Positions 1 to 64,000 of a stretch of 64,000 nucleotides of DNA are shown here, piece after piece. Positions within the stretch are counted from its first letter, which is position 1. Each line of letters opens with the position of its first letter. The position numbers were made by a program, and so were the translations under genes. The notes under the pieces were generated by a model, which was not told the origin of the DNA, made no database searches, and was given only the letters and a program-made list of their open reading frames with translations. Source of the stretch: Candidatus Woesebacteria bacterium GW2011_GWA1_39_21 (GTDB lineage: Bacteria > Patescibacteriota > Microgenomatia > UBA8517); the NCBI GenBank assembly GCA_000993685.1, contig LBWP01000006.1, positions 5,356 through 69,355 of the forward strand. The letters run 5' to 3'.

Positions 1-1605
1 TTTGAAAAATATGACTTGTGGTTTGAAAGTTTAACCCCTCCTTTTTCATTTTCATTGCTTCCGATTTTGACGAAAAAACCGGTTGTGGCAATCGTGCACA
101 TGCTTTCAGGAAAAGATATGAGAAGAAAGTATCATCTACCCTTCGATGTGGTTCAAAATTTTGGTTTGAAGCTTTACAGGCATTTTATAGTTTTATCAAA
201 GAAATCAAGAGCTGACATATTGAAGGTTAATAAAACTGCCGATATTCGAGTTATTCCAAACGGTGTTGATATCCCCAAGAAAGTAGATATGAAAAAAGAA
301 AACACAATCATTTTTATCGGGAGAATTGAAATTAATCAAAAAGGGCTTGACCTTTTACTGCATGCGTGGAAAAAGGCAGAATTAAAAATAGATGCAAAAC
401 TGGTAATTGCGGGTTCAGGACAAAATGGCGAAGTTGAAAAACTTAAAAAGTTGATCAATGATTTGAAGCTAAATAAAAGTGTTAAATATGTTGGGAGGGT
501 AGAAAATAGAAGTAAGGACGCTCTCTTTAGAAAATCACTTTTTGTCGTTTCTCCCTCAAGATTTGAAACATTTGGGGTAACCGCATTAGAGGCGATGTCC
601 TATTCGCTTCCGTTTTTGTGTTTTGATATTGATGGGTACAAATGGATCCCAAAATCAAATTGTTTGAAGGTTAAGAAGTTTGACATTAAAAGTTTTTCTG
701 ACAGCATCATTAGACTTATAAGTAATGTAAATTACAGGAAAAGCCTTTCTAGTAAATCTAAAAAATTTGTTAAACAATATAAATGGTCAAACATTGTTCA
801 AAGATATCAAGATTATATCAACGGACTATTTAATAAGAATATTTATGACTCAAATAAAATTATCGATACAATTATTAAGAACAAGCGAAGATGTGTTTTT
901 GTCTCTCCACATTTTGATGATGCCGCTTTATCCGCTGGAGGATTTTTGACGAAGATCTCCGAAAATAAAAAGGTTGTTGTGATTAATGTTTTTACAAAGG
1001 GTAATTCTGGACCATACACACTTAGTGCAAGTAAATTTTTGCAACTTTCTGATGTGTACGATGCAAACTATTTGTATGAAAAGAGAGCGATTGAGGATCA
1101 GAAAGCTTTGAAGAAGAAGAATATTCAAATTATTAATCTAGGATTTGTTGACGCAACGTTCAGGACAATTAACACGAATATTTTTCGAAAAACAGTTGGT
1201 AAGATTATTCCTGAGATGAATTATGTTTACCCGATTTATCGATTAAATGTTTTACATGGAAAAATATCTATCAACGATAAGGTGCTGTTGGAAAATCTAG
1301 CAGTTCGGCTGTCCAAAATCATCAAAAATGATGACATTGTCTTTGCACCACTTGGGATTGGAGGACATGTTGACCACAGGATTGTTAACCAGATTGTAAG
1401 AAAACTCAAAAATACGAAAGTTTTTTGGCGAGATTTTCCCTACAGTTCTTATGTCTCAGAAGAAATTATTGGCAACAAAAGAGTTCTGATATATAACGGG
1501 GAGCAAAAAAGTAGAGAATTAATGATAAGAAAATATGTTACCCAAGTAAATAGTATGTTTCCAAGTGGTGAGATAGAGCTCACACCTGAAGTTTATTGTT
1601 TTTAA
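1..1605 (+). CDS. 5'-truncated (runs off window start) bifunctional protein: GT4-type glycosyltransferase domain fused to a C-terminal PIG-L/LmbE-family N-acetylglucosaminyl deacetylase
   Basis: Frame is open from nt 1, with no start codon in the window. N-terminal half has GT1/GT4 C-domain motifs (FIGRIEINQKGLDLLL, EXFG: FETFGVTALEAM). C-terminal half has PIG-L/LmbE motifs (VSPHFDDAALSAGG and GGHVDHRIV). Confidence 0.7.
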   Translation, partial: FEKYDLWFESLTPPFSFSLLPILTKKPVVAIVHMLSGKDMRRKYHLPFDVVQNFGLKLYRHFIVLSKKSRADILKVNKTADIRVIPNGVDIPKKVDMKKENTIIFIGRIEINQKGLDLLLHAWKKAELKIDAKLVIAGSGQNGEVEKLKKLINDLKLNKSVKYVGRVENRSKDALFRKSLFVVSPSRFETFGVTALEAMSYSLPFLCFDIDGYKWIPKSNCLKVKKFDIKSFSDSIIRLISNVNYRKSLSSKSKKFVKQYKWSNIVQRYQDYINGLFNKNIYDSNKIIDTIIKNKRRCVFVSPHFDDAALSAGGFLTKISENKKVVVINVFTKGNSGPYTLSASKFLQLSDVYDANYLYEKRAIEDQKALKKKNIQIINLGFVDATFRTINTNIFRKTVGKIIPEMNYVYPIYRLNVLHGKISINDKVLLENLAVRLSKIIKNDDIVFAPLGIGGHVDHRIVNQIVRKLKNTKVFWRDFPYSSYVSEEIIGNKRVLIYNGEQKSRELMIRKYVTQVNSMFPSGEIELTPEVYCF

Positions 1606-1614
1606 GATTGAAAT

Positions 1615-2193
1615 ATGAAATACAAGGAATTTGTCGGTAAATTTGTTTCATCCCTAAACCTAGTTAAGAGGGATTTGGTTTTATTATTTACAGGTCCAAT
1701 TGAGTATATATATACATTTACGATCTCTAACTCTGTAAAGGTTAAAATTGAACCCCATAACAATTCCACCGAAAAAGTTGGGTTTTATATCATAAACAAA
1801 TTAAAGAGTCTTAAGACAAAAATTTATTTGAAACAAATTGGTTCGACAGTTTTAAAAATTCCAGGTAATAACGACGTAGATTTTATTGCTTATCCTTATG
1901 ATGGTAACTTACACAACATTATTCCCAACATTACTAAGATTTTTGGATCACCTAAAAAAGTTAAAAAAGAATTTGTTCAGTGGGAATTCAAAATCAAAGA
2001 AGTTGAGTGTGCGTTACTTTTAGCTAAGAGAGGATGTAGATTATATAAACGAATCTCGGAAGATCAAATGCTACTACAAAGTAACCAGAATAACGTTCAT
2101 AAATATGTGAAGATGAAATTGGCCTCAGACGGTGTTTCGTTGAGGGAATATGAGAGAAGAAAAATATATTTTTTTTATCAACTTAGAAAGTAG
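1615..2193 (+). CDS. hypothetical protein
   Basis: 192-aa ORF in the intergenic slot between glycosylation genes; no motif recognised. Confidence 0.3.
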   Translation: MKYKEFVGKFVSSLNLVKRDLVLLFTGPIEYIYTFTISNSVKVKIEPHNNSTEKVGFYIINKLKSLKTKIYLKQIGSTVLKIPGNNDVDFIAYPYDGNLHNIIPNITKIFGSPKKVKKEFVQWEFKIKEVECALLLAKRGCRLYKRISEDQMLLQSNQNNVHKYVKMKLASDGVSLREYERRKIYFFYQLRK

Positions 2194-2198
2194 TTTAT

Positions 2199-3662
2199 AT
2201 GTCAAATCGATCCAACATCATAAAAATCAATGTATTGTTAATGGTGACATTTATAATTACGACTGTAGTATTGGGCATAATTGTAAAGGGCGTGGCGGGA
2301 AACCTGTCTGCAAACGATGTTTACAATCTTCAAGCGAGGACACAGCCTTTTGAGTTATCTCCGGAACGGGGTCGTTTTGCGATAGTACAATCGCTTTTCG
2401 AATATCGGCGATTAGATTTTCCAAAAGAAGTTGCTAGGTATGTGATTCCTGACCTGGCCTACCGGGACGGTAAATTTGTTACACTGTTTCCACCAGGTGT
2501 GTCTTTTATTTCCTCACCACTTTACTATCTTGGAAAACAGTTTAATTACTCACAGTATTTTTCTTTTCTTACCGTTTCGATATTTGCCATCATCAACGTA
2601 TTTTTAATTTTCAAAATTGTGGCTTTGTTAACCTCTAACAAATATGCTGGGATTCTGGCAGGTTTAATATTTTTATTTTCAACAACAGCTCTTCCTTATG
2701 CTATAACACTGTACCAGCACCATTTTACAACGTTTTTTATTTTGTTGTCTTTGTTTTTATTTCTGAAAAAAAAATCGATAACCAGTTTGCTACTTAGCTA
2801 TTTTAAATTTATAGATATAAAGGTTGGAAAGAAGATAATTGTAAAGCTCAGTTACTCAATCTTTGTTGCTTTTTTGGCGTTTGTTGTGGGGATAATTCCA
2901 AATCTTGCCTTTAGTAAATATGTTTATGGAAATATGTTTCAGCTTGCAGGTACAGTTCGGGGTGTCAAAAATGTGCAGGTTCTTGAACCCGACATTGAAG
3001 CGGCACGCTCAAACAGCGAGCAGGCTGTAGATTCGAATAAATCCTTATCAAATTTTTTTCAAATGTCCAATGTTGCTAACGGATTTCAGGTCTTGATTGC
3101 TTCATCGGAGAGGGGATTTGTTTTTTATGCACCGGTTATGTTGTTGTCAATTTTCGTAATTTTTGTTTTTTCTAAATCAAGTGATGATAACAAAAAGACG
3201 ATTCGATTAGTATTTGTTGTTCAGTTATTAATTTTAATTTTGTACTTAATGTGGGGTGACCCATGGGGCGGTTGGGCATTTGGACCAAGGTACCTTATTC
3301 CCCTTTTTTCCTGTAACTCGATTCTATTAGGGGTTGTTTTGAATAAATATGGGAAAAACCTATTAATGTTGGCTCTATTTTCTGTTTTATTCATTTACGG
3401 CCTAGCTGTTAATACCGCCGGGGCATTGACAACAAACGCCCTGGCCCCTTCAAAGGAGGTCGAATCAGCATCACTTCCAAAAGTTCAGTACATGTTTAAT
3501 TTTCAGATGATAAGTGACAACCATTCATCTTCCTTTGTTTACAACAACCTATTAAATCAATATTTTGATTTGAAGACATTCTTTTTTCTTATCATTTCCG
3601 TTGTTAGCGTTTTGTATCTAATTAACTTGATTTTATTGTATAGGAGTGAATATGAAAATTAG
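2199..3662 (+). CDS. GT-C fold membrane glycosyltransferase, ArnT/PMT-like (GT39/GT83-type)
   Basis: Multi-pass membrane protein. First-loop pattern ERGRFAIV...YRDGKFVTLFPPGVSF..YYLG resembles the ArnT/PMT DE-x-R-Y-A ... KPPLxYW arrangement. Confidence 0.55.
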   Translation: MSNRSNIIKINVLLMVTFIITTVVLGIIVKGVAGNLSANDVYNLQARTQPFELSPERGRFAIVQSLFEYRRLDFPKEVARYVIPDLAYRDGKFVTLFPPGVSFISSPLYYLGKQFNYSQYFSFLTVSIFAIINVFLIFKIVALLTSNKYAGILAGLIFLFSTTALPYAITLYQHHFTTFFILLSLFLFLKKKSITSLLLSYFKFIDIKVGKKIIVKLSYSIFVAFLAFVVGIIPNLAFSKYVYGNMFQLAGTVRGVKNVQVLEPDIEAARSNSEQAVDSNKSLSNFFQMSNVANGFQVLIASSERGFVFYAPVMLLSIFVIFVFSKSSDDNKKTIRLVFVVQLLILILYLMWGDPWGGWAFGPRYLIPLFSCNSILLGVVLNKYGKNLLMLALFSVLFIYGLAVNTAGALTTNALAPSKEVESASLPKVQYMFNFQMISDNHSSSFVYNNLLNQYFDLKTFFFLIISVVSVLYLINLILLYRSEYEN

Positions 3663-6357
3663 TTTTAAAAAGGAAGGTCTAAACATCGAACTGCCAAACT
3701 TTGCAAAAGTGGCTCCACAACTTGAAAAAAGTGCCGGAATTATTCTAATTGGCACACTAATTCTTTTGAGTCTTTTGGCTTTCGCCTATTTCTATTCAAA
3801 GGATTTAATTCTTTCATACAACGATTCTCGGGCTCACATGGATATGGCGCGACTAATTATCGACAACTTAAAACCTGGGTTTGCTCAACTTGGTGGAGTT
3901 TGGCTTCCGCTGCCACACCTTCTTATGCTTCCACTAGTTTGGAATGACTGGATGTGGCAAACAGGCCTTGCCGGGTCGGTATTTTCGATGTTTTTTTATG
4001 TCGTGTCCGGTATATATGTATCCAAATTATTGGCATTTGTTGTTAAGGATAAATTTTCTGTTGTTATTTGTACACTACTTTTTGCTTTAAATGTGAATTT
4101 GCTATATATGCAGTCGACACCGATGACGGAACTTACTTTACTTTCATTCTCTATTGCCGCTACTTATTATTTGTTGCGTTGGGTTCAAAGTGACAAACTC
4201 ACAGATTTCCTACTTCTTAGTCTGGCAGTTCTTTTGGCGACGTTAGTCAGATATGACGGATGGATGTTGTTTTTATTGACTGCTTTGAGTATCTTTATCA
4301 TTCGTCTACGAAAGGTATTAATTTCTTTAAAGGAAAAGCCTTTTTTTGTAAAAGTTAGAATTGCGTTAACTAACAGTAGTTTATGGGGTATTTTGTTAAT
4401 GTATGGACTTTTGGCTGGTTTGGGAATTGCTCTATGGGTTTTATGGAACTGGGCGATTTTTAAAGATCCTCTGTTTTTTTTAACTGGACCGTATTCTGCG
4501 AAAGCTCAACAAGCGGTGATTAGTGGGGCGGGAAAACTTTTTACAGAAGGAAACATTTTACTTTCCGTCTCCGCTTACTGGTGGGCAATGGCCGATAATG
4601 TAGGTTTGTTTGTTTTTTTATCCGCACTGATAGGTTTTTTAATTGCAATTAAAGAGGATAAATTTAACGATACATTTGTTGTACTACTGACACTTCTTGC
4701 ACCGATTTTCTTCCACATATCATCTCTTTATGGTGGTAATTCAGTGCTTGTACTTCCTGAATTGAAAATTAATGTTACAGAAGGACTTAAAGGAACATTA
4801 TTTAATGCGCGATACGGTTTAATGATTTTGCCAGCTGTTTCAGTATTTACCGCGTATTTAATCAAAAAGGGAAATTTTATTAGGTGGCTGGTTTTAGTTC
4901 TTATTCTCTTTAGCTATCTGATGATGGCAAAGGAGGCGTATGTGATTGACTTGATCGATGGGCAAATGGGGTCAAGTTCGCTAAGGGTTGGTGATGTAAG
5001 CACCTGGCTAAAAGAAAATGCACCCGGCAAAGGTCTGATACTTACCGCACTTTCATACAATAACGCACTTGCATTTAGTACGGGTTTTGATTTAAAAAGA
5101 TTTATTCACGAGGGCACAGGAAAATACTGGCAATCTGCTTTGGAAAATCCACAGGAGTATTCGCAGTGGATTGTTATGGCCAATGGTGACGTCGGAGATC
5201 CTGTTTACAACGCTTTAATAAAAAACAACCATTCAAACTTTCTAAAATATTACGATCTTTCGCAAAAATTTGATTTTTTGAATGTATATAAAAGAAAAGA
5301 AGTCCCGAAAAACTTTGTCTACATCCATGACGAACAGTTTAAGGTTGACGATGCAAACCTTAGATTTATTGGGGTAAATTCTTACGATTTGATTTACCGT
5401 TCAACAGGTGAGATAGCCTCCACACTTTCATCTGCAAAAGCCAGTGGATTTGAAGTTGTTCGTCTCTGGGTTTTTGGCGAAGGTGACTTTAATGTGCTGC
5501 AACCAAAGCCGGGAGAATACAATGAAGCCTTGCTTGATAATCTGGATTATATCTTAGCAACGGCGGGAAAACTTAACATGAATGTTATCTTAACACTATC
5601 AAATTACTGGGAAGCTTACGGTGGTGTAAGGCAATATTTGAAATGGGTTGATTTACCTAATGACAAACCATCGGATTTGGATAGATTTTTTACCGACAGT
5701 CGTGTCAGAACGATTTACAAAAATTATGTCAATGCAATTGTACTTAGGAAAAATACTTTGACGGAGATTAACTATAGAGACGACCCAACCATTATGACGT
5801 GGGAACTTATGAATGAACCAAGAAGTTCATCGTTATCTACAGCGAACGTTGTCAACGATTGGTTTTCCGAAATGACAAGCCATATCAAATCTTTGGATAA
5901 ATATCACATCGTAACGACCGGGATAGAAGGACATTTTGACAACTTGTCCATAAATCCATACACAACGGGTCCGACAATAAATGATGTAAGTAATAATGTA
6001 AGTATTGATGTGTTGTCAGGGCATTTGTATTTGGACTATTTTGATCCATCAGTTAGTGCAAATAACTTCTCGATTGTTAACCTTTGGACAGCATTTGCAA
6101 AAAATGCAGGTATGCCGTTCTTTATTGAGGAAGTTGGTTTTTCAAAAAAACCTGATGATAATGGTGGAATTGATCGATATACTCTTTATGAAAACTTATT
6201 GGAGTCAGCAAGAAAAAACAATCTTCAGGGTTTAATTCTTTGGAATTGGGCTTTAAAGACTGATGACAGTTTTGGAATTTCGCCGCTTGATCCTGGTGAT
6301 GCGGAACTGATTCAGCTTTTCAAATCCTATTCTGAAAGGCTGAAAAACGATGTATAA
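3646..6357 (+). CDS. fusion protein: N-terminal ArnT/PMT-like GT-C membrane domain plus C-terminal glycoside hydrolase family 5 (mannanase/cellulase-like) domain
   Basis: N-terminal ~480 aa are polytopic with DSRAHMDMARLI...GGVWLPLPHLL (GT-C loop-1-like). C-terminal ~400 aa carry the GH5 acid/base motif WELMNEPR, a candidate nucleophile in FFIEEVGF, and the SGHLY motif. Confidence 0.7.
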   Translation: MNMKISFKKEGLNIELPNFAKVAPQLEKSAGIILIGTLILLSLLAFAYFYSKDLILSYNDSRAHMDMARLIIDNLKPGFAQLGGVWLPLPHLLMLPLVWNDWMWQTGLAGSVFSMFFYVVSGIYVSKLLAFVVKDKFSVVICTLLFALNVNLLYMQSTPMTELTLLSFSIAATYYLLRWVQSDKLTDFLLLSLAVLLATLVRYDGWMLFLLTALSIFIIRLRKVLISLKEKPFFVKVRIALTNSSLWGILLMYGLLAGLGIALWVLWNWAIFKDPLFFLTGPYSAKAQQAVISGAGKLFTEGNILLSVSAYWWAMADNVGLFVFLSALIGFLIAIKEDKFNDTFVVLLTLLAPIFFHISSLYGGNSVLVLPELKINVTEGLKGTLFNARYGLMILPAVSVFTAYLIKKGNFIRWLVLVLILFSYLMMAKEAYVIDLIDGQMGSSSLRVGDVSTWLKENAPGKGLILTALSYNNALAFSTGFDLKRFIHEGTGKYWQSALENPQEYSQWIVMANGDVGDPVYNALIKNNHSNFLKYYDLSQKFDFLNVYKRKEVPKNFVYIHDEQFKVDDANLRFIGVNSYDLIYRSTGEIASTLSSAKASGFEVVRLWVFGEGDFNVLQPKPGEYNEALLDNLDYILATAGKLNMNVILTLSNYWEAYGGVRQYLKWVDLPNDKPSDLDRFFTDSRVRTIYKNYVNAIVLRKNTLTEINYRDDPTIMTWELMNEPRSSSLSTANVVNDWFSEMTSHIKSLDKYHIVTTGIEGHFDNLSINPYTTGPTINDVSNNVSIDVLSGHLYLDYFDPSVSANNFSIVNLWTAFAKNAGMPFFIEEVGFSKKPDDNGGIDRYTLYENLLESARKNNLQGLILWNWALKTDDSFGISPLDPGDAELIQLFKSYSERLKNDV

Positions 6358-6368
6358 TATTTATCCAA

Positions 6369-7205
6369 ATGAAAGTTTCTCTCGTTGTCACGGTTCTTAA
6401 TGAGGAACCTTCTATTGCAGCACTTCTCGAATCGCTTATTTCCCAAACAAGGCAACCGGATGAGATCGTCATTGTCGACGGAGGGTCAAACGACAAAACA
6501 GTTAATATTATTAAAAGTTATCAGAAAGTCATTAAAGGCCTGAAACTTTTGGAGTTCAAAACGACACGATCTGAGGCGAGAAATATCGGAATCCGCTCTT
6601 CAAGCGGTGATGTAATTGTCACGACCGACGCCGGATGTGTTGCGGAAAAACACTGGATTAAAAAAATCACCCAGCCTTTTACTGATTCGAAAATTGCAGC
6701 CAGATCTTTGGCTTTCCGCAAAATTTTGTGGGAAAAAGTTGGTGGGTTTCCAGAGGGGCTAAAAGACACAGCTGAAGATACGATGTTTAATTACAATATC
6801 ATAAAGGCAGGTGCAAAAATTGCCCGTGTAAAAGATGCCATTGTTTATTGGCAACTCCCTCTAACTTTGATCGAAGGCTTTAAAAAAATATTTTTGTATG
6901 CAAAGGGCGATGCACGCTCGGGAATTTGGTGGCATCCGACGAAAAAATTTTCGACGCATAACATCAAAATTGCCTTTATTTACCTGCGTTACATTTTCGC
7001 CCTCTACTTTATTTTATTTATTCCCCTTTTCCCCGTTTTGAAACTGCCTTTCGTTTTGGGAGTGGTCTTTTACATGTTCTGGGCGTTTAAAAAAGTTTAC
7101 ACGCGGACAAATGACTGTTTAGCAGGTCTGTCTGGAGTTGTTGTCCAGTTTGCTTCCGATATCGCCGTAATGTGTGGCTTTTTGTCAGGATTGATTACTA
7201 TATAG
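6369..7205 (+). CDS. family 2 glycosyltransferase with C-terminal transmembrane segment
   Basis: N-terminus VSLVVTVLNEE...DEIVIVDGGSNDKT is a typical GT2 start; C-terminus is hydrophobic. Confidence 0.65.
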   Translation: MKVSLVVTVLNEEPSIAALLESLISQTRQPDEIVIVDGGSNDKTVNIIKSYQKVIKGLKLLEFKTTRSEARNIGIRSSSGDVIVTTDAGCVAEKHWIKKITQPFTDSKIAARSLAFRKILWEKVGGFPEGLKDTAEDTMFNYNIIKAGAKIARVKDAIVYWQLPLTLIEGFKKIFLYAKGDARSGIWWHPTKKFSTHNIKIAFIYLRYIFALYFILFIPLFPVLKLPFVLGVVFYMFWAFKKVYTRTNDCLAGLSGVVVQFASDIAVMCGFLSGLITI

Positions 7206-7920
7206 ATCTTTTGAATCTTTGGTAAACTCCAAACAAGTACCAGTAAATATATTTAGGTAGCCATTTCATTAGCTTAAATTTCGATTTACCGTATTTTCTG
7301 TCGACCCAAAATGTTGGGACCTCTGTGACTTTAAATCCGGCAAAATATCCTTTGATCAAAAGCTCCTCCGCAAATTCAAAACCACCCCTCGATTCGATTT
7401 TAATACTTTTCAAAATTTCTTTTTTAAACATTTTATAAGAATAGGTCAGATCCGATGTAGGAATTCCAAGAAGATATGGTGTTGTTATTCCTGATAGCCG
7501 TGAAAGGACAGATTTAAGTGTGACTTTGGAAACAATTCGTCCGCCCTTGGAATATCTGGTTGGGCAAACGATATCGTAACCTTGTTCAATTTTTTCATAC
7601 ATCGAGTTTAAAGTTTTAGGGTCGTCTGTTCGGTCGGCAGCCATCATTACTAAAATTTCTCCGCGAGCGGTGTTGAAACCTTTCAGGGTTGCGTTGACTA
7701 CACCTTTTCCAAAATCGTTACGAACCAAACGGATGTTTCTGTGCCTTGAAACTAGTTTGCGTGCAACCGGTAAGGTGTTGTCCTTTTCATCATCATAGAC
7801 AATAATTAATTCAAATTTTGGCCGAACGACCTTACGGATTTTATCAACTGTCCAAGCAAGATTTTTCCTTTCATTTTTGACTGGTAGGATAATACTAATT
7901 TCTGGTTTTTGTTGATACAT
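7198..7920 (-). CDS. GT2 polyprenol-phosphate sugar synthase (DPM1/GtrB-like dolichyl/undecaprenyl-phosphate mannosyl- or glucosyl-transferase)
   Basis: ISIILPVKNERKNL...ELIIVYDDEKDNT...AADRTDDP matches the DPM1/GtrB GT2 pattern. Soluble, 240 aa. Confidence 0.75.
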   Translation of the reverse strand: MYQQKPEISIILPVKNERKNLAWTVDKIRKVVRPKFELIIVYDDEKDNTLPVARKLVSRHRNIRLVRNDFGKGVVNATLKGFNTARGEILVMMAADRTDDPKTLNSMYEKIEQGYDIVCPTRYSKGGRIVSKVTLKSVLSRLSGITTPYLLGIPTSDLTYSYKMFKKEILKSIKIESRGGFEFAEELLIKGYFAGFKVTEVPTFWVDRKYGKSKFKLMKWLPKYIYWYLFGVYQRFKRSI

Positions 7921-8012
7921 GGATACCTGTTAGTCTAACGCAAGTATTTGTGAAAAAAAAGAATACCATTTTTGTTTTGATGAAATAATCAAATTGTGTT
8001 ATACAAATAAAG

Positions 8013-8660
8013 ATGAAAAGTTTTTTGGAAGTACGCTTTGATGAAAGTGATTTTAAAAAACGGGAACTGATTTGGAGAGAATTAATTAAAGTCTGTTTTC
8101 AAAGATATGTCAAAAAGACTGACACTGTTTTGGATGTCGGCGCTGGTTTTTGTGAATTTATCAACAACGTTATATGTAGGAATAAAATTGCCATCGATTC
8201 TTCGAATTTAATAAAAAAGTATGCAGACTCTGATGTTATAAAAATTGTTAAGCCGTTTTCAAAGATTCCTAAAAAGTATTTTGGAAGGTTTGATGTAATT
8301 TTCATGAGCAACTTTCTCGAACACTTGGAAAAAAAACCGGATGTTGTGAAAACTATGCAATTGTCTAGGAAGTTGCTTAAGAGGCGGGGTACGTTGATTA
8401 TTGTCCAACCGAATATCGACTTGATTAAAGAAAAATATTGGGATCGGATTGACCACCATATCGCCCTAAATGGCAGAAGTGTTATTGAAGCCTTGAATAT
8501 TTCAGGATTTCAATTGAAGATTTTTGAAAAACGTTTTACACCAGCTACGATGCAATCTCATTTGCCAATTTCAGATTTTTTGATTAGGATGTACTTATCT
8601 TTGCCTTCTTTTGCACGGCCATTCGCTGGACAAAGCCTGTTTATTGCTAGTAAAAGATGA
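8013..8660 (+). CDS. class I SAM-dependent methyltransferase
   Basis: Motif I VLDVGAGFCEF. Sits inside the glycosylation locus. Confidence 0.6.
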   Translation: MKSFLEVRFDESDFKKRELIWRELIKVCFQRYVKKTDTVLDVGAGFCEFINNVICRNKIAIDSSNLIKKYADSDVIKIVKPFSKIPKKYFGRFDVIFMSNFLEHLEKKPDVVKTMQLSRKLLKRRGTLIIVQPNIDLIKEKYWDRIDHHIALNGRSVIEALNISGFQLKIFEKRFTPATMQSHLPISDFLIRMYLSLPSFARPFAGQSLFIASKR

Positions 8661-8700
8661 AGAAAATGCTATATAATAATCTGCTTTCTGCCCTTTAATA

Positions 8701-9666
8701 ATGAAAAGGAGTGAGAAAATATTAATAACTGGTGCAGGTGGTTTTATTGGTCACCACCTGGCACGGTATTTGAAAATGAGGGGCTATTTTGTGCGTGGTG
8801 TAGATATCGAGTATCCTCAATTTTCAACACTAGACGATTTTAGCCAGTTTAAGCTTTTAGACATTCGAAGTTTCAGGAATTGCATGGAGGCTATGCAAGA
8901 TATAGATAAAGTTTATGCATTGGCCGCACTTAACGGCAGTATCGAATATACGACAAAAGAAAAGGCGGTTTTGGTACGAGACAACACGACAATAAATCTG
9001 AATACTGCCGAAGCGGCTGTTCGTTCTCACGTAAAGCGTTTATTTTATTCATCATCCGCTTGCGTGTATCCTGTTTGGAAACAGATGGAAGGAAACATTC
9101 AACCGCTGCGTGAAGAAGATTCATATCCAGCTCTGCCAGATAGCGAATACGGATGGGAGAAATTATATTCGGAGCGGATGTATAAATCTTACGAAACTGA
9201 TTTTGGTTTAGACGTTCGCATTGCAAGATTTTTCAATATTTACGGCCCTGAGTCTTTAATTGATACCTTAAAATCGAAGGCGCCAATGGCATTAACAAAA
9301 AAAGTCATTGAGGCAGGTAATGGTGGAACAGTCCAGATTTGGGGTGACGGACAGCAAGTCAGATCGTTTTGCCACGTTGATGATTGCTGCGAGGGGATTT
9401 ATTTGTTGATGAAATCTAATATTAATGAACCGGTAAATCTTGGTACATCTGATCACGTCAGCATTAACGAACTTGTCGATATGATAACAAAGATTGAGGG
9501 AATTAAAATCAAGAAGGAATACCAAATGGATAAAATTCAAGGCGTTCGGGCGAGACTTTGTGATTTTACGAAGGCGGAAAAACTTTTACGTTGGACACGC
9601 AAGGTAACTTTAGAAAAAGGTTTGAAAGAGATTAATATCTTTGTTCACAAACAGCTCGGGAAATAA
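8701..9666 (+). CDS. NAD-dependent sugar-nucleotide epimerase/dehydratase (extended SDR)
   Basis: Rossmann motif ILITGAGGFIGHHL; catalytic YxxxK (YGWEK); 321 aa. Confidence 0.8.
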   Translation: MKRSEKILITGAGGFIGHHLARYLKMRGYFVRGVDIEYPQFSTLDDFSQFKLLDIRSFRNCMEAMQDIDKVYALAALNGSIEYTTKEKAVLVRDNTTINLNTAEAAVRSHVKRLFYSSSACVYPVWKQMEGNIQPLREEDSYPALPDSEYGWEKLYSERMYKSYETDFGLDVRIARFFNIYGPESLIDTLKSKAPMALTKKVIEAGNGGTVQIWGDGQQVRSFCHVDDCCEGIYLLMKSNINEPVNLGTSDHVSINELVDMITKIEGIKIKKEYQMDKIQGVRARLCDFTKAEKLLRWTRKVTLEKGLKEINIFVHKQLGK

Positions 9667-9671
9667 GGTGA

Positions 9672-11222
9672 TCAATTATATAACCTTACTTCGTAATCTT
9701 CCCCCAACGATTGGCAACTTCCAATTTTTGTGAAGTCGTTGCTTTGGAGATAGCGCTCTATCTGACCACAGGATTTCATCTCTCGTGTTTTTTTGTTTTC
9801 GGGTTCCTGTGGTTTTTTTGCAAGAACCGCGAGCATGGGTTTTTGCGAAACTTGAAGCTCACCTGCAATAATTTTGCCGTATTTACAGCTATTGTGGATT
9901 CCCGGTTCTTCTGTAATAAATGAGCTGGCAGGTTTTAAATCGCTTCTCACTAAATATAACGAAGCGTTATTCCAAAGAAATTTATCGTACGAAAGACGCC
10001 CAACAAAGATTGACTTTCCTGGGACATTGTTCGTTAACCGGCGGCAATCCGATGTTTGCAGATCAATTTGATAACGCGCAAAATTATATCGAGGTACAAG
10101 TATGTATGATACTTTAACATACCAAGCCGCTAACGGTAAAAATGTCAAAAGTATAATGAAAAGCTTCGTTTGACTGAATAAATTTAGTGATTTGTTGAGA
10201 AGCACCCAGATGATACTGACAGCAAACCATAAAGGAACTGCGTGGAGCCAGTCGGATCGACCGATAGCGTAGAGCACAAACACGAGAGGATAGGATAAAA
10301 GGATTACACTACTAAGAAGTTTAGAAAGATGCTGGTTACCAAGCGAAGAAATTGCTATTTTTTTTGAACTTCTGATCAGAAGATATACGTAGATTACGAT
10401 GCAAAGGTAAATAAGTATTTCCGGACGTAACGGGTGTTTTGGAATGGGAAGCGGTAAATCTCTGTAGCTGGTGGTTAAAAATACTGGTATAACAAAGATA
10501 AAATCAATCGCGCTTTTCAAAACATTAAGCTTTTGTAAATAGAATAGCAATAAAGATAAAGATAAAAGATACGCTAAAAGTGAAAGGCGGATGTACCGGA
10601 AAAGTGTAACTAAAACAAAAGCATTTTTTTTCGTTGTGAGTCGGAAAGAGATGAAGATCAAAAAGTAAAGTCCGTGAAGAAATAACATCCAATCCCAGCG
10701 AAACCAAACGCTGGCAAATGTAACGGCGAAAGCAAAGAAGAGTGGTTTGATACTTTGCCGTTTAATGTAGTTTAAAAGCAAAAGAACATTTAATAATAAA
10801 AGCAGTAAAGAGAATGCTTCACTGCTTTCAAAAATTCTGATAACGGCTGATATAAACAAGATAACGATAGCAAGTTGGCAGTACAATCCAACTGTTTTTC
10901 GATTGCGAAAACCTAACATTAGCAGAATTGAAGTTGTCAGCAAAATGTAAAAAAGTGATTGAATAATGTTGTTTTGAATAATTGAAAGATATGGAAAGAT
11001 TTTTCCAAAGACAAGAAAAATACCTGGAGGATAGACAACTGAAAAGTCTCGATACGGAGTTAGTCCTCGTACGATATATATCTTAGAAAGAATTCGCAGA
11101 CTGCCATCAAAAATATCAACTTCGTAGCTGCCGATAATAAAAAGAAAGATTGTATATAGATAGAAGAAAAACGAAAGTAAGAAGAAATATTTTGCAATCT
11201 TGTTAATTGTTTTTTTATCCAT
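9672..11222 (-). CDS. polytopic integral membrane protein, possible additional GT-C type glycosyltransferase
   Basis: 516 aa with many TM helices. N-terminal loop YRDFSVVYPPGIFLVFG weakly resembles the GT-C loop motif. No firm assignment. Confidence 0.35.
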   Translation of the reverse strand: MDKKTINKIAKYFFLLSFFFYLYTIFLFIIGSYEVDIFDGSLRILSKIYIVRGLTPYRDFSVVYPPGIFLVFGKIFPYLSIIQNNIIQSLFYILLTTSILLMLGFRNRKTVGLYCQLAIVILFISAVIRIFESSEAFSLLLLLLNVLLLLNYIKRQSIKPLFFAFAVTFASVWFRWDWMLFLHGLYFLIFISFRLTTKKNAFVLVTLFRYIRLSLLAYLLSLSLLLFYLQKLNVLKSAIDFIFVIPVFLTTSYRDLPLPIPKHPLRPEILIYLCIVIYVYLLIRSSKKIAISSLGNQHLSKLLSSVILLSYPLVFVLYAIGRSDWLHAVPLWFAVSIIWVLLNKSLNLFSQTKLFIILLTFLPLAAWYVKVSYILVPRYNFARYQIDLQTSDCRRLTNNVPGKSIFVGRLSYDKFLWNNASLYLVRSDLKPASSFITEEPGIHNSCKYGKIIAGELQVSQKPMLAVLAKKPQEPENKKTREMKSCGQIERYLQSNDFTKIGSCQSLGEDYEVRLYN

Positions 11223-11280
11223 ACAAACCTACTTTTGGTAATGATATCATGGCCGCATAGAGTGAGTTACAATATAGCAA

Positions 11281-12495
11281 ATGGGATATTACCGAAAAAC
11301 ACTTCACGGCTTAAAGTATCAGACACTAATGCGCGCTTCAATTAGAATTATTGGTTTTATCAAAGTCGCGTTAATAGCACGGATTTTAGGGCCCGTCGAG
11401 TTTGGAATCTTTGGGATAGCAACTCTCTTGATGGGACTATTGGATACTTTCACTGACACGGGGATTAATGTTTTTCTAATTCAGGAGAAGAACAGTTTGA
11501 AAAAATTTCTTGATTCTGCGTTTTTTGTCTCGCTAACGCGGGCAGTTCTAATTGCACTAGTAATTGTTCTTCTTAACCCTTTTGTTAAGCAGTTTTTTAA
11601 CATCAGAAGTACAACACAAACTCTGCTTTTAGTTGCATTGGTCTCACTTTTGCGTGGTCTGATCAATCCTGCGATGGTGCAGTTTGAAAAGAAATTTCAG
11701 TTCGATAAACAGATGACTATCAGAGTGTTTCTATATCTACTTGACGCGATTTTTTCTATTTACTTTTGCTATAAATTCAGGGTTTCTGAAGCGATATTTA
11801 TGGGAATGATCGTTGGTGTCTTTATTGAGATTTTAATTTCCTGGTTTTTTATAAAGCCACGCGCGAAGCTCAAGTTGAATATTTCTCAATTGAAGTATGT
11901 TTTTACGAGAGGAAAGTGGATCACGCTAACGGGTATTTTTAACTATCTTTTCCATAATCTTGATGATATTTTTGTCGGCAGGATTTTAGGAGTTTCAAGT
12001 TTGGGTATATATCAACTTTCGTATAAACTTTCAACGGTTCCGATATACGAGACGGGGGAGATTTTCGGTAGAGTAACGCTTCCCGTGTATTCAAAAATAT
12101 CGCACAGTAAAGAGAGGTTAAAGAAAGCGTTTACAAAAGTAACGTTCGTAATATCACTTTTAGTTATTCCCCTGGGAATACTTTTAATCATCTTCGCCAA
12201 AAATATTGTCATGATTTTCGGCAACCAATGGCTTGAGGCAGTTCCAGTTGTCAGGTGGTTGGCGTTTTTTGGAATATTGAGAGCAATAACGGGTTCCGTT
12301 ACACCGCTTTTTTACGGCATCAAAAAACAGGAATATGCCATGAATTTCATTTTAGTTGGATTAATTGTACTGATTATTACGATATATCCTTTGGTTAAAA
12401 TCTACGGTATTATCGGGGCATGTATTTCTACAATAATTGCAACAATATCCACTATTCCGATAATCATTTTTTATTTAAAAAAGGAGTTTAAATGA
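11281..12495 (+). CDS. Wzx-like polysaccharide flippase (MOP/polysaccharide biosynthesis protein family)
   Basis: N-terminus RIIGFIKVALIARILGPVEFGIFGIATLL is typical of Polysacc_synt flippases; about 12 TM helices. Confidence 0.6.
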   Translation: MGYYRKTLHGLKYQTLMRASIRIIGFIKVALIARILGPVEFGIFGIATLLMGLLDTFTDTGINVFLIQEKNSLKKFLDSAFFVSLTRAVLIALVIVLLNPFVKQFFNIRSTTQTLLLVALVSLLRGLINPAMVQFEKKFQFDKQMTIRVFLYLLDAIFSIYFCYKFRVSEAIFMGMIVGVFIEILISWFFIKPRAKLKLNISQLKYVFTRGKWITLTGIFNYLFHNLDDIFVGRILGVSSLGIYQLSYKLSTVPIYETGEIFGRVTLPVYSKISHSKERLKKAFTKVTFVISLLVIPLGILLIIFAKNIVMIFGNQWLEAVPVVRWLAFFGILRAITGSVTPLFYGIKKQEYAMNFILVGLIVLIITIYPLVKIYGIIGACISTIIATISTIPIIIFYLKKEFK

Positions 12496-13292
12496 AAGAC
12501 GAGTTAAAAGAAGAAACACTAAAAAAACTGCTTCAGAAATTTTGGTATATCCCCTCTGACGTTGTACTTCGAACATATGAGGCGCTTCTTTGGAATAAGA
12601 TTAAATTTATCCACCCAAACCTCGATGTTGGCTGCGGAGATGGTGAGGTGGACGACTTTCTATTTAAGGGCAAGTATTTTGACTGTGCAATTGACGTTAT
12701 TGAGAGCGATATCCCCAAAGCTCGAAAATTATCAATTTATAAAAAGGTTATTAAGGCCGACGCAAGAGCTCTGCCTTTTAAAAACAATTCTTTTTCACAA
12801 GTGATTTCAAATAGCAGCTTTGAACATATTCAAAATGACGCTAAGGCGATTTCGGAAATTTCTCGTGTATTGAAAAAAGGAGGATTTTTTTGTTTTACAA
12901 CTACAAACAATTTTTTAAAAAAGGAGTTAAAGAAAATTACAGCATCCGACGAAAGGTTTATCAGCTACAACGAAAGAGTGAAACACTTTCATTACAGAAG
13001 TTTACAATCGTGGAAAAAAATTCTTTTTAAAAATGGTCTAAAGATTCGAAAGCATTACTTGTACATGGACGAAGACACAGTGAAAGTTTGGTTTTTATTG
13101 TTTCGCATGTTCACTTTTAAAATAAAGAAAAGAGAGCTATGGTCGTATTTAAGTAGTTCCAAAATCACAAAATTCATTCCTTCGTCGATAGTGGCTAAAG
13201 TGGAGCTTTTTGTACTAAAAAAAGTAGTCAGATTTGAATTTAGCCAAACGCAAGGACATTGGCTTTATATTGAAGCTGTTAAAACTATATGA
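12492..13292 (+). CDS. class I SAM-dependent methyltransferase (Methyltransf_11-like)
   Basis: LDVGCGDGE motif I; ARALPFKNNSFSQVISNSSFEHI motif II/III region. Confidence 0.65.
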   Translation: MKDELKEETLKKLLQKFWYIPSDVVLRTYEALLWNKIKFIHPNLDVGCGDGEVDDFLFKGKYFDCAIDVIESDIPKARKLSIYKKVIKADARALPFKNNSFSQVISNSSFEHIQNDAKAISEISRVLKKGGFFCFTTTNNFLKKELKKITASDERFISYNERVKHFHYRSLQSWKKILFKNGLKIRKHYLYMDEDTVKVWFLLFRMFTFKIKKRELWSYLSSSKITKFIPSSIVAKVELFVLKKVVRFEFSQTQGHWLYIEAVKTI

Positions 13293-14407
13293 AGATTGCA
13301 GTATTTCATAATTTACCTGTCGGAGGTGCCAAGAGAACGCTCTTTGAGCAGTTAAGTTATCTAATAAAAAGGCACGACGTTGACCTTTACGAATACAACT
13401 CGACAGATGAGACTTTATGGAATCTTAAAGATTTAGTAGCCAACGTTTTTTCTTACACGTTTGAAATCAAGCTAAATAAAAGCGGCATTATTAATAGACT
13501 TATCGCTGACCATAAAAATTTTTTCTTTCTAAATTCTCTCAACAGAAAAATCGCTTCGGACATCGATCATAAAAAATACGATTTAGTTCTTGTGCATGCC
13601 GATCGCTATACGCAGGCTCCTTTTATCTTAAGACATTTGAAAACTCCATCATTATATTTTTGCCAGGAGTATTTGAGGTTGGCTTACGAAAAAGAGGTGT
13701 CCTTTGGAGAAAAATTGACCGGCTTAAATTATCTTTATGAAAAAATCACCAGGTTAATTAGAAAAAATATTGATAAAGAAAATATTGAGTCTGCTGACTT
13801 TGTCGTTTGTAACTCCAACTTTACGAAAAAAAATGGTAACCGCGTTTATCGGCTGAAAAAAACTGCAGTCGATCATTTGGGTGTGGATGTTAAAAAATTT
13901 CATAAGTATGTCGTAAAAAGAAAGAATTATTTATTATTTATCGGCGAAAAAAACTTCGTTAACGGTTATCAACTTATAAAATCGATATCGTCAAAGACCA
14001 AGTGTGAGATTAAGATCTATGGTTATCATCAAGGAGCGCTTAGGGAGACGGATGATCTGAAGTTGGCAAAGATTTATTCCGAGGCGTTTTTAACGCTTTG
14101 TGTATCATATAAAGAACCCTTTGGGTTGGCAGCTTTGGAGTCGATGGCGTGTGCAACGCCGGTTCTTGCAGTCGATGAGGGTGGATATCGTGAGACGCTG
14201 GTCAATGAAGTCAGCGGGTATTTGCTCAAACGCGATGCGGATTTATTTGCAAAAAAAATTAAGGAGCTTCAAAATAACCGGAAACTGTACGAAAAAATGT
14301 CGTCGGCAGCTGTCAAATTGGTTAAAGCTAAATGGACTTGGCAGGTGCATGGGAAAAAATTAGAAGAGTACATGAACAAACTTATATCAACAAACAAGCA
14401 TGAGTAA
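13289..14407 (+). CDS. GT4 (GT1 superfamily) glycosyltransferase
   Basis: EX7E region EPFGLAALESMACATPVLAVDEGGYRETL. Confidence 0.75.
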   Translation: MKIAVFHNLPVGGAKRTLFEQLSYLIKRHDVDLYEYNSTDETLWNLKDLVANVFSYTFEIKLNKSGIINRLIADHKNFFFLNSLNRKIASDIDHKKYDLVLVHADRYTQAPFILRHLKTPSLYFCQEYLRLAYEKEVSFGEKLTGLNYLYEKITRLIRKNIDKENIESADFVVCNSNFTKKNGNRVYRLKKTAVDHLGVDVKKFHKYVVKRKNYLLFIGEKNFVNGYQLIKSISSKTKCEIKIYGYHQGALRETDDLKLAKIYSEAFLTLCVSYKEPFGLAALESMACATPVLAVDEGGYRETLVNEVSGYLLKRDADLFAKKIKELQNNRKLYEKMSSAAVKLVKAKWTWQVHGKKLEEYMNKLISTNKHE

Positions 14408-14789
14408 AGTTAGCTCAAGAAAAAAAATATTTTGGTTACTTTTTGGAATTTGGGTGTTTGTATTTTTAGTTGTTGACGCCTTTCGGGTTTTTAAAAAGAC
14501 TGTTTCAAAAATATACGAGGGAAATATACAAAAAGTCCAAAGTATGAGTGTGGATGAATTGTCAGCTTTGGCAAAAAGCAGAATTAAAAAGGGAAACTCT
14601 GTAGTTTTTCTTTCCGACGACGGCCTGGCGTACATGTATTTCAATCTGCTTTCCTATCCTCTGGTTGCGAAGTGGAGCACTGATTACACAGCCGTTGAAT
14701 TAAGGGATTGGGATTATCTTGTCGTTTATGACACGGTTAATATGTTTCAACTAAGAAGCGGACTATACTCGAAAAATGATTTTAATTAA
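14400..14789 (+). CDS. hypothetical membrane-anchored protein
   Basis: N-terminal TM helix; tightly packed in the operon; no motif. Confidence 0.3.
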   Translation: MSKVSSRKKIFWLLFGIWVFVFLVVDAFRVFKKTVSKIYEGNIQKVQSMSVDELSALAKSRIKKGNSVVFLSDDGLAYMYFNLLSYPLVAKWSTDYTAVELRDWDYLVVYDTVNMFQLRSGLYSKNDFN

Positions 14790-16122
14790 ATTTGTCATTG
14801 CCATAATTTTTACCTTCTTTGCCGGTGCTTGCGTATTCAGGTTATTTATGAAGGACAAAAGTGTTTCCGGACTTTTGTTTATCGCCACTTCTTTTTTCAT
14901 CGGCATGTCGGCAATTTCATTTCAGATGCAGCTTTATTCGCTTGTTGGGATACAATTTAGCGCTTTAAAATTGGGTCTACCATGGCTTATATTTCTACCA
15001 CTTTTCTTGAAAGAGAAGTATCTTTTTAAAGTTAAAATCAACTTGCGCAAAGTAGATAGTCCGCTTCTTTTGTTTTTTCTTTTGATAACTGTCTTTCAAC
15101 TCTCGCTGATTTTTTTGCGATTTTTTTTGCACAGAAATGCAATCGGATGGGACGGAATAAGCATTTGGTATTACAAAGCAAACGCTTTTTTTGTTGATAA
15201 AACAATTGATTTTAGCATTTTTACGAACCCGCTATTGGGCCAAGAAGGTTTAACCGATACATATATCCGTTCAAGTTACCCGCTTTTTCTGCCGTTATAT
15301 TTGGCGTTTATCTTTTTGACGATCGGAAAGTTCAGCATTTTTTTCGGAAACATAATTTGGATATTATGCTATCTCTTACTTTTAGTTGTCCTTTACAAAT
15401 TTTTGCTGCGCCGTTTTAATTTTTCTTTTGCTGTTCTTGGAATTTTTTTGTTAGTTTCGCTTCCCGCCAATTTTGATCATTTGGCGGGAAAATACGCCGG
15501 CTACGCCGATTTAATTCTAATGTGTTTTGCAACGACGGGTGTTATTTTTTTTCTGGAAGGGATTTTTCGTAAAAAACTGTATTATCTTTCAATCAGCCTA
15601 CTTTTGGCTTCTGCCGCTGCAAATATTAAGGAGGACGGAATGGTATTTTTGGCAGCGATAGCGATAATGTTTACCCTAACCTCTTTTGCAAAAAGAAAGT
15701 TTACAAACTTAAAATATTTAGCAGTTCCGCTTTTGATTGTTTCCCCCTGGTATGTTATTCGGGACATCTTGCGTTTCCCTTCTCTTCTCGACGCATCGAG
15801 CGGGGTGCATTTTGACAGGTTGGCGACAATTGTTGTTGTAATATTTCAACAATTTTTTGATGTTGGAAATTTTCTTTTTTTGTTCCCCCTGTTTCTGCTT
15901 ACGCTTGTCTTTTCCTACAGGGTTATTTTTAAACAATATTATGTCTATCTACTTGTTGTGATTGGCATGGTAATTGCTTGCTACGTTATAATCTTTATGT
16001 TAACACCGCTTGATCCGGTAAGGCACATCAACTCGCTTGCCGATCGGATTTTGTATACCGTTTCTCCTTTGATGATCATCTTTATCTTGCAAACCTTTTG
16101 GAATAGCTATATAGAAAAATAA
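14776..16122 (+). CDS. polytopic integral membrane protein of unknown function (glycan polymerase/transferase candidate)
   Basis: 448 aa, >10 predicted TM helices, embedded in the glycosylation operon. Confidence 0.4.
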   Translation: MILIKFVIAIIFTFFAGACVFRLFMKDKSVSGLLFIATSFFIGMSAISFQMQLYSLVGIQFSALKLGLPWLIFLPLFLKEKYLFKVKINLRKVDSPLLLFFLLITVFQLSLIFLRFFLHRNAIGWDGISIWYYKANAFFVDKTIDFSIFTNPLLGQEGLTDTYIRSSYPLFLPLYLAFIFLTIGKFSIFFGNIIWILCYLLLLVVLYKFLLRRFNFSFAVLGIFLLVSLPANFDHLAGKYAGYADLILMCFATTGVIFFLEGIFRKKLYYLSISLLLASAAANIKEDGMVFLAAIAIMFTLTSFAKRKFTNLKYLAVPLLIVSPWYVIRDILRFPSLLDASSGVHFDRLATIVVVIFQQFFDVGNFLFLFPLFLLTLVFSYRVIFKQYYVYLLVVIGMVIACYVIIFMLTPLDPVRHINSLADRILYTVSPLMIIFILQTFWNSYIEK

Positions 16123-16126
16123 CGAT

Positions 16127-18370
16127 ATGAAAAAACCTGATCTCTCGATAATATATGTTAACTACAATAGTCTGACCGATCTTTCACAATCAATTAGGTC
16201 ATTAATAAAATACGGATTTAAAAAGAATTTGGAAATTATCGTCGTTGATAATGGTCACTCTAAAGAAATCAAAAAAATTCTTTCGCAATTCCACACTAAG
16301 GTAAAGTTAATTAGAAGCAAAATTAATGGCGGCTATGGGGCCGGAAATAATCTAGGTGCGCTCATCTCAGTTGGAAAATACTTGCTATTTCTTAATCCCG
16401 ACACCGAAATGAAAAAGGGGAGTATTGACGTGCTTTATAACTTTTTAGAAAAAAACGACGACGTTGCAATTGTTGCACCAAACCTTGTTGATACAAGGGG
16501 AATTGTCTTTAAACAACTTGGCTCACGAAAGTTGACACCACTAAGAGGAATATTTTCATTATCGATTATCAACAGACTCTTTTCCGGTAACCCAATTGCG
16601 AAAAATTACAACCTCCTGGACAAAGATTTTAACAAAGTCCGTGAAGCAGACGTTGTCCCCGGTTCCGCGTTTATGATAAGAGCCTCGGTCTTTAAAAAAG
16701 TCGGCGGCTTTGATAAGCGGTTTTTTATGTACTTTGAGGAGTCGGATCTTTGTCTTCGCGTCAAACAGTTGGGGTACAAAATTGTTATCATACCGACTTC
16801 CGAAATTGTCCACAAGTGGAGTGACAGACAAAATAAAAAATTAAAAAAATATTTTTACAAAAGCCGTTTTTATTATTTTAAGAAACACTTCGGAGTGGTT
16901 GCCGCTTCGTTTGTCGAATTCATCTGCCGCTTAACCAAATATGATTTGGTATTCATCTTAATTTTCGCACTGGGCGCGTATCTGAGGTTTTATATGTCTA
17001 ACAAACTTTTTTATCTTGATTCGGAGGTTGCCGATAATTTGCTAGACATAAAAAACGCCTATTTAAGTAATAGCATCCCATTAATCGGTCCGCCAACTTC
17101 TCATCCTTGGTTGAACTTTGGTCCACTTTTCTATTGGATATATGGCCCTATTTTGATTTTTTTTAAGTTTAATCCGGCAACCCACATGTACTTTGGGCTG
17201 CTTGTTAGCTGTCTTGCAATTTTCTTGAACTACTTTGTTGTAAAACGCTTTTGGGGTTCTAAAATCGCAGTTTTGTCATCGCTGATTATTTCACTATCAC
17301 CGTTTTTATTGGGGTATGCATACCTTGGTAGATTTTATACATACACAGTAACTTTTTCATATCTAACACTATTTCTGCTTTTAAAGTTTTTAGATACGAA
17401 AAAAGGTCTTTTCTGGCTTTTTTTCAGTGTTGGATTGCTTTTGAACTTTCATTATTCGACACTTGTTTTGGCTCCAGCGATTCTTTTGCTTATTACTCTG
17501 CGTAAGATTAAGCTCTCGTTTAAGGATTTATTTATCTTACTCATTGCTGTCTTGTTGCCGCTCTCCCCACTTTTTATATATGATGCTCAAAATCATTTTG
17601 TCATGTTACAAAAATTGTTTTTATGGTTTCCATATCGGGTTTTGAGTGTTTTTTGGGTAATTAATGCGGGAAATGTTCCACAAGACGCGTTAGTTTCCGG
17701 ATACCAAATGTTTTTCGGATTTGTCGGAAATCTTTTGTCTTTTGAAGACGTTAAAACACTCCACATTTTGGCAGCATTGACTGTCTTTACGCTGTTACTT
17801 TTTACACTGATTAAATTCACGAAACTGGGAAAATATTCGCAAAACCTTATAATTATCTCCGGAAGTTCTTTGTTCTTACTGACTTTACACGGCGAGACAC
17901 CTAATCATTACTTTCTCTTTATCTCTCCATTTATTTTAATTTTGATAACGGTTGCACTAGTTAGACTTTTTCCGCGGAGAATATCGCTCTTTCTTCTACT
18001 TTTGATTTGTTCAGTGTTATTTTTTAACATCGTACTTTATCTCAAATTGAGGCAGAACAAAGTGATAACGACCTATTTTCAACAAAAACAAGTAGCAACG
18101 TTTTTGGTTAATGACAGTAACTCAAAAGCAATCTGGCTAAGAAGAATCGGTGAAAACGACCAGTTTGATGGAGATTTCGCGCAAAATTATGATTATCTTT
18201 TGTGGATGTTTGGAAACGAACCGGTAAGGTTGGGTAATCTGACCAATAGTCAAAAAAATCCACAAGTTGAATATATAATAGTGGAAGATAAGTCGTTTGA
18301 AGACAAAGCCTTTGTATCGATGCAAAAGTATTCAGTGTCAGGTGTAACAATTTTAAAAAAGAATTTATGA
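16127..18370 (+). CDS. fusion protein: N-terminal GT2 glycosyltransferase domain plus C-terminal ArnT/PMT-like GT-C membrane domain
   Basis: N-terminus LSIIYVNYNS...IIVVDNGHSKE...NPDTE (GT2 DXD). C-terminal polytopic domain has LDSEVADNLLDIKNAY...GPPTSHPWLNFGPLFYW, the ArnT/PMT loop-1 pattern. Confidence 0.65.
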   Translation: MKKPDLSIIYVNYNSLTDLSQSIRSLIKYGFKKNLEIIVVDNGHSKEIKKILSQFHTKVKLIRSKINGGYGAGNNLGALISVGKYLLFLNPDTEMKKGSIDVLYNFLEKNDDVAIVAPNLVDTRGIVFKQLGSRKLTPLRGIFSLSIINRLFSGNPIAKNYNLLDKDFNKVREADVVPGSAFMIRASVFKKVGGFDKRFFMYFEESDLCLRVKQLGYKIVIIPTSEIVHKWSDRQNKKLKKYFYKSRFYYFKKHFGVVAASFVEFICRLTKYDLVFILIFALGAYLRFYMSNKLFYLDSEVADNLLDIKNAYLSNSIPLIGPPTSHPWLNFGPLFYWIYGPILIFFKFNPATHMYFGLLVSCLAIFLNYFVVKRFWGSKIAVLSSLIISLSPFLLGYAYLGRFYTYTVTFSYLTLFLLLKFLDTKKGLFWLFFSVGLLLNFHYSTLVLAPAILLLITLRKIKLSFKDLFILLIAVLLPLSPLFIYDAQNHFVMLQKLFLWFPYRVLSVFWVINAGNVPQDALVSGYQMFFGFVGNLLSFEDVKTLHILAALTVFTLLLFTLIKFTKLGKYSQNLIIISGSSLFLLTLHGETPNHYFLFISPFILILITVALVRLFPRRISLFLLLLICSVLFFNIVLYLKLRQNKVITTYFQQKQVATFLVNDSNSKAIWLRRIGENDQFDGDFAQNYDYLLWMFGNEPVRLGNLTNSQKNPQVEYIIVEDKSFEDKAFVSMQKYSVSGVTILKKNL

Positions 18371-19143
18371 GCAAAATCAGTGTCGTAATTTTAACCCACA
18401 ATTCGGGGAGTGTGATTGGACCGCTCTACCAATCGCTTAAAGAGTTTGATGAGGTCCTTGCTATTGATGATAACTCCTGCGATCAGACAGAAAATATTTG
18501 TAAGCGTTTAGGTATCAGATATTTCAATCACACCCTCAACGGCGACTTTTCCGCACAAAGAAATTTCGCTCTAACAAAATGTAGCTACGACTGGGTGTTT
18601 TACATTGATAGTGACGAGACGGTTAATGAGAATTTTGTGGACGAGATTAAAAGGTTAGCCGGTAACAACAATTTTGCAGGCTATTATGTTACGCGAAAAG
18701 TTAATTTTTTAAATCATGTCATGATTGCTACGGAAATGGGAAATGACAAGTTGGTTCGCGTTGGTTTAAAAAATTCTGGTAAGTGGGTTCGGCGCGTGCA
18801 TGAAGTTTGGAAGATTAACGGAAATCTGGGTGAAATTAACACGCCGCTTATTCATAATACTGCACTTACGCTTCACAAATTTATCGAAAAGCTAAACTGT
18901 TATTTCAGGCTTCATGCACAAGAAAATCTAAACGCAGGGAAAAGTGTCAGCTTTTCTAAAATATTATTTTTTTCGCTTGGAAAATTTTTTAAAAATTATA
19001 TATTTCTTCGTGGATATCGTGATGGTACGCATGGCTTCGTCGCAAGTGTTCTCATGTCGCTTCATACATTTCTTTCCTGGTCGTACGCTTGGCTTCAAGG
19101 AAATATTCAGAAAGGTAACAGGGGTGATAAACTTTCAGTGTAG
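18367..19143 (+). CDS. family 2 glycosyltransferase
   Basis: ISVVILTHNSG...LAIDDNSCDQT...YIDSDE. Confidence 0.7.
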   Translation: MSKISVVILTHNSGSVIGPLYQSLKEFDEVLAIDDNSCDQTENICKRLGIRYFNHTLNGDFSAQRNFALTKCSYDWVFYIDSDETVNENFVDEIKRLAGNNNFAGYYVTRKVNFLNHVMIATEMGNDKLVRVGLKNSGKWVRRVHEVWKINGNLGEINTPLIHNTALTLHKFIEKLNCYFRLHAQENLNAGKSVSFSKILFFSLGKFFKNYIFLRGYRDGTHGFVASVLMSLHTFLSWSYAWLQGNIQKGNRGDKLSV

Positions 19144-19147
19144 TAGT

Positions 19148-20647
19148 ATGCCGCAAATTGTGGAGTTTTTAAAAAAACATTGGTTTTTGCTCTTATCCTT
19201 TTTATATTTTTTGACAAGGCTGTTTAATTTATTAACCTTGCCAATTTTTAACGATGAAGCCATATATATCGATTGGGCAAATAAAATGCGTTTTGGGTAT
19301 GTACCAACTTTCTATTCACTTTATGACGGTAAACCCCCCCTCCACTTTATTTTGATTTCACAAGCGTTAAAGGTCTTTGCTAACCCCTTGTTGGCGGGCA
19401 GGCTAGTCAGCGTTTTTATCGGATTTTCCACGTTAATTGTTTTGAAAAAAATCTCAGAAGCTGTTTTTGACAAGAGAGAAGGCGTCTTTTTGGTGTGTGT
19501 TTTTTACATTCTTTCCCCAATTTATACATTTTTTGATCGGCAAGCATTGCAAGAGCCGGTCTTAACAACATTTCTTTTATGGAGCTTCTATTTTTTAATA
19601 AAGTATTCGCAAAAATTTAGAGTAAAAGACATCATCTTTTCGGCTTTGTTTTTAAACCTGGCCTTTTTTACAAAAGCATCAGCAGCATATTTGCTTGGAC
19701 CAATTTGTTTATATTTTATCTACAAATTTTTTGTTGATCCAAAAAATAGAAATAATATATTCCTTTCAGCGGTGTGTTATTTTTGTGTCTTTATTTGCTT
19801 ATTGGCACCTCTTATGCTTCAAGAGCAAGCACATCTGATTTTTACACGTAACGACCGCTATCTGCTTAGTCTGAATTTGCCACCAGCGGTGTTTCTAAAA
19901 ATTTTGATAGACAATCTTGTCAAAAGCTTCCATCTTTTCCTTTGGTATTTTAATGTTTACCTTTTATTTTTTGTTATTTCATTGGTAAGTTTCTTGCGGA
20001 AGGTAAGATCGAGTGAATTAAAAATCTTTTTTTTGTTTATGTTGCCGCTGATTATTATGATCTTTACTTCCAAAGAAATTAACGACAGATACATTGCCCC
20101 ATTTTCAATATTTTTGATATTTATTTGTGCGGCGGGATTTACGGCGGTCAATAACAGTCTGAGGATTTTCTTCTATTTCACCCTGATTGTTCCGGCATTA
20201 ATTACTTTTTTTCAAATCATAAACATCAACAGTTACATATCTTTGCTAAACAAAAGTTATCCCCACCTGGGGCTATCAATTTATCAGAATGGGTTTACAT
20301 CCGGATATGGCGTAACTCACGCAATAACTTATCTTCAAAGTCTTGAGAGTAGTCACCGGAAGCTGTACCTTGGCGTTCGCGTCGATGCCGGCAATCCCGA
20401 AAGTGCTGTCATGGCATATTTTCTCAAGGACAAAAAAGCAACGGTTGTGCCAATGTATTTTGATGCACGGTTAATCAAACTTCCACTTCCGGATGATTTT
20501 GTTGGTAACATCTACCCATTCTATTTTATCTCGAGAGATGATAATTTAGCCGGAATGGATAAATATTTGACACTTGTGAAAAAGTTTTTCAAACCTGATG
20601 GAGTATCGTTTGTCGGAATCTATAAATATCAAAAATCCAAAAGTTAA
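19148..20647 (+). CDS. ArnT/PMT-like GT-C membrane glycosyltransferase (GT39/GT83-type)
   Basis: LPIFNDEAIYIDWANKM...DGKPPLHFIL matches the DE-x-x-Y-A ... KPPL loop-1 signature. I take the ATG at 19148, just after the stop of the upstream GT2, rather than the overlapping track ORF start at 18944. Confidence 0.65.
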   Translation: MPQIVEFLKKHWFLLLSFLYFLTRLFNLLTLPIFNDEAIYIDWANKMRFGYVPTFYSLYDGKPPLHFILISQALKVFANPLLAGRLVSVFIGFSTLIVLKKISEAVFDKREGVFLVCVFYILSPIYTFFDRQALQEPVLTTFLLWSFYFLIKYSQKFRVKDIIFSALFLNLAFFTKASAAYLLGPICLYFIYKFFVDPKNRNNIFLSAVCYFCVFICLLAPLMLQEQAHLIFTRNDRYLLSLNLPPAVFLKILIDNLVKSFHLFLWYFNVYLLFFVISLVSFLRKVRSSELKIFFLFMLPLIIMIFTSKEINDRYIAPFSIFLIFICAAGFTAVNNSLRIFFYFTLIVPALITFFQIININSYISLLNKSYPHLGLSIYQNGFTSGYGVTHAITYLQSLESSHRKLYLGVRVDAGNPESAVMAYFLKDKKATVVPMYFDARLIKLPLPDDFVGNIYPFYFISRDDNLAGMDKYLTLVKKFFKPDGVSFVGIYKYQKSKS

Positions 20648-20649
20648 CT

Positions 20650-21911
20650 ATGATACCCACAAACTTAACTATTAAAAAAGCCTATGCATATGTAATTGTC
20701 GTCGCTTTTCTTTTGCTTTTCCCCTTTGGACAACTGCTGCGGATCAACTTAACAGCACTGGGTTTTAATTTTGGAATAGTTCCTGCCGACATCCTTGCGC
20801 TTTTCTCGCTTCCGTACTTGTTCTTGAATAATGACATCCTCCCCGCCTTAAAAGGCGGGGTTTCCCCAAGGAGGATGACATATAAGCAAAGCTTAACTCT
20901 GTTTGCACATTTTCAGAGTTCAATTCATCTTATCTAAAAAGAATCATCTTTTTCTTTATTGCAAGTTGGGTTTTTTCATTGATTGTTTTTCGAACCACGG
21001 CAATCGTTTACGGTTTAATGTATTTAATCCGGCTGGTATCGTATATCTCGTTTGCATTTCTTGTCAACTATCTATGCGCTTCTGAAAGGATTAAAAAAAA
21101 TATTTTGAACCTGACCTTGGTTGTGCTTGGTTTTTTTATGCTTCTTGGAGCATGTCAGTTTATTTTTTATTATGATTTGCGTGATTTATACTTTAGCGGT
21201 TGGGACGACCACTACTATCGATTTGTCTCAACAACCCTAGATCCGGGTTACGCTGCAGTTGTTTTAAATATCGGGCTGGTTTTGGTTTTAGCAAAAAATC
21301 TTATTAAATCACGATACGTAAAGATACTTTTCACAGTTTTATTTGTTACCGCAGTCATCCTGACTTTTTCCCGAGCAGGGTATCTGACTCTTTTGGCGCT
21401 TCTTTTGTACAGATTTAAAAAACACTTTAAAAAAATTCTCTTGGTAGCCGTCGTCGTTGTTATATTTTTACTGATAGTTCCGAAACCGAGGAGTGCGGGT
21501 GTCGAGTTGTTAAGAACGTTTAGTATCAGCTCAAGAGTTGATGATTACAAAAAAACCGCAGAAATATTCTTTAAACACCCTCTTTTCGGCGTTGGATATA
21601 ATAATTTGTGTTTATTCCGCGTGATTAATGGTGAAAACAATATCGCTTCGCATTCCTGTTCGGGAAGTGACTCGTCACTTCTGACGATTTTGGCAACGAC
21701 CGGCGTGGTCGGATCAATGATCTTTTTCATATCTTTTTACAAAATCATAGGGCTTTTGCCAAAAGATGAGTATGGCCACATCGTGAAGATGGTTATTATG
21801 GTCTTGCTTGTAAGTTCGCTTTTTAATAACACGCTCTTTTTCAATTTTAATATGGGGCTTTTCGCGCTATTTTTCGGACTTTCGAGGAAAACCTCTACTC
21901 TTGAAAATTAA
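20650..21911 (+). pseudogene. Wzy/WaaL-like O-antigen ligase/polymerase family gene split into 95-aa and 310-aa ORFs by a 95-nt palindromic insertion
   Basis: Both parts are polytopic. The C-terminal part has the Wzy_C-type motif FSRAGYLTLLALLL. Removing nt 20830-20924 joins the two ORFs in frame with no intervening stop. Confidence 0.55.
20830..20924 (+). mobile_element. 95-nt miniature palindromic repeat element (MITE-like), copy A, inside the Wzy-like gene
   Basis: A 57-nt block and a 37-nt block are identical to the reverse complement of 30259-30376. Contains nested hairpins (ccccgcc ttaaaa ggcgggg, flanked by atgacatcctcc / ggaggatgacat). Confidence 0.6.
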
Positions 21912-22605
21912 CCGTTAGTTGTTTTGTCGCTTCGTTACCTGCCTTGTCTTTAGCCACGAGGGTGATTGTATTTGCGCCTGGCTGCAAATTGTATTTGTAG
22001 CCGAAGGTGTCATCGTCAGAGACGAGGACGTACTTGTCATTTATTTTAAGTTCAACATCACTATCGCTTGTACCCTTAATTTCAACTAAACGATTTTTAT
22101 CTCCGTAAACTGTGGAGTTGTCTTGCGGTTGGTTCACTGTTAAATTTGGATTGTCCTTGTCTAAAACAATTTGGTACTGTTTTGTATGGACACTTTCATT
22201 TCCTGCAGAATCAGTTGAAAAAAGAAAGAAACTGTTGATGCCGCTAACAAGCTTCGCCTTAAAAATATATGACCCGTCGGAATCAGCAACCTGTTCGTAA
22301 GTGTCCCTGTTTAAAGAAAGAGTAACCGCTGATGCGGCCTCTGCAGAACCTTTAACTTCAATGTTATCCTTATTTGTGTAGTCGGGAATGTCATTAACAA
22401 GGGGAATGTTCGGAGGGATTTTATCTTCAGATTTGCTGATAGTATCGGAATTTTTTAAGTTTCCGATAAAGTTGATGACGTAAACAAGTGCTTTGGCGCC
22501 GGCAAAAAAGATTACAACCGCGGAAAAGATTGTAAAAAGCAGATAGCGAATCGATTTGTTTCGATTCGACTGGGTCTGTTTTTTTTGTCTAAGCGAATAA
22601 TACAT
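21895..22605 (-). CDS. membrane-anchored surface protein with tandem bacterial Ig-like domains
   Basis: N-terminal TM helix; two roughly 80-aa repeats with a beta-rich pattern (e.g. KGSAEAASAVTLSLN..., KGTSDSDVELKIN...ITLVAKDKAGNE). Confidence 0.45.
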   Translation of the reverse strand: MYYSLRQKKQTQSNRNKSIRYLLFTIFSAVVIFFAGAKALVYVINFIGNLKNSDTISKSEDKIPPNIPLVNDIPDYTNKDNIEVKGSAEAASAVTLSLNRDTYEQVADSDGSYIFKAKLVSGINSFFLFSTDSAGNESVHTKQYQIVLDKDNPNLTVNQPQDNSTVYGDKNRLVEIKGTSDSDVELKINDKYVLVSDDDTFGYKYNLQPGANTITLVAKDKAGNEATKQLTVNFQE

Positions 22606-22614
22606 AATCTTCGG

Positions 22615-22686
22615 AGCCGATGAGGGGACTTGAACCTCTAACCTTTCCCTTACGAAGGGATTGCTCTACCGTTGAGCTACATCGGC
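22615..22686 (-). tRNA. tRNA-Thr (anticodon CGT)
   Basis: Hand-folded cloverleaf: 7-bp acceptor, GG-containing D-loop, anticodon loop TTCGTAA, T-loop TTCAAGT. One A-C mismatch in the T-stem; CCA not encoded. Confidence 0.7.
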
Positions 22687-22696
22687 AAAGTTGATT

Positions 22697-22798
22697 ATTG
22701 AATTCATCTGCGAAATCCACGGACTTTAGTCCGAGGGTGAAGCAAGAATCCAATCTCGTCGACAAAATACCATGGGCTTTAGCCCGTGGTAGTTTATT
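22697..22798 (+). repeat. 102-nt dispersed repeat, copy 1 (direct-orientation partner at 30374-30475)
   Basis: About 90% identity to 30374-30475 over about 100 nt. Contains the hairpin ccacggacttt agtccg. Confidence 0.6.
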
Positions 22799-22839
22799 AT
22801 AAAAAGATAGAACCGATATATTATAACAAAAAGGAGAAC

Positions 22840-23076
22840 CTATTTTCCGAAGTAGCCGGCTCCAGATAGGCAGTCATTGAGGTTTTGATCGAATGCACTT
22901 TCTTCATTAACCATAACTATTTCTTTATTCTGAATGATGTTTGATGTTTTTTCAGCGATGTCGGCACACGAGGCGTAAATTATTTGAGGTCGGTAATTAT
23001 TCCAAACTCCGAGTCCAAGAATAAGCGAAACGGTAATGAAGACTGTCAAATAGATTTTGCCCTTGATATTTTCCAC
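22840..23076 (-). CDS. hypothetical small membrane-anchored protein
   Basis: N-terminal TM helix; 78 aa. Confidence 0.3.
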   Translation of the reverse strand: MENIKGKIYLTVFITVSLILGLGVWNNYRPQIIYASCADIAEKTSNIIQNKEIVMVNEESAFDQNLNDCLSGAGYFGK

Positions 23077-23165
23077 AATTTGATTATTAACATTAAAGAG
23101 GAATTTGTCAATTATTGACTATTCTTATCTAAAAGGCGGCTGATCATCTTGGCTGCAGAGCCGAT

Positions 23166-23330
23166 TTATTTAGACTCAGCGCCTTTTGGAATCTCTATAT
23201 TAATCCAAATGTCATCCATTTCACACCAATAAGCACTTCTTTTATACTCTTTCTTTGGTTTCACCTTAAAGTTAAAACTTGAATCTTCCCTTTTTAAAAT
23301 CATTTGTTTTTTGCATTTAGGACATTCCAT
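23166..23330 (-). CDS. hypothetical zinc-ribbon small protein (54 aa)
   Basis: Manually translated: MECPKCKKQMILKRED...YWCEMDD, with a CPKC...WC metal-binding-like pattern. Not in the ORF track because it is under 60 aa. Confidence 0.3.
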   Translation of the reverse strand: MECPKCKKQMILKREDSSFNFKVKPKKEYKRSAYWCEMDDIWINIEIPKGAESK

Positions 23331-23636
23331 GTTCTCAATTATAAATCTTTTGTAACTAAGTTACTTTGTTACTTCTGGAGCTGGTGACCGTAATTGGCTC
23401 GGACCTATTTGATCTTGACGACAATATCAAACAGTATTTTCAAGATTCAAATATGCCACTAATCACAGCGATTGAAATTGGTCTTCGCTATTACATCACT
23501 AGTGATCTTATTTTACAGCTTAATGTTTTTAAAGACTATCTTGAGACTGTGAATTCCTGTCTGTTTCAGGAAGTTTTTGGTAAACCTAGGAAATATTTTC
23601 ACTAAAAGTCTTTTTGTTATAAAATAAGATCAAATC

Positions 23637-24395
23637 ATGAAAGCTAAGTTTATATGTCTTAACCTTTGGGGTGGCGGGATACTTATCGACAATATTTTAG
23701 ATTTTCTTTCTATTGAAAAACCAGATATCCTAGCGGTTCAAGAAGTTTACAAAGAAGCCGATTCTTCAAAAAACATCAAAATATATAATTCTCTTGACTT
23801 AATAATCAATAATTCTGGACTCAAATATTTATCGTTTGCACCAACCTACAAAACTCTAAAGACTAGTGTAATTGTTGAACACGGAAATGCCGTCTTTAGT
23901 AGATTTCCAATAATTTCGACAGATGCCACTTTTTATGATTTACCCTACGACGGGAATTTTAAGGAACCAGAAAAAGATTTTTCTTCTTGTCCACGTAATC
24001 TCCAACACGTTGTGGTTCGAATAAATGAACGGATTATCAACATTTTTAACACTCATGGAATATGGGGATTTGACGATGAAGATACTGAACGGAGACTAAA
24101 TATGAGCAATAAAATACTAGAAAAGACGAAAGACTTTAAAAATGTAATCTTGGCTGGAGATTTTAATATTGATATGAAAAGTCAAACCATAAAAAATATT
24201 GAAAAGAATCTAAATAACCTTTTTTTAAAAGAATTTGAATCTTCTTTTAATCTCAAATACAAGAATGGCGCCATTTTTTCAAAGCTAGCCGTAGATACCG
24301 TTTTTGTAAGCCACGACATCAATATTATAGAAAAACGTAGTTCTAAGGCCGACGTTTCAGACCATTTACCGTTAATCATGACGTTTGAAATCTAA
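23637..24395 (+). CDS. endonuclease/exonuclease/phosphatase (EEP) family protein
   Basis: ILAVQEV..., GDFNI..., SDHLPL motifs typical of the EEP fold. Confidence 0.75.
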   Translation: MKAKFICLNLWGGGILIDNILDFLSIEKPDILAVQEVYKEADSSKNIKIYNSLDLIINNSGLKYLSFAPTYKTLKTSVIVEHGNAVFSRFPIISTDATFYDLPYDGNFKEPEKDFSSCPRNLQHVVVRINERIINIFNTHGIWGFDDEDTERRLNMSNKILEKTKDFKNVILAGDFNIDMKSQTIKNIEKNLNNLFLKEFESSFNLKYKNGAIFSKLAVDTVFVSHDINIIEKRSSKADVSDHLPLIMTFEI

Positions 24396-24530
24396 TCGAT
24401 AGCTCCGACTCCGCTTACCGTATGATTTTCCCAAGGCAAAAGTAAAAACGTTAAAAACATTGGCTAGAACTCGGGAATGACTTTATTTCTTGAGGAAAAT
24501 TGGGGTAAACACAAAACCATTTCGCTATTG

Positions 24531-24601
24531 AGCGGGATACGGGAGTTGAACCCGTTTCTCTACCTTGGGAAGGTAGCATTAAGCCGATTAACTAATCCCG
24601 C
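24531..24601 (-). tRNA. tRNA-Gly (anticodon CCC)
   Basis: Hand-folded: acceptor GCGGGAT/ATCCCGC, anticodon arm CTACC-TTCCCAA-GGTAG, T-arm ACGGG-TTCAACT-CCCGT. Confidence 0.7.
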
Positions 24602-24669
24602 GTATTATAACGCGTAAACAATTTAACTAACCAAAAGTATTTTAGCAAATTTTTTGAAAGTATTTAAAT

Positions 24670-25311
24670 TTAGCGGGGAATGATAAAGATGTTACCGGAG
24701 TGAATGAGGCTTGGATTTTGAAGATTATTTGCACTGGCAATCTCTGTCCATTTGAACCCATCACCGTATGCTCTGACCGAAATATTCCATAAAGAATCAC
24801 CTTTGGTAACTGTGTAGGTTTCACCTGTAATTGTTTGTGTCTCGGGTGTCATTATTTGGCTTGGAGTAGGTGATACAAACATTTCCCGAGCTGGCGTAAC
24901 TGTAGCTGTTGGAGTTTCCGTTATCGCAAGTGTCGCTTGGGGAGTTACTTTTTCCATTGCTTCCGTTGGAACTTGTGAAATTACCGGAGGAATTTTTATT
25001 TCTTGTCCGACTTCGATGTCATAAGGGGCTGTTAGATTATTTGCATCGGCAATTCTTTTCCAATCATAACCAGATCCCAACTGGCTTTCAGCAATTTTCC
25101 AAAGGTCGTCGCCTTTTTGGACTGAATACATTTGTCCTTCTGAAGTTGTTTCTTGTTCGGTTCCAATTGAGGGAATTGTTTCGCCCTCGTTTCCGCTATT
25201 ATAATTTTTTACGATAAAGAAGCCGACGATGAGGATAACGATCACGCCGAGAAGCATACTGACGTTCGATTCATTTTTCTTGAAATATTTTAAAACTTTT
25301 TTAAGATTCAT
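24670..25311 (-). CDS. membrane-anchored protein with two LysM peptidoglycan-binding domains
   Basis: YSVQKGDDLWKIAE...WKRIADANNL and YTVTKGDSLWNISV...WTEIASANNL; N-terminal TM helix. Confidence 0.8.
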   Translation of the reverse strand: MNLKKVLKYFKKNESNVSMLLGVIVILIVGFFIVKNYNSGNEGETIPSIGTEQETTSEGQMYSVQKGDDLWKIAESQLGSGYDWKRIADANNLTAPYDIEVGQEIKIPPVISQVPTEAMEKVTPQATLAITETPTATVTPAREMFVSPTPSQIMTPETQTITGETYTVTKGDSLWNISVRAYGDGFKWTEIASANNLQNPSLIHSGNIFIIPR

Positions 25312-25543
25312 TTGTGCGACCTATATTAATTTTATATAAATGCATCTATTAAACGCAAAGACTAATGCGAATTTATACTATGAGGATAAATTTGTCAAGA
25401 TCGTCTATCATTAATAGTTAATTTTATATATCGCTATTGTTGAGTGATAACTTTTTTTATATAATATTGACGTTCAAACTAATTGTATGGGGTCATAACA
25501 ACCTTGATTTCATCAAGAATGTTGTGTTCCCAAAATAAATTTT

Positions 25544-25617
25544 GGGGTCATAGCTCAACTGGCTAGAGCGCTTCCCTGTCACGGAAGAGGTTGCGGGTTC
25601 GAGTCCCGTTGACCCCG
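25544..25617 (+). tRNA. tRNA-Asp (anticodon GTC)
   Basis: Hand-folded: acceptor GGGGTCA/TGACCCC, D-arm GCTC-AACTGGCTA-GAGC, anticodon arm CTTCC-CTGTCAC-GGAAG, T-arm GCGGG-TTCGAGT-CCCGT. Confidence 0.8.
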
Positions 25618-25695
25618 CAAATAAGTTCAAATTGGATAAAATAATAGAGTTCTTCCTTAATTTTTAACTTCACTTGATTATGTTAGAATATCCCT

Positions 25696-25899
25696 ATGGA
25701 AAAAGAATTTGAAGTAACAAGAACACATAAATATGGAGATAGCCTTCGGGAGGAGGTTGCAGTGGAATTTGTACTTAAGGGAAAAGATTTTCAAAAAGTT
25801 AAACAAGCAGTGCTAAAAGAGTTTAATTTGACTGATCCAGAAAAAGCTATGTTTCAAGGAATACAAATGAAAGATGATAATCACAGTTTGGAAATGTAA
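25696..25899 (+). CDS. hypothetical protein; the ORF continues in frame for 62 more codons past its TAA stop (to 26088)
   Basis: See findings. 67-aa ORF, then TAA, then an open in-frame stretch SGETCDITGGARINVLL...KKS ending at TGA 26086-26088. Confidence 0.3.
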   Translation: MEKEFEVTRTHKYGDSLREEVAVEFVLKGKDFQKVKQAVLKEFNLTDPEKAMFQGIQMKDDNHSLEM

Positions 25900-26203
25900 A
25901 GTGGTGAAACTTGTGATATTACTGGTGGTGCTCGTATAAATGTTCTTTTACAACAAGATTTTAATGGAACTATAACAACAGTCATAACTCCAAATCATCA
26001 TATTTGGGACTCTTCAAGACCTGGGTTAGAAAATGTTTCAAGAGGAATTAGTTCAGCCTTGCAAGAGTTTATATCTAAAAAATCATGAATTATTTTCGCA
26101 ATTAGGGAAAACCTCCATTAACTTGATGAGTGAATTCAGAAAAAGTTCAAGATAAGACCCATCATCCCCGCCCACAACACACCTGGTTTGTCTCTCATTT
26201 AAT

Positions 26204-26563
26204 ATGCCTAAAGAACAAGTATTAGAACATAACGCTCAATATATTAGAGAATATTTTTCTGGTATAACAAATTTAAACGAGGCTGCCGGCGCTGTTATTG
26301 CAAATCTTAAGAGATTACGCAAGGTGAAGCATCGCGATGGCGGTCTAATGTACCCGAGGTTGGATTCGGATTTATTTTTCGATAACTTATGTAGATTATT
26401 TGTAGTTGTTAATCACGGGGGTGCTGAAACTATTCCTGAAGCAAATAAAAAAGGTTGTGTAAATAAAGGCGCCATATGTGAGGCGTGTGGTAATTTATAT
26501 TTCGTGGATGGAAAATTTCATTGTGATTTGGACCGACGTGATAGTCAATATTTTGTTGGATAG
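26204..26563 (+). CDS. hypothetical protein with C-terminal Cys cluster
   Basis: 119 aa; C-terminal CEACGNLYFVDGKFHCD, possibly a zinc-binding motif. Confidence 0.3.
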   Translation: MPKEQVLEHNAQYIREYFSGITNLNEAAGAVIANLKRLRKVKHRDGGLMYPRLDSDLFFDNLCRLFVVVNHGGAETIPEANKKGCVNKGAICEACGNLYFVDGKFHCDLDRRDSQYFVG

Positions 26564-26612
26564 TAAATTTTACTAGATATTTTTTTCAGTTTATCTTCAA
26601 TTTCTTGGTATA

Positions 26613-28340
26613 ATGTATTTATATGCTTCAGGAAAAAGCAGAATTATTGCTTACGAACGCGCAGCCGATGCGGTTGAACATCTTTCTTCTGAAGCTAAGG
26701 ATCTTTACGACGAGGGCAAGCTTGAAGATATTCCCGGAGTTGGGGCTTCGATCGCAGCCAATCTATCGGATATTTTTAAAACTGGTAAGTCTAAACATTT
26801 TGAAGCATTATTAAAAAGTGTTTCTCCTGCTGTTTTTGAACTTATCCCGCTTGAAGGAATTGGACCCAAACTAGCTTACAAATTGGTTAACGAACTTAAA
26901 ATCAAACCACCCGACGCGATATCCAAATTAAAAAAATTAGTCTTAAAAGGTGAGATTGCCAAACTTGAAGGCTTCGGTGAAGATTCGCAAGCAAGCATCT
27001 TGAAGGCAATAGACGATTACAAAGAAAGTGGTAACCGCCACTTATTAAATTATGCCGAAAGTGTGGCCAACCTGATCGTTGATTGGATGAAAAATGATGC
27101 TAGCGTTACGCGAGTCGACACCTTGGGCAGCCTGCGAAGAAAAGTTTCTACAATTGGCGATATTGATATTGCCTGTTGTACAAATGACGTCAGTAAAACA
27201 ATCGAACACTTCGTAAATTATCCCGATAAAAAGCGAGTATTAGACAGGGGAGACAAAAAAGCATCGATTATTATCCCTGGAAACATTCAGGTTGATCTGA
27301 TGGCTCAAAGGCCTAATGCCTACGGAGCGCTTTTACAGCATTTTACAGGTAGCAAGCATCACAACATCGCACTTCGTGAATATGCACGTACAAAGTCGAA
27401 AAGTTTATCTGAATACGGGATTAGAAATCTAAAAACAAAAAAACTGAAAAAATTAGCAAGTGAAGAAGAATTTTACCACAGCCTATCTCTTTCCTACATT
27501 CCACCGGAGCTTCGTGAAGATACCGGTGAAATCCAGGCAGCCGAATCGGATTTCAAAAACCAAACACCCGGGTTACCTAAACTAATTGGGCTCACCGATA
27601 TCAAAGGCGATTTACAAATCCACTCAAACTTTGACATTGAGACAAGTCATGACCTTGGGATATCCTCATATCGCGTAATCATTCAGAAAGCACAAGAGCT
27701 TGGTTATGAATATCTTGCTTTCACCGACCATAATCCAAGCAGATCGAAACACAGCGACAAGCAAATTATTGATTTAATAAAGCGAAAGAAAGAAAGTATT
27801 GAAAAGTTAAATTACTCATTAATGCATAACAACAAAAGAGTAATATCCGTATTCAACAGTTTGGAAGTTGATATCAAGTCAAATGGTGACTTGTCGATTC
27901 CGGAAGCAGCTTTTGATTGCCTCGATTTCGTGTTGGTATCGATCCATTCAGTTTTTCGATTATCGAAAGAGTTGATGACTAAACGAGTACTACAAGCTTT
28001 AAATCACCCTAAAGCGAAGATCTTTGCTCATCCCACGGGTAGAAAATTGAACGAAAGGGAAGGGGTAGAACTTGACTGGGACAAAATATTCGACTATGCA
28101 AAAGAAAATAACAAGTTTATTGAAATTAATGCAGATCCAATGCGTCTTGACCTTCCGGACTATCTTGTGAAAGACGCCGTGAAACGTGGAGTAATGTTAA
28201 CGATGGGAACTGATGCTCATCATGTTGACCACATGATCAACATGCGGTATGCGGTGTATGTTGCCAGACGCGGTTGGGCCCAAAAAGTTAATGTCCTTAA
28301 CACACGACCTTTTAAAGATGTCAAGATGTTGTTAATTTAA
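26613..28340 (+). CDS. DNA polymerase X family protein with C-terminal PHP phosphoesterase domain
   Basis: Pol-beta-like nucleotidyltransferase motif GSLRRKVSTIGDIDIAC; RIIAYERAA N-terminal helix-hairpin region; C-terminal PHP-like histidine motifs (HSNFD..., FTDHNP). Confidence 0.8.
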   Translation: MYLYASGKSRIIAYERAADAVEHLSSEAKDLYDEGKLEDIPGVGASIAANLSDIFKTGKSKHFEALLKSVSPAVFELIPLEGIGPKLAYKLVNELKIKPPDAISKLKKLVLKGEIAKLEGFGEDSQASILKAIDDYKESGNRHLLNYAESVANLIVDWMKNDASVTRVDTLGSLRRKVSTIGDIDIACCTNDVSKTIEHFVNYPDKKRVLDRGDKKASIIIPGNIQVDLMAQRPNAYGALLQHFTGSKHHNIALREYARTKSKSLSEYGIRNLKTKKLKKLASEEEFYHSLSLSYIPPELREDTGEIQAAESDFKNQTPGLPKLIGLTDIKGDLQIHSNFDIETSHDLGISSYRVIIQKAQELGYEYLAFTDHNPSRSKHSDKQIIDLIKRKKESIEKLNYSLMHNNKRVISVFNSLEVDIKSNGDLSIPEAAFDCLDFVLVSIHSVFRLSKELMTKRVLQALNHPKAKIFAHPTGRKLNEREGVELDWDKIFDYAKENNKFIEINADPMRLDLPDYLVKDAVKRGVMLTMGTDAHHVDHMINMRYAVYVARRGWAQKVNVLNTRPFKDVKMLLI

Positions 28341-28399
28341 GCTCTTTTGTATATGATTATTAACGTAAATATTTTTTTTCAGAACGGAGGTGAAAAGAT

Positions 28400-28978
28400 A
28401 TGATATGGGTAATTCTTATTCCTTTAGTTATTGTCGTATTTTATTTAATCGCGACATACAATTTTTTTGTTTCGAGTAAAGCTAGAATTAAGGCTGCTAT
28501 CCAAGAAATTGGTAATCAGTTAAAAAGACAGGTAGAACTTATCCCAAACCTAGAAAGTTCGACTAAGGGCTATCTAAAACACGAAAAAGGAATTTTTGAC
28601 AAATTAACCGAAGCAAGAAAGTCGATTACAAAAGCAATTGAATCGGGAGACGTTCAAAAGATGGCTGATGCTGCTAATAAACTGGCAACACTATTGCCTG
28701 ACCTGAAAGTTATTGTTGAAAGTAATCCTCAAATCAAAGGCGCAGAGGTTGTCACTAAATTGATGGATGAACTTAGAGACACCTCGGATAAGGTCATGTA
28801 CGCAAGAAGACTTTTAATTGATCTTTCTGCGGACTATAACGTTAAAAGAGCAAGCTTTCCTTCAAATTTAGTTGCATTGATGTTTTCCTTTGCAGAGATG
28901 CAAGGACTAAAAACACCGGAAAACGAAATGGAAGTTAAAGAAGCTGAAATGCAGACGCCAAAAGTCGATTTAGACTAA
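28400..28978 (+). CDS. lemA: LemA family protein
   Basis: N-terminal TM helix plus the conserved LemA pattern (SKARIKAAIQEIGNQLKRQVELIPNL). Strong SD GGAGGTG upstream. Confidence 0.75.
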   Translation: MIWVILIPLVIVVFYLIATYNFFVSSKARIKAAIQEIGNQLKRQVELIPNLESSTKGYLKHEKGIFDKLTEARKSITKAIESGDVQKMADAANKLATLLPDLKVIVESNPQIKGAEVVTKLMDELRDTSDKVMYARRLLIDLSADYNVKRASFPSNLVALMFSFAEMQGLKTPENEMEVKEAEMQTPKVDLD

Positions 28979-29054
28979 AAGGATTTTTTTTGAAATCCAG
29001 ATTTATAATCTGTAGTTAACGGCTAGATCTCTAGCCAGTGTTTTTGTTGCAATT

Positions 29055-29987
29055 ATGAAAAACATCTACGAGGTTAAAAGCCAAAACCAGTTCAAGAGTT
29101 TCGTGGTAGTTGGGTTTTTTTTACTTTTTTCAACGCTCGCAATTTACTTTTTAACCAAAGCCTTTGCTTATTATACGGGCTATACTCCAGGAGGATTGGG
29201 GTACTTGGGAGTTGCACTTATCTTTTCAGGCATTACAACTTTTTTCAGTTACTTTTACAGTGATAAAATCGTTCTAACCCTTTCGCAAGCACACCCGGCA
29301 GATAAGAGAAGATATTTTAATTTCTACACCGCCGTTGAAAATTTAACTCTCTCACAGGGTATGCCGGTCCCAAAATTGTATGTCGTTAGCGACAGTGCTC
29401 CCAATGCCTTTGCAACCGGAAGAAATGCCGATCATGCAGTAGTATGTGTAACAACCGGACTTCTGGACAAGCTCAACAAAACCGAACTCGAGGGTGTGCT
29501 TGCACACGAACTGACACATATCAAAAATTACGACATGCTTTTGATGTCGCTTGTTTCAGTGATGGTTGGAGTGATTGCACTTTTAGGTGATTGGCTACTT
29601 CGGGCTTCATGGTTTGGCCGGAGGAAAGATTCCAATCGTGAGGGTGGGCAGTTAGGTGCAATTATTATGGTTATTGGGATTATCTTTGCTTTAGTTTCCC
29701 CAATAGTTTCACAGTTAATCCAACTTGCAATTTCACGAAGAAGAGAATTTATGGCCGATGCCGGTTCCGTTGAAATTACACGTCAGCCTAGTGGATTAAT
29801 TAGTGCGTTGCAAAAACTCGAATCAGATTCTGAACCTTTGGAGGTTGCAAACAAAGCAACCGCGCATCTTTACATTGTCAACCCTTTTAAAAATCAAATA
29901 AAAGGAGCTGTTGGATGGTTTGCCGGACTTTTTAATACACATCCACCAATTGATCAAAGGATAAAAGCGTTAAAACAGATGGCCTAA
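29055..29987 (+). CDS. htpX: M48 family zinc metalloprotease, HtpX homolog
   Basis: HEXXH motif LAHELTHIKNYD; downstream EFMADAGS motif; four TM segments. Confidence 0.85.
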   Translation: MKNIYEVKSQNQFKSFVVVGFFLLFSTLAIYFLTKAFAYYTGYTPGGLGYLGVALIFSGITTFFSYFYSDKIVLTLSQAHPADKRRYFNFYTAVENLTLSQGMPVPKLYVVSDSAPNAFATGRNADHAVVCVTTGLLDKLNKTELEGVLAHELTHIKNYDMLLMSLVSVMVGVIALLGDWLLRASWFGRRKDSNREGGQLGAIIMVIGIIFALVSPIVSQLIQLAISRRREFMADAGSVEITRQPSGLISALQKLESDSEPLEVANKATAHLYIVNPFKNQIKGAVGWFAGLFNTHPPIDQRIKALKQMA

Positions 29988-30026
29988 ACCAACAAGTAGA
30001 CTTAGAGCAACTAAGAGAATTAAACA

Positions 30027-30055
30027 TTGACAAATTTGGCTAATCATATTTAAAT
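30027..30055 (+). promoter_or_regulatory. candidate sigma70-like promoter (perfect TTGACA -35, 17-nt spacer, TTAAAT -10-like hexamer) placing a transcription start at the ATG of a 31-codon hydrophobic ORF (30062-30157)
   Basis: Read directly from the sequence; no SD, so a leaderless arrangement is implied. Speculative. Confidence 0.2.
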
Positions 30056-30258
30056 GTTTGCATGGAAGGTACAGTAGGTATCGTTGTTTTATTAGTTTTC
30101 GCCTTTTTAGCAATCGCTATTTTATATTTCGCAAATAAGTTCACCCACAAAAGGTAAGCTATTTTCCTGCTCCATAATATTATAACAGCGTTCAAGAAAA
30201 CCCAACCCTTCAGGGTGGGGATGACCCGCCTGCTTAGCTGCGCAAGCTAGCGGGCAGG

Positions 30259-30376
30259 ATTGAACTCTGAAAATGTGCAAACAGAGTTAAGCTTTGCTTT
30301 TGATAAAATCTTAAGCACGCTTATATGTCATCCTCCTTGGGGAAACCCCGCCTTTTAAGGCGGGGAGGATGTCATT
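30259..30376 (-). mobile_element. miniature palindromic repeat element, copy B (inverted relative to copy A; carries an extra 23-nt internal insert)
   Basis: The 57-nt and 37-nt blocks are identical to 20830-20924 in reverse complement; intergenic location. Confidence 0.6.
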
Positions 30377-30475
30377 GAATTTCTTTGCGAAATCCACGGA
30401 CTAAAGTCCGTGGATGAAGCAAGAATCCAATCTCGTCGACAAAATACCATAGGCTTTAGCCCGTAGTAGTTTATT
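30374..30475 (+). repeat. 102-nt dispersed repeat, copy 2; directly abuts and overlaps by 3 nt the end of palindromic element copy B
   Basis: About 90% identity to 22697-22798; contains the perfect hairpin ccacggactaaagtccgtgg. Confidence 0.6.
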
Positions 30476-30520
30476 CTTGTATGAAAATATATTAAGTTAT
30501 ATCATTGACATGAAGCTGTT

Positions 30521-30862
30521 ATGGTAAATATAAAATATCTCGCGGGTTTGGCAAATCTTGCTGTATCCGAGCAAGAAGCTAAAACATTTGGAAAACAACT
30601 CAAAGACATCATCGCTCTCATTTCAAAATTAAACGAAGTTGATACAAAGGATGTTGAACTCCATCGCAGTAGAATCGATCTGACATCAGATAAGTACTTG
30701 GAAGATGTTTGCAGCACTTCGCTTCCAACCCGATCCGTTCTTTATAACGCTGCGTCAAAGCATAACGATTATTTTAGTGTTGATCTGATTCTTGAGAATA
30801 AACAACTCATGCCTAAGAGCCCTGAGTTTTCGCGAAGTTTGAATAAAAAGATTTCAAAATGA
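30521..30862 (+). CDS. gatC: Asp/Glu-tRNA amidotransferase subunit C with C-terminal extension
   Basis: LAVSEQEAKTFGKQLKDIIALISKLNEVDTKDVE matches the GatC core; stop overlaps the gatA start. Confidence 0.75.
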   Translation: MVNIKYLAGLANLAVSEQEAKTFGKQLKDIIALISKLNEVDTKDVELHRSRIDLTSDKYLEDVCSTSLPTRSVLYNAASKHNDYFSVDLILENKQLMPKSPEFSRSLNKKISK

Positions 30863-32265
30863 AATTGCCGATTAATTACCAGCAGCAAAAGAAACTAATT
30901 AGTGAGAAAAAGACCACGCATGTTGAAATTCTTGATGGCTACCTTGAAAGAATTGAAAAATACGACAAGAAGGTAAACTCTTTTCTGACGCTCATGAAGG
31001 AGAGCAGCTACAAGCAAGCAAGGCTATGCGATAAGTTGTTTTCAGAATTGGGTGAGGATGTTTACAAAAAATATCCGCTATTGGGTTTTGTAGTTTCCTT
31101 AAAAGACCTGTACGCGGCTGAGAGCGTCAGGACAACAGCTTCTTCAAAAGTTTTAGACGATTATACATCCCCTTATGATTCGACTGCTGTTTCCCGCTTA
31201 AGGGCCGACGGCTGTATTTTTATAGGTAAGACTAACTGCGATGCATGGGCACACGGTTCTTCCGGTGAAAACTCCGATTACGGCCCAACAAAAAACCCAT
31301 GGAACTTTGACTTCGTTCCCGGCGGATCCTCTAGTGGTTCGGCCGTAAGCGTTACCTGTGATTTTTGTCTCGCATCCACAGGGACCGACACAGGTGGATC
31401 TATCAGGTTACCGGCAAACTTTTGCGGTGTTGTCGGCTTAAAACCAACCTGGGGCGCAATTTCCAGGTATGGGGTGGTTGCTATGGCATCATCGCTTGAT
31501 TGCGTCGGCTTTTTTGCCAACTCAAGTGAAGACGCAAGAAGTCTTTTTAATGCGACAAAAGGCATAGACGGCTTTGACGCAACGGTAACAAATGTTACAC
31601 CGGCAAAACTTAAAAATGATTACACAATTGGTATCGCGAAAGAATATTTGAACGATGGGGTCAATCCTCAAGTTAAAAACGAGCTAAAAAGAGTAATTTC
31701 AACTTTGGAAAATAACGGCTTTACCATTAAAGATGTCAGCCTGCCATTAACCGAACATGCAATCTCCGTTTATTACATCATCCAACCGGCAGAGGTTTCG
31801 TCAAATCTTGCCAGATATGACGGGGTAAGATACGGACATGACAGGTCGTACTTCGCACCTGAAGCCAAGCGAAGAATTATTCTAGGTACACATGTTTTGT
31901 CAGAAGGTTATTATGATGCTTTTTATATCAAGGCTATGAAAGTCAGAGAAAAGATTATTGAAGAATTTGATCGGGTACTTAACGAAGTCGATGCGATTAT
32001 CGCTCCCGTTTCACCGACGCCGCCCTTTAAACTGGGGGAGAAAGCGCAAGATCCACTACAGATGTATCTTGCCGACATCTATACAGTTGCAGCAAATATC
32101 GCCGGTATCCCAGCACTGGCCATCCCCTCAAATATTACAACTCAAAATTTACCCTTAGGTTTTCAGCTACTAGGAAAAAGGTTTAATGAAGAAGTACTTT
32201 TTGATATCGCTAACAAATTTGAATCTGTTAACACAAAACATCCCGGAAAGGCGCAACTTTTATGA
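30859..32265 (+). CDS. gatA: Asp/Glu-tRNA amidotransferase subunit A (amidase)
   Basis: Amidase signature GGSSSGSAVSV; Ser-cisSer-Lys triad context; 468 aa. Confidence 0.9.
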   Translation: MKLPINYQQQKKLISEKKTTHVEILDGYLERIEKYDKKVNSFLTLMKESSYKQARLCDKLFSELGEDVYKKYPLLGFVVSLKDLYAAESVRTTASSKVLDDYTSPYDSTAVSRLRADGCIFIGKTNCDAWAHGSSGENSDYGPTKNPWNFDFVPGGSSSGSAVSVTCDFCLASTGTDTGGSIRLPANFCGVVGLKPTWGAISRYGVVAMASSLDCVGFFANSSEDARSLFNATKGIDGFDATVTNVTPAKLKNDYTIGIAKEYLNDGVNPQVKNELKRVISTLENNGFTIKDVSLPLTEHAISVYYIIQPAEVSSNLARYDGVRYGHDRSYFAPEAKRRIILGTHVLSEGYYDAFYIKAMKVREKIIEEFDRVLNEVDAIIAPVSPTPPFKLGEKAQDPLQMYLADIYTVAANIAGIPALAIPSNITTQNLPLGFQLLGKRFNEEVLFDIANKFESVNTKHPGKAQLL

Positions 32266-33521
32266 AAGAAGATATTACCTTCTTATTTAAAAATACAAAA
32301 TTTCCTTACCTCTGGTTTTCTCAGATTTTTTCGCAGATAACGATCAACATGATGAATTATCTTCTTTTGATCAGGCTTTATGAAAATACCAACTCAACTT
32401 TGGCCATTTCGTTTCTTTGGGTTTCGTATTCATTGCCGGTGATATTAATCGGACCCGTTGCTTATGCAATGGTTGACATTTTAGACAGGAGAAAGGTTTT
32501 AATTGCCACAAACTTCTTCCAAGCTATGCTGGTATTTTTTTACGCAATCTACGCACGAAGTTTTGTCTTTGGAGCGTATGGAATCGCTTTTTTTTACTCT
32601 CTCTTAAACCAATTTTATGTTCCATCGGAAAGTTCCTCTATTACGAGTCTGGTGGAGAGGAAATATTTACCACAAGCAAACGGCTTATTTTTCGTCACCC
32701 AACAGTTATCTTTGATTTTGGGATTTGCACTCGCTAGTGTAATTAATAATTTTATTGGTTTTGATCTTTCACTGTACGTTTGTGCCGCCTTTTTGTTTAT
32801 TGGATTTATTTCAGTAACATTTTTACCAAAAATGAAATTTTCTGAAAAGCAAAAGGGGGATGTAGAAAATGGAATTATCAGCTTCTTTCAATCGATATAC
32901 AGCGGTTATAAATATATTAGAACAAACAAGAATATTTTTATTACCTTGGCGGTTTTAATTTCGGTTCAAATCATGTACTCGATCATTGTGATTAGCGTTC
33001 CCACAATTTCCGAAACGCTACTCGATGTTCCTGCGAAATTGTCCGGTGTTTTTTTGGTTATTCCCGCCGGGATCGGGTCGATGCTTGGAGCAATCTATAT
33101 CCCAATGTTTCTTAAAAACAAATGGCGCAAACGTCGGTTAGTCGAAACTTCACTTTTGGTTATCGCAACCCTTCTTTTCACTGAAACTTTTCTTATTTAC
33201 TACTTGCCGGCTGTTGCGCGCTTAATTATCTCAGGCGTGATTATTCTGTTTATCGGCGTCTTTTTTACCGGAATTCTTATTCCCTCACAAACTTTTCTTC
33301 AGGAAAATACAAGCGACGAATACAAAGGCAGGATTTTCGGAAACATGTGGTTTATTACAACAATAGCAACTGTCATCCCGGTCATCTTCTACGGCTTTTT
33401 TACCGAGCTTTTTGGTATAAAACTTGTTTTGGCTTCCATTTCATTTGCGTGCCTTACCATGTATTATTTCTCGAAAAGAGACAATCTAAAGTTTTTTGAA
33501 TATGAAAAAAATAAATCCTGA
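32262..33521 (+). CDS. MFS transporter
   Basis: 419 aa with 12 predicted TM helices; inserted between gatA and gatB. Confidence 0.7.
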   Translation: MKEDITFLFKNTKFPYLWFSQIFSQITINMMNYLLLIRLYENTNSTLAISFLWVSYSLPVILIGPVAYAMVDILDRRKVLIATNFFQAMLVFFYAIYARSFVFGAYGIAFFYSLLNQFYVPSESSSITSLVERKYLPQANGLFFVTQQLSLILGFALASVINNFIGFDLSLYVCAAFLFIGFISVTFLPKMKFSEKQKGDVENGIISFFQSIYSGYKYIRTNKNIFITLAVLISVQIMYSIIVISVPTISETLLDVPAKLSGVFLVIPAGIGSMLGAIYIPMFLKNKWRKRRLVETSLLVIATLLFTETFLIYYLPAVARLIISGVIILFIGVFFTGILIPSQTFLQENTSDEYKGRIFGNMWFITTIATVIPVIFYGFFTELFGIKLVLASISFACLTMYYFSKRDNLKFFEYEKNKS

Positions 33522-34863
33522 ATATATTCCAATCATCGGCCTCGAGGTCCACATTGAATTGAATACCAAAAGGAAAATGTTTTGTCGCTGTTGTGCCGAG
33601 CATTTTCTCCAAGCTGCTAACTCCAACACCTGTCCGACATGTCTAGGTCTACCCGGGGCCATGCCATACCCAAATAAAACAGCTATTGAAAATACAGTTC
33701 TCTTTGGCCTGGCTTTAGGATGCAAAATCAACAAGTATTCGAAGTTTGACCGAAAACATTATTTTTATCCCGACCTTCCGAAGGGTTACCAAATTACTCA
33801 GTACGATTTGCCATTTTGCTTAAACGGAAAATGGGAATCCCCTGATGGCAAATTTTATCAGATTAGAAGAGTCCATCTAGAAGAAGACACGGGTAAGCTC
33901 CAGCACAAAAATATTGGCGATAAAAAAATGTCGTTAATCGACTTTAACAGAAGCGGTGTACCCTTAATGGAACTCGTCACCGAGCCTTCTTTTCATAACC
34001 CGGATGACGTTTTGGCTTTTTTGAAGGATATTCAGACATTGGCAAGGTATTTACAAATTTCAAACGCTGACATGGAAAAAGGTTCGATGCGCCTAGAGGC
34101 AAACATATCCTTAACCAAGATAACTAAACAACTGGGGATTGACGAAAAAAATATAAAGCTTCCAGATTACAAAGTGGAGCTGAAAAATATCAATTCTTTT
34201 AGATTTTTGAAAAATGCCATTCATGCAGAAATTGTTAGGCAAACAAATCTTCTTTCCCGCGGTGAAAAGATCAAACAGGAGACGCGCGGTTATGATGAAC
34301 AAACAAATAGCACATATTCTCAAAGATCAAAGGAGAATGTTAAAGATTACCGATATTTTCCAGAACCAGATATTCCGTCAATTGTAATTGAAGATGAAAC
34401 GGTCGCAATTATTCAAAAACGATTGGTAGAGTCTCCTTGGGAGAAAAGAAAAAGGTATATTAAAGAATTTGGACTCAGCCAAAATTACGCCCAAATTCTC
34501 ACATCCGACTTAAATCGCGGCGCCTATTTCGAAAAGCTGTATCGCTTAACTAAAAAACACCATTTAAACACAAAAAAGGTTGTCGATCTTATGATCAACA
34601 AAAATTACGATCAGAAATTTCCAACGCCGCAGGGTCTAGTTTTAGATTTATTAAAAACCATAAAAACCCAATCGCCTTCCGATGAGCAACTGGATAGGGC
34701 TGTTTCGGAAGTGCTTATTTCACAACGAAAGGCGGTTTCCGACTATAAATCCGGAAAGGAAAACGCGCTCGGCTTTCTAATCGGCGCCGTGTCGCGAAAA
34801 CTCTCCGGAAAGGGTGATGCAATGACAATTAGAGATAAGTTAACGGAATCGCTTGGTAAATGA
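33496..34863 (+). CDS. gatB: Asp/Glu-tRNA amidotransferase subunit B
   Basis: PIIGLEVHIELNTKRKMFC...CPTCLGLPGAMP is the GatB N-terminal signature. Confidence 0.9.
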   Translation: MNMKKINPEYIPIIGLEVHIELNTKRKMFCRCCAEHFLQAANSNTCPTCLGLPGAMPYPNKTAIENTVLFGLALGCKINKYSKFDRKHYFYPDLPKGYQITQYDLPFCLNGKWESPDGKFYQIRRVHLEEDTGKLQHKNIGDKKMSLIDFNRSGVPLMELVTEPSFHNPDDVLAFLKDIQTLARYLQISNADMEKGSMRLEANISLTKITKQLGIDEKNIKLPDYKVELKNINSFRFLKNAIHAEIVRQTNLLSRGEKIKQETRGYDEQTNSTYSQRSKENVKDYRYFPEPDIPSIVIEDETVAIIQKRLVESPWEKRKRYIKEFGLSQNYAQILTSDLNRGAYFEKLYRLTKKHHLNTKKVVDLMINKNYDQKFPTPQGLVLDLLKTIKTQSPSDEQLDRAVSEVLISQRKAVSDYKSGKENALGFLIGAVSRKLSGKGDAMTIRDKLTESLGK

Positions 34864-37800
34864 TATGTCAAAATTTGTGCATCTTCACCTTCACACGGAG
34901 TATTCTCTATTAGACGGACTGTGCAAAATTAGCCCTTTGATTTCTTATGTTAAAGCAAGCGGGATGGACGCTCTCGCAATTACCGATCATGGAACAATGT
35001 ATGGGGTCATTGAATTTTACAAAAAATGCAAAGCCGAAGGAATAAAACCAGTCATCGGTGTCGAAGGCTATATCTGCCGCGATCTGAAAGTCAAAGACCG
35101 AACTTCAAAATATAATCATATTATTCTTCTTGCAAAAAACGAAGTTGGGTATAAGAATCTAATGCGGATAACGTCGATTGCCCACATTGAAGGTTATTAT
35201 TATAAGCCTCGTTTTGATTTTGAAGTTTTAAAAAAATATTCCAAGGGTTTAATCTGCACTACTGCATGCGGACAGGGCGAGGTCCCCCAAGCACTTAACA
35301 ATGATGGTTACGATGCAGGTAAAAAGGTTGTTGAAAAATATGCCGACATTTTTAAAGACGATTTTTATATTGAACTTCAGTTTCGAGATTACACAGAAGC
35401 CTTAAAGAATGCTAAAAATGACGAAATCAAAACCCAGCTTCTTGATATGCAGGACTTCAAAGACAAAGTTAATCCCATGCTGGTCAAACTAAGCCGTGAC
35501 ATGGGCATTCCGATTGTTGCGACAAACGATTGTCACTACATTAAAAAAGAAGACGCGATAGCTCAGGACGCAGCTGTTTGTATTGCAACAGGAAAGACCG
35601 TTGATGAAACAAAAAGATTGCGCTATATCGATAATCCCGACTATTACGTCAAAACACCACAAGAAATGGAGAAGGTTTTCGCGCAATATCCAGACGCGAT
35701 AAAAAACACGCTTAAAATTGCCGACAAAACAGATCTTGAAATTTCGACATTGGGAAAATGGTTCTTCCCAAAAATCAAGTTACCTGATAACTACTCGGCT
35801 GATGATTACCTGCAAAAGCTGGTTTATAAGCAGCTGAAAAAGAAATTTAAAAATCCCAGCCAAGAAGAAGTTACGCGCATCGAATACGAACTCAATATTA
35901 TTAAAACGAAGGGTTATTCTGCATACTTTTTAATTGTTAGGGATTTTGTCAGTTGGTGCACGTCACACGGAATCATTACCAATACCAGAGGCTCTGCTGC
36001 GGGATCTTTCGTCTCCTATTTAATAGGTATCACAAAGGTCAACCCCCTTGAGTATTACTTACCGTTTGAACGTTTCTTAAACCCATACCGACCAAGTCCA
36101 CCCGATATCGACCTTGACATCGCCGACGACAGAAGAGAAGAGTTGATTCGTTATATTTCCAAACACTATGGTGTCGAAAATGTAGCCCAACTCTGTACTT
36201 TCGGTCGAATGCTCTCGAGACAATCAGTCCGTGACACTGCGCGAGTTTTAGGTTATGAGTATGCCGTCGGAGATCGAATTTCTAAACTTATCCCACCCCC
36301 CAAACAGGGTTTTCCCATAACAATTCCAAAAGCGTTGGGGACAATTGAAGAATTAAAAAATCTTTACGACTCCGACTCCGATACTAAAAAAATTATCGAT
36401 CTTGCCCTTCAAATTGAAGGTAACGCCAGACACGTTTCTGTCCATGCAGCAGGAGTTGTTATTTCACCGACAGCAATTACTGATTTTACACCCATCCAAC
36501 GCGAGCCGTCGGGCGATAAAATTATAACGCAATACGAAATGCATTCGGCCGAAGATGTTGGCCTAATCAAATTCGATGTTCTTGGAATCAGAAACTTAGC
36601 GATTCTCGGAAGTTCGATTAAAATTGCCAAGGAAACCAAAGGTGTCGATATCGATATTAATAAAATTCCACTCGACGACAAAAAAACATTTAAGATGCTT
36701 GGTAAAGGCCAAACGATGGGCGTATTCCAGCTCGCAAGCACCGGGATGACCAAATACTTAATAGATCTTAAACCTGAAAGAATTGAGGATTTAATGGTAA
36801 TGGTTGCACTTTACCGACCCGGTCCAATTGCCGTAATTCCCGACTATATTAAAAGAAAACAAAACCCAGAACTTGTGAAATATCTCGATCCGCGGATGGA
36901 AAAGTTCTTAAACGCCTCATATGGTTTGATTGTCTACCAAGACGATCTCTTGTTTTGTGCAATTGAGCTTGGTGGCTACAGCTGGGAGGAGGCTGATAAA
37001 TTCCGAAAAGCCGTAGGTAAGAAAATCCCGGAAGAAATGGCTGCTCAGAAAGAAAAGTTTATCAAAGGAACAATTGCTAACGGTCAGACGGAAAAATTTG
37101 CCAATGAACTTTGGAGGCTCTTTGAGCCATTCCAATCATACGGATTCAACAAATCACACGCCGCGTCCTACGGAATGGTCGCCTACCAAACAGCTTACAT
37201 GAAAGCTAATTTCCCGGTCGAATTTATGTGTGCACTGTTAACCGCGGAAAGCGCTGACAAAATTAAAATCGCTGCTGCTATCCACGAATGTAAACGAATG
37301 GGAATTTCAGTGCTTCCACCTGACATTAACGAAAGCAGTGTTGACTTTACGATTGTAAAGGATGATAAGTCGCTCGACGGTGGCGCAATACGTTTTGGTT
37401 TAAACGCAATTAAAAATGTTGGAAACGCCGCCGTTGAAAGCATCCTTGGTGAACGAGCTAACGGCAGGTTCAAAAATATTTTGGATTTTCTAAAACGAAC
37501 CGATAGCCGAAAGGTTAATAAAAAAGTCCTTGAAAGTCTTATTAAAGTCGGAGCTTTTGCTTCTTTTGGCAAAAGGTCGACTTTGTTAAATCACCTTGAT
37601 GAAATTAGGGGAAAAGTTACACAAAATAGTACAAACAAAAACCAGCAAGCGCTTTTTACAACCCCGAATAATGATCTTGATAATGAAACGCTTGTCCAAT
37701 ATTATGAAGGCGATGAATTCTCTGAAGAAGAAATCAGCGCCTTTGAAAAAGCACTTCTTGGACTTTCACTGTCAGGAAAGTCGGTTAATGAACTTCTGGA

Positions 37801-38311
37801 AAAAATTAAAGCCTATGCCGACTGTAATATCTCCGATCTGTCTAGTTTTGAGCAAAAAAATGGCACCGTAAAAATTGCCGCTGTAATTTCTGAGGTGAGA
37901 ATAATCATTACAAAAAAGTCCGGACAGGAAATGTCGTTTATGAAAGTCGAGGATGAAACCGGATCATTGGAAGTAGTGATTTTTCCAGGTGTTTTTGAAA
38001 AATACAAAAATACGCTCAATGAAGGACGGGCAATATTAATTAAAGGAAAGGTTGATGAAAAAAACGACAAGCCCGCTTTTCTTGCCGATGATATTCAAAT
38101 TGAACCGGACGAAGATATAATTACGATTGTCATAAAAGACAGTAACGACGTTGAATCTTTGAAAAGATTGAAGAAATTTCTTTTAACTATCCCCGGAAGA
38201 AATGGTGTTAGTCTTTTGTTTGAAAAAAATAATTTTAGGAAAAAATTGAGTATCAAAATTAACTGGAATGAGGAAAATGCAAGGCAAATATCCTCCATTC
38301 TGAACAATTAG
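34853..38311 (+). CDS. dnaE: DNA polymerase III alpha subunit
   Basis: PHP N-terminus FVHLHLHTEYSLLDG; 1152 aa; polymerase core motifs throughout. Confidence 0.95.
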   Translation: MVNDMSKFVHLHLHTEYSLLDGLCKISPLISYVKASGMDALAITDHGTMYGVIEFYKKCKAEGIKPVIGVEGYICRDLKVKDRTSKYNHIILLAKNEVGYKNLMRITSIAHIEGYYYKPRFDFEVLKKYSKGLICTTACGQGEVPQALNNDGYDAGKKVVEKYADIFKDDFYIELQFRDYTEALKNAKNDEIKTQLLDMQDFKDKVNPMLVKLSRDMGIPIVATNDCHYIKKEDAIAQDAAVCIATGKTVDETKRLRYIDNPDYYVKTPQEMEKVFAQYPDAIKNTLKIADKTDLEISTLGKWFFPKIKLPDNYSADDYLQKLVYKQLKKKFKNPSQEEVTRIEYELNIIKTKGYSAYFLIVRDFVSWCTSHGIITNTRGSAAGSFVSYLIGITKVNPLEYYLPFERFLNPYRPSPPDIDLDIADDRREELIRYISKHYGVENVAQLCTFGRMLSRQSVRDTARVLGYEYAVGDRISKLIPPPKQGFPITIPKALGTIEELKNLYDSDSDTKKIIDLALQIEGNARHVSVHAAGVVISPTAITDFTPIQREPSGDKIITQYEMHSAEDVGLIKFDVLGIRNLAILGSSIKIAKETKGVDIDINKIPLDDKKTFKMLGKGQTMGVFQLASTGMTKYLIDLKPERIEDLMVMVALYRPGPIAVIPDYIKRKQNPELVKYLDPRMEKFLNASYGLIVYQDDLLFCAIELGGYSWEEADKFRKAVGKKIPEEMAAQKEKFIKGTIANGQTEKFANELWRLFEPFQSYGFNKSHAASYGMVAYQTAYMKANFPVEFMCALLTAESADKIKIAAAIHECKRMGISVLPPDINESSVDFTIVKDDKSLDGGAIRFGLNAIKNVGNAAVESILGERANGRFKNILDFLKRTDSRKVNKKVLESLIKVGAFASFGKRSTLLNHLDEIRGKVTQNSTNKNQQALFTTPNNDLDNETLVQYYEGDEFSEEEISAFEKALLGLSLSGKSVNELLEKIKAYADCNISDLSSFEQKNGTVKIAAVISEVRIIITKKSGQEMSFMKVEDETGSLEVVIFPGVFEKYKNTLNEGRAILIKGKVDEKNDKPAFLADDIQIEPDEDIITIVIKDSNDVESLKRLKKFLLTIPGRNGVSLLFEKNNFRKKLSIKINWNEENARQISSILNN

Positions 38312-38321
38312 TTTTCAATTC

Positions 38322-38711
38322 TTGATATCAAAGAGCATTTCAAACTATAATACGCACATGTCAAATAGTTTTACATATAAAGACAAAGACGTTGGGGTTG
38401 GCGACAGGGTGCATGTAATCCAAAAAGTATTCGAGTCCGGAAAAGAAAGAAGACAAATATTTATTGGAACCCTGATCAAGGTTAAGGGTGAATCTGAAAA
38501 CAGAACTGTCACTGTCAGAAGAATTGGAGAAAACAAAATCGGCATTGAAAAGATCTTCTCGGTTAACAATCCTTTTCTTGAGGATATTGTTGTTGCCCAC
38601 GAAGGCCACAAAGGTACGAGAAAAGCAAAGATCTACTACATCCGCCACAAATCCAAAAAAGAAATCGATAAAAGCTCCTCCCGCAACAAGAAAAAGGAAG
38701 CAAAGAAATAA
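38322..38711 (+). CDS. rplS: 50S ribosomal protein L19 with lysine-rich C-terminal tail
   Basis: GDRVHVIQKVFESGKERRQIFIGTLIKVKG...TVRRIGENKIGIEKIF matches L19. Confidence 0.85.
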   Translation: MISKSISNYNTHMSNSFTYKDKDVGVGDRVHVIQKVFESGKERRQIFIGTLIKVKGESENRTVTVRRIGENKIGIEKIFSVNNPFLEDIVVAHEGHKGTRKAKIYYIRHKSKKEIDKSSSRNKKKEAKK

Positions 38712-38785
38712 TTCCCAGGAACCTTACCCATTACACATCGTTTTTCCACTTTTAATGTTATTACTTTATAATAGGATATTTAAAG

Positions 38786-39142
38786 ATGAAAAAAAACTCC
38801 TCTGATAAAGGTAAGGTTGGTGAAAGCTACGCAAGCCTGCTTCTTAAAAAAAACGGTTATAAAATCGTAAACAAAAATTTCAGATCAAGATTTGGTGAAA
38901 TCGACATCGTTGCCGAAAAGGATGGTTACACATATTTCTGCGAGGTCAAAACACGTTGGGGAGTTTCTTTCGGACATCCAGAAGAAGCCGTTAACAAGCT
39001 GAAGTTAGATAAGATTAAAAAAACAATTGACTATTATTTGCAGCAAAAGAGTGGAAGTTATACATCCGCTAGGATTTTAGTCATCGCCCAAATAATCAAC
39101 AACGGTTCTTTAGCTTATCAAAAACTTATCATTGTTGATTAA
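38786..39142 (+). CDS. yraN: YraN/UPF0102 family endonuclease
   Basis: GEIDIVAEKDGYTYFCEVKTR motif. Confidence 0.75.
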   Translation: MKKNSSDKGKVGESYASLLLKKNGYKIVNKNFRSRFGEIDIVAEKDGYTYFCEVKTRWGVSFGHPEEAVNKLKLDKIKKTIDYYLQQKSGSYTSARILVIAQIINNGSLAYQKLIIVD

Positions 39143-39903
39143 TTAGACAGAAAACAAAAAAATGATCCAACGATTGTAGATTCTTTTATTGAGAAGGTGT
39201 CGTCAATAAAAACTGATGCGTTTCCACCATCCAAGTTGACCGCATCTGTTAAATCGATCGATCTTTTGCTTTTTAAAGCTTCCAAAATATTTTCAACCTG
39301 CGTATATTGGGGGCCACTCCCAAAATCATCATATTTAAAAATTGCAATCACATAAACCTCATTTGTCCTGGTTTTTCCCAAAATGATTCTCCGCCCGTAA
39401 TTTTTTAGATTTTCCGGTGTTTCATACGAGGAACGATAAATAAATATCGGACCTGCTTGCATTAAGAGTACTTTCCTTTTATCCAAGCCAGAGTCGGAAA
39501 TTTTTTGAATATCAATTTTCCCGGTGACATCAACACTAACCACGCCGTTTAAAAAGGTGGAACCTTTAATCTTCCCCAAGTATTTCCCATCCAAATAGAA
39601 CAATCCCAACGGCTTTCTCGCTTCGTCAAAAAGCCCACCGTTGACTAAAACCTGACATTGGTTTGCACCGATAATTTCACTTGATGTAAGTTGTGTTTCA
39701 AAATTAGCTATGACTTTCGCTTTGTAATCAGTTACGTTTCTGGTTACAACTACATAATCGCCAATTAAATATTTATCAAGGGTGTTTGTATTGCCTTGTT
39801 CCTGCGTTTCGTTAACAGATCTTTCATAAGTCTTATCTTTTTTCAGAAGATCTATCACACCAATTGTTAGAATTAAAAATAATACTAACAGCATCTTTTT
39901 CAT
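39139..39903 (-). CDS. phosphodiester glycosidase family protein (NAGPA-like), secreted/membrane-anchored
   Basis: VLVNGGLFDEARKPLGLFYLDGKYLGK...AGPIFI...VNLDGGNASVF; N-terminal TM or signal peptide. Confidence 0.65.
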   Translation of the reverse strand: MKKMLLVLFLILTIGVIDLLKKDKTYERSVNETQEQGNTNTLDKYLIGDYVVVTRNVTDYKAKVIANFETQLTSSEIIGANQCQVLVNGGLFDEARKPLGLFYLDGKYLGKIKGSTFLNGVVSVDVTGKIDIQKISDSGLDKRKVLLMQAGPIFIYRSSYETPENLKNYGRRIILGKTRTNEVYVIAIFKYDDFGSGPQYTQVENILEALKSKRSIDLTDAVNLDGGNASVFIDDTFSIKESTIVGSFFCFLSN

Positions 39904-40038
39904 AGCTACCTTTATAATACTACTTGCACACGTTGTCTCCCTTAGCTTATCATCAATTTATTGCTACCTTGCTTAAAACCACGGCATTTTTGCTTTGGAC
40001 ATAGCAAGTTTTCGCGGTTAACGAAGTTAATCGCAAGT

Positions 40039-40073
40039 GACAAAATACCAGGGGCTTTAGCCCGCAGTTTATT
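40039..40073 (+). repeat. partial third copy of the 102-nt dispersed repeat (3' portion)
   Basis: gacaaaataccaggggctttagcccgcagtttatt, compared with gacaaaataccatgggctttagcccgtggtagtttatt in copy 1. Confidence 0.45.
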
Positions 40074-40344
40074 CATCAGGATGCAACAAGTAAACGTCGT
40101 TGACAAACTAAGTTCGGGAAAGATATTTCTTATTATTTGGGTTATCTGTGTCGCGATTATGTATTTTTTATCTTCTAGACCTGGTAATCCTTTAATCTTT
40201 CCGGGCGACATTTACACGATAAAGGGAATGAATAAAATATACATTCCTTTAGGAAGTTCTCTCTATTTGGCGATAATTATATTTGTATTGTTGAAAATAT
40301 TTGTTAAGATATAGCGGTACCACATTTACAAAATTTACAAACAT

Positions 40345-40995
40345 ATGGTTACAAAAAAAGTGTCAGCAACAAAAACAGTTAGCAAAACCGCAAAAAAAGG
40401 CTTCGATAGATTTTTCAGCGGAAAAAGTCTTATAATTCTCGTTTTTTCAACGCTCTTACTTCTTATAGTTCCTTTAATCTGGTACATGAATAAAAGAATC
40501 TTTATCGCGAGGGTCAACGGTCAACCAATTTCTAGAATCGAGTTTTACAAGGAGCTTCAAAAGAGTAGCGGCGAAACAGTACTTAACGATCTGATTACAA
40601 AAAAGTTGATTTCTCAAGAAGCGGACAAACGCGGAATTAAAATATCAGAGGCGGATGTCCAAAATGAGCTTGGTAAAATCCGCTCCTCGATTGAATCTCA
40701 AGGTTCAACACTTGAGGACGTCTTAACCTACCAAGGCGTCACTAAAGCCCAGTTAGTTGAAAATATTCAGATTCAAAAAAAACTTGAGGGTATACTCAAA
40801 GAACAAATCACTGTTAGTGATAGCGATGTCAAAGACTATTACGATCAAAACAAAACTGCTTATCCGGCCACACAAACATTTGATCAATTGAAAGATCAAA
40901 TTCGTTCTGAACTCTACCAAAGCAAAATCCAGGAAGCTTACGCCAGCTGGATCGCAGAGGTGCGCGGTAAATCTCTAATTGAAAAATATTTATAA
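40345..40995 (+). CDS. membrane-anchored SurA N-terminal domain-like chaperone (no PPIase domain)
   Basis: N-terminal TM helix, then ARVNGQPISRIEFYKEL...DLITKKLISQEADKRGIKISEADV, a SurA_N/PpiD-like pattern. Confidence 0.5.
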   Translation: MVTKKVSATKTVSKTAKKGFDRFFSGKSLIILVFSTLLLLIVPLIWYMNKRIFIARVNGQPISRIEFYKELQKSSGETVLNDLITKKLISQEADKRGIKISEADVQNELGKIRSSIESQGSTLEDVLTYQGVTKAQLVENIQIQKKLEGILKEQITVSDSDVKDYYDQNKTAYPATQTFDQLKDQIRSELYQSKIQEAYASWIAEVRGKSLIEKYL

Positions 40996-41000
40996 TAATC

Positions 41001-41255
41001 ATGAGTTTTTTAAACGACTTTGCACTTGCAATACAAAACAACCCGATACTTTTGGTTATTTACTCTTTGTATACGCTTACCTTAAAAGGTTTTGCTCTTT
41101 GGAAGGCCGCAAAAAATTCCAATAAATATTGGTTCGTTGCAATTCTTATCATCAATCTCTTTGGAATTCCCGAGCTTCTTTATATCTTTATTTTTTCGAA
41201 AAGGAGTATTTCCTTCAGCTTTTTACATTCACAAAAGTCTAATTCGAAAAAATGA
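41001..41255 (+). CDS. hypothetical small membrane protein
   Basis: 84 aa, two predicted TM helices. Confidence 0.3.
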   Translation: MSFLNDFALAIQNNPILLVIYSLYTLTLKGFALWKAAKNSNKYWFVAILIINLFGIPELLYIFIFSKRSISFSFLHSQKSNSKK

Positions 41256-41755
41256 TTATCCTTGGCCTTGATCCTGGAACAGCTACAACAGGTTTTGGCT
41301 TAATTGAGATCAACGAAAAAAATTTTTCTGTAATTAATTTCGGAATAATCCAAACTGATAAAAACCATCACCAAGGAAGACGTCTTTCTGAAATTTATAA
41401 AACACTCTCGAAGCTGGTTAGTAATTACAAACCCGATGCGATCTCGATGGAGAAAATATTTTTTGCAACTAATGCCAAAACAGCAATTTCTGTTGGTCAG
41501 GCACAGGGAGTTATGATGCTTTGTGCCTATCGTTTCAACAAACAATTGTTTGAATATGCTCCAGGTACAATAAAAAAACAGATCTCCGGAAGCGGAAGGT
41601 CCGATAAAAAAATGATGCAAAAAGCTGTCAGAAAAATCTTAGGACCGAAAATTAAAAGCAAAAAAGGACAAAAAACGCACTTCGACGATGCTGCTGATGC
41701 CTTAGCAATAGCTCTATGTCACGCGGTCACAATTGGAGAAGTAACTCTGTTCTAG
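41252..41755 (+). CDS. ruvC: crossover junction endodeoxyribonuclease RuvC
   Basis: IILGLDPGTATTGFGLIE N-terminus; catalytic acidic residues conserved (FDDAADALAIA). Confidence 0.9.
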   Translation: MIILGLDPGTATTGFGLIEINEKNFSVINFGIIQTDKNHHQGRRLSEIYKTLSKLVSNYKPDAISMEKIFFATNAKTAISVGQAQGVMMLCAYRFNKQLFEYAPGTIKKQISGSGRSDKKMMQKAVRKILGPKIKSKKGQKTHFDDAADALAIALCHAVTIGEVTLF

Positions 41756-41813
41756 TATAATCAATTTTGCAAGAAAATAAGGTAAGCATTTTCAATAAAA
41801 TATAGCCAAGAAT

Positions 41814-42083
41814 TTGAGGGGGGTGATTAAAATGGATGGAGTGAAAGTTGGCATTGTAACGCACTACTACGAAAAAATTAAAGTTGCCATAATTTCTGTG
41901 GAATCTGACTTAAAAGTTGGAGATAAAATTAAATTTGTCAGAGGCGGTGAAGATTTATTCGAACAAATAATCGATTCGATGCAGGTTGAACACAAAAACA
42001 TTGATCCAGCGATAAAAGGAAATGTGATAGGATTAAAAGTCGAGAATGAAGTTAAAGAAGGCGCTGAAGTTTATAGGGTTTAA
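41814..42083 (+). CDS. hypothetical small beta-barrel protein
   Basis: 89 aa; weak resemblance to translation-factor domain-2-like barrels (VGDKIKFVRGGEDLFEQIIDSMQVEHKNI). Confidence 0.3.
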   Translation: MRGVIKMDGVKVGIVTHYYEKIKVAIISVESDLKVGDKIKFVRGGEDLFEQIIDSMQVEHKNIDPAIKGNVIGLKVENEVKEGAEVYRV

Positions 42084-42513
42084 GAACTCTACTAAAAAAA
42101 GAAAAAAACGAAGGAAATCCTCCAGTGCGGTGGTTTGGGAAAAAGCAAAAGATATCCAAACACGGATCGCTCATTTAATCCGCTTATCACACCTTCCATT
42201 TGCACCCGAAAAAATCAGTTGCATGCGCTCGTACAATTCAAAATCAAGAGCCTATGCGAGGATTTGGGGTCTATCAAAAGTTTGGCAGTTATCTCTAAAT
42301 TTAAAGCCATCTTACGTTATCGAAGTTCTTTCGGAAAAATTCGATGGTTTACCTAATGATAAAAAGGATGAAGTACTCTTACACGAACTTGCTCATATCC
42401 CGAATAACTTTTCAGGGAGTTTGCTGCCACATATCAGACACGGAAAAAGAAGCTTTAGTAAAAAAGTAGACAGGCTTGTTCAGTCTGTAAAATTAAATTT
42501 AAAAAAACTATAG
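42046..42513 (+). CDS. putative HExxH zinc metallohydrolase (YgjP/DUF45- or SprT-like) with basic N-terminal tail
   Basis: HELAHIPNNFSG resembles the YgjP HELCHLxExNHS motif. N-terminus KKRKKRRK suggests nucleic-acid affinity. Overlaps the upstream ORF by 38 nt, so the start is uncertain. Confidence 0.4.
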   Translation: MKLKKALKFIGFKNSTKKRKKRRKSSSAVVWEKAKDIQTRIAHLIRLSHLPFAPEKISCMRSYNSKSRAYARIWGLSKVWQLSLNLKPSYVIEVLSEKFDGLPNDKKDEVLLHELAHIPNNFSGSLLPHIRHGKRSFSKKVDRLVQSVKLNLKKL

Positions 42514-42523
42514 AGGCGAATTT

Positions 42524-43189
42524 ATGAATATTTATCTAATTCATGGAGACAATACCCTGCGTTCCTACGAGCGCCTCCAAGAATATATCCAATGGGGTAA
42601 AAAAAAGTTTTGGGACATTGTAAAAATTGATGCGAAGGATCAAAACACAATCAGCATCCTGCGGTCAGAAAATCTTTTTATGCAGAAAAGAATGGTTGTT
42701 ATCGACAACTATACCCAAATCAATGCAGAAGCCGTAAAATTTATCAACCAAAGTGATCTTGATATCGAACTTATTATCTACCATAAAAGCCAGATACCAA
42801 AAACATTTATTAAAAAGCTCAAAAGCGTTAAAAAGGATGAAGAGTACAAACTTTCGAAGTTTTTGTGGAAATTTATCGACAGTTTTTATCCGGGAAACGC
42901 AAAAGCGTGTCTGACCTTACTTGACGTAACAGTCAAAAGTGACCCAATTGAGTTAGTTTTTTCAATTCTTGTAGGACAACTAAGAGATATTTTCCTAGTA
43001 GTCAAAAAACAACTACTGTCATATCCGCCTTGGAGAATGGCAAAGCTAAAAGAGCATGCCGAGAAATTTGGAAAAAATGGAATTGGAAAAACGATCGACG
43101 CCCTAGCTGAAATTGATTTAAAGATAAAAACAAGTGATTCGAACCTCAAAGACGAGCTTGATTTATTTATCGCAACAAAGTTAGAATGA
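42524..43189 (+). CDS. possible DNA polymerase III delta subunit (HolA-like), short form
   Basis: MNIYLIHGDNTL...LFMQKRMVVIDN resembles the HolA N-terminal pattern; only 221 aa. Confidence 0.35.
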   Translation: MNIYLIHGDNTLRSYERLQEYIQWGKKKFWDIVKIDAKDQNTISILRSENLFMQKRMVVIDNYTQINAEAVKFINQSDLDIELIIYHKSQIPKTFIKKLKSVKKDEEYKLSKFLWKFIDSFYPGNAKACLTLLDVTVKSDPIELVFSILVGQLRDIFLVVKKQLLSYPPWRMAKLKEHAEKFGKNGIGKTIDALAEIDLKIKTSDSNLKDELDLFIATKLE

Positions 43190-43198
43190 AGGACTGAT

Positions 43199-44629
43199 AT
43201 GCCGGAATATACAGATCCTCATTTTACAGATAATATCTTCAGGGGTTATGACATAAGAGGAAAATATCCAGATGAATTAAACGAGGCTGGTGCATATACG
43301 ATCGGTCGTGCTTACTCAACCTTTTTGTCGCGAAGAAGAATTAATGAATGTGTAATTTCTGGCGATAACCGTATTACAACTCCAAATATTAAGAGGGCGA
43401 TAATTGATGGTCTTTTGGATTCCGGTATTAATGTAATTGATTTAGGTTTGGGTCTGGTTTATTTTATGTATTTCGGACAATATTATTTCCAATCAAAGGG
43501 TGGGGTAAATGTAAGCGCTTCTCATAACCCCAAAGAATATAACGGGTTCAAACTTGCTGTAGGTTTTTCAGACACAATGATAACAGAAGAGATTGTTGAA
43601 CTAAGAGAAATAGCAAAAAAAGGTAAATTTACTACTCCAAACGAAAAAGGTGAATATAGAGAAGAAGAAATATTTTCGCATTACAAAAATGATTTATTTA
43701 AAAAAATGCCGGATAAACTAAGTTTTAGAGTTGTCGTTGATGGCGGTAATTGCACCCCCGGAAAATTTATGCCTGATATTTTAAGAGAGGCTGGTTGTGA
43801 AGTTATTGAACAAAATACTGAGCTTGACGGTAATTTTCCATTAGGAACACCGGATCCTACCGAGCGGGAGTATCTTCAAAGGTTGGCCGATGGGGTTGTA
43901 AAAAACAAAGCTGATATAGGTTTTTGTTACGACCCTGACGGTGACAGAATAGGGATTGTAGACAATGAAGGTAATATGATTTGGAATGATGTTTTGGTTT
44001 CAATTTTTGCTTCAGATCTTTTAGATTTCCAACCCAAAGCCAAAATCGTCTTTAATACATTATGTTCAAAACAAGTTACCGATGTAATAAAAGAACGAGG
44101 AGGTGTTCCAGTCATTTGGTTAACCGGACATTCTTTTATCAAAGCAAAGGTTAAGGAAGAAAGAGCTTTGTTTGGTGGTGAATTATCGGGGCATTTTTTC
44201 TTTATGGATAATTTTTATGGGCATGATGATTGTGCTTTTGCTAGTTTAAGGTTGTTGAATTATTTGAAAAGAGTCCGAAAAAGCTTAAAGCAAGTTATAT
44301 CTGAATTACCGAAATATTATTCAAGTCCAGAGATAAAACTAGGTTTAGCAGATAATATAAAATTTGATTTTGTAAAAGATATTTTTGGGAAGGAACTTAA
44401 AGACATGTTTAAGGATGCAAAGTTTATAGAAATTGACGGCGTTCGTGCTGATACTGATACCGAAATGGTGATAATAAGAGCAAGTCAAAACGGCCCGTAT
44501 GTGACAATCAAATTCGAGGGAAAAACGGAAGATCAATACAATCAACTTAAATCAAAATTAAAAGTCATGTTGAAAAGTCATCGTGAAGTCGATTGGACAT
44601 ATGGAGTTAATACTGATGCATTTGATTAA
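43199..44629 (+). CDS. phosphohexomutase (phosphoglucomutase/phosphomannomutase or GlmM-type)
   Basis: Active-site loop NVSASHNPKEYNGFK; 476 aa, four-domain architecture. Confidence 0.85.
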   Translation: MPEYTDPHFTDNIFRGYDIRGKYPDELNEAGAYTIGRAYSTFLSRRRINECVISGDNRITTPNIKRAIIDGLLDSGINVIDLGLGLVYFMYFGQYYFQSKGGVNVSASHNPKEYNGFKLAVGFSDTMITEEIVELREIAKKGKFTTPNEKGEYREEEIFSHYKNDLFKKMPDKLSFRVVVDGGNCTPGKFMPDILREAGCEVIEQNTELDGNFPLGTPDPTEREYLQRLADGVVKNKADIGFCYDPDGDRIGIVDNEGNMIWNDVLVSIFASDLLDFQPKAKIVFNTLCSKQVTDVIKERGGVPVIWLTGHSFIKAKVKEERALFGGELSGHFFFMDNFYGHDDCAFASLRLLNYLKRVRKSLKQVISELPKYYSSPEIKLGLADNIKFDFVKDIFGKELKDMFKDAKFIEIDGVRADTDTEMVIIRASQNGPYVTIKFEGKTEDQYNQLKSKLKVMLKSHREVDWTYGVNTDAFD

Positions 44630-44638
44630 TTTGATTTT

Positions 44639-45709
44639 ATGAATCAATTACAATTATTAGATAAAATTAAAAAGCTTGACAAACAAAATGTTTATGCCTC
44701 GGTTCTTGCACTTCCGGATCAGTGTCTTCATGCCTGGAATGAGGCTAATCAGGTAAAAATTCCGCATGATTATAAAAACGTTGAGAATGTTGTCATGTGC
44801 GGAATGGGCGGGTCAGGTTTAGGCGCAAGGGTTATTGAGTCTCTTTACTTTTCTAAACTTTCAAAACCATTAACTCGGGTAAATGATTACCACCTTCCGC
44901 TATTTGTAAATGAGAAATCACTCGTCTTTATTTCAAGTTATTCAGGGAATACAGAAGAAACTGTACAAAATATTAATGAGGCGTTGGAACGGAAAGCTAA
45001 AATATTAGTCATTGGTTCCGGCGGAAAACTAATCGAGAAAGCAAAAGAAAATAATTTACCGTACTACCAGATAGTACCCACTTACAACCCCTCAAATCAA
45101 CCCAGAATGGCCATCGGCTACTCAATCATAGGTCAGCTGGTCTTCGCAATGAAGGCGGGGCTTTTGGAGATTAAAAAAGAAGATGTTGATAAATCAGTCA
45201 GTATTATGAAAAAGATTTTTGATGTTAATGATATTGATAAAGATGAAACCCCCGATTCATTAAAAATTGCAAACTCGATGAAGGGGAAAATAATTTTGTA
45301 CGTTTCTTCCGAACACTTGGTCGGTGCCACGCATGTTGTCAATAACCAGCAAAACGAAAACGCGAAGAATCTTTCTTTTGATTTTGCAATACCCGAGCTT
45401 AACCATCACCTGATGGAAGGGCTCAAACACCCGGCGACAAACAATAAAAACATTTTATTTTTCTTTATTAATTCCGAATTGTATTCATCGCGCGTTCGAC
45501 AAAGATTTGAGATTACCACCGACGTTGTCGGCCAAAATAATATTCCTAGCGTTTCCTACAAAGTAAATTCAGACGACAAATTTTCTCAAGTTTTTGAGCT
45601 CATCCAGTTTGGGGCGTTTTTAAATTTCTATCTCACCATGCTTAATGGAATTAATCCCGCTCCTATTCCATGGGTTGATTATTTTAAGGAAAAACTTGGC
45701 AATATTTAG
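44639..45709 (+). CDS. bifunctional phosphoglucose/phosphomannose isomerase (archaeal-type PGI/PMI, SIS domain)
   Basis: Family signature SYSGNTEET and SIS motif VVMCGMGGSGLGARV. Confidence 0.8.
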   Translation: MNQLQLLDKIKKLDKQNVYASVLALPDQCLHAWNEANQVKIPHDYKNVENVVMCGMGGSGLGARVIESLYFSKLSKPLTRVNDYHLPLFVNEKSLVFISSYSGNTEETVQNINEALERKAKILVIGSGGKLIEKAKENNLPYYQIVPTYNPSNQPRMAIGYSIIGQLVFAMKAGLLEIKKEDVDKSVSIMKKIFDVNDIDKDETPDSLKIANSMKGKIILYVSSEHLVGATHVVNNQQNENAKNLSFDFAIPELNHHLMEGLKHPATNNKNILFFFINSELYSSRVRQRFEITTDVVGQNNIPSVSYKVNSDDKFSQVFELIQFGAFLNFYLTMLNGINPAPIPWVDYFKEKLGNI

Positions 45710-45761
45710 AGTGTTTTTAATTGTTGACCAAACGTAATTTTGCCTCTACGATTATAAATTA

Positions 45762-48059
45762 ATGACTAATTCTGCCCAGAATTACAATCTCTTCTTAAAA
45801 GACATCAACAAAGACGATATTTCACTTGTCGGAGGCAAAGGAGCAAACCTTGGTGAGATGATTAACGCAGGCTTCCCGGTTCCAAATGGATTTGCAGTAA
45901 CAACACTTTCGTATGATGAATTTTTAAAGGAAAATGATCTGTTTTCCAAAATAAATGATGATATTAAAAACGTAAATGTCGACGTTTCGGATGAGCTCGA
46001 CAGTGTTTCCAAAAAAATACAAAAAACCATTTTACAAGGCGAGATTCCGCATGAAGTTGCTGTAGATATTGTTAAATTTTATAAAAAACTGTCGGGTCCT
46101 TTTTCACAAGCACTTGTTGCCGTCCGCTCTTCTGCAACAGCGGAAGACTTGCCCGGAATGTCATTTGCCGGTCAGCAGGCAACATTCTTAAATGTCAAAG
46201 GGCAGAACAATCTGATCACAGCCGTGCGTGAGTGCTGGGCATCGCTTTTTACTCCACGGGCAATTTTCTATAGACATCAAAACAAAATTCCCACCGGTAA
46301 GGTAAAGATCTCTGTTATTGTTCAGAAAATGGTCGAGTCGGAAGTATCGGGTGTGATGTTTTCGATAAATCCTGTTACCAATGAGAAAGACAAAATTGTG
46401 ATTGAAGCGGTTTGGGGACTCGGCGAAATGATCGTCCAGGGTTCGGTTGTGCCTGATACATACCTCGTCCAGAAAGAAACATTTGCAATTCTTTCTAAAG
46501 AAGTTTCTGACCAAAAAGTAATGCTAAGTCGAAAGAAAGGCGAGAATATAGAAACCGAAGTACCGAAAAAACTTATTGACCTACAAAAAATTAAAGATGA
46601 GGATATCATTAAACTAGCAAAAATTTCGGATGCGCTTCAGAAACATTACTATTTTCCACAAGATTCAGAATGGGCATTAGAAAAAGGAAAGCTCTATATT
46701 GTTCAGACCCGACCGGTTACTACAATTGAAGACGTCCAGAAACAAAAGGCGAAGGCTTCTTCTGGAGTCAAAGATGAAAACCAACTCGATACTCCGATAT
46801 TATCCGGTGCTTCCGCAAGCCCAGGCATTGGAACGGGAACTGTCAAAATTCTCAAGAGTCCTAAAGAAATTGTCAAGATTAAATCCGGCGATATCCTTGT
46901 TGCTAAAATGACTTCACCCGACTATGTTCCTGCAATGAAAAAGGCAGTTGCTATTGTTACTGACGAAGGTGGACTTACATCGCATGCGGCAATTGTATCA
47001 AGAGAGTTGGGAATTCCATGTGTTGTCGGCACTAAGAATGCGACCAAAATCCTAAAAGAAAACCAAATTCTCACGGTCGATGGGAGTAAAGGTTTAGTTT
47101 TTCTTGGTGGTAAGGTAAAAACATCTTCCACACTTAAAAAAGCTGAACCTCTTGTTAATATCAAGACTAAGACGGCAACAAAGTTGTATGTGAACCTCGC
47201 AGAACCCGAACGCGCAAAGGAAGTTTCAAAAATGAATGTCAACGGCGTTGGACTTCTCCGCGCTGAGTTTATGGTTGCCAACATTGGAATACACCCGAAG
47301 GAAGCAATTCAACAAAAGAAGCAGGATGTCTTTATCGAAAAGCTTGAAGCCGGCCTCGAGGAGTTTACAAAGGCGTTTGACCCCCGTCCTGTTGTCTACC
47401 GTGCGACAGATTTCAAAACAAACGAATATCGAAGTCTCCCCGGTGGTGATAAATGGGAACCTAACGAAGCCAATCCGATGCTTGGATTCCGAGGTGCATA
47501 CCGATATATCTCACATCCCGAAGTTTTTAATTTAGAATTACAAGCAATTAAAAACGTCAGGAAAAAACATAAAAATCTCTGGATGATGATACCCTTTGTA
47601 CGCTCTCCAGAAGAACTTAAACGCGTGCGAAGATTGGTCGCCACTGAAGGACTTTTTGAAGATCCTACATTCAAATTTTGGATGATGGTTGAAATTCCGA
47701 TTAATGTAATTTTGATTGACGAATTTATAAAAATCGGCATTGACGGAGTTTCAATCGGATCCAACGATTTAACAATGCTGATTACAGGAACCGATCGCGA
47801 TAACGCCGAAGTTGCAAATGAATTTAACGAGCGCTCTCCCGCTGTTATGTGGGCACTACGCCGTGTTATTCGACACTGTAACAAGGCCGGCGTGACTTCT
47901 TCGATCTGTGGCCAAGCTCCATCAACTTACGATGATTTTGCAAGAAAACTCGTACGTTACGGAGTAACAAGTATGTCTGTCAATCCCGACGCGGTTGATA
48001 GAGTCAGAGGAGTAATAAAACTTGCAGAACAGGAGCTAGTTCGTGATAGAATAAAATAA
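45762..48059 (+). CDS. ppsA: phosphoenolpyruvate synthase (pyruvate, water dikinase)
   Basis: N-terminal ATP-grasp VGGKGANLGEM; phospho-histidine domain GGLTSHAAIVSRELGIPCVVG; C-terminal PEP-utilizing TIM barrel. 765 aa fits PpsA better than PPDK. Confidence 0.8.
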   Translation: MTNSAQNYNLFLKDINKDDISLVGGKGANLGEMINAGFPVPNGFAVTTLSYDEFLKENDLFSKINDDIKNVNVDVSDELDSVSKKIQKTILQGEIPHEVAVDIVKFYKKLSGPFSQALVAVRSSATAEDLPGMSFAGQQATFLNVKGQNNLITAVRECWASLFTPRAIFYRHQNKIPTGKVKISVIVQKMVESEVSGVMFSINPVTNEKDKIVIEAVWGLGEMIVQGSVVPDTYLVQKETFAILSKEVSDQKVMLSRKKGENIETEVPKKLIDLQKIKDEDIIKLAKISDALQKHYYFPQDSEWALEKGKLYIVQTRPVTTIEDVQKQKAKASSGVKDENQLDTPILSGASASPGIGTGTVKILKSPKEIVKIKSGDILVAKMTSPDYVPAMKKAVAIVTDEGGLTSHAAIVSRELGIPCVVGTKNATKILKENQILTVDGSKGLVFLGGKVKTSSTLKKAEPLVNIKTKTATKLYVNLAEPERAKEVSKMNVNGVGLLRAEFMVANIGIHPKEAIQQKKQDVFIEKLEAGLEEFTKAFDPRPVVYRATDFKTNEYRSLPGGDKWEPNEANPMLGFRGAYRYISHPEVFNLELQAIKNVRKKHKNLWMMIPFVRSPEELKRVRRLVATEGLFEDPTFKFWMMVEIPINVILIDEFIKIGIDGVSIGSNDLTMLITGTDRDNAEVANEFNERSPAVMWALRRVIRHCNKAGVTSSICGQAPSTYDDFARKLVRYGVTSMSVNPDAVDRVRGVIKLAEQELVRDRIK

Positions 48060-48060
48060 T

Positions 48061-49326
48061 ATGACAAAAATCGCTAAAATCTGGGCGAGAGAAATTTTAG
48101 ACTCTCGAGGAATTCCAACCGTTGAAGCTTTTTGTCAAACCGAGAATGGCTACATTTCAGTATCATCAGTGCCATCCGGAACTTCAACCGGTTCCTCGGA
48201 GGCTTTAGAACTGCGCGACAACGACCCCAAAAGATTTCATGGAAAGGGTGTTTTAAAAGCTGTTGATAACATCAACAGCAAACTTGGCCCTGCTTTTGTT
48301 GGTGATGTTGTTGAAGATCAGGTCTCAATTGATAAAAAACTAATTTCCCTCGACGGCACAAAAAACAAATCTAAATACGGTGCAAACGCTATTCTTGCAG
48401 TATCAATCGCCTGTATCAAAGCGGCAGCAATGTCATCTTCGACACCGCTTTATAAATATGTCAACCAATTAGCAAAAACACTGGGGATAAACGCCAGTAT
48501 GAAAGTTCCAACGCCACTTTTTAATATGATCAATGGCGGACTTCACGGAGCTGGGAATCTCGATTTCCAGGAATTCCATGTTATTCCCGCAACCTCAAAA
48601 AATTTCCACGATGGCCTTCGAATCGGCGCAGAAATATACACAACAATTGGAGTCAATCTCAAACGCCGTGGCGCAATTCATTCAGTCGGCTTTGAAGGTG
48701 GGTATGCTCCTAATCTCTTTACCAATGCAGACGCTTTAGAGATTCTTGTCGAATCAATTCAAGAAAGTCCCTATCAGTTAGGTATTGACGTATTCTTGGG
48801 ACTTGATGTTGCCGCTTCATATTTTTACAAAAACGGTTCTTATACCATCAGGGACAAATCATCATCACTAAAGGACGTTGAGCTTATGGAATATTATAAA
48901 AATATCAACTCGCTTTATCACCTTGCTTTGATTGAAGATTGTTTTTATGAAGAAGCATGGGACAGTTGGCAAAAGGTTTACAACGAATTCGCCGGACAGG
49001 TTTTGATTGTTGGAGACGATCTTCTATCAACCAGTCCCGAACGCGTGCAAAGAGCAATTAAGGAGAAAGCTTGTGACACGATACTTGTCAAACCCAATCA
49101 AATTGGAACTGTTTGCGAAACAATAAACGTCATTAAGTTGGCAAGGTCGGCAAATTGGAAAATTATCGTCTCCCATAGATCTGGTGAAACAAACGACTGG
49201 TTCATTGCAGATTTTGCCGTCGGCGTAGGTTCAGATTATGTTAAATTCGGTGCTCCAGCAAGAGGCGAGAGGGTTGCAAAATACAACCGTCTTCTTGGAA
49301 TTGAAAGCGAATTGACTTCAGCGTAA
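48061..49326 (+). CDS. eno: enolase
   Basis: AKIWAREILDSRGIPTVEA N-terminus; SHRSGETND active-site region. Confidence 0.95.
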   Translation: MTKIAKIWAREILDSRGIPTVEAFCQTENGYISVSSVPSGTSTGSSEALELRDNDPKRFHGKGVLKAVDNINSKLGPAFVGDVVEDQVSIDKKLISLDGTKNKSKYGANAILAVSIACIKAAAMSSSTPLYKYVNQLAKTLGINASMKVPTPLFNMINGGLHGAGNLDFQEFHVIPATSKNFHDGLRIGAEIYTTIGVNLKRRGAIHSVGFEGGYAPNLFTNADALEILVESIQESPYQLGIDVFLGLDVAASYFYKNGSYTIRDKSSSLKDVELMEYYKNINSLYHLALIEDCFYEEAWDSWQKVYNEFAGQVLIVGDDLLSTSPERVQRAIKEKACDTILVKPNQIGTVCETINVIKLARSANWKIIVSHRSGETNDWFIADFAVGVGSDYVKFGAPARGERVAKYNRLLGIESELTSA

Positions 49327-49329
49327 TCT

Positions 49330-49968
49330 ATGAACCTGAAATTTGTTTTTGATTTTATTTTTCACCTTGATAAATATCTCCTCACTATCATTGATCAATA
49401 CGGTGTACTGACGCATGTTTTTCTATTTCTTATTATCTTTGTGGAAACCGGGTTTGTTATCACGCCCTTTTTACCCGGCGACTCGATTATTTTTGCAGCC
49501 GGAACCTTTTCTGCACTCGGTTACTTCACGCTCCTTCCGCTTTTTCTAAATTTATTCCTTGCAGCTGTAGCCGGCGATACCGTTAATTATTTTATCGGTA
49601 AGAAGATTGGACCAAAGATCTTCGAAAGAGATTCCCGCTTTATCAAAAAGGAACACCTCCTTCGCACGCGCTTATTTTACGAAAAACACGGCGGAAAAAC
49701 GATCATTTTGGCCCGCTTCATCCCGATTATCAGAACGTTTGCTCCTTTTGTCGCCGGGGTTGGTATCATGAACTATAAAAGATTTGTTTTTTTTAACATC
49801 ATCGGCGCTTTTCTTTGGGTGGGTCTGTTTCTTTCTCTTGGATACTTTTTTGGAAATATTCCCTTTATTAAAAATAATTTTGAAGCCACAATACTCGTCA
49901 TCATTTTGATTTCTATCATTCCAATCTCAATTGAAGTAATAAAGTCAAAAACGGGGAAAAAATCTTAG
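49330..49968 (+). CDS. DedA/SNARE-associated family membrane protein
   Basis: VETGFVITPFLPGDSIIFAAG motif. Confidence 0.8.
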   Translation: MNLKFVFDFIFHLDKYLLTIIDQYGVLTHVFLFLIIFVETGFVITPFLPGDSIIFAAGTFSALGYFTLLPLFLNLFLAAVAGDTVNYFIGKKIGPKIFERDSRFIKKEHLLRTRLFYEKHGGKTIILARFIPIIRTFAPFVAGVGIMNYKRFVFFNIIGAFLWVGLFLSLGYFFGNIPFIKNNFEATILVIILISIIPISIEVIKSKTGKKS

Positions 49969-50588
49969 TTTCTTAGATACTTCCGGATCAAGCCAACAAC
50001 TTTACCTTGTATTCGAACGTTTCTCACAAAAATCGGGCTCATCTTTGAATTGGCCGGCTCCAAACGGATTCTGGTTGTTTCTTTGAAAAAGCGCTTGAGT
50101 GTCGCCATTCCGTTGTCTAAAAGTGCGACAACAATATCACCGTTATTTGCAGTTTCCACTTGTTCAATCACGACATAATCACCATCTCTTATCTGTTCCT
50201 CGATCATTGACTCGCCTTTGACTTGCAGGAGGTAAGTTCGCCTTTGCGTAGAAGCCATGGATGGGGGAATCGACATCGACGCCGACGGATCAGTGTAGGG
50301 TTCGATGGGTGCACCTGCAGCAATATAGCCAAGAATTGGGACTTCAACTCCCTCAGCGGCAGTGGAGGTGTTTTCCTCAACAAGTTTGATCGCTCTTGTT
50401 TTACCGGTTTTGCGCTTGATCAAACCTTTGGCTTCCAAGGTAAGCAAATGTTCGTGGACGGTTGCAAGCGAGGAAACACCCAGCGAGTTGGCAATTTCTT
50501 TCAGTGTCGGAGCAGAACCAGACATTTGAATGTATTGCTTGATGTAATCGAGGATTTGTCTTTGCCGTTTATAAATAATTAGCGCCAT
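49965..50588 (-). CDS. lexA: LexA repressor (winged-helix DNA-binding plus S24 autopeptidase)
   Basis: N-terminal LexA HTH region; VKGESMIEEQIRDGDYVV (Ser nucleophile) and ATLKRF (Lys). Confidence 0.85.
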   Translation of the reverse strand: MALIIYKRQRQILDYIKQYIQMSGSAPTLKEIANSLGVSSLATVHEHLLTLEAKGLIKRKTGKTRAIKLVEENTSTAAEGVEVPILGYIAAGAPIEPYTDPSASMSIPPSMASTQRRTYLLQVKGESMIEEQIRDGDYVVIEQVETANNGDIVVALLDNGMATLKRFFKETTRIRLEPANSKMSPIFVRNVRIQGKVVGLIRKYLRN

Positions 50589-50703
50589 ACAAATAAAATT
50601 GAATGAAACTTATCTTATATAGGTATACTAATATAACCCGAAGTTGTCAAGGGGAATTTATGCTATAGTCGATAAACTCTAGATTGCGACAGTAAGCGAG
50701 AGT

Positions 50704-50738
50704 GTTTGAATATATAATCTCTTACGAATAGTTCAAAC
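50704..50738. promoter_or_regulatory. inverted repeat GTTTGAA-N21-TTCAAAC in the divergent lexA/uvrB control region (operator candidate, speculative)
   Basis: Palindromic arms read directly; not a known LexA box consensus. Confidence 0.15.
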
Positions 50739-50768
50739 TCAAGTAAGAGGAGTATATACTAAAAGTTC

Positions 50769-52823
50769 ATGAACAATTTTAAACTACACTCAACATACAA
50801 ACCCATCGACGATCAGAAGCGGGCAATAGCAAAACTCTGTGATGGAATCAAAAGCGGACGCGATTACCAAGTTTTACTTGGCGTTACCGGCTCCGGTAAA
50901 ACTTTTACTGTTGCCAACGTCATTGAAAAGCTTCAGGTGCCGACGTTGATTATTTCACACAACAAAACTCTAGCCGGCCAGCTTTACCAAGAATTCAGAG
51001 ATTTTTTCCCGGGTAACGCCGTTTCGTATTTTGTCTCTTATTATGATTATTATCAGCCGGAAGCTTACATTCCCTCAACTGACACTTATATCGAAAAAGA
51101 TTCCGATATTAACGACCTGATCGATAAGCTACGGCTTTCGACAACAACCAACTTGTTAACCAGGCCTGACACAATCGTTATTGCCTCGGTTTCCTGCATT
51201 TACAATTTGGGCTCCCCAGTTGAATACCGTAAAACTATTTTCGAATTTACAAAAGGAATGAAAGTGGCGCGCCAACAAATCTTAGACCGATTGGTTTCTC
51301 TTCAATACGAAAGAGGCGACTATGGATTCCACCGCGGCACTTTTCGAGTTAGGGGCAATGTCGTTGACGTCTACCCGTCTTACCAAGATGAAGCCGTAAG
51401 AATTAATATCGAAAATGATTACATATCAGAAATTGAAATCATTAACCCAATTGATGGAACAAAGGTTAATAATAACAGCCCTAATCATAATTTCACACTT
51501 TTCCCGGCAAAACACTACGTAACCGACAGGGCAGGAAACGGAAATATTTTAACAACAATCGAAAAAGATATGCGTGCCCGCGTTAAAATACTTGAGTCTT
51601 CTGGAAAAATCCTCGAAGCTCATCGTCTTAAGCAAAAAGTCTCATACGATTTAGGAATGATTAAAGAGTTGGGATATGTTAAGGGGATTGAAAATTACTC
51701 ACGCTACTTTGATGGAAGAAACGAGGGTGACCCTCCCTACAGTTTAATTGACTATTTTAATATTCCTTATGGCAAGAAATGGCTATTGGTCGTCGACGAA
51801 TCACATATGACTTTCCCTCAAATCAGGGGAATGTATCACGGCGACCTGTCTAGAAAAAAAACACTTATAGACTATGGATTTAGACTGCCTTCTGCACTTG
51901 ATAACAGGCCGTTAAAATTTGAAGAATTTGTAAGACGAATTCCTAATTTTATCGCCACAAGCGCCACCCCTGCAGAGTGGGAAATAACGCAAGCAATCCA
52001 AGCTTCAAACAAACACGGCGGCGCATCAAATGGGATTGTCGAACAACTGATTCGCCCAACCGGCATTCCCGACCCACTGGTCGAAATTAAACCCACAACA
52101 AATCAAGTGTCTGATGTTATGCAAGAAATAGTTAAGGAATCAAAAGCAAAACGCAGAACTTTAGTCACAACACTCACCAAAAAAACGGCAGAGGATTTAA
52201 CCGAGTACCTGAAGGAGAAGGGTCTGGCTGTTCACTATTTGCACTCGGATGTTGACACCCTTGAACGAACCGACATCCTCGACGACTTAAGGCTTGGAAA
52301 ATATGACTGCATCATTGGTGTGAATTTGTTGCGGGAAGGGCTGGATCTTCCTGAAGTAGCACTTGTGGCAATACTTGATGCGGACAAGGAAGGCTTTTTA
52401 CGCAGCGATGTTTCACTTGTGCAGACAATGGGGAGGGCGGCCAGACACGTCAAAGGAAGAGTCATTTTATATGCCGATAAGATTACCAAGTCAATCGAAA
52501 AATCCCTCAATGAAGTGTCAAGACGAAGAGCGCTTCAGGTAACTTATAATAAAAAACACCATATTACGCCAAGGTCAATTAAAAAACCTATCAGAGAAAA
52601 AATCATCACCAAAACTGACGATTCACAAATTGAGAAGTTTCTTGAAATAAGTGCTTCGAAACTTCGTGATTTAGATGAGGCAAGTTTTGATTCGTTAACA
52701 CCGCTTGATAAAAAGAAGCTTGTTAACAAACTTAAAAAAGAGATGAAAATTGCTGCAGAGGATCTTAATTTTGAATTTGCAGCACAAATCAGAGATAAGA
52801 TTAAATTTTTAGAGATAAGTTAA
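50769..52823 (+). CDS. uvrB: excinuclease ABC subunit B
   Basis: GVTGSGKTFTVANVIEK Walker A; helicase motifs; C-terminal UvrB/UvrC interaction coiled coil. Confidence 0.95.
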   Translation: MNNFKLHSTYKPIDDQKRAIAKLCDGIKSGRDYQVLLGVTGSGKTFTVANVIEKLQVPTLIISHNKTLAGQLYQEFRDFFPGNAVSYFVSYYDYYQPEAYIPSTDTYIEKDSDINDLIDKLRLSTTTNLLTRPDTIVIASVSCIYNLGSPVEYRKTIFEFTKGMKVARQQILDRLVSLQYERGDYGFHRGTFRVRGNVVDVYPSYQDEAVRINIENDYISEIEIINPIDGTKVNNNSPNHNFTLFPAKHYVTDRAGNGNILTTIEKDMRARVKILESSGKILEAHRLKQKVSYDLGMIKELGYVKGIENYSRYFDGRNEGDPPYSLIDYFNIPYGKKWLLVVDESHMTFPQIRGMYHGDLSRKKTLIDYGFRLPSALDNRPLKFEEFVRRIPNFIATSATPAEWEITQAIQASNKHGGASNGIVEQLIRPTGIPDPLVEIKPTTNQVSDVMQEIVKESKAKRRTLVTTLTKKTAEDLTEYLKEKGLAVHYLHSDVDTLERTDILDDLRLGKYDCIIGVNLLREGLDLPEVALVAILDADKEGFLRSDVSLVQTMGRAARHVKGRVILYADKITKSIEKSLNEVSRRRALQVTYNKKHHITPRSIKKPIREKIITKTDDSQIEKFLEISASKLRDLDEASFDSLTPLDKKKLVNKLKKEMKIAAEDLNFEFAAQIRDKIKFLEIS

Positions 52824-52960
52824 CGCAAGTTGCTTTTGGGAAACTTTTGTGCTTACGCTACTGACGTTCAGCCTTGTATGCTAAAATACCTCAGCTACCG
52901 GTTTTTCGGCAGGTGTTTTGCGTGGAAGATAATTATAAATTTCCTGTTAATCAAATTGAT

Positions 52961-55885
52961 ATGGATACACAATTTATAAAAGTTAGAGGTGCACAACAGC
53001 ACAATTTAAAGAATGTTGACATGGACATTCCCAAAAACAAACTCGTGGTCTTTACCGGCGTTTCAGGTAGTGGAAAAAGTTCAATGGCCTTCGATACAAT
53101 TTACGCCGAGGGTCAAAGACGGTACGTCGAAAGCCTTTCAACTTACGCCAGACAATTTCTGGGGGTTTTGGAAAAGCCCGACGTTGAATTAATTGAAGGC
53201 CTTTCTCCAGCAATTTCAATTGACCAGAAAACGACATCGAGGAACCCGCGCTCGACGGTAGGAACCGTGACGGAAATCTACGATTATTTGCGGCTTTTGT
53301 ACGCTAGGGTCGGTCATCCACATTGTCCGATCTGCAAAACCGAAATCAAAAAACAATCGCTTGATGAGATTGTCGAGTCAGCACTGAATTTACTCTCAAA
53401 GCTTGTTGCAAATAAAAAGATCCTCAAGTTTCTTATTCTCTCGCCGGTGGTTCTCGACAAAAAAGGTGAGTTTTCCAATCTTTTCGACAACTTACGCTCG
53501 AAAGGCTATCGGCAAGTGCGGGTAGACGGCGTTGTCAAAGACACGGATGAGGATTTTTTTCTTATCAAAACAAATAAACATACGATTTCTGCTGTCATCG
53601 ACCGTGTCTCGGTCGAAAAAAAATCGCTCGGCGACAGAGTATATTTAACGAACTTAAAATCGCGCCTTTCCGACTCAATTGATCAAGCATTAAAACTTTC
53701 CGATGGGTTGGTAATTCTCTCGGAAGTTTTAGACCAATCGTTTGAAATCCCCCGATTTCCAAAAAACTTCAGCGATCATATTTTTTCTGAACGTTTTTCG
53801 TGTCCAAAAGATAACATTCAGATACCAGAAATTGAACCGCGGTCATTTTCTTTTAACGCACCGCAGGGGGCTTGTAAGCGCTGTTTTGGTATCGGAATTA
53901 TTTCGAAAATCGATCCTGATAAAATTTTCTCCTATGACTTGAGTATTATCGAAGGGGGAATCCTACCTTTTTCCAATATGTTTGAGAGCGATACTTGGTA
54001 TTCACGTTTATTTTTGCAAATGTGTTCCGAGAACAAGATCGACTATCGCGCGGATTTAAAAATTCTGGATAAAGGTCAGATCGGGATTATCTTAAACGGA
54101 AGCGGTAATCGCGAATATCGAGTCTCCGGGACTAACAGATTTGGAAAGGACACCTTCATTTACGAAAAATTTGACGGTGTTATCCCCGAGTTGGAAAAAA
54201 GACACCGCGAAACTGAGTCGGACTGGGTACGGTCGGAAATTGAAAAGTACATGGTCAATATCACTTGCCCCGACTGCGGCGGCGCACGGTTAAACAAGGA
54301 ATCGCTTTCTGTTTCCGTTGACGGTCTTTCAATATCGCAGTTTACAGATTTGACAATTGAAAAATCGTATCTTATTGCAAAAGAGCTTTCAAAAGCACAT
54401 TCGTCATTAACGCAAAAGGAAAAGGAAATTTCCAAATTAATTTTAAATGAAATTGAAAAAAGAATGGAGTTTCTGATTTCGGTGGGGTTAAACTATCTCA
54501 CACTATCACGCCCGGCGGGTACATTGTCCGGCGGTGAAGCGCAAAGAATTCGACTTGCAAGTCAAATCGGGTCAGGCTTAACAGGGGTTTTATATGTTTT
54601 GGACGAGCCGACAATTGGCTTGCACCAGAAAGATAATCAGATGCTCATCGATACCCTAAAAAAATTGCGTGACTTGGGGAACTCCGTAATTGTCGTCGAA
54701 CACGACGCAAAGATGATGAAGAACTCAGATTATATTTTTGACTTTGGTCCGGGAGCCGGTAAGCTCGGTGGAGAAATCATTGCAAGGGGAAACTTCGATG
54801 AAATCTGCAAAGATAAAGGGTCAATTACGGGAAGGTATCTCTCCGGCGAGAAAAAAATTCAAACAACTGCCGCCTATACTCCTGAGCTATTAAACACCAG
54901 AAGAAACATTACCCTCTACGGTTGCCATTTATATAATTTGAAAAATATTGACGTTACCTTCCCGCTAAACAAATTTGTCGTAATCACAGGCGTATCCGGA
55001 AGCGGCAAATCAACACTTTTGGTCGAAAGTCTTTATCCGGCGCTTTTAAACCACATCCGTAGCGAAAATAGAAACATGCAAAATATTTATAAAGGCTGCG
55101 ATGGTTGGGAAAATATCGATAGGGTGATTTTGATTGACCAAAGCCCAATCGGAAAGACACCAAGAAGCAACCCGGCAACATATACCAAAGTTTTTGATGA
55201 AATCAGGGATGTCTTTGCTTCAACGCGCGACGCAAAAGTAAACGGTTATAAGAAAGGCAGATTTTCCTTTAATGTCAAAGACGGAAGGTGCGAGGCGTGC
55301 GAAGGGCAGGGCCAGATCAAAATCGAAATGCAGTTTATGAGTGATATTTGGGTGAAATGCGAAGTTTGTCAGGGGAAGCGTTATAATGCACAGACATTAG
55401 ATGTTAACTTCCGTGGAAAAAACATTTACGAGATTCTTTGCATGAGTGTGGATGAAGCAGTAGACTTTTTCCACAACAACGCTAAAATTCTAAAAAAACT
55501 CGAGACGCTCTCTTCAGTTGGATTGGGCTATATCGAGTTGGGCCAAAGCGCTGTTACCCTGTCTGGCGGAGAATCACAACGCGTAAAACTGGCATTTGAA
55601 CTTGGCAAAAAAGACACCGGAAAAACCACCTATATTTTAGACGAGCCAACAACGGGACTTCATTTTTCCGACGTTGAGAAGTTATTGGCGGTTCTTAGGT
55701 TACTTGTAATGCGCGGAAACAGCGTTTTTGTTATTGAACACAATCTTGACGTTATAAAATTCGCAGACTGGATCATTGATTTAGGCCCAGACGGCGGGGA
55801 ACGCGGTGGCGAGATTGTTGCTCAAGGTACTCCCGAAATGTTAAAAAACAACAAAAAATCCTACACTGGTCAATATCTTAAGTAA
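52961..55885 (+). CDS. uvrA: excinuclease ABC subunit A
   Basis: MDTQFIKVRGAQQHNLKNVD canonical N-terminus. I use the ATG at 52961 rather than the track start at 52874. Two ABC modules and zinc-finger Cys clusters. Confidence 0.93.
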   Translation: MDTQFIKVRGAQQHNLKNVDMDIPKNKLVVFTGVSGSGKSSMAFDTIYAEGQRRYVESLSTYARQFLGVLEKPDVELIEGLSPAISIDQKTTSRNPRSTVGTVTEIYDYLRLLYARVGHPHCPICKTEIKKQSLDEIVESALNLLSKLVANKKILKFLILSPVVLDKKGEFSNLFDNLRSKGYRQVRVDGVVKDTDEDFFLIKTNKHTISAVIDRVSVEKKSLGDRVYLTNLKSRLSDSIDQALKLSDGLVILSEVLDQSFEIPRFPKNFSDHIFSERFSCPKDNIQIPEIEPRSFSFNAPQGACKRCFGIGIISKIDPDKIFSYDLSIIEGGILPFSNMFESDTWYSRLFLQMCSENKIDYRADLKILDKGQIGIILNGSGNREYRVSGTNRFGKDTFIYEKFDGVIPELEKRHRETESDWVRSEIEKYMVNITCPDCGGARLNKESLSVSVDGLSISQFTDLTIEKSYLIAKELSKAHSSLTQKEKEISKLILNEIEKRMEFLISVGLNYLTLSRPAGTLSGGEAQRIRLASQIGSGLTGVLYVLDEPTIGLHQKDNQMLIDTLKKLRDLGNSVIVVEHDAKMMKNSDYIFDFGPGAGKLGGEIIARGNFDEICKDKGSITGRYLSGEKKIQTTAAYTPELLNTRRNITLYGCHLYNLKNIDVTFPLNKFVVITGVSGSGKSTLLVESLYPALLNHIRSENRNMQNIYKGCDGWENIDRVILIDQSPIGKTPRSNPATYTKVFDEIRDVFASTRDAKVNGYKKGRFSFNVKDGRCEACEGQGQIKIEMQFMSDIWVKCEVCQGKRYNAQTLDVNFRGKNIYEILCMSVDEAVDFFHNNAKILKKLETLSSVGLGYIELGQSAVTLSGGESQRVKLAFELGKKDTGKTTYILDEPTTGLHFSDVEKLLAVLRLLVMRGNSVFVIEHNLDVIKFADWIIDLGPDGGERGGEIVAQGTPEMLKNNKKSYTGQYLK

Positions 55886-55953
55886 GCCTTTCGTCAACCC
55901 ATCTGATATTATCAAAGTAGAAGCGTCAAATATAAAATTTATTACAACAATTT

Positions 55954-57756
55954 ATGAAGGTCTTGAGATATCTACTTTTCCAGATAATTTTCATTTTCCT
56001 TTTTTTCAGCTTTACCTCCGCTGACGCAAATTTTGACGTCAAACTTGATAACAACTATCTTTTCGATAGAGCTGGAATTGTTTCCGTCACCGAGAAAATT
56101 AGTGTTAAAAACAAAACAACGGAAAAATACCTGCCATCTTTTGAATACAAAATCCAAAACGTCGATATAAAAAATCTTGACGTATCAGAAAACGGCAGAG
56201 CTATTCCACACAATATCTCAAAAAGAGAAAACGAAACGACCATTAAAATCAACTTTGGCGATAAAGTTTTGGGTAACGGTAAACGTAGAGATTTCCAAAT
56301 TAACTATACGATCGACAACATCGCCGAAAAAACCGGAGACGTCTGGGAAATTTCTATTCCAAAAATTGAAGATGTCGCAAGTTACAGCGAGATACTAACA
56401 AAAATTAGCGTTCCAGAAGATTTTGGGGCTGAGGCATATTTTTCACCTTCCTATATCAGAAAATCGCATGAGGGTGACAGTGTTGTTTATGAATTTGACA
56501 AAAACGCCGTTTCCGAATCAAGAATTGTTGCCGCATTTGGGCAATACCAGGTTTTCGATTACTCAATCAATTACAATTTGAAAAATACTTCGGCAGCCAG
56601 TAAGCGCGAGGTAGTAGCGCTTCCTCCCGACACGTCATACCAACGCATTTTTTATAAAAATCTTGAGCCGAAACCTAAAAACATAAGCGTCGATGAGGAT
56701 GGAAATTGGATTGCACAATACGAAATCCCTGCAAATTCGGAAGTAAAAGTTAACGTCGGCGGATTTGTACAGATATTTTCTTACCCGCGAAAATATTTAT
56801 CTCCTGGCGTTATGAATTTATACAGCAATATCAAAGAAACAAATTATTGGCAAGTTTCCGATAATAGAATCCAAGAGCTTTCCAAAAGCCTACAAACACC
56901 TGAGAAAGTATATAATTTTGTTGTTGGAAATCTCAAATACGATTTCAGCTTGACAGCCAAAGATCGTCTTGGTGCAGTCGAGGCGGTTACAACAACAGAT
57001 GCCGTAACCTGCAGAGAATTTACCGATCTGACGATTGCGCTTCTGCGCGCATCAGGAATTCCCTCCCGCGAAGTGATCGGCTACTCGCAAAGTGATAATC
57101 CGTCGGTAAAATCAATCAGCTTTTTCAACGACGTACTTCACTCTTGGGTCGAGTATTGGGATAATGATAAAAAATTGTGGATATCAATCGATCCAACTTG
57201 GGGAGCAACCTCAAAGTCTGATTATTTCAATAAATTTGATCTCCGACATTTTGCTTTCGCAATCCATGGGCAAAGTGACAGCCTACCATATCCCCCAGGG
57301 TCTTTTACCGACAATCGCAATAGCAAAGACATTTCGGTCAATGTCGGCAACATTGAAAACATTATAGAAAAACCGATCAAGGTCGAATACAAAACAGAAA
57401 TATTCTTTGTCCTAACAAGGCAAATGAATATCACATTAAAAAATGAAAACCCATTTGCCCTTTATGATAAAAGAATCGATTACATTTCTGATAACAAAAT
57501 ATATGCACAAGACAATGTGCAAATCATTCCGCCTTTTTCAACAATCAACAGATCGGTTTACTCCAAATTTTCACTTCTCGGACGAGACACTCCCGACAAA
57601 TATGCTGTAGTCATCAATGGAGCAAGAAAAGAAATCGAGGGTACAAAACTGACAGACATGTATTCACAGTTAATCATTGTCTTTTTAATCATCGCTTCGG
57701 TAATTGTGTTTCTATTAATTAGGGTTAGAATTCCCAAATCAAAAAAATATGATTAA
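55954..57756 (+). CDS. secreted/membrane-anchored transglutaminase-like cysteine protease domain protein
   Basis: Signal peptide; TG core Cys (TCREFTDLTIALLRASGIPSREVIGY), His (HSWVEYWD) and Asp; C-terminal TM helix. Confidence 0.7.
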   Translation: MKVLRYLLFQIIFIFLFFSFTSADANFDVKLDNNYLFDRAGIVSVTEKISVKNKTTEKYLPSFEYKIQNVDIKNLDVSENGRAIPHNISKRENETTIKINFGDKVLGNGKRRDFQINYTIDNIAEKTGDVWEISIPKIEDVASYSEILTKISVPEDFGAEAYFSPSYIRKSHEGDSVVYEFDKNAVSESRIVAAFGQYQVFDYSINYNLKNTSAASKREVVALPPDTSYQRIFYKNLEPKPKNISVDEDGNWIAQYEIPANSEVKVNVGGFVQIFSYPRKYLSPGVMNLYSNIKETNYWQVSDNRIQELSKSLQTPEKVYNFVVGNLKYDFSLTAKDRLGAVEAVTTTDAVTCREFTDLTIALLRASGIPSREVIGYSQSDNPSVKSISFFNDVLHSWVEYWDNDKKLWISIDPTWGATSKSDYFNKFDLRHFAFAIHGQSDSLPYPPGSFTDNRNSKDISVNVGNIENIIEKPIKVEYKTEIFFVLTRQMNITLKNENPFALYDKRIDYISDNKIYAQDNVQIIPPFSTINRSVYSKFSLLGRDTPDKYAVVINGARKEIEGTKLTDMYSQLIIVFLIIASVIVFLLIRVRIPKSKKYD

Positions 57757-59083
57757 ACTTCTGGATAAAATCGACAACTATTACAAATTTAGAAAAGCCA
57801 ATCTCAAGCATCTTCCCCTGCTTCCGGGAATTTACCTGTTTCTCAACTTTGAGAAGAAAATAATTTATATCGGAAAGGCAAAATCATTAAGAGAACGCGT
57901 CAAATCGTACTTTAACAAAAACCTCTACGGAAAAACTGACCGGCTCGTGAAATCTGTTGACTGCTTTTCCTTCATCAAAGTCGAAAGTGAAGTCGAGTCA
58001 ATTCTACTGGAGGCCAAACTAATTTCTAAATACAAACCCGTTTATAATATATCCCTCAAAGACGATAAAAGTCCAATTTATGTGTACCTAACAAACGCAG
58101 ATCTACCCTATCTAACACTTTCGAGAAAAAAACAAATTGATGCAAAAGCAAAATCCGTTTGGGGACCATTCACTAATTCTGGGAATTTAAAGTGGCTGTT
58201 AAAATCTATCAGAAGAATTGTTCCCTACGCAAACCATAAACCGTCAAATAAAAACTGCCTCTATTCGCAGATGGGATTATGTAATCCCTGTCCTTCGCAA
58301 ATAGTTTTGGAAGAAAATGCCGATAAACATACACAGCTGATCAGGCAATATAAAAAGAACCTCTCAAACATTAGGTTATTTTTTGCAGGGCACTTTAAGA
58401 AGCTGGAGGGGATTTTACTTCAGCAAATGAAGACGTCATCGCAAAATCAGGATTATGAAAAGGCACAAATATTTAAGAATCGAGTCACGATCCTTAAGGA
58501 AATAACCTCGCCGCGAATCATTCCTGAAACATACATACAGGACCCATATTATTCAGATAAAGTTACCAAAAGCCGATTAAACAGCTTAAAAACTTTTTTA
58601 AACAGATTCATGCCAGTAACTTCTGTTGAAAAAATTGAATGTTACGACATCGCACACCTGCAAGGTACTAACGCTGCCGGATCGATGGTCGTGTTTCACC
58701 AGGGAAAACCAGACAGATCTAAGTACCGACATTTCCGTCTCCGCGTGTCCAAAAATTCAGATGTTGATTCTCTAAACGAAATAATTAAAAGACGCACCAA
58801 CCATTTCTACGATTGGGGAATACCTGATTTAATCATCGTCGATGGTGGCAAAGGACAAGTAAACGTCTTCAAAAAAGCGGTCGGTCAATACAACATTCCC
58901 GTTGTCGGGATCGCAAAACGCTTTGAACGTTTGCTTATCCCCACCTCCAGCGGTTTCATACAAACCAAACCCGACGAGGGAGCACTTTTCATCGTCGAAT
59001 ATCTCCGTGACGAAGCCCATCGTTTTGCACAACGTTATCACCACATGCTAGTTTCTAAAAATCTTTTAAATATTGTAGAATGA
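57749..59083 (+). CDS. uvrC: excinuclease ABC subunit C (short form)
   Basis: GIY-YIG N-terminus GIYLFLNFEKKIIYIGKAKSLRERV; UvrBC-binding and endonuclease regions. 444 aa; the C-terminal HhH region appears reduced. Confidence 0.85.
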   Translation: MIKLLDKIDNYYKFRKANLKHLPLLPGIYLFLNFEKKIIYIGKAKSLRERVKSYFNKNLYGKTDRLVKSVDCFSFIKVESEVESILLEAKLISKYKPVYNISLKDDKSPIYVYLTNADLPYLTLSRKKQIDAKAKSVWGPFTNSGNLKWLLKSIRRIVPYANHKPSNKNCLYSQMGLCNPCPSQIVLEENADKHTQLIRQYKKNLSNIRLFFAGHFKKLEGILLQQMKTSSQNQDYEKAQIFKNRVTILKEITSPRIIPETYIQDPYYSDKVTKSRLNSLKTFLNRFMPVTSVEKIECYDIAHLQGTNAAGSMVVFHQGKPDRSKYRHFRLRVSKNSDVDSLNEIIKRRTNHFYDWGIPDLIIVDGGKGQVNVFKKAVGQYNIPVVGIAKRFERLLIPTSSGFIQTKPDEGALFIVEYLRDEAHRFAQRYHHMLVSKNLLNIVE

Positions 59084-59087
59084 GCTT

Positions 59088-59489
59088 ATGCGTCGGATAT
59101 TACGTCACCTTGTAATCGACACTTTTTGCTTGTATCTGGTTTCGGCAGTTGCTTCCGGAATTTCTTTTGGCAATGGATTTACAACACTGATTTTGGCAGG
59201 AATCGCCATCACTTGTGTATCACTTTTTGCAAAACCAGTCATCAACATTCTACTTCTGCCAATCAACCTAATTACATTCGGCCTCTTTCGTTGGGTTGCA
59301 TCATCCTTTGTGATTTACATTACATCACTACTTATCCCTGCTTTTAAAATTAGCTATTTTCACTTTTCAGGTTTTTCATCAAAGTGGATTGATATTCCTG
59401 TACTTAATTTTGAAGGCTTCTTAGCATATGTAGCTTTCTCTTTTTTGTTCTCAATCATTTCATCTTTTATTTATTGGCTTATCAAATGA
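59088..59489 (+). CDS. four-TM membrane protein, DUF360/holin-4-like
   Basis: 133 aa; hydrophobic pattern only. Confidence 0.3.
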   Translation: MRRILRHLVIDTFCLYLVSAVASGISFGNGFTTLILAGIAITCVSLFAKPVINILLLPINLITFGLFRWVASSFVIYITSLLIPAFKISYFHFSGFSSKWIDIPVLNFEGFLAYVAFSFLFSIISSFIYWLIK

Positions 59490-59512
59490 ATGCAATTTGA
59501 TATAATATAGAA

Positions 59513-59725
59513 ATGCAAAATATCTTATTAATTGTCCAAGTAGTACTTTCGCTCGTCTTGATATTTTTCATTCTTATCCAAAATAAAGGAACCGGCTTCG
59601 GAAGAGTGTGGGGAACCTCTTCTTCTTTCACAAGACGCGGTCTTGAAAAGCTGATCTTTCGGCTCACTTTCTTTCTGACCGCTTTCTTTGTCATCCTTTC
59701 GCTAATCAATACAACATTTAGTTAA
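59513..59725 (+). CDS. secG: preprotein translocase subunit SecG
   Basis: LIFFILIQNKGTGFGRVWG matches the SecG LxQxxKGxxxGxxFG core. Two TM helices, 70 aa. Confidence 0.65.
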   Translation: MQNILLIVQVVLSLVLIFFILIQNKGTGFGRVWGTSSSFTRRGLEKLIFRLTFFLTAFFVILSLINTTFS

Positions 59726-59743
59726 ACAAGGCTCAATAATTTA

Positions 59744-61048
59744 ATGAGATTTTTTTTAAAACTAGTTCTGGCATTTATCATAAAGTTCCGCGGTGTAATA
59801 ATTTTTGGAATAATCATGGGATGCGCGCTTTCAATTTTTTTAATAAAAAAACTTCCCTCGATCCATTTGAAAACGACAGCTAATATCGGTTACACCGGAA
59901 GATATACCATCGACGAGTTGCCGTATGAAATTTCATCACTCATCAGTCGCGGTCTTGTCAAAAGCGAAGCGTCAGGTGAAATTTATGGAGATCTGGCGGA
60001 AAGCTGGTCAATTGAAGATAACGGGAAACGTTGGGTCTTTCGTCTTAAGGACAATGTCTATTGGCAAGATCGTAAGAAATTTTCCGTAAACGACACTAAC
60101 TATAATTTTCAAGACGTGGCTATCGAAAAGTCCGGTAACGCAATTATCTTTAATCTAAACGAACCCTACATTCCTTTTATTGTACTTTTGGAAAAACCTA
60201 TTTTTAAAAAAGGTTTATTAGGAACCGGCGAATGGAAAGTAAAAAACTTATCTCTTAAGGGTGGCTACATTCAAAAGATAACCCTTTCCGAAGGAAGCGA
60301 AACGCAAAATATCAAATTTTATCCAACGGAAGAACAACTGAAGTTTGCGTTCAAGATGGGTGAAGTAAGCATTGCTAAAAATCTAAGCTCACCGATTCCG
60401 TTTGAAAAGTGGGACGACACAAAAGTGGAAAAGAATGTAAAAAATAATCAGGTAGTCGTCATTTTTTTTAATACTGGTGACACATTCTTGGCAGATAAAA
60501 ACTTCAGGCTTGCTCTAAACTATTCAATCGACAAAAGTGTTTTCGAATCAAGGGCGCTATCCCCAATAAACCCGGAATCATATTTTTATAATCCACAGGT
60601 GAAAAGTTACGATTTCGATCTTGAAAAAGCCAGGTCGCTCTTAAAAGACATTCAAGATAAGCTTCCGAACGACTATGTCATCAAACTTATTTCGTCACCA
60701 AACCTGATCGACACGGCTGAAAATGTTTCAAAGATGTGGCGGGATTTAGGTATCAATTCAAACGTATTAGTGTCATCGGTCATCCCTTCGGATTACCAGG
60801 CGTTTATCACCGTTTTTGATATTCCCAAGGATCCAGACCAGTATTCACTGTGGCACTCAACACAAACGCAAACAAATATCACAAAATATAAAAATCTTCG
60901 AATTGATAAACTGCTGGAGGAGGGAAGGGTCGAAATGGATAGAGAGGACAGGAAAAAAACATATCTTGATTTTCAAAGATATTTGTTAGAAGATTCTCCC
61001 GCAATCTTTCTCTTTCATCCGATATGGTATAATGTTTTCAGAAATTAG
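59744..61048 (+). CDS. ABC transporter substrate-binding protein, family 5 (peptide/nickel type), membrane-anchored, apparently C-terminally short
   Basis: GLVKSEASGEIYGDLAESWSIEDNGKRWVFRLKDNVYWQD is typical SBP_bac_5. No cognate permease or ATPase genes nearby. Confidence 0.7.
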   Translation: MRFFLKLVLAFIIKFRGVIIFGIIMGCALSIFLIKKLPSIHLKTTANIGYTGRYTIDELPYEISSLISRGLVKSEASGEIYGDLAESWSIEDNGKRWVFRLKDNVYWQDRKKFSVNDTNYNFQDVAIEKSGNAIIFNLNEPYIPFIVLLEKPIFKKGLLGTGEWKVKNLSLKGGYIQKITLSEGSETQNIKFYPTEEQLKFAFKMGEVSIAKNLSSPIPFEKWDDTKVEKNVKNNQVVVIFFNTGDTFLADKNFRLALNYSIDKSVFESRALSPINPESYFYNPQVKSYDFDLEKARSLLKDIQDKLPNDYVIKLISSPNLIDTAENVSKMWRDLGINSNVLVSSVIPSDYQAFITVFDIPKDPDQYSLWHSTQTQTNITKYKNLRIDKLLEEGRVEMDREDRKKTYLDFQRYLLEDSPAIFLFHPIWYNVFRN

Positions 61049-61385
61049 TATGAACGGTTCATTCCCCAAAACGCATAACTATATTACCTCACTCGACATG
61101 ACACATTGCGACGAGTTAGACCAGGTGACGAAAGAGCTTATGGAAAATGAAGCAGGTTATGAGCGTGCCTCACAAGCTCTACGAAGAAGATTTGTCAGAG
61201 GCGCGCAAAATGTTTCAGCAATTGAGAGAGGAAACAGAAAAACTAAAATTAAGCGCACTGGCGAAAATGGCAAATATCGTTATTTTATCGAGGGTGTAGA
61301 TGGAAGCTGGAGTGAACCACAAGAACGGATTTGGGTCGTTTCAATGTTTGCGCTTTGGCAACGAAAGCGAAGAATAACACGATGA
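61032..61385 (+). CDS. hypothetical protein
   Basis: 117-aa ORF with no motif; overlaps the SBP gene end by 17 nt. Confidence 0.25.
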   Translation: MFSEISMNGSFPKTHNYITSLDMTHCDELDQVTKELMENEAGYERASQALRRRFVRGAQNVSAIERGNRKTKIKRTGENGKYRYFIEGVDGSWSEPQERIWVVSMFALWQRKRRITR

Positions 61386-61539
61386 ACCTTGTTTTGGCAA
61401 GCGAGTTAAGAAAAAAAATCCCCGACCTTTTAAAGACTTTTTTCCATCTTATTTTCCTTATTATTTTGCTTCAATACACAATTTAAAACAGAAGTCTTAC
61501 GAATTCTTGTTTGCTCACTCCAAGTCAGATAATACAATA

Positions 61540-61773
61540 TTAAGAGATCTCTTTTTTCATCTCGTCAAACTCTTTTTTACTAAGTTCTCCTTTTGCGTAA
61601 CGCTCTTTGAGAATATCCAAAGCTTTACTCGATGAACCATTTTCAGAATGTCCACCGCGTTTAAATAATGCCAAAACCAGTACAAATAAAAGCACCCAAA
61701 ATGCCACTACAGCAAGTGTTCCAAAAAATCCAAAGCCATTATGCATCATTGGCGACCAGTGGTAATAACCCAT
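61540..61773 (-). CDS. SHOCT domain-containing small membrane protein
   Basis: N-terminal TM helix; C-terminal ALDILKERYAKGELSKKEFDEMKKEI is the SHOCT motif. Confidence 0.6.
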   Translation of the reverse strand: MGYYHWSPMMHNGFGFFGTLAVVAFWVLLFVLVLALFKRGGHSENGSSSKALDILKERYAKGELSKKEFDEMKKEIS

Positions 61774-61908
61774 TTTCTTTCACCTCCTTAATTCTAAAAA
61801 AAGTATAATCACTAAATCTGAAATTTAGCTGTAGTAATTTAAAAATAATTGTAAAGCAGTCTACTAGTTGAAGATTGGTAAAAAAATAAGTATAACCTTT
61901 AGCAATAG

Positions 61909-62364
61909 CTACTTTAATATATTTCTTCCGTAGTACTCAATTCGCCAGACGTCACCGGTTTCAGTATAGCAATAGTGAACAGCAATGGCCTTTTGGTCAC
62001 AATAACTAAACTGTACAACCCTATTGTTTGATAAAGTAATTTTTTCGTAATCACGAAAACAATTATTATTGCTTTTATCACAATAAGATTTATATACGGC
62101 TTCGGCATTGCGGCACGGTTGGCTGTAGTTTAAAGGACAGGCATAAACAAGCCTGTTAGAAACAATGTACGATCTAAATAAGAAATATCCCGTTAACACC
62201 CAAAAAGCAAACGATAGATAATATTTCAGTCTTGAACTGCTCTCTTGTCCAACTTCAGGAACCTTTAATGGATTTTTGCTTTTTCGAAACAACGAAACTA
62301 GCGATTTCAACAGCGTATATGGTAAAAGATATATTTGCCCAAGAACCTTAATTAAAAACTTCAT
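61909..62364 (-). CDS. hypothetical membrane-anchored Cys-rich protein
   Basis: 151 aa; TM helix then an extracytoplasmic domain with 8 Cys. Confidence 0.3.
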   Translation of the reverse strand: MKFLIKVLGQIYLLPYTLLKSLVSLFRKSKNPLKVPEVGQESSSRLKYYLSFAFWVLTGYFLFRSYIVSNRLVYACPLNYSQPCRNAEAVYKSYCDKSNNNCFRDYEKITLSNNRVVQFSYCDQKAIAVHYCYTETGDVWRIEYYGRNILK

Positions 62365-62456
62365 AGTAATTTAGCTTACTTAGTATTTATGATTGCGATA
62401 GGGAAGTCAAATTAGATTCGCGATAAAAAGCGAATGTGTGGTTACTAATTTACGTT

Positions 62457-62921
62457 TTAACTTTTCTGCTTTTCCCATTGTCTTAACAGAAAAAGACACT
62501 CTTTTTCAAAGTCGGGAATAAAAAGAGTTTCAATCTTTTTATTATTTTTATCATTTAGAGTTTTATTATTTGTTAGACCTTCATAATAAAATTTCTTAAC
62601 CATTTCCGGTGTTTTTCTGCAAGCATATACAATTTTTGATATTCCAGCCCAGTTGGCAACAGAGAAGCACATGTTGCAGCACTCAAGAGATTCATATAAA
62701 ACTGCGCCGTCTAAATGGGTAGAACCAATTGTTTTACACGCCTTTCTAATTGCAGAGGTCTCTGCATGCTCTGTTGGGTCATGTAGTTTAGATCCAAGAC
62801 TTACTCCTTCCGCAACAACCTTTCCGTCCTTAACTATAACTGCTCCGGCAGGGAAGCCACCATTTTGAACGGATTTTTTTGCTTGTTCAAGCGCAAGTAG
62901 AAGAAAGTCTTTATCAACCAT
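62457..62921 (-). CDS. CDA-fold nucleoside/nucleotide deaminase (TadA/guanine deaminase-like)
   Basis: HAE zinc motif (HAETSAIRKA) and the C-x-x-C of CCNMC. Confidence 0.75.
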   Translation of the reverse strand: MVDKDFLLLALEQAKKSVQNGGFPAGAVIVKDGKVVAEGVSLGSKLHDPTEHAETSAIRKACKTIGSTHLDGAVLYESLECCNMCFSVANWAGISKIVYACRKTPEMVKKFYYEGLTNNKTLNDKNNKKIETLFIPDFEKECLFLLRQWEKQKS

Positions 62922-63004
62922 ATTATGCTTATTTTAACATCCGGCTTTCTAATTTAACACATCACTACAAAGGCATACTTTTTAAATGTATAATTGATTT
63001 ACGC

Positions 63005-63490
63005 ATGAAAGACTTAAACAAGTTGGCTAAGGAAATTGTGCTAAATAATCAGTATTTAACGCTAAACACAATTAATGGAGGCGGGAAGCCTTGGTCGTGT
63101 ATTCTTGCCTACACATTTGATAGCAATTTCAATTTTTACTTTGTTTCACTTCCAAGTTCAGGCCACTCAAAACATATCGAAAAGTCAGAAGATGTGGCCT
63201 TCACAATTTTTGATTCTACCCAAGGTTTTAGTATTGGTGTCGGGTTGCAAATCGAAGCAAAGGCAAAGAGACTACACGAAGAAAAAATTCCTGAAATTAC
63301 AAAGACTTATTTTGAAAGAAAATACCCATATGGAGACATTTCAAACGACTTTACCGTTGGTCTAAAGAAATTTCTTAATGAAGGAATTTACATCTTTTAC
63401 CAACTCACTCCAACCCGCATTTGGATAAATGATCCAAATGCCAATACAGACAAACGGGTTGAGATATCATTAAAAGAAACTCGCACCTAG
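63005..63490 (+). CDS. pyridoxamine 5'-phosphate oxidase-like FMN-binding split-barrel protein
   Basis: LAKEIVLNNQYLTLNTINGGGKPWSCILAYTFDS pattern. I take the ATG at 63005, since the longer track ORF from 62879 would overlap the deaminase gene. Confidence 0.4.
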   Translation: MKDLNKLAKEIVLNNQYLTLNTINGGGKPWSCILAYTFDSNFNFYFVSLPSSGHSKHIEKSEDVAFTIFDSTQGFSIGVGLQIEAKAKRLHEEKIPEITKTYFERKYPYGDISNDFTVGLKKFLNEGIYIFYQLTPTRIWINDPNANTDKRVEISLKETRT

Positions 63491-63596
63491 TATTGGAGAA
63501 ATTGCAACAAAAGGTCTGATTGACAATTCTAGTAGAACAAGGGCGCATTGTTCATTGATTGCTTCCTGCTATTTCGTGAACTAAAATACCATTGCA

Positions 63597-64000
63597 ATGA
63601 AAAAGATTATATTTTTACAGAGTTGGTATTCTAAAATCACTGACAATTGGTACCCCTGGCTCAAAAAGGAACTTGAGAAAAAGGGCTATACAACATTTTT
63701 CCCTGATATCCCGGAAATGCGTAAAAACGTACCCGCCATGAGAAAGATTCTTAAATACATCGAGTCTTTAAATATAATTGATAATAATACGCTTATAATT
63801 GGGCATAGTCTCGGTAATTTATTGGCGATGCGTCTGGGTGAAAAATTTCAATACAAACAAATGATTTTGGTGTCTGTTTGGGATTATGATGACTTATGCG
63901 AAGGGCACAGGCTATTTTGGAAAACAAAAATAAATCATTCGAAAATTAAAAACCATGTCAAAAACATTGCCGTGATTCATTCAGACAACGACCCGTACTA
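63597..64000 (+). CDS. alpha/beta hydrolase (YdeN/RBBP9-like serine hydrolase), 3'-truncated by window end
   Basis: GHSLG nucleophile-elbow motif; the ORF runs off the window. Confidence 0.5.
   Translation, partial: MKKIIFLQSWYSKITDNWYPWLKKELEKKGYTTFFPDIPEMRKNVPAMRKILKYIESLNIIDNNTLIIGHSLGNLLAMRLGEKFQYKQMILVSVWDYDDLCEGHRLFWKTKINHSKIKNHVKNIAVIHSDNDPY

Follow-up and report, generated by a model that had tools for sequence, protein, structure and literature searches.

The window analysed here, a stretch of 64,000 nucleotides from Candidatus Woesebacteria GW2011_GWA1_39_21 (Candidate Phyla Radiation, Microgenomates), a groundwater bacterium with a tiny genome, contains, within 22 kb, the larger part of a cell-envelope glycan biosynthesis locus. 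Every ORF of the locus listed in a preliminary description was recovered at the same coordinates; the genes are closely spaced and many overlap (Table 1). The locus crosses the left window edge and continues upstream. At the other end, a tRNA (22615-22686) beside the gene of an Ig-like protein marks the boundary, and a scan of ORFs downstream of 22.6 kb returned housekeeping genes throughout. Loci of this type are already known; several of the enzyme families and one enzyme fusion have not previously been described.

Table 1. Genes and domains of the glycan locus (window coordinates) and the basis of each assignment
Feature	Position	Strand	Basis
GT4 glycosyltransferase fused to PIG-L family de-N-acetylase	1..1605	+	Pfam Glycos_transf_1 1.4e-30, PIG-L 2.8e-15
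192-aa protein, unassigned	1615..2193	+	homologues in 10 related loci
GT-C A, Pfam-less GT-C family	2199..3662	+	AF2 model, Foldseek
GT-C B membrane domain, divergent PMT_2-like family	3646..5394	+	PMT_2/PMT matches of relatives
GH5 endo-beta-1,4-mannanase domain, C-terminal in B	5395..6357	+	Pfam Cellulase 2.5e-14
GT2 with C-terminal TM helices	6369..7205	+	Pfam Glycos_transf_2 4.4e-23
Polyprenyl-phosphate-sugar synthase-like GT2 (DPMS/GtrB/ArnC type)	7198..7920	-	PDB matches
SAM methyltransferase 1	8013..8660	+	Methyltransf_23 2.8e-7
GDP-mannose 3,5-epimerase homologue	8701..9666	+	PDB 2c59 (GME) 3.2e-69
GT-C C, divergent PMT_2-clan GT-C with Cys-containing C-terminal soluble domain	9672..11222	-	AF2, Foldseek, relatives
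MOP/Wzx-family flippase	11281..12495	+	Polysacc_synt_3 3.6e-62; NCBIfam MOP flippase 9e-50
SAM methyltransferase 2	12492..13292	+	Methyltransf_11 1.2e-17
GT4 glycosyltransferase	13289..14407	+	Glycos_transf_1 8.3e-20
Small single-TM protein, unassigned	14400..14789	+	ORF
GT-C D (PMT_2)	14776..16122	+	27.1 bits, just over cut-off 26.1; E 5.6e-6
E, fusion of Leloir GT2 (residues 1-260) and PMT_2 GT-C (about 265-747)	16127..18370	+	Pfam
GT2 glycosyltransferase	18367..19143	+	Glycos_transf_2 1.1e-18
GT-C F (PMT_2), N-D-E motif after TM1	19148..20647	+	PMT_2 50.7 bits, cut-off 26.1
Wzy_C (O-antigen ligase/polymerase-like) gene	20650..21911	+	Wzy_C 8.9e-15 on ORF 20979-21911
Membrane-anchored protein, two Ig-like domains	21895..22605	-	Big_13, Glucodextran_B

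The region had been described as a large extracytoplasmic glycosylation locus with at least four ArnT/PMT-type GT-C enzymes and two further polytopic candidates. Our analysis supports an envelope glycosylation locus, with a GT-C density above that count: all six proteins are GT-C glycosyltransferases, and none resolved into a transporter family. Six GT-C genes among 19 within 22 kb is not a chance pattern. The ArnT/PMT label fits loosely, at the level of Pfam PMT_2 and the GT-C clan; PMT (PF02366) and MIR domains were found by Pfam in none of the locus proteins.

The Pfam PMT_2 threshold (26.1 bits) was passed by D, by the C-terminal part of E (29.6 bits, residues 333-482) and by F, which has no sequence-level match in PDB. 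The N-terminal part of E matches Glycos_transf_2 (3.5e-21), and the fusion has an ortholog in another Woesebacteria genome (L004). Family comparison ruled out the GT2 of E as a DPMS-type synthase. Pfam gave no match for A or C. Their AF2 models (pLDDT 85.5 and 89.2) were searched against PDB with Foldseek: all 26 best matches of A were GT-C enzymes (ALG12, ArnT, STT3, DPY19, Emb, Pmt4, PglB), as were 25 of the 27 best matches of C (PglB 9e-6); the other two were an unannotated ribosome-translocon chain (6ftg_5, rank 18) and a GPI-transamidase subunit (rank 23). These confident models predict that A and C are both GT-C enzymes. The membrane domain of B scored 16.2 bits with PMT_2, under the cut-off; like C, it is linked to PMT_2 only via relatives. 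Four of 24 B homologues match PMT_2 (best 2e-8) and two match PMT, about half of the full-length B fusion relatives carry a precomputed PF13231 annotation, and 5 of 10 remote relatives sampled for C, which has 2408 representative relatives, passed the PMT_2 cut-off. Hhalign also related B to the A family (75%, E 2.7e-5). Invariant positions are E52, G58, R59, D85, YQHH and WGDPWGGWAFGxRY in A, N59, D60, H64, R69 and D73 in the membrane domain of B, and D39, D59 and YPP in C.

The full B ORF (3646-6357) ends in a GH5 domain that matched PDB entry 9m20 (6.4e-48) and tomato mannanase 1rh9 (1.1e-45). The catalytic residues are conserved: R606, N723, E724, Y795, E829 and W866 are invariant and H793 is near-invariant in 25 fusion proteins. 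Judging from the GT-C architecture, this domain would face outward. The proposed soluble DPM1/GtrB-like GT2 was borne out by PDB matches to P. furiosus Dol-P-Man synthase (5mlz, 2.5e-25), GtrB (6.7e-14) and ArnC (4.7e-11); its best NCBIfam models (PgfS, ArnC, Dol-P-hexose transferase) all scored under their curated cut-offs, and it has no C-terminal membrane domain. What had been called an SDR epimerase is an SDR, specifically a homologue of GDP-mannose 3,5-epimerase, the next unrelated SDR in PDB reaching only 2.8e-29. Three independent links, namely the DPMS-like GT2, this epimerase and the GH5 mannanase domain with its conserved catalytic residues, suggest that the surface glycan is probably mannose-based. 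Genes of the phosphomannomutase and PGI/PMI types are found at 43199-45709. The GH5 domain and the mannose signature are missing from the preliminary description, as are the GT4-PIG-L fusion and a frameshift in the Wzy_C gene (both below).

Further Leloir glycosyltransferases are present, as anticipated, but we count five rather than three: GT2 enzymes at 6369, at 18367 and in the N-terminal part of E, and GT4 enzymes at 16-1605 and 13289. Family matches likewise confirmed the two methyltransferases, the Wzx flippase, the Wzy_C protein (weak NCBIfam match to a putative O-glycosylation ligase, 7e-8) and the Ig-like protein. The window edge cuts off the 5' end of the GT4-PIG-L gene; in sibling assembly L085 (gene 4383-6302) the complete protein has 639 aa, and L002/L004 carry GT4 and PIG-L orthologues upstream of A. 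The adjacent 192-aa protein and the small single-TM protein had no Pfam or NCBIfam match; in related loci the slot of the former is taken by Acetyltransf_6 or a 453-aa ORF. Among the ORFs scanned over the whole window (minimum length 100 aa as far as 26 kb and 120 aa further on), none encoded an initiating phosphoglycosyl transferase of the Bac_transf or WecA/MraY type. No GtrA-type flippase was present.

Three genes may be defective if the assembly is taken literally. A carries, relative to P0002/L085, a 75-nt deletion that removes 25 residues after residue 202, equivalent to one predicted TM helix, and the GT2 at 6369 has lost 37 residues inside its catalytic domain (278 aa versus 315 aa in L004/L085/L089); both deletions are in frame and stand out against assemblies that are otherwise identical to this one. 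A 55-nt deletion near 20929, absent from sibling assemblies, frameshifts the Wzy_C gene and splits it into a 95-aa N-terminal ORF (20650-20937) and a second ORF (20979-21911). Sibling assemblies encode an uninterrupted protein of 438 aa, and L088/L089 read through.

Of 73 related species-level genomes, 68 have B directly after A, and the pair usually adjoins a giant multi-GT protein, whose gene here lies just upstream of the window. Where complete, the giant protein has an N-terminal GT2 of the ArnC/DPMS/GtrB-like type; hence the core alone carries a synthase together with GT-Cs. This conserved Microgenomates core consists of the giant protein, the GT4, the PIG-L de-N-acetylase, A and B. The DPMS-like GT2, a methyltransferase, the GDP-mannose 3,5-epimerase and GT-Cs C, D and F form a lineage-specific layer. 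Synteny with the L004 locus, which begins with dTDP-rhamnose genes, delimits two inserted blocks: one with the DPMS-like GT2, methyltransferase 1, the epimerase and C (two of the four on the minus strand), the other with a 129-aa ORF and D.

We give slightly better than even odds (about 0.55) that the locus encodes an assembly line that works outside the cytoplasm and uses polyprenyl-phosphate sugars to make a mannose-containing envelope glycan. Use of lipid-linked monosaccharide donors outside the membrane, as already proposed, follows naturally from the many GT-Cs and the polyprenyl-phosphate-sugar synthase-like GT2. There is published precedent for a polyprenyl-P synthase acting with a flippase and a GT-C (PMC11127046, PMC5836110) and for mannan-building GT-Cs (PMC2157549, PMC3123699). 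In the six-step mechanism that we infer from the gene content, cytoplasmic GT2 and GT4 enzymes would make a lipid-linked primer or oligosaccharide, with one sugar de-N-acetylated and some O-methylated, and the MOP/Wzx protein would move this lipid-linked material across the membrane. The DPMS-like GT2 would load a hexose, most probably mannose taken from GDP-mannose, onto polyprenyl phosphate; at the outer face, polyprenyl-phosphate sugars would serve the six GT-Cs as donors, each enzyme adding one particular sugar or forming one particular linkage. The GH5 beta-mannanase domain of B may cut or transglycosylate the nascent mannan, and the Wzy_C protein would polymerise the glycan or ligate it to its final acceptor. 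Against such an assembly line stand the missing membrane domain and sub-cut-off NCBIfam scores of the DPMS-like protein, the lack of a priming transferase among the scanned ORFs and of a GtrA-type flippase, and the deletions that may make A, the GT2 at 6369 and the Wzy_C gene defective.

Protein O-glycosylation, which the preliminary description had proposed in combination with glycopolymer assembly and with the Ig-like protein as a candidate acceptor, seems to us unlikely. Following the actinobacterial Pmt/Ppm1 model, PMT_2 enzymes would use polyprenyl-P-mannose to O-mannosylate surface proteins that are secreted or anchored by sortase, and/or Wzy_C would transfer flipped oligosaccharide to proteins as a PglL/WsaB-type O-oligosaccharyltransferase. 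The PMT_2 matches and the weak ligase match of Wzy_C are consistent with this. Among 49 related loci, moreover, the A-B(-X) block is followed by an fn3 protein gene in 30 and by a sortase gene in 28, but neither type of gene was detected in the window. We found no specific support for this activity and no PMT or MIR domain, and a beta-mannanase domain with six different GT-Cs suits polymer building better than single-sugar modification. The Ig-like membrane protein adjoins the locus, but its membership is doubtful: its gene is convergent on the opposite strand at the tRNA-adjacent boundary, the protein has no Ser/Thr-rich region or linker, and a homologue occurs in 0 of 80 related loci.

The GT4-PIG-L fusion raises the further alternative of a membrane-anchored lipoglycan (lipomannan- or GPI-like), which we consider improbable. 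Here the GT4 would add GlcNAc to a membrane lipid, PIG-L would de-N-acetylate it and, after flipping, GT-Cs would extend a mannan from polyprenyl-P-mannose, in parallel with PIG-A/PIG-L/PIG-M/DPM1 of eukaryotes and PimA/PimB/PimE/MptA/Ppm1 of mycobacteria. The DPMS-like GT2 with multiple GT-Cs would fit, as would the absence of a polyprenyl-PP-priming transferase from the window and the PIG-L gene that 23 of 62 related loci have upstream of A. Yet most related loci lack PIG-L, a family that also acts on soluble substrates (mycothiol, bacillithiol) and other glycans, and the NCBIfam matches (BshA, MshA, GlcN-PG synthase) are all sub-threshold. It is very unlikely that the region is a glycan island rather than one pathway, with several independent modules for decorating different polymers gathered beside the conserved A-B core: the blocks inserted relative to L004 and the presence of only two GT-Cs, among the families tested, in most related loci would agree with this, but the genes are tightly packed with frequent overlaps and the inserted ones fit in function with B's mannanase domain.

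The proposed assembly line resembles several known systems. With the eukaryotic GPI-anchor core (PIG-A, PIG-L, DPM1, PIG-M/V/B) it shares a GT4, a PIG-L family de-N-acetylase, a Dol-P-Man synthase-like GT2 and GT-C mannosyltransferases, a likeness at the level of enzyme classes only; transamidase and ethanolamine-phosphate transferase are absent from the locus. The dual-chain rhamnose-rich cell-wall polysaccharide of Lactococcus/Streptococcus likewise employs a GtrB-like synthase (primer/side-chain), a Wzx-like flippase, a Wzy-like protein and outer-face GT-Cs (PMC10821137, PMC11754754), and the dTDP-rhamnose genes of the syntenic L004 locus extend the likeness. However, ABC exporter and rhamnan genes were not seen in the window, GT-Cs are far more numerous, and the signature is of mannose rather than rhamnose. 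In myco- and corynebacterial lipomannan-lipoarabinomannan synthesis (PimA/PimB GT4, Ppm1, PimE, MptA-D, Emb/Aft GT-Cs), cytoplasmic GT4 steps and a DPM1-like polyprenyl-P-mannose synthase similarly precede several one-linkage GT-Cs outside the membrane (PMC2157549, PMC3123699). In contrast, those genes are scattered and ours clustered, the GT87/MptA-type families have no detectable sequence relationship beyond the shared fold, and the locus adds PIG-L, methyltransferases, a GDP-Man epimerase and a beta-mannanase. The CPR host presumably has no mycolate envelope. Three-component systems (GtrB/CsbB/GacI synthase, flippase, and GtrC, YfhO, GacL or GT136 GT-C) also bring together a GT2 closest to DPMS/GtrB/ArnC, here with a MOP-family flippase, and GT-Cs. 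They differ in having one GT-C instead of six, a synthase with membrane helices and a GtrA-type flippase. Some of their GT-Cs are known to carry an extracytoplasmic carbohydrate-active domain at the C terminus (PMC11127046, PMC5836110), whereas B bears a catalytic GH5 domain and not a binding module. Finally, known three-component systems decorate an existing polymer, whereas the GT-Cs of this locus may build one.

The locus (window 1-22605) contains 19 genes (see table), most of them on the plus strand and frequently overlapping by a few bases. G+C content is 32-42% throughout the window, and no compositional break sets the locus apart. The ORF at 2199-3662 shares 100% identity with UT39_C0006G0005, a hypothetical protein of Candidatus Woesebacteria bacterium GW2011_GWA1_39_21, which places the window in a groundwater genome bin of the CPR (Microgenomates). 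Its right border is a tRNA gene (22615-22686), and its left border lies beyond the window. Housekeeping genes follow 3' of the tRNA, comprising LysM, PolX, LemA, HtpX, GatA/B, DnaE and L19 and further RuvC, PMM, PGI/PMI, PpsA, enolase, LexA and UvrABC. Two stretches with housekeeping neighbours (42046-42513 and 59088-59489) match a putative phage metallopeptidase domain and phage holin superfamily IV. Also outside the locus is a NAGPA-type phosphodiester glycosidase homologue (39139-39903, minus strand; Pfam 9e-10), possibly another envelope-glycan-related enzyme.

Genes of the locus (window coordinates) and associated genes in related loci (contig coordinates; A to F, the six polytopic candidates)
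Feature	Position	Strand	Assignment
Gene 1	1-1605		GT4 + PIG-L fusion, cut by window edge (Pfam, NCBIfam)
Gene 2			192-aa protein, function unknown
Gene 3 (A)	2199-3662		GT-C
Gene 4 (B)	3646-6357		GT-C
Gene 5	starts at 6369		GT2
Gene 6	7198-7920	minus	DPMS-like GT2
Gene 7 (MT1)			methyltransferase
Gene 8			SDR epimerase
Gene 9 (C)	9672-11222	minus	GT-C
Gene 10			Wzx/MOP flippase (clear family match)
Gene 11			methyltransferase
Gene 12			GT4
Gene 13			small protein, single TM, 129-aa ORF
Gene 14 (D)	14776-16122		GT-C
Gene 15 (E)	16127-18370		GT2 + PMT_2 fusion
Gene 16			GT2
Gene 17 (F)	19148-20647		GT-C
Gene 18			Wzy_C
Gene 19		minus	Ig-like membrane protein
X	L002:13098-14177; L003:13243-14514; 44 other related loci		ORF directly after stand-alone B
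Giant	L001:4405-9087		multi-GT protein
Giant	L009:1089-5807		multi-GT protein
Giant	L010:221-5008		multi-GT protein
Giant	L071:1762-6465		multi-GT protein
Giant	L085:2-4441		just upstream of window, cut at contig start

The preliminary description counted at least four GT-C enzymes here. GT-C proteins are polytopic, with roughly 8-13 transmembrane helices; a hydropathy scan returned 8-16 hydrophobic windows per candidate, several of them overlapping, and in their AF2 models A and C form helical bundles. D, E and F scored 27.1, 29.6 and 50.7 bits against Pfam PMT_2 (PF13231; gathering cut-off 26.1), and the membrane domain of B scored 16.2 bits, under that cut-off. A and C had no Pfam PMT_2 match; A, B and C are tied to PMT_2 through relatives only. 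BLASTP among the six candidates detected no significant paralogy. They are too diverged for this method, and profiles and structure were therefore needed.

A belongs to a family of more than 900 proteins, nearly all without a Pfam domain; it likewise matched no Pfam family and gave a partial, weak NCBIfam match ('LA_3751/LA_3752 putative glycosyltransferase', 41 bits against a cut-off of 200). When its AF2 model (33-sequence alignment, pLDDT 85.5, pTM 0.88) was compared with the PDB by Foldseek, the best 26 matches were all GT-C (E from 3e-4, TM ~0.4), with ALG12, ArnT, STT3, DPY19, EmbA/B, Pmt4, ALG9, PglB, AftA and ALG6 among them. The CPR family to which B belongs is very large (>2800 matches); in a sample of 24, PMT_2 was matched by four (best 2e-8) and PMT by two (best E 3e-4), and roughly every second full-length fusion relative of B has PF13231 precomputed. 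Profiles of A and B revealed distant kinship (hhalign 75%, E 2.7e-5). Relatives of C numbered 14 in a word-indexed search, compared with 2408 representatives in an exhaustive profile search (E <=1e-3), and five of ten distant ones sampled passed PMT_2. Foldseek with the C model (pLDDT 89.2) returned GT-C structures, including PglB/STT3, AftA, DPY19, ALG3 and ArnT, for 25 of the best 27 matches (E from 9e-6; TM 0.46-0.52 among significant matches); the other two were an unannotated ribosome-translocon chain (rank 18) and a GPI-transamidase subunit (rank 23).

Acidic residues just after the first transmembrane helix are conserved in all three families: E52 and D85 are invariant and E56 is at least 90% conserved in A, D60 and D73 are invariant in B, and D39 and D59 in C. 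The first-loop acidic motifs of D (WDG), E (LDSE) and F (N-D-E, the classic form) were each read from one sequence. On the combined evidence of PMT_2 scores, relatives and their profiles, the A and C folds and these acidic residues, we therefore raise the count to six; the proteins do not resolve into transporter families, as transporter structures ranked below the GT-C matches, with TM ~0.1, for the A and C models. An assignment of C to GT87/DUF2029, guessed from a Y-x-D-F...Y-P-P motif, found no support in searches, and its relatives lead to PMT_2. The label ArnT/PMT-type holds for D, E and F as far as PMT_2 is concerned and does not extend to membership of GT39 or GT83: PF02366 (PMT), MIR and PMT_4TMC matched no window protein in Pfam, PDB sequence and profile searches with F (E up to 1), the A family and the C family gave no sequence-level match, and the resemblance of A and C to ArnT is at fold level only, one match of many. 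We conclude that the A family, the B family and the C lineage are GT-C families barely recognised by current domain libraries. C additionally has a soluble C-terminal domain (residues ~390-516) with near-invariant C393 and C503 and several more Cys motifs in its consensus, compatible with an extracytoplasmic disulfide-bonded domain. The single pointer to polyprenyl-phosphate-linked sugars as putative donors for the GT-Cs is the co-located DPMS-like GT2.

The locus bears a mannose signature, which the preliminary description had missed. In B, the last 340 residues form a GH5 endo-beta-1,4-mannanase domain (PF00150, 2.5e-14) that matches PDB entries 9m20 (6.4e-48) and 1rh9, a tomato mannanase (1.1e-45), and relatives of B carry PF26410 GH5_mannosidase. 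GH5 enzymes combine a TIM barrel with Arg, Asn-Glu (acid/base), His-x-Tyr, Glu (nucleophile) and Trp, all present in B. WELMNEP aligns with the acid/base motif, and 25 GT-C::GH5 fusion proteins share R606, N723, E724, Y795, E829 and W866 without exception, with H793 near-invariant; given this alignment and conservation, the domain looks catalytically competent. The gene described previously as an SDR epimerase has GME as its best PDB match (2c59, 3.2e-69 over residues 5-319; next SDR family 2.8e-29), and by sequence similarity the protein is a GDP-mannose 3,5-epimerase homologue. The proposed DPM1/GtrB-like GT2 was borne out. Over the whole catalytic domain (residues 2-234) its closest relative is the P. 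furiosus dolichol-phosphate-mannose synthase 5mlz (2.5e-25), followed by GtrB and ArnC; curated NCBIfam equivalog cut-offs were not reached and do not fix its sugar specificity. The 240-aa protein lacks the C-terminal transmembrane helices of prokaryotic members and ends after amphipathic interface helices, a trait presumably shared with human DPM1, which is soluble, and with the catalytic domain of Ppm1. At 43199-45709, 20 kb downstream, a phosphoglucomutase/phosphomannomutase gene lies beside a bifunctional PGI/PMI-type isomerase gene, and the two could be the source of mannose phosphates for the locus.

Four short segments missing from the window are present in L085, L086, L088 and L089, independent sibling assemblies from the same groundwater project that are otherwise 99.9-100% identical. 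At ~2804, 75 nt are missing from A (25 residues, a predicted transmembrane helix), and a low-confidence patch of its AF2 model (194-203) falls on the deletion junction. At 6696, the GT2 gene that starts at 6369 lacks 111 nt, or 37 catalytic-domain residues, and at 26638, outside the locus, 82 nt are missing at a point touching the PolX gene start. The fourth gap, 55 nt at ~20929, frameshifts the Wzy_C gene, which is an intact 438-aa ORF in L089. The earlier claim of a Wzy/WaaL-like protein stands for the domain, a Wzy_C ligase-type domain (Pfam) in which polymerase and ligase are indistinguishable, while the gene itself is frameshifted in this assembly; a PDB search with the protein found no relative. 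Within the 55-nt segment (L089:14804-14852) lies a perfect G+C-rich hairpin, CCCCACCC-TGAA-GGGTGGGG, followed by TTTT, which is terminator-like yet sits inside the 438-aa Wzy_C frame of the sibling assemblies. Neither Ns nor flanking repeats account for the four gaps, which reflect either strain variation or faulty assembly.

With A as probe, an A-family relative was found in 334 species-representative genomes, and the ones whose names are informative belong to Microgenomates and other CPR lineages. Many TPA MAGs bear implausible names. MAG records with the CPR-typical A-B pair (L007, L013, L014, L022 and many more) go by 'uncultured Gammaproteobacteria', 'Pseudomonadales' or 'Methylomirabilota', and one B relative is labelled 'Bathyarchaeia'; these records are probably mislabelled or mis-binned. 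For contig look-up, A was replaced by its close relative P0002 (95% identical). The start of a B-family gene lies no more than a few bases from the end of A in 68 of the 73 loci with room, and so it does in four further loci. A holin-family gene and a PGM/PMM gene were also seen near the pair in L003.

Fusion of B to GH5 is confined to a small group (~40 proteins; 1/68 A-B loci). Stand-alone B has ~540 aa, and X, a conserved ORF of 330-430 aa, comes next in 46 of 49 loci; beyond the pair, an fn3 protein was found in 30 and a sortase in 28 of the 49. X has a CarboxypepD_reg domain at its C terminus and could be a glycosidase in place of the GH5 domain of B. The motifs of its main domain are, in our estimation, reminiscent of a clan GH-A barrel, and two of 22 members gave weak Glyco_hydro_cc matches (E 0.012); the main domain had no PDB match, and hhalign of X against the GH5 part of B gave a probability of 8%.

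Upstream of A lie giants of ~1570 aa, four of the five scanned (L001, L009, L010, L071) having a four-part architecture: an ArnC/DPMS/GtrB-like GT2 (9hwj, 1.3e-16), a synthase-type GT2 (Glyco_trans_2_3), a membrane region with a weak Polysacc_synt match, and a GT4. Upstream of A-B, all 49 loci examined encode proteins that resemble the giant of L004 in GT2/GT4, and in 23 of 62 a PIG-L gene occurs no more than 5 kb upstream of A. For the population from which the window derives, 1479 aa or more of a giant precede the GT4-PIG-L gene. Synteny between the window and the Woesebacteria locus L004 runs through GT4/PIG-L, A, B, GT2, Wzx, methyltransferase and GT4, up to the GT2+GT-C fusion E; relative to L004, the window contains two inserted blocks, of which the first comprises the DPMS-like GT2, MT1, the epimerase and C and the second the 129-aa ORF and D.

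The best-supported reading of the locus is an extracytoplasmic glycan assembly line, and from its gene anatomy we infer the following steps. Leloir GT2 and GT4 enzymes would assemble a lipid-linked primer, de-N-acetylated by PIG-L and O-methylated, and the MOP flippase, whose Wzx-like identity is clear, would move lipid-linked intermediates outward. The DPMS-like GT2 and the first GT2 domain of the giant would supply a polyprenyl-P-hexose, probably mannose, from which the six GT-Cs would attach sugars on the outer side of the membrane; the tethered GH5 domain may trim or transglycosylate beta-mannan, and Wzy_C may polymerise or ligate the product. No initiating phosphoglycosyl transferase (WbaP/WecA type; Bac_transf, Glycos_transf_4) was matched among the window ORFs scanned (>=100 aa up to 26 kb, >=120 aa beyond), and such a priming enzyme could be encoded elsewhere in the genome.

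An attractive sub-variant of the assembly line would make a GlcN-lipid-anchored lipoglycan. Protein O-glycosylation, the other half of the original interpretation, is possible because sortase and fn3 genes neighbour the pair in related loci; it has no specific support in the window, and the Ig-like protein, once suggested as acceptor, is not conserved with the module; its place in the system is rejected as unsupported. An unlikely, more ambitious proposal is that A-B, the giant (GT2-GT2-TM-GT4) and a dedicated extracellular glycosidase, which would be GH5 fused to B in some Woesebacteria and separate X elsewhere, form an undescribed, near-universal Microgenomates-wide machine in which the two Pfam-poor GT-Cs A and B, acting as a hetero-complex in the manner of Pmt1-Pmt2 or EmbA-EmbB, would polymerise a mannan anchored to a GlcN-lipid (lipomannan- or GPI-like) that would be the chief envelope polymer of these episymbionts. 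Overall, what had been observed in the locus is confirmed and extended, and its interpretation is partly supported.

The genomes of CPR bacteria measure ~1 Mb, and their lifestyle is believed to be one of attachment to other cells; to our knowledge, their surface chemistry is essentially unknown. The six GT-C genes occupy ~9 kb, close to 1% of a ~1-Mb genome, and hence their product must matter to the cell. The assembly-line reading predicts a polyprenyl-P-mannose donor, a methylated glycan (beta-mannan or L-galactose-containing) and an active mannanase tethered to a transferase. Most original are the under-annotated A family, B family and C lineage, the conserved A-B pair, a potential marker of envelope glycan loci throughout Microgenomates, and the GT-C::beta-mannanase fusion. 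The locus offers a valuable handle on the CPR cell surface, though as an annotation-level finding in a public genome.

Full-text literature searches, some of which combined Patescibacteria or Candidate Phyla Radiation with terms for GT-C enzymes, mannosyltransferases, Dol-P-Man or O-antigen ligases, returned no description of these findings. Among known enzymes, GT39 (PMT) proteins differ in their PMT, luminal MIR and C-terminal 4-TM modules, absent from the locus proteins, and GT83 ArnT showed no sequence-level kinship with the F sequence or the A and C profiles in PDB searches. Of the Wzx/Wzy-dependent pathway, Wzx is clear in the locus, the Wzy_C protein may be a polymerase or a ligase, and no initiating transferase was matched among the window ORFs scanned. 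The proposed assembly line would follow the same logic as three-component glycosylation systems (PMC11127046, PMC5836110), mycobacterial lipomannan synthesis (PMC2157549, PMC3123699) and lactococcal/streptococcal wall-polysaccharide pathways (PMC10821137, PMC11754754). What sets the locus apart from all of these is the number and families of its GT-Cs, its GT-C::GH5 fusion and the lack of any recognisable priming phosphoglycosyl transferase in the window.

Follow-up and report, generated by a model that had tools for sequence, protein, structure and literature searches.

The fusion gene and its surroundings

The window, that is the whole 64 kb stretch of DNA analysed here, opens inside a gene in which a GT4 glycosyltransferase domain is followed by an LmbE/PIG-L-fold deacetylase domain (Table 1). 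Frame 1 is open from the first base to the TAA at 1603–1605 (534 codons) and neither a stop nor a frameshift separates the two domains, in agreement with the first-pass annotation, which had placed both in one ORF. As that annotation had also stated, the gene is truncated at its 5′ end by the window: the complete ORF was retrieved as KKR11497.1, a 618-aa protein of Candidatus Woesebacteria GW2011_GWA1_39_21 (NCBI), which starts ~252 nt upstream of window base 1. The source organism belongs to the groundwater Woesebacteria of the candidate phyla radiation (CPR). The full-length protein was called at 639 aa (P0001), and the window translation is 100% identical to it. The NCBI start corresponds to M22 of P0001, agrees with the starts of homologues and lies 4 nt past the stop of the upstream gene; residues 1–19 of P0001 are modelled by AF2 with a pLDDT below 50.

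Most relatives are encoded by split genes with overlapping stop and start codons, so that one indel would be enough to fuse them, and the single frame could be a frameshift artefact of sequencing or assembly that joins adjacent genes; alternatively, the LmbE half could be degenerate or inactive. Such an explanation is barely credible. The sequence preceding window base 1 agrees at every base among six metagenome contigs that come from different samples, the NCBI MAG record carries the same sequence, and locus L001 shows one mismatch to window positions 1–2804; this makes an error of reading frame or of assembly very unlikely. Furthermore, at least 16 other protein clusters (32–46% identity) have the same GT4-LmbE architecture, the catalytic residues are all intact, and the AF2 model of the whole protein (pLDDT 93.6) crosses the domain junction as continuous helices with block-mean pLDDT values of 78–95. 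These data confirm that the fusion ORF is real and that it encodes a GT4 glycosyltransferase and then an LmbE/PIG-L deacetylase in one protein.

The fusion gene lies within a ~30 kb envelope-glycan locus that holds rml genes, Wzx, Wzy_C, PMT_2/GT-C proteins and many glycosyltransferases. No TM-like segments were found in the fusion protein by the TM scan; its neighbours are polytopic membrane proteins. Nine nucleotides downstream begins the gene of a 192-aa protein for which direct Pfam, NCBIfam and PDB sequence searches were all empty. By phmmer, this protein matched residues 553–729 of P0239 (3e-25), 545–713 of P0305 (2e-20) and 4–184 of P0093 (2e-19), and the matched regions of all three correspond to GrpB (PF04229) above the Pfam cut-off. 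It also carries a GS...DVD motif of the NTase type, and in relatives the GrpB-like domain is fused to LmbE, APH or GT4.

Among NCBIfam models, the 487-aa membrane protein encoded next weakly matched the LA_3751/LA_3752 family of putative glycosyltransferases (9e-11). In Patescibacteria, 17 loci carry homologues of it downstream of LmbE, at 18 places in all (E 1e-52 to 1e-94). The 903-aa protein that follows ends in a GH5 domain (PF00150, aa 584–869); its N-terminal membrane domain, with homologues at 15 places in 13 loci (E 1e-72 to 1e-113), is the second conserved partner of the module. When the 487-aa protein and this N-terminal domain were compared with actinobacterial PMT_2 proteins, hhalign probabilities were 16–21%, too low to decide on homology; over-extended ORF calls in the high-GC loci may have weakened the profile used. 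No priming phosphoglycosyltransferase was identified among the scanned ORFs of the window, and Pfam found no NRPS genes in the locus.

Table 1. Positions of the fusion gene, its domains and motifs, and the neighbouring genes in the window
Feature	Position	Strand	Evidence or remark
GT4-LmbE fusion gene	1..1605	+	single open frame; window clips 5′ end
GT4 (GT-B, retaining-type) glycosyltransferase domain	1..840	+	PF13439 + PF00534, AF2, Foldseek
EX7E motif ETFGVTALE (P0001 E294...E302; window aa 189–197)	565..591	+	regex search
LmbE/PIG-L-fold zinc de-N-acetylase domain	841..1602	+	PF02585, phmmer, AF2, Foldseek
PHFDD motif (window aa 303–307; P0001 H409, D411, D412)	907..921	+	aligns to SPHLDDA of Orf2*/Dbv21
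HVDH motif (window aa 456–459; P0001 H561, D563, H564)	1366..1377	+	aligns to HPDH of Orf2*/Dbv21
Divergent GrpB-like (nucleotidyltransferase-fold) protein, 192 aa	1615..2193	+	transitive phmmer only
Polytopic membrane protein, 487 aa, ~8 TM-like segments	2199..3662	+	TM scan
Polytopic membrane domain (~9 TM-like segments, aa 1–560) + C-terminal GH5, 903 aa	3646..6357	+	TM scan, Pfam
GT2	6369–7205		Pfam/NCBIfam
GT2 resembling polyprenyl-P-sugar (hexose) synthases	7198–7920	minus	Pfam/NCBIfam
Methyltransferase	8013–8660		Pfam/NCBIfam
NDP-sugar epimerase/reductase	8701–9666		Pfam/NCBIfam
10-TM protein	9672–11222	minus	TM scan
Wzx flippase	11281–12495		Pfam/NCBIfam
Methyltransferase	12492–13292		Pfam/NCBIfam
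GT4	13289–14407		Pfam/NCBIfam
PMT_2	14776–16122		Pfam/NCBIfam
GT2+PMT_2	16127–18370		Pfam/NCBIfam
GT2	18367–19143		Pfam/NCBIfam
PMT_2	18944–20647		Pfam/NCBIfam
Wzy_C	20979–21911		Pfam/NCBIfam

The two catalytic domains and their nearest relatives

The three Pfam models that the first-pass annotation had proposed for checking the domains all matched above their gathering cut-offs, and the EX7E, PHFDD and H-x-D-H motifs were found where it had placed them. In the GT4 half, Glycos_transf_1 (PF00534) covers aa 96–255 (1.4e-30, 106.5 bits against a cut-off of 26.4) and Glyco_transf_4 (PF13439) covers aa 3–91 (32.6 bits against 28.5), the latter restricted to profile positions 72–168 by the truncation of the gene, which leaves the first ~84 residues of the domain's N-terminal lobe outside the window. 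Among the 127 GT4 domains of the family, the EX7E residues E294 and E302 are 98–99% conserved and the phosphate-binding GR...K motif (G212, R213, K219) 98–100%, and G212, R213, K219, G243 and R292 are invariant. A Pfam match to "GT4-conflict" (PF20706) was set aside; it overlaps the generic GT4 match and is accompanied by no other sign of a defence system.

Foldseek placed the GT4 half among known glycosyltransferases: all 50 top PDB matches were GT4/GT-B enzymes (best E 1.7e-19), led by PglH, BshA, MshA, GlgA and PimA (TMt 0.74–0.82). The HexNAc transferases PglH, BshA and MshA head the list (TMt 0.77–0.82), and structures of GT4 enzymes with GDP-Man (PimA), UDP-Glc (HepE, WaaG) or ADP-Glc (GlgA) as donor come close behind (TMt 0.61–0.76). 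The GT4 fold and the profile matches do not discriminate between donors, and the Foldseek ranking did not decide the donor, users of HexNAc being first and users of Man or Glc nearly equal to them. The NCBIfam scan of this half reached no equivalog cut-off: BshA (TIGR03999) scored 57.9 bits against 273.7, MshA (TIGR03449) 46.6 bits against 462.5, and the GpgS model matched weakly (2.9e-7, 29.7 bits against 480).

In the LmbE half, PIG-L (PF02585) matches aa 299–468 (2.8e-15, 57.4 bits against a cut-off of 28.2). Within the PHFDD motif (window numbering), His304 and Asp307 are predicted to bind zinc and Asp306 to act as general base; the second His of HVDH is predicted to be the third zinc ligand. 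The His/Asp ligands, whose loss had been named as grounds for doubting the domain, are kept and align with those of Orf2* and Dbv21. In 244 LmbE domains of the family, the H, D and D of PHFDD are 100% conserved, H561, D563 and H564 are 96%, 99% and 100% conserved, and R467, E470, D471 and R493 reach 96–100%.

Orf2* and Dbv21 (PDB 2x9l, 3dff, 3dfi) are LmbE-family deacetylases of the teicoplanin and A40926 pseudoaglycones; they deacetylate a GlcNAc borne by a large acceptor, and the freed amine is then re-acylated. Of the solved structures, these come nearest to the LmbE half both by sequence (phmmer, 4.7e-7 for Dbv21 and 9e-5 for Orf2*) and by fold: the model of the domain alone (AF2, pLDDT 91.2) finds them as best Foldseek matches (E 6e-13, TM 0.60–0.66), and the motifs SPH(L/F)DDA, R..ED, D(A/S)xxR, HxDH and W.D.PY are common to all. 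Foldseek matches 1–32 are all of the LmbE family (Orf2*, Dbv21, Dac, BshB, MshB, LnmX), with BshB and MshB as distant structural matches (TM 0.36–0.48, 11–18% identity). The LmbE fold also hosts chemistry other than deacetylation, as in the hydratase GalB, which stands far down the list. Together, these comparisons assign the LmbE half to a distinct subfamily whose closest solved kin are Orf2*/Dbv21, with the enzymes of thiol (BshB, MshB) and GPI synthesis further away. Identity to Orf2*/Dbv21 is, however, only 16–18%, below orthology-level similarity, and both are stand-alone enzymes of NRPS glycopeptide clusters with a GT1 instead of a GT4 partner, whereas the fusion locus is devoid of NRPS genes.

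Bacillithiol and mycothiol synthesis, among the pathways evoked by the first-pass annotation, use the same pair of domains, a GT4 UDP-GlcNAc transferase (BshA, MshA) and then an LmbE-family de-N-acetylase (BshB, MshB), and the fusion could thus be a BshA/BshB-like or MshA/MshB-like pair of a low-molecular-weight thiol pathway, as the presence of BshA and MshA among the top structural neighbours of its GT4 half would allow. Nevertheless, this possibility is very improbable. The GT4 half does not reach the BshA and MshA cut-offs, the LmbE half has no match at E ≤ 0.01 to the NCBIfam models of BshB, MshB and Mca, and by fold it is further from BshB and MshB than from Orf2*/Dbv21. A nearby cysteine ligase or inositol-phosphate gene, proposed as a means to tell bacillithiol-like from GPI-like chemistry, was sought by scanning the ORFs of 100 aa or more across the 64 kb window, and none of BshC, MshC, MshD, inositol-phosphate synthase (ino1) or PI synthase was found among them. 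Moreover, BshA/BshB and MshA/MshB are separate proteins, and the fusion lies in an envelope-glycan locus, its conserved partners being membrane proteins and glycosyltransferases. The thiol pathway was rejected on the unmet equivalogs and on the lack of BshC, MshC and ino1 in the window.

Gene order and domain fusions among relatives

The genomic context of this LmbE subfamily was compared at 80 loci from Patescibacteria and cultured Actinomycetota, e.g. Streptomyces, Arthrobacter and Kocuria. A GT4 gene lies directly upstream of the LmbE gene in 55 of them and is fused to it in one. In the split relatives, the two genes overlap by 4 bp. The 32-aa spacer of the fusion protein is about the sum of the GT4 tail (median 10 aa) and the LmbE head (median 19 aa) of the split genes; the fusion thus links two normally adjacent genes end to end, and it may have arisen by read-through from one into the other. 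Fusions are scattered over the LmbE tree (neighbour-joining, without support values), which suggests that GT4 and LmbE have been fused repeatedly.

The LmbE domain of relatives is also fused to GT2, Acetyltransf_6, APH kinase or GrpB, and the resulting Rosetta-stone network comprises GT4-LmbE, GT2-GT4-LmbE, LmbE-GT2, LmbE-Acetyltransf_6, LmbE-APH(-GrpB), GT4-GrpB, GT4-APH and GT4-Acetyltransf_6. The synteny and the recurrent fusions strongly back the view that the GT4 and LmbE halves share a pathway. Of the interpretation first given to this gene, the two-domain module serving a single pathway is supported and the thiol reading is not. The open-access full-text literature, when searched, yielded no paper dealing with a GT4-LmbE fusion or with this LmbE subfamily.

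Proposed reaction and acceptor

The reading that we prefer, with a probability of roughly 0.55, is that a soluble bifunctional enzyme first glycosylates a lipid-linked acceptor with a HexNAc (probably GlcNAc) and then de-N-acetylates the added sugar. The fusion protein would be cytoplasmic, with an N-terminal GT4 domain of GT-B fold and a C-terminal zinc-dependent de-N-acetylase of LmbE/PIG-L fold. Its GT4 half would move an N-acetylhexosamine, most simply GlcNAc from UDP-GlcNAc and in alpha linkage, onto an acceptor that is presumably membrane-bound, lipid-linked and exposed at the cytoplasmic face, and its LmbE half would strip the N-acetyl group to leave a GlcN residue with a free amine. 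This amine may be kept as a cationic group or may offer a handle for further modification, for which the domains fused or adjacent to LmbE in relatives (Acetyltransf_6, APH kinase, GrpB NTase-fold, GT2) are candidates; here, the GrpB-like gene is directly next. The intermediate would then pass to the downstream polytopic membrane proteins and to the Wzx, Wzy and GT-C proteins encoded in the locus.

That GlcNAc is the transferred sugar we infer from known systems, and the order of the reactions, transfer and then deacetylation, would follow by the same analogy. All characterised GT4 and LmbE pairings known to us couple transfer from UDP-GlcNAc by the GT4 with deacetylation of the product by its LmbE partner. 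Such pairings are MshA/MshB, BshA/BshB, PIG-A/PIG-L and, in aminoglycoside synthesis, BtrM/BtrD and its homologues NeoD/NeoL and KanF/KanN. The association of the two enzymes is itself already familiar, and the proposed chemistry is unsurprising since a GT4 GlcNAc transferase and an LmbE deacetylase form a well-known route to free-amine glucosamine. The APH-, NTase- and GNAT-like domains linked to the pair in relatives recall the aminoglycoside systems; the fusion locus, however, has no 2-deoxystreptamine genes, and its membrane proteins, Wzx and Wzy point to an envelope polymer.

A rather unlikely alternative is that the LmbE half deacetylates a pre-existing HexNAc, e.g. the priming GlcNAc of polyprenyl-PP-GlcNAc, and that the GT4 half adds another sugar: rhamnose, like the streptococcal GT4 GacB, or else mannose or glucose. 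The protein would then be an intracellular counterpart of linkage-unit deacetylation. This is consistent with the inability of the GT4 fold to tell donors apart, with the variable order of the domains (LmbE-GT2-GT4 in the relative P0287) and with the rmlA, rmlB, rmlC and rmlD-like genes that lie just upstream of the fusion gene in L001, a similar set being present in L009. Yet rml-like genes occur within 4 kb of the pair in only 4 of the 80 loci and in no actinobacterial locus with an adjacent GT4-LmbE pair, a count which in Patescibacteria is affected by a giant GT gene of 4.5 kb that pushes rml genes beyond the flank examined. The pair therefore seems conserved independently of rhamnose supply, and a rhamnose linkage was rejected as a conserved feature of it. 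The characterised pairings listed above, all of which transfer and then deacetylate, and the HexNAc transferases at the top of the structural ranking of the GT4 half also argue against this alternative and favour transfer of a HexNAc by the fusion protein.

An unlikely variant of the preferred reading, which differs from it in naming the acceptor, is a GPI-like or lipoglycan-anchor pathway. GlcNAc would be placed on a phospholipid or glycerolipid (PI, PG, DAG), converted by LmbE to a GlcN-lipid, flipped and extended outside the membrane by GT-C enzymes, as by PIG-A, PIG-L and PIG-M or by PimA and then PimE and the Mpt enzymes. The likeness to PIG-A/PIG-L lies in a GT4 that places GlcNAc on a lipid, a deacetylase of the PIG-L family and later GT-C enzymes; PMT_2/GT-C genes accompany GT4-LmbE both here and in Actinomycetota, and their products may work with the enzyme. 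The order GT4, LmbE and then a PMT/PMT_2 GT-C protein was observed in Paenarthrobacter (L042) and Streptomyces (L025), the two actinobacterial operons submitted to a Pfam scan. In Patescibacteria, LmbE is always followed by two polytopic proteins, and the locus in the window encodes three PMT_2 proteins along with a GT2 resembling polyprenyl-P-hexose synthases.

Lipid-acceptor GT4 enzymes are well known, PimA and PIG-A among them. In Pseudomonas aeruginosa, the GT4 GpgS applies the same logic to phosphatidylglycerol: it forms a GlcNAc-lipid, the cytoplasmic deacetylase GpgD turns this into a GlcN-lipid (GlcN-phosphatidylglycerol), and the membrane protein GpgF moves it (PMC12713373). GpgD, however, belongs to COG3233 and not to the LmbE fold, and the Gpg proteins are unfused. 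Against a GPI-like pathway, the PIG-A-specific domain is absent from the Pfam matches of the fusion protein, the host is bacterial, and a phosphatidylinositol acceptor is without support, neither PI synthase nor inositol-phosphate synthase having been found in the window; moreover, the Wzx and Wzy_C of the locus are typical of polyprenyl-PP-linked repeat units.

What is new is that both steps reside on one polypeptide, that the LmbE subfamily has its closer kin in Orf2*/Dbv21 and not in the thiol or GPI enzymes, and that the gene pair is kept, always beside polytopic GT-C-like proteins, from ultra-small CPR bacteria to easily cultured Actinomycetota. As most relatives keep the two as neighbouring separate genes, the fusion points to an unstudied cell-envelope pathway, which probably builds a glucosamine-containing glycan. 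To our knowledge, the envelope chemistry of CPR bacteria is essentially unknown, and their cell surface matters for an episymbiotic lifestyle. A broader proposal, decidedly unlikely as a whole, is that GT4-LmbE with its varying partners (GrpB NTase-fold, APH, Acetyltransf_6, GT2) and flanking polytopic GT-C-like proteins constitutes a pathway common to Patescibacteria and many cultured Actinomycetota, building a lipid-anchored envelope glycoconjugate with free-amine or re-derivatised glucosamine, which would be the bacterial equivalent of how GPI-anchor synthesis begins. If true, this shared pathway would be open to genetic testing in Streptomyces or Arthrobacter. The presence of the gene pair in cultured Actinomycetota offers a route to identify a GlcN-containing envelope component and what CPR bacteria display at their surface; in Paenarthrobacter, the GT4 encoded upstream of LmbE aligns end to end with the GT4 half of the fusion protein at 30% identity (E 8e-56).

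Reading frame and domains of the fusion protein

The first-pass annotation had placed a GT4 glycosyltransferase and an LmbE/PIG-L de-N-acetylase in one ORF, cut at its 5' end by the window. Frame 1 is uninterrupted across window 1-1605 up to the TAA at 1603-1605, and Glyco_transf_4 is matched only in part because the window cuts the gene. Six metagenome contigs reaching upstream were recovered with the downstream 192-aa protein as exact-match handle. They are mutually identical upstream of the window start, and one of them (L001) shows one mismatch to window 1-2804. The completed ORF, with no stop or frameshift splitting it into two genes, encodes a protein (P0001) of 639 aa as called, while the NCBI record KKR11497.1 (Candidatus Woesebacteria bacterium GW2011_GWA1_39_21) starts at M22 and has 618 aa. 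The shorter form is preferred because M22 lies 4 nt past the upstream gene's stop codon and is equivalent to the homologues' starts, AlphaFold pLDDT is <50 over residues 1-19 and the 639-aa model overlaps the upstream gene by 59 nt. The fusion is real and not an assembly artefact. Public databases label the protein 'hypothetical protein' or 'Glycosyltransferase'; JGI automatic annotation names both halves in some homologues.

The EX7E-type motif proposed for the upstream part of the ORF and the PHFDD and H-x-D-H motifs proposed for its downstream part are all present, and all three Pfam families expected were matched (see table). The whole-protein AlphaFold model has a pLDDT of 93.6 and a pTM of 0.77. 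In structure comparison, the N-terminal half matched GT4/GT-B structures only, with PglH, BshA and MshA on top and PimA, GlgA, HepE and WaaG next at nearly equal TM-score. Across 127 aligned relatives of the GT4 domain, the glycine loop G40-G42, G212, R213, K219, R292, E294 and E302 are 98-100% conserved. No equivalog cut-off was approached by this half in an NCBIfam search, so that the donor sugar is not readable from sequence.

By sequence, the LmbE half is closest, among solved structures, to two glycopeptide pseudoaglycone deacetylases, Dbv21 and Orf2*. Fold comparison of a domain-only model (pLDDT 91.2) likewise puts them nearest (TM-score 0.60-0.66), ahead of diacetylchitobiose deacetylases (0.43-0.48) and BshB, MshB and LnmX (0.36-0.51). 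The NCBIfam search gave no BshB, MshB or Mca match for this half. The predicted zinc/catalytic residues H409, D411, D412, H561, D563 and H564 are 96-100% conserved among 244 subfamily domains, as are R467, E470, D471, R493, Y515, P516, D583, P585 and Y586. Both parts of the protein, the GT4 and the LmbE-type zinc hydrolase, are intact; that the protein is an artefact or contains an inactive domain is barely credible given the identical contigs and these residues.

Features of the fusion gene, its surroundings and related loci (window coordinates unless a locus is named; aa ranges refer to the window ORF)
Feature	Location	Strand	Remarks
Glyco_transf_4, C-terminal part	aa 3-91		Pfam, above gathering cut-off
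Glycos_transf_1	aa 96-255		1.4e-30; Pfam, above gathering cut-off
PIG-L	aa 299-468		2.8e-15; Pfam, above gathering cut-off
EX7E motif ETFGVTALE	nt 565-591	+	
PHFDD motif	nt 907-921	+	
HVDH motif	nt 1366-1377	+	
192-aa 'hypothetical' protein	1615-2193		directly after fusion gene; divergent GrpB-like, nucleotidyltransferase-fold
487-aa polytopic membrane protein	2199-3662		
903-aa protein	3646-6357		~9-TM N-terminal domain, C-terminal GH5 (cellulase/mannosidase-like)
GT2 gene	6369-7205		278 aa
Glucodextran_B/Big-domain surface protein	21895-22605	minus	
tRNA Thr-CGT	22613-22686	minus	
tRNA Gly-CCC	24530-24601	minus	
tRNA Asp-GTC	25544-25618	plus	
gat region	30521-34863		
gatA	30859-32265		
MFS transporter	32262-33521		
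gatB	33496-34863		
NAGPA-domain protein	39139-39903	minus	
Metallopeptidase-domain protein	42046-42513		
Transglutaminase-core protein	55954-57756		600 aa
GT2+GT4 glycosyltransferase	L001 3628-8130		1500 aa
CE4 + GrpB-like fusion	L010 5682-7037		Woesebacteria RIFCSPHIGHO2_01_FULL_39_32
GT4-LmbE-PMT/PMT_2 operon	L042 2804-5901		Paenarthrobacter nitroguajacolicus
GT4-LmbE-PMT/PMT_2 operon	L025 2168-6417		Streptomyces gilvifuscus

Split relatives, fusions and distribution

The pairing of GT4 and LmbE genes is conserved, and the two appear to have fused repeatedly. When the LmbE half was searched without GT4, most matches were stand-alone Patescibacteria proteins of 250-270 aa (~40% identity), and all three split relatives checked on contigs carry LmbE immediately 3' of a GT4 or GT2-GT4 gene with a 4-bp overlap. 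An exhaustive scan without profiles, covering 1.84 billion representative proteins, gave 2,612 relatives, 240 of them <1e-30. Among 267 LmbE-bearing proteins collected for architecture counts, 213 were stand-alone. The others included GT4-LmbE (at least 16), GT2-GT4-LmbE (3), GT4-LmbE-GT2 (1), LmbE-GT2-GT4 (1), LmbE-GT2 (~10), LmbE-Acetyltransf_6 (8), LmbE-APH (5), LmbE with APH and GrpB in either order (6) and LmbE-GrpB (1). The related GT4 domain also occurs fused to GT2, Acetyltransf_6, GrpB or APH. The last conserved residue of GT4 and the first of LmbE are 32 aa apart in this protein, and typically 28-43 aa apart in fusions; the tail of GT4 and the head of LmbE in split genes, with medians of 10 and 19 aa, add up to about this length, indicating that the fusions are simple read-through joins. 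Fusions are scattered across a neighbour-joining tree of LmbE domains built without support values, which suggests repeated fusion or fission. Outside the window, P0239, P0305, P0316, P0271, P0325, P0258, P0287 and P0346 combine the LmbE subfamily with APH kinase, GrpB, Acetyltransf_6 (FemAB/GNAT-like) or GT2 domains in varied orders. Judged from domain composition, this combinatorial network implies a putative multi-step pathway of amino-sugar modification.

Scanning an LmbE-domain alignment against one genome from each GTDB species yielded 302 confirmed relatives, and the 80 best were retained. In these 80 loci GT4 lies immediately upstream of LmbE on the same strand (55), is fused to it (1), lies elsewhere within 4 kb (12) or is absent (12). 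The best 80 of 302 fall into two groups, Patescibacteria (Woesebacteria, Amesbacteria, Roizmanbacteria, Chisholmbacteria, Parcubacteria, Saccharibacteria) and, at 29-35% identity, cultured Actinomycetota (Arthrobacter, Paenarthrobacter, Kocuria, Streptomyces, Actinomycetospora, Actinoplanes, Geodermatophilus, Pseudonocardia, Kineosporia, Kineococcus). The Paenarthrobacter GT4 is homologous end to end with that of the window (30% identity, E 8e-56), from which it follows that the pair was inherited together. In Paenarthrobacter and Streptomyces operons, GT4 and LmbE are followed by a PMT/PMT_2 (GT-C) membrane protein, and phmmer searches seeded with these downstream proteins also matched a large ORF 5' of the actinobacterial GT4. 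No published function was found for this operon, which is conserved in cultured Actinomycetota.

The Patescibacteria module consists of a giant GT2-GT4 (1150-1500 aa), an optional GT2, GT4 and LmbE, then one of Acetyltransf_6, GT2, GrpB or APH, and finally two polytopic membrane proteins homologous to the 487-aa protein of the window and to the first 560 aa of the 903-aa protein. Compared profile to profile with the PMT_2 protein of Actinomycetota, these membrane proteins reached hhalign probabilities of 16-21%. In one Woesebacteria locus (L010), GT4, LmbE and GT2 are directly followed by a fusion of a CE4 polysaccharide deacetylase (PF01522) with a GrpB-like domain, a second, unrelated deacetylase type in this module.

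Envelope-glycan locus and proposed activity

The fusion gene is located in an envelope-glycan locus. Upstream of the window (L001) lie rmlA, rmlB, rmlC and rmlD-like genes and the 1500-aa GT2+GT4 protein. This multi-domain glycosyltransferase is directly 5' of the fusion gene, has counterparts of 1150-1200 aa in all three related loci examined (L007-L009) and is possibly a polymerising enzyme. On the other side, the 192-aa protein gave no direct family match; transitive phmmer matches make it homologous to GrpB domains fused in relatives to LmbE, APH or GT4, and it contains a GS...DVD nucleotidyltransferase-type motif. Two polytopic membrane proteins follow, the second carrying GH5, an unusual tethering of a glycoside hydrolase to a glycan-assembly membrane protein. 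In relatives, the counterpart of its TM domain is stand-alone (~540 aa). Further downstream are two GT2 genes, one resembling polyprenyl-phosphate hexose synthases, then two methyltransferases and an NDP-sugar epimerase/reductase, then a Wzx flippase, a further GT4, three PMT_2 proteins and a Wzy_C protein. The fusion protein has zero TM-like segments and is soluble.

We propose, with a probability of roughly 0.55, that HexNAc is transferred to a lipid-linked acceptor and then de-N-acetylated. The GT4 half would move HexNAc, most simply GlcNAc from UDP-GlcNAc, at the cytoplasmic face, and the LmbE half would then deacetylate the transferred sugar, leaving a free amine. The proposed sequence of steps follows that of every characterised GT4 + LmbE pairing, to our knowledge MshA/MshB, BshA/BshB, PIG-A/PIG-L and BtrM/BtrD. 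GpgS/GpgD follow the same transfer-then-deacetylation logic but differ from the fusion in GpgD's deacetylase fold (PMC12713373). That each half works on a different sugar, with deacetylation of a priming GlcNAc plus GacB-like rhamnosyl transfer as one example, is possible, if unlikely.

The first-pass annotation had also raised bacillithiol-like and GPI-like chemistry, for which a cysteine ligase or inositol-phosphate genes would be sought nearby. Neither BshC, MshC nor MshD, nor an inositol-phosphate or PI synthase, turned up among the ORFs of at least 100 aa scanned in the 64-kb window. Despite the high rank of BshA and MshA in the GT4 comparison, a thiol pathway is highly improbable. A membrane phospholipid as acceptor, giving a GPI-like or lipoglycan-like anchor, would be a sub-case of the two-step scheme differing in acceptor, and we consider it unlikely.

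Within the two-step scheme, the variety of fusion partners suggests frequent further derivatisation of the freed amine or of neighbouring hydroxyls; in this genome, candidates for such a step would be the GrpB-like gene and both methyltransferases. The enzyme logic of GT4 and LmbE is already known, and no paper on a GT4-LmbE fusion or this LmbE subfamily was found in the open-access literature. New are the fused form, the distinct LmbE clade and the conserved envelope-glycan and GT-C context across CPR bacteria and Actinomycetota; actinobacteria amenable to culture offer a way to pursue the product.

Differences from the metagenome contigs and the remainder of the window

Compared with the six metagenome contigs (L001-L006), which are otherwise nearly identical to it, the window lacks 75 bp at ~2804 in the 487-aa membrane-protein gene (487 aa vs 512 aa) and 111 bp at ~6696 in the neighbouring GT2 gene (278 aa vs 315 aa), both in frame; these could reflect differences between strains or between assemblies. 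The glycan locus ends at three tRNA genes (22613-25618), which adjoin a LysM protein and the Glucodextran_B/Big-domain surface protein. Beyond ~24 kb the window carries housekeeping genes, among them those for GatCAB, DnaE, UvrABC, enolase and PPDK. An MFS transporter gene with overlapping ends sits between gatA and gatB in an otherwise standard gatC-gatA-gatB order, a 'putative phage metallopeptidase' domain protein lies amid housekeeping genes, and the gene for the transglutaminase-core protein separates uvrA from uvrC. The NAGPA protein carries a phosphodiester glycosidase domain akin to the GlcNAc-1-phosphodiester 'uncovering enzyme' and may have a bearing on phosphodiester-linked envelope sugars.

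Follow-up and report, generated by a model that had tools for sequence, protein, structure and literature searches.

Endoglycanases are needed by cellulose synthases, as exemplified by BcsZ (GH8) and KORRIGAN (GH9), and in the cyclic beta-1,3-glucan synthase NdvB (GH17 plus GT2) and the cyclic beta-1,2-glucan synthase Cgs (GT84 plus GH94) a polymer-building transferase shares one chain with a GH-type domain that acts on what it makes, in length control, cyclisation, or branching. The membrane-anchored GH5_7 proteins AtMAN2 and AtMAN5 serve the CslA glucomannan synthases, and normal synthesis depends on their being catalytically active (PMC13181414). Gtr-type three-component systems consist of a GT2 polyprenyl-phosphate-sugar synthase, a flippase, and a GT-C enzyme (PMC11127046). 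Full-text literature searches found no published account of a GT-C enzyme fused to a glycoside hydrolase, in agreement with the preliminary description of the DNA studied here, which had recognised no characterised counterpart. To our knowledge, no solved or characterised GT-C enzyme carries a glycoside hydrolase domain.

Such a fusion is encoded in the window, the whole 64,000-nucleotide stretch of DNA that was analysed, where a GT-C-fold membrane domain, an alpha/beta domain, and a GH5 domain follow one another in a single product (Table 1). As with AtMAN2/5, BcsZ, and KORRIGAN, a hydrolase of the polymer's type would sit at the membrane beside synthesis, and AtMAN2/5 belong to the same GH5 subfamily, but those hydrolases are separate proteins with one anchor helix, and the synthases they serve are GT2 rather than GT-C enzymes. 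The one-chain arrangement recalls NdvB and Cgs, whose transferases are, however, nucleotide-sugar-dependent, of GT-A/GT2 type, and cytoplasmic, whereas here the transferase is GT-C and both activities are predicted to lie outside. On balance, we favor reading the product as a bifunctional envelope enzyme on the outer face of the membrane that combines extracytoplasmic glycan assembly with built-in endo-cleavage of inferred substrates.

Table 1. Features of the fusion gene and its neighbors, with positions counted from the first nucleotide of the window
Feature	Position	Strand	Remarks
Upstream partner	2199-3662	+	487-aa polytopic protein without Pfam family; TAG stop 3660-3662
AGGAG Shine-Dalgarno	3641-3645	+	Within final codons of upstream gene
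Fusion gene	3652-6357	+	901-aa product (GT-C, alpha/beta domain, GH5); one uninterrupted frame; TAA stop
GT-C-fold membrane domain	3652-4935	+	Residues 1-428; 11 predicted TM helices, N-terminus in, C-terminus out
Asp58 codon	3823-3825	+	YNDSRAH of outer loop 1; start of first juxtamembrane helix
Extracytoplasmic alpha/beta domain (predicted)	4936-5301	+	Residues 429-550, ~120 aa; conserved, between the two catalytic halves
GH5 (beta/alpha)8 domain	5302-6354	+	Residues 551-901; subfamily-7 beta-mannanase type
Glu722 codon, predicted acid/base	5815-5817	+	WELMNEPR (N721-E722)
Glu827 codon, predicted nucleophile	6130-6132	+	FIEEVGF; aligned with E of GEFG in mannanase 9m20
GT2	6369-7205	+	278 aa, hydrophobic C-terminal half; starts 12 nt past fusion stop
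GT2, DPMS-like	7198-7920	-	240 aa; ~850 bp from GT-C gene
GDP-mannose 3,5-epimerase homologue	8701-9666	+	2c59, E 3e-69; next family at 3e-29

Examination of the window revealed a frame that is open without interruption on the plus strand from 3646 to 6357 (903 codons if counted from the GTG at 3646). The preliminary description had taken this GTG as the start, but translation almost certainly begins at the ATG at 3652, because the AGGAG lies 6 nt 5' of that codon and the database copies are 901 aa long. The product is identical or nearly identical to NCBI KKR11500.1 (UniRef A0A0G0QM80) from Candidatus Woesebacteria bacterium GW2011_GWA1_39_21. The host of the gene is an uncultured groundwater Candidatus Woesebacteria.

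At least 36 orthologues were found, including the query; the 35 others are full-length, share 32-57% identity, and have the same domain order, and the junction segment measures 256-263 aa in all 36 fusions. In a neighbor-joining tree, one branch parts all 36 fusions, together with two short proteins, from 82 of 84 stand-alone modules. Two neighboring genes might in principle have been merged by an error in sequencing or assembly (a missing stop, for example, or a frameshift), an outcome that the preliminary description had itself named as refuting it. We put the probability of this at practically nil and rejected it, because the junction is of fixed length in at least 36 orthologues that form essentially one clade. 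The identical 901-aa protein is also found on several independent contigs of 12-154 kb, the junction is present in sixteen species-representative genomes, and the AlphaFold model is confident across it (pLDDT ~93-95, residues 540-560). A single polypeptide, as first described, is thus retained over two genes; the testable parts of the preliminary interpretation were all borne out, and none of the outcomes it gave as refuting was observed. By these sequence comparisons, the fusion is of single origin, old, and under selection, since it falls on one tree branch and has diverged to 32% identity while keeping a constant junction and invariant catalytic Glu residues. On the other hand, 82 of the 84 module-family members sampled have no GH domain at all; the hydrolase is therefore an accessory, which counts against the reading we favor.

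The N-terminal domain has the features of the GT-C superfamily: it is polytopic (8-13 helices being usual for the superfamily), its fold superposes on solved GT-C enzymes, and its first extracytoplasmic loop contains an acidic residue that is conserved, the active site being predicted to face outside. The first-loop pattern noted earlier is indeed present as YNDSRAH, and D58 within it is invariant in 120/120 family members; we infer that D58 occupies the position of the catalytic or acceptor-activating carboxylate of GT-C enzymes, taken by D55 in ArnT and D56 in PglB. Other outer-face invariant residues of the domain include Y56-N57, H62, R67, E160, Y201, and N385-R387-Y388. The fold is that of the lipid-phosphate-sugar-dependent GT-C enzymes (ArnT, PMT1/2/4, PglB/STT3/AglB, ALG12/ALG9/ALG3), but identity to solved members is only 8-15%, and a PDB sequence search with the family profile matched no chain. 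The query scored 16.2 bits on Pfam PMT_2 (E 0.013), below the cut-off of 26.1, and among relatives E values of 0.1 or less were obtained on PMT_2 in only 9 of 61 and on PMT in 3 of 61. NCBIfam gave only weak matches, to the uncharacterised LA_3751/LA_3752 family, in 27/61 relatives. PMT (GT39) enzymes are marked by a loop-1 DE motif and a luminal MIR domain, whereas loop 1 here has N57-D58 in place of DE and Pfam detected no MIR domain. Membership of the PMT (GT39) and ArnT (GT83) families was accordingly rejected. The label "ArnT/PMT-like" is apt for the fold and not for the family, and the polytopic domain spans ~430 aa rather than the ~480 first given.

The loops predicted to be cytoplasmic have a Lys plus Arg density of 0.278, compared with 0.054 for the outer loops, a bias seen in 36/36 orthologues, and all 38 family-invariant residues fall in outer loops or in the outer halves of TM helices. 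Because of this charge bias and conservation, the active sites and the GH5 domain are predicted to lie outside the cell, as had been supposed for the GH5 domain. The original two-part architecture missed a third part, the alpha/beta domain, which is shared with stand-alone relatives of ~540 aa. Its invariant residues are D436, E487-G488 (FIHEGTG motif), and W493, and it bears a weak likeness to the C-terminal globular domain of the archaeal oligosaccharyltransferase AglB.

The C-terminal domain passed the Pfam PF00150 model at 53.9 bits (cut-off 23.5) and matched solved GH5 endo-beta-mannanases at E values of 1e-47 to 1e-19. All hallmark motifs quoted in the preliminary description were found, including SGHLY (H791, Y793); N721, both catalytic Glu residues, R604, Y793, and W864 are invariant among the 36 orthologues, and H791 is kept in at least 90%. 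The domain thus has the model match, the (beta/alpha)8 fold, and the Glu pair with R, H, Y, and W of GH5 enzymes, and precomputed Pfam annotation labels it GH5_mannosidase. In sequence and in structure, it matched best to 1RH9, BlMan5_7, and Man5A enzymes of Thermotoga, Cellvibrio, and fungi. Judged by similarity to 1RH9 and BlMan5_7 rather than by CAZy subfamily models, the domain is of the subfamily-7, putatively beta-1,4-mannan-cleaving type, with GH5_7 enzymes as its nearest relatives; 1RH9 is the representative structure of that subfamily (PMC3526467). It is the same type of GH5 domain as in the GH5_7 endo-beta-1,4-mannanases tomato LeMAN4a (1RH9), BlMan5_7 (8GF3), and Thermotoga Man5 (6TN6), but here both a signal peptide and a carbohydrate-binding module are lacking, and the domain is placed C-terminally on a polytopic transferase.

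The upstream partner and the GT-C module are distantly paralogous (hhalign probability 80%, E 1.5e-5), and the 11-nt overlap of the two genes indicates translational coupling. The 278-aa GT2 gene downstream also follows the fusion in an independent contig (L001). For the 240-aa GT2, the nearest solved relative is the Pyrococcus dolichol-phosphate-mannose synthase (5mlz, E 2.5e-25), followed by GtrB and ArnC, making it a candidate for the synthase that supplies the GT-C enzymes of the island with their polyprenyl-phosphate-sugar donor. The GDP-mannose 3,5-epimerase homologue indicates that the island handles GDP-mannose. Also present are GT4, GT2, methyltransferase, Wzx-like flippase, and Wzy_C genes and five more polytopic proteins, PMT_2-like or unclassified. 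A DPMS/GtrB/ArnC-like GT2 near a GT-C gene recalls the Gtr-type systems, as does a DPMS-like domain upstream in some related loci, but here no GtrA-family match was obtained among the scanned window ORFs, two GT-C genes stand in tandem, and a hydrolase is added. No processive GT2 synthase is visible beside the fusion within the window; a large upstream protein, whose part inside the window contains GT4 and PIG-L, runs past the window edge.

The partner gene lies directly 5' of the fusion in L002-L006, L009-L012, and L014; in L007, it instead precedes a stand-alone relative, and in P0261, partner and module are joined in one polypeptide. In L022 and L024, the two loci inspected closely, a double GT2 with DPMS-like and Glyco_trans_2_3-type domains is directly upstream and overlaps the fusion start, and a DPMS-like match also occurs ~1.5 kb upstream in L015, L017, L021, and L023. 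L002 encodes a GT2 + GtrA_DPMS_TM fusion and a large operon-initial protein with a Glyco_trans_2_3-type domain. GH113, a second beta-mannanase family, replaces GH5 in relatives of the fusion, and a Ktedonobacteraceae protein (P0315) is a triple fusion of GT2, GT-C module, and GH113. L022, L024, and P0315 follow a Bcs-like logic, with a processive GT2 beside the hydrolase. In the same phyla, at least 120 clusters combine GH8 with another, PMT-like GT-C, full-length fusions accounting for 120/120 of the best clusters. These uncharacterised proteins (JGI: "endo-1,4-beta-D-glucanase Y/ArnT-like glycosyltransferase") share the design, with the GT-C at the N-terminus and a clan-level endoglycanase at the C-terminus of 850-890 aa, but involve another GT-C family (20% identity, E 0.003) and another GH family and are much commoner. 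In L002, a GH8 fusion adjoins a Glyco_transf_21/Glyco_tranf_2_3-type GT2, ~1 kb from the GH5-fusion orthologue. Going by these sequences, the GH113 and GH8 fusions are independent recurrences of the same GT-C and hydrolase logic.

The Microgenomates are fermenters thought to use polysaccharides, and the GH5 domain could scavenge nutrients for such a cell by digesting environmental plant, algal, or fungal mannan on its surface, with the polytopic half mainly an anchor or engaged in an unrelated job. Secreted mannanases share 30% identity and a very similar structure with the domain, GH5 domains from cellulosomal and fungal mannanases also came up in the profile search, and GH5_7 enzymes are overwhelmingly endo-beta-1,4-mannanases, classically degradative (PMC3526467). 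We nonetheless consider this role unlikely. Eleven helices and 38 invariant outer-face residues go far beyond an anchor, a carbohydrate-binding module is missing, and the fusion arose once and has kept its junction at a fixed length. No sugar transporter or mannose-catabolic gene lies beside the fusion in any locus inspected, where the neighbors are always glycan-synthesis genes, and three GH families (GH5_7, GH113, and GH8) occur on GT-C modules, repeatedly beside GT2 genes.

A role in synthesis is supported by the AtMAN2/5 precedent, in which a membrane-held GH5_7 enzyme is required for synthesis rather than degradation (PMC13181414). It is further supported by the biosynthetic character of the island, the partner context conserved in relatives, and the recurrence of GT-C/GH fusions. 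In the assembly-and-cleavage reading we favor, the DPMS-like GT2 would charge polyprenyl phosphate with a hexose, most likely the mannose of GDP-mannose; the lipid-linked sugar would be flipped across the membrane, and the GT-C module, cooperating with its translationally coupled paralogue, would pass it on to an extracellular glycan acceptor. The GH5 domain, a retaining glycosidase on a short linker of fixed length, would then cut internal bonds of a beta-1,4-mannan-type chain in that envelope polymer, thereby trimming, releasing, or quality-controlling it, a role analogous to those of BcsZ and KORRIGAN with cellulose and of AtMAN2/5 with plant glucomannan. The context suggests chain trimming or length control of a surface glycan, and the two paired enzymes probably serve to build and trim a sugar coat of the cell itself. 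Against this reading, GT-C enzymes with beta-linked polyprenyl-phosphate-mannose as donor normally yield alpha-mannosides, which a beta-mannanase would not cut; the two halves therefore probably act on different bonds of the polymer or on different polymers.

The glycosyl-enzyme intermediate of GH5 might alternatively serve to move a beta-mannan-type chain to another glycan, as a transglycosylase or ligase in cross-linking, branching, or wall attachment. This appears improbable, as the sequence has no feature by which a transglycosylase could be told from a hydrolase, and AtMAN2, the nearest functional analogue, was reported to have no transglycosylation activity (PMC13181414). A broader and decidedly speculative proposal, which we also doubt, is that GT-C plus endoglycanase constitutes a way of assembling envelope polysaccharides not recognised before, used by Patescibacteria and Chloroflexota/Dormibacterota-like relatives, in which one outward-facing protein would extend a chain from polyprenyl-phosphate sugars and, by means of its retaining GH domain, cut it and re-ligate it onto the wall. 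The examples behind it are GH5_7 here, GH113 in Ktedonobacteraceae, and GH8 on a PMT-like GT-C in Microgenomates; if true, the protein would be a self-contained extracytoplasmic polymerase-ligase, more than a transferase to which a trimming accessory is attached.

Patescibacteria in culture live as episymbionts and expose enzymes on their surface, and a GH5 domain predicted to be extracellular could attack the surface polysaccharide of the host or partner cell bearing the episymbiont. We regard such a target as very improbable: the architecture also occurs in genomes labelled Dormibacteria and Ktedonobacteraceae, which are not known to be episymbionts, the neighborhood has no adhesion or secretion genes, and the GT-C fusion and conserved operon would be left unexplained. 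With one fusion copy in a Dormibacteria-labelled genome of 68% GC and the GH113 version in Ktedonobacteraceae, the restriction to Patescibacteria raised in the preliminary description applies for the most part but not strictly.

The preliminary description placed a single polypeptide, fusing a GT-C glycosyltransferase to a GH5 glycoside hydrolase, at window positions 3646-6357 of the forward strand, and this frame runs without interruption. The sequence immediately 5' of the target gene is TAGGAGTGAATATG. A ribosome-binding site, AGGAG, lies at 3641-3645, 6 nt ahead of an ATG at 3652, and the GTG at 3646 originally taken as the start falls within the intervening spacer. Because of this spacing, and because the protein is 901 aa long in the databases, we assigned the target gene to 3652-6357; it overlaps by 11 nt the upstream gene, whose TAG stop is at 3660-3662. 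The sequence motifs first attributed to the protein were all found, each at its expected position. Its cluster includes KKR11500.1 and UniRef A0A0G0QM80 (UniRef100_A0A0G0QM80), and Candidatus Woesebacteria bacterium GW2011_GWA1_39_21 is the source of the window. Public annotation describes one half of the protein at a time and is inconsistent, with the transferase family wrong. The NCBI name of KKR11500.1, "Glycosyl transferase family 2", denotes the wrong fold class, and the UniRef name, "mannan endo-1,4-beta-mannosidase", covers the C-terminal third alone.

A word-indexed protein search retrieved 35 further full-length fusion proteins of 826-907 aa with 32-57% identity, and an exhaustive profile search returned approximately 15-20 full-length fusion clusters at the 50% identity level. 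The junction-spanning segment measured 256-263 aa in all 36 fusions, and junction-spanning alignment recovered the complete junction in 16 genomes, with one genome scanned per species. By tblastn, the module (the GT-C part and the alpha/beta domain that follows it) was contiguous with GH5 in 15 of the 15 genomes whose contig includes the module; locus L018 ends at a contig end. An artefact in which two genes were merged was therefore rejected on the further fusions, the constant length of the junction, the 16 species-level genomes, and the identical database copies, and we give it a negligible chance; the gene is one, as first described.

A neighbour-joining tree built on the module put 82 of the 84 stand-alone modules in one clade, and the 36 fusions all lay across one branch from it, joined by two short proteins, one of which comes from a 2.2-kb contig. 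This single-branch split points to one fusion event, ancient and retained ever since. The carriers are mostly Microgenomates-type Patescibacteria (Woese-, Gottesman-, Davies-, and Roizmanbacteria), and loci L013 (57% GC) and L024 (68% GC, labelled Candidatus Dormibacteria) show that the fusion is not strictly limited to Patescibacteria. On one contig of Candidatus Gottesmanbacteria (L005, MFJL01000044.1), three module-GH5 paralogues and one stand-alone module occur within 22 kb.

Searches by sequence were nearly uninformative for the N-terminal domain of the target protein, for which no Pfam or NCBIfam family was found. Its match to PMT_2 was below threshold (E 0.013); of 61 relatives, just 9 matched PMT_2 and 3 PMT, and 27 gave weak matches to an uncharacterised Leptospira family. 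PDB sequences searched with the module family profile gave no match. Further matches of the N-terminal domain were to PIG-M, ALG3, Pmt2, STT3B, AftB, ALG9, PglB, AftA, AftD, PimE, ALG6, DPY19, and EmbA. At E ≤ 1e-30, a profile search yielded 2,424 cluster representatives, GH5-only matches being included in that number. The module is a sizeable GT-C family lacking a Pfam or solved-structure representative, and no description of this family was found in the literature searched.

Hydropathy and the helices of the model assign 11 membrane spans to the target protein, its Lys-rich N-terminus lying inside and its C-terminus outside. The mean density of K+R was 0.278 in predicted cytoplasmic loops versus 0.054 in outer loops, and the cytoplasmic loops were the richer in 36 of 36 orthologues. 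The 38 residues shared without exception by 120 family members are confined to outer loops, outer helix halves, and the following soluble domain; cytoplasmic loops contain none of them. Asp58, within the pattern Y-N-D-x-x-x-H, begins the first juxtamembrane helix of outer loop 1, the position at which ArnT, PglB, and the PMTs have their key GT-C carboxylate, and we infer that it is the equivalent residue. One polypeptide is shown or strongly predicted to combine a GT-C fold, with a conserved outer-face site, and an extracytoplasmic alpha/beta domain. Counting the helix at 302-317 as an extra span would put GH5 inside the cell. This was rejected: the helix runs into that at 319-336 save for one Gly, only one hydrophobic core, at 311-337, shows in the hydropathy profile, and the 11-helix model with its C-terminus outside accommodates both the charge bias and every invariant residue.

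Within the GH5 domain, R604, N721, E722 (the acid/base), Y793, E827 (the nucleophile), and W864 are invariant among the 36 full-length orthologues, and H791 is kept in at least 90% of them. The invariance of the catalytic residues argues that the domain has been selected as a catalyst and is not a degenerate binding module. It has a complete retaining GH5_7-type active site, strongly predicted to be located outside the cell. Such a domain could belong to a surface-tethered mannanase serving nutrition, a reading to which we give perhaps one chance in five. In GH5 subfamily 7, represented structurally by 1RH9, nearly every characterised member is a beta-1,4-mannanase, and a small number can transglycosylate as well (PMC3526467). 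Action of the target domain as a transglycosylase or ligase is rather less likely than the nutritional reading, and a host-directed enzyme is highly improbable.

The 487-aa polytopic partner encoded directly upstream is 100% identical to UT39_C0006G0005. No Pfam model covers its family, and comparison with the module shows the two to be distant paralogues (hhalign probability 80%, E 1.5e-5 across 250 columns). The partner lies directly 5' of the fusion in L002-L006, L009-L012, and L014 and precedes a stand-alone module in L007; in L004, two partner and fusion pairs lie either side of a sortase gene. In the related protein P0261, which shows 34% identity to the window partner (E 2e-67), a partner part (10-500) and a module part (548-1050) form a single 1065-aa polypeptide, and P0321, P0353, P0371, P0383, and P0385 are probably the same fusion. 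The conserved upstream position together with the P0261 fusion makes it very probable that the two GT-C proteins act together. The partner gene was not detected by tblastn in the more distant fusion loci. In L022 and L024, the upstream gene overlaps the start of the fusion and encodes a double GT2, comprising a DPMS (Dol-P-Man synthase)-like domain and a Glyco_tranf_2_3/Glyco_trans_2_3/Glyco_transf_21-type domain; the proposal that it is a divergent partner was rejected (hhalign probability 0.1%). In the large operon-initial protein of L002, both of these GT2 types occur together with a GT4.

The first 22 kb of the window form a glycan-assembly island, and the remainder holds ordinary bacterial housekeeping genes, including DnaE, UvrA, UvrB, GatB, and three tRNAs. 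The truncated GT4 and PIG-L fusion at the window edge is probably the tail of a very large multi-GT operon-initial protein comparable to those of L002 (1549 aa) and L007 (1612 aa). Six polytopic GT-C-like genes occur in a 20-kb part of the window, a density around the target that is unusually high for a small genome. Besides the partner, four polytopic proteins were identified, three with PMT_2 matches, one of these being a 747-aa fusion to a GT2. The frame opened from GTG 18944 (18944-20647 (+), PMT_2) overlaps the preceding GT2 (18367-19143 (+)) by 200 nt, and the true start of this protein probably lies further downstream. For the GDP-mannose 3,5-epimerase homologue, the next family scored 40 orders of magnitude worse; this homology implies production of GDP-L-galactose or GDP-L-gulose, which would be unusual in a bacterium.

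Features of the glycan island and of related fusion loci and proteins
Feature	Position	Strand	Remarks
GT4 + PIG-L (GlcNAc deacetylase-type) fusion	16-1605	+	N-terminus cut by window edge
Partner, 487 aa	2199-3662	+	Polytopic, upstream of target
Small GT2 with hydrophobic tail	6369-7205		
GT2, 240 aa	7198-7920		Closest solved: Pyrococcus Dol-P-Man synthase (E 2.5e-25), then GtrB, ArnC
Methyltransferase			In glycan island
GDP-mannose 3,5-epimerase homologue	8701-9666	+	E 3e-69 to Arabidopsis GME
Wzx-like flippase, GT4 and GT2 genes, Wzy_C protein			In glycan island
Five polytopic proteins besides the target (partner included)	2199-3662, 9672-11222 (-), 14776-16122, 16127-18370, 18944-20647		PMT_2-like or unclassified
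L005 module-GH5 fusions	10022-12670 (+), 19962-17466 (-), 22689-20947 (-)		
L005 module-only copy	17329-15884	-	
P0315 GT2 (Glyco_trans_2_3)	60-342		Residues
P0315 GT-C module	504-1028		Residues; same module
P0315 GH113	1079-1353		Residues
PMT/PMT_2-type GT-C + GH8 fusion, 881 aa	L002:13857-16502	-	Also L003:12007-14604 (-)

The reading we favor, by a little over even chances, is extracytoplasmic glycan assembly with built-in endo-cleavage. The DPMS-like GT2 would make a polyprenyl-P-hexose; its DPMS similarity, the presence of a GDP-mannose epimerase, and the mannanase type of the hydrolases make mannose the likely hexose. Outside the membrane, the GT-C module and the partner would add sugars to an envelope glycan, and the tethered GH5 domain would endo-cleave a beta-1,4-mannan-type part of the same polymer, so as to trim, release, or quality-control it. 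The linkages that GT-C enzymes ordinarily produce from beta-linked polyprenyl-P-mannose are alpha, so a different enzyme in the pathway, such as a GT2, probably makes the bonds that the hydrolase cleaves.

Hydrolysis is coupled to cellulose synthesis through BcsZ and KORRIGAN, a role that the one proposed for GH5 parallels, and NdvB and Cgs are GT-GH fusion proteins with nucleotide-sugar-dependent transferases. A further parallel is AtMAN2/5 with glucomannan, membrane-anchored GH5_7 enzymes whose catalytic activity, according to a recent report, is needed for normal glucomannan synthesis in plants (PMC13181414). The GT-C superfamily and GH5_7-like mannanases, to which the two halves belong, the pairing of synthesis with a dedicated endoglycanase, and GT-GH fusions as such are already known. 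The literature searched, most subscription journals being outside its coverage, contained no description of a GT-C enzyme joined to a glycoside hydrolase so that both active sites face outward.

The same design recurs with other hydrolases. P0315 (MBA2286223.1, Ktedonobacteraceae bacterium), from outside Patescibacteria, is a 1377-aa triple fusion in which GH113, a second and sequence-unrelated beta-mannanase family, occupies the C-terminal position of GH5. P0279 has a Glyco_hydro_cc domain at that position, and other module relatives have CarboxypepD_reg-like domains. The GH8 fusion of L002 adjoins a 463-aa GT2 (Glyco_transf_21/Glyco_tranf_2_3) and lies approximately 1 kb from the target-gene orthologue. 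This GT-C-GH8 family is very common: the best 120 clusters, from Woese-, Roizman-, and Pacebacteria, are all full-length fusions with 42-54% identity. JGI automatic names for it list both halves, which means that databases already display the general architecture, uncharacterised as it is.

To our knowledge, the biochemistry of Candidate Phyla Radiation cell envelopes is almost unknown, yet these genomes give long islands to glycan genes. One conserved polypeptide in which a putative lipid-sugar-dependent transferase is joined to a complete domain of endo-mannanase type offers an expressible handle on the polymer made and permits a test of whether, on the outer side of a bacterial membrane, hydrolysis is coupled to synthesis by GT-C enzymes. 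Annotation of thousands of stand-alone relatives can draw on the fusion, the fused partner, and the GH113 and GH8 versions as "Rosetta-stone" evidence.

Some low-GC genome bins bear implausible labels; among the bins holding L011, L014, L016, and L019, the Gammaproteobacteria labels especially look wrong. Bins labelled "uncultured Gammaproteobacteria" (36-37% GC) have a typical Microgenomates pair of partner and fusion; in those labelled "Saccharibacteria/Saccharimonadales" (46-48% GC), the fusion is present with no detectable partner. Sortase genes and small family-less proteins lie immediately 3' of the fusion at L002:13314-13856 and L004:13678-14214, and sortase-anchored surface proteins may be where the processed glycan is attached. 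At the edge of the window's island, a Big_13 and Glucodextran_B protein (21895-22605 (-)) and a second protein, bearing a pair of LysM domains (24670-25311 (-)), are flanked by three tRNA genes and are possible surface or wall-binding proteins.
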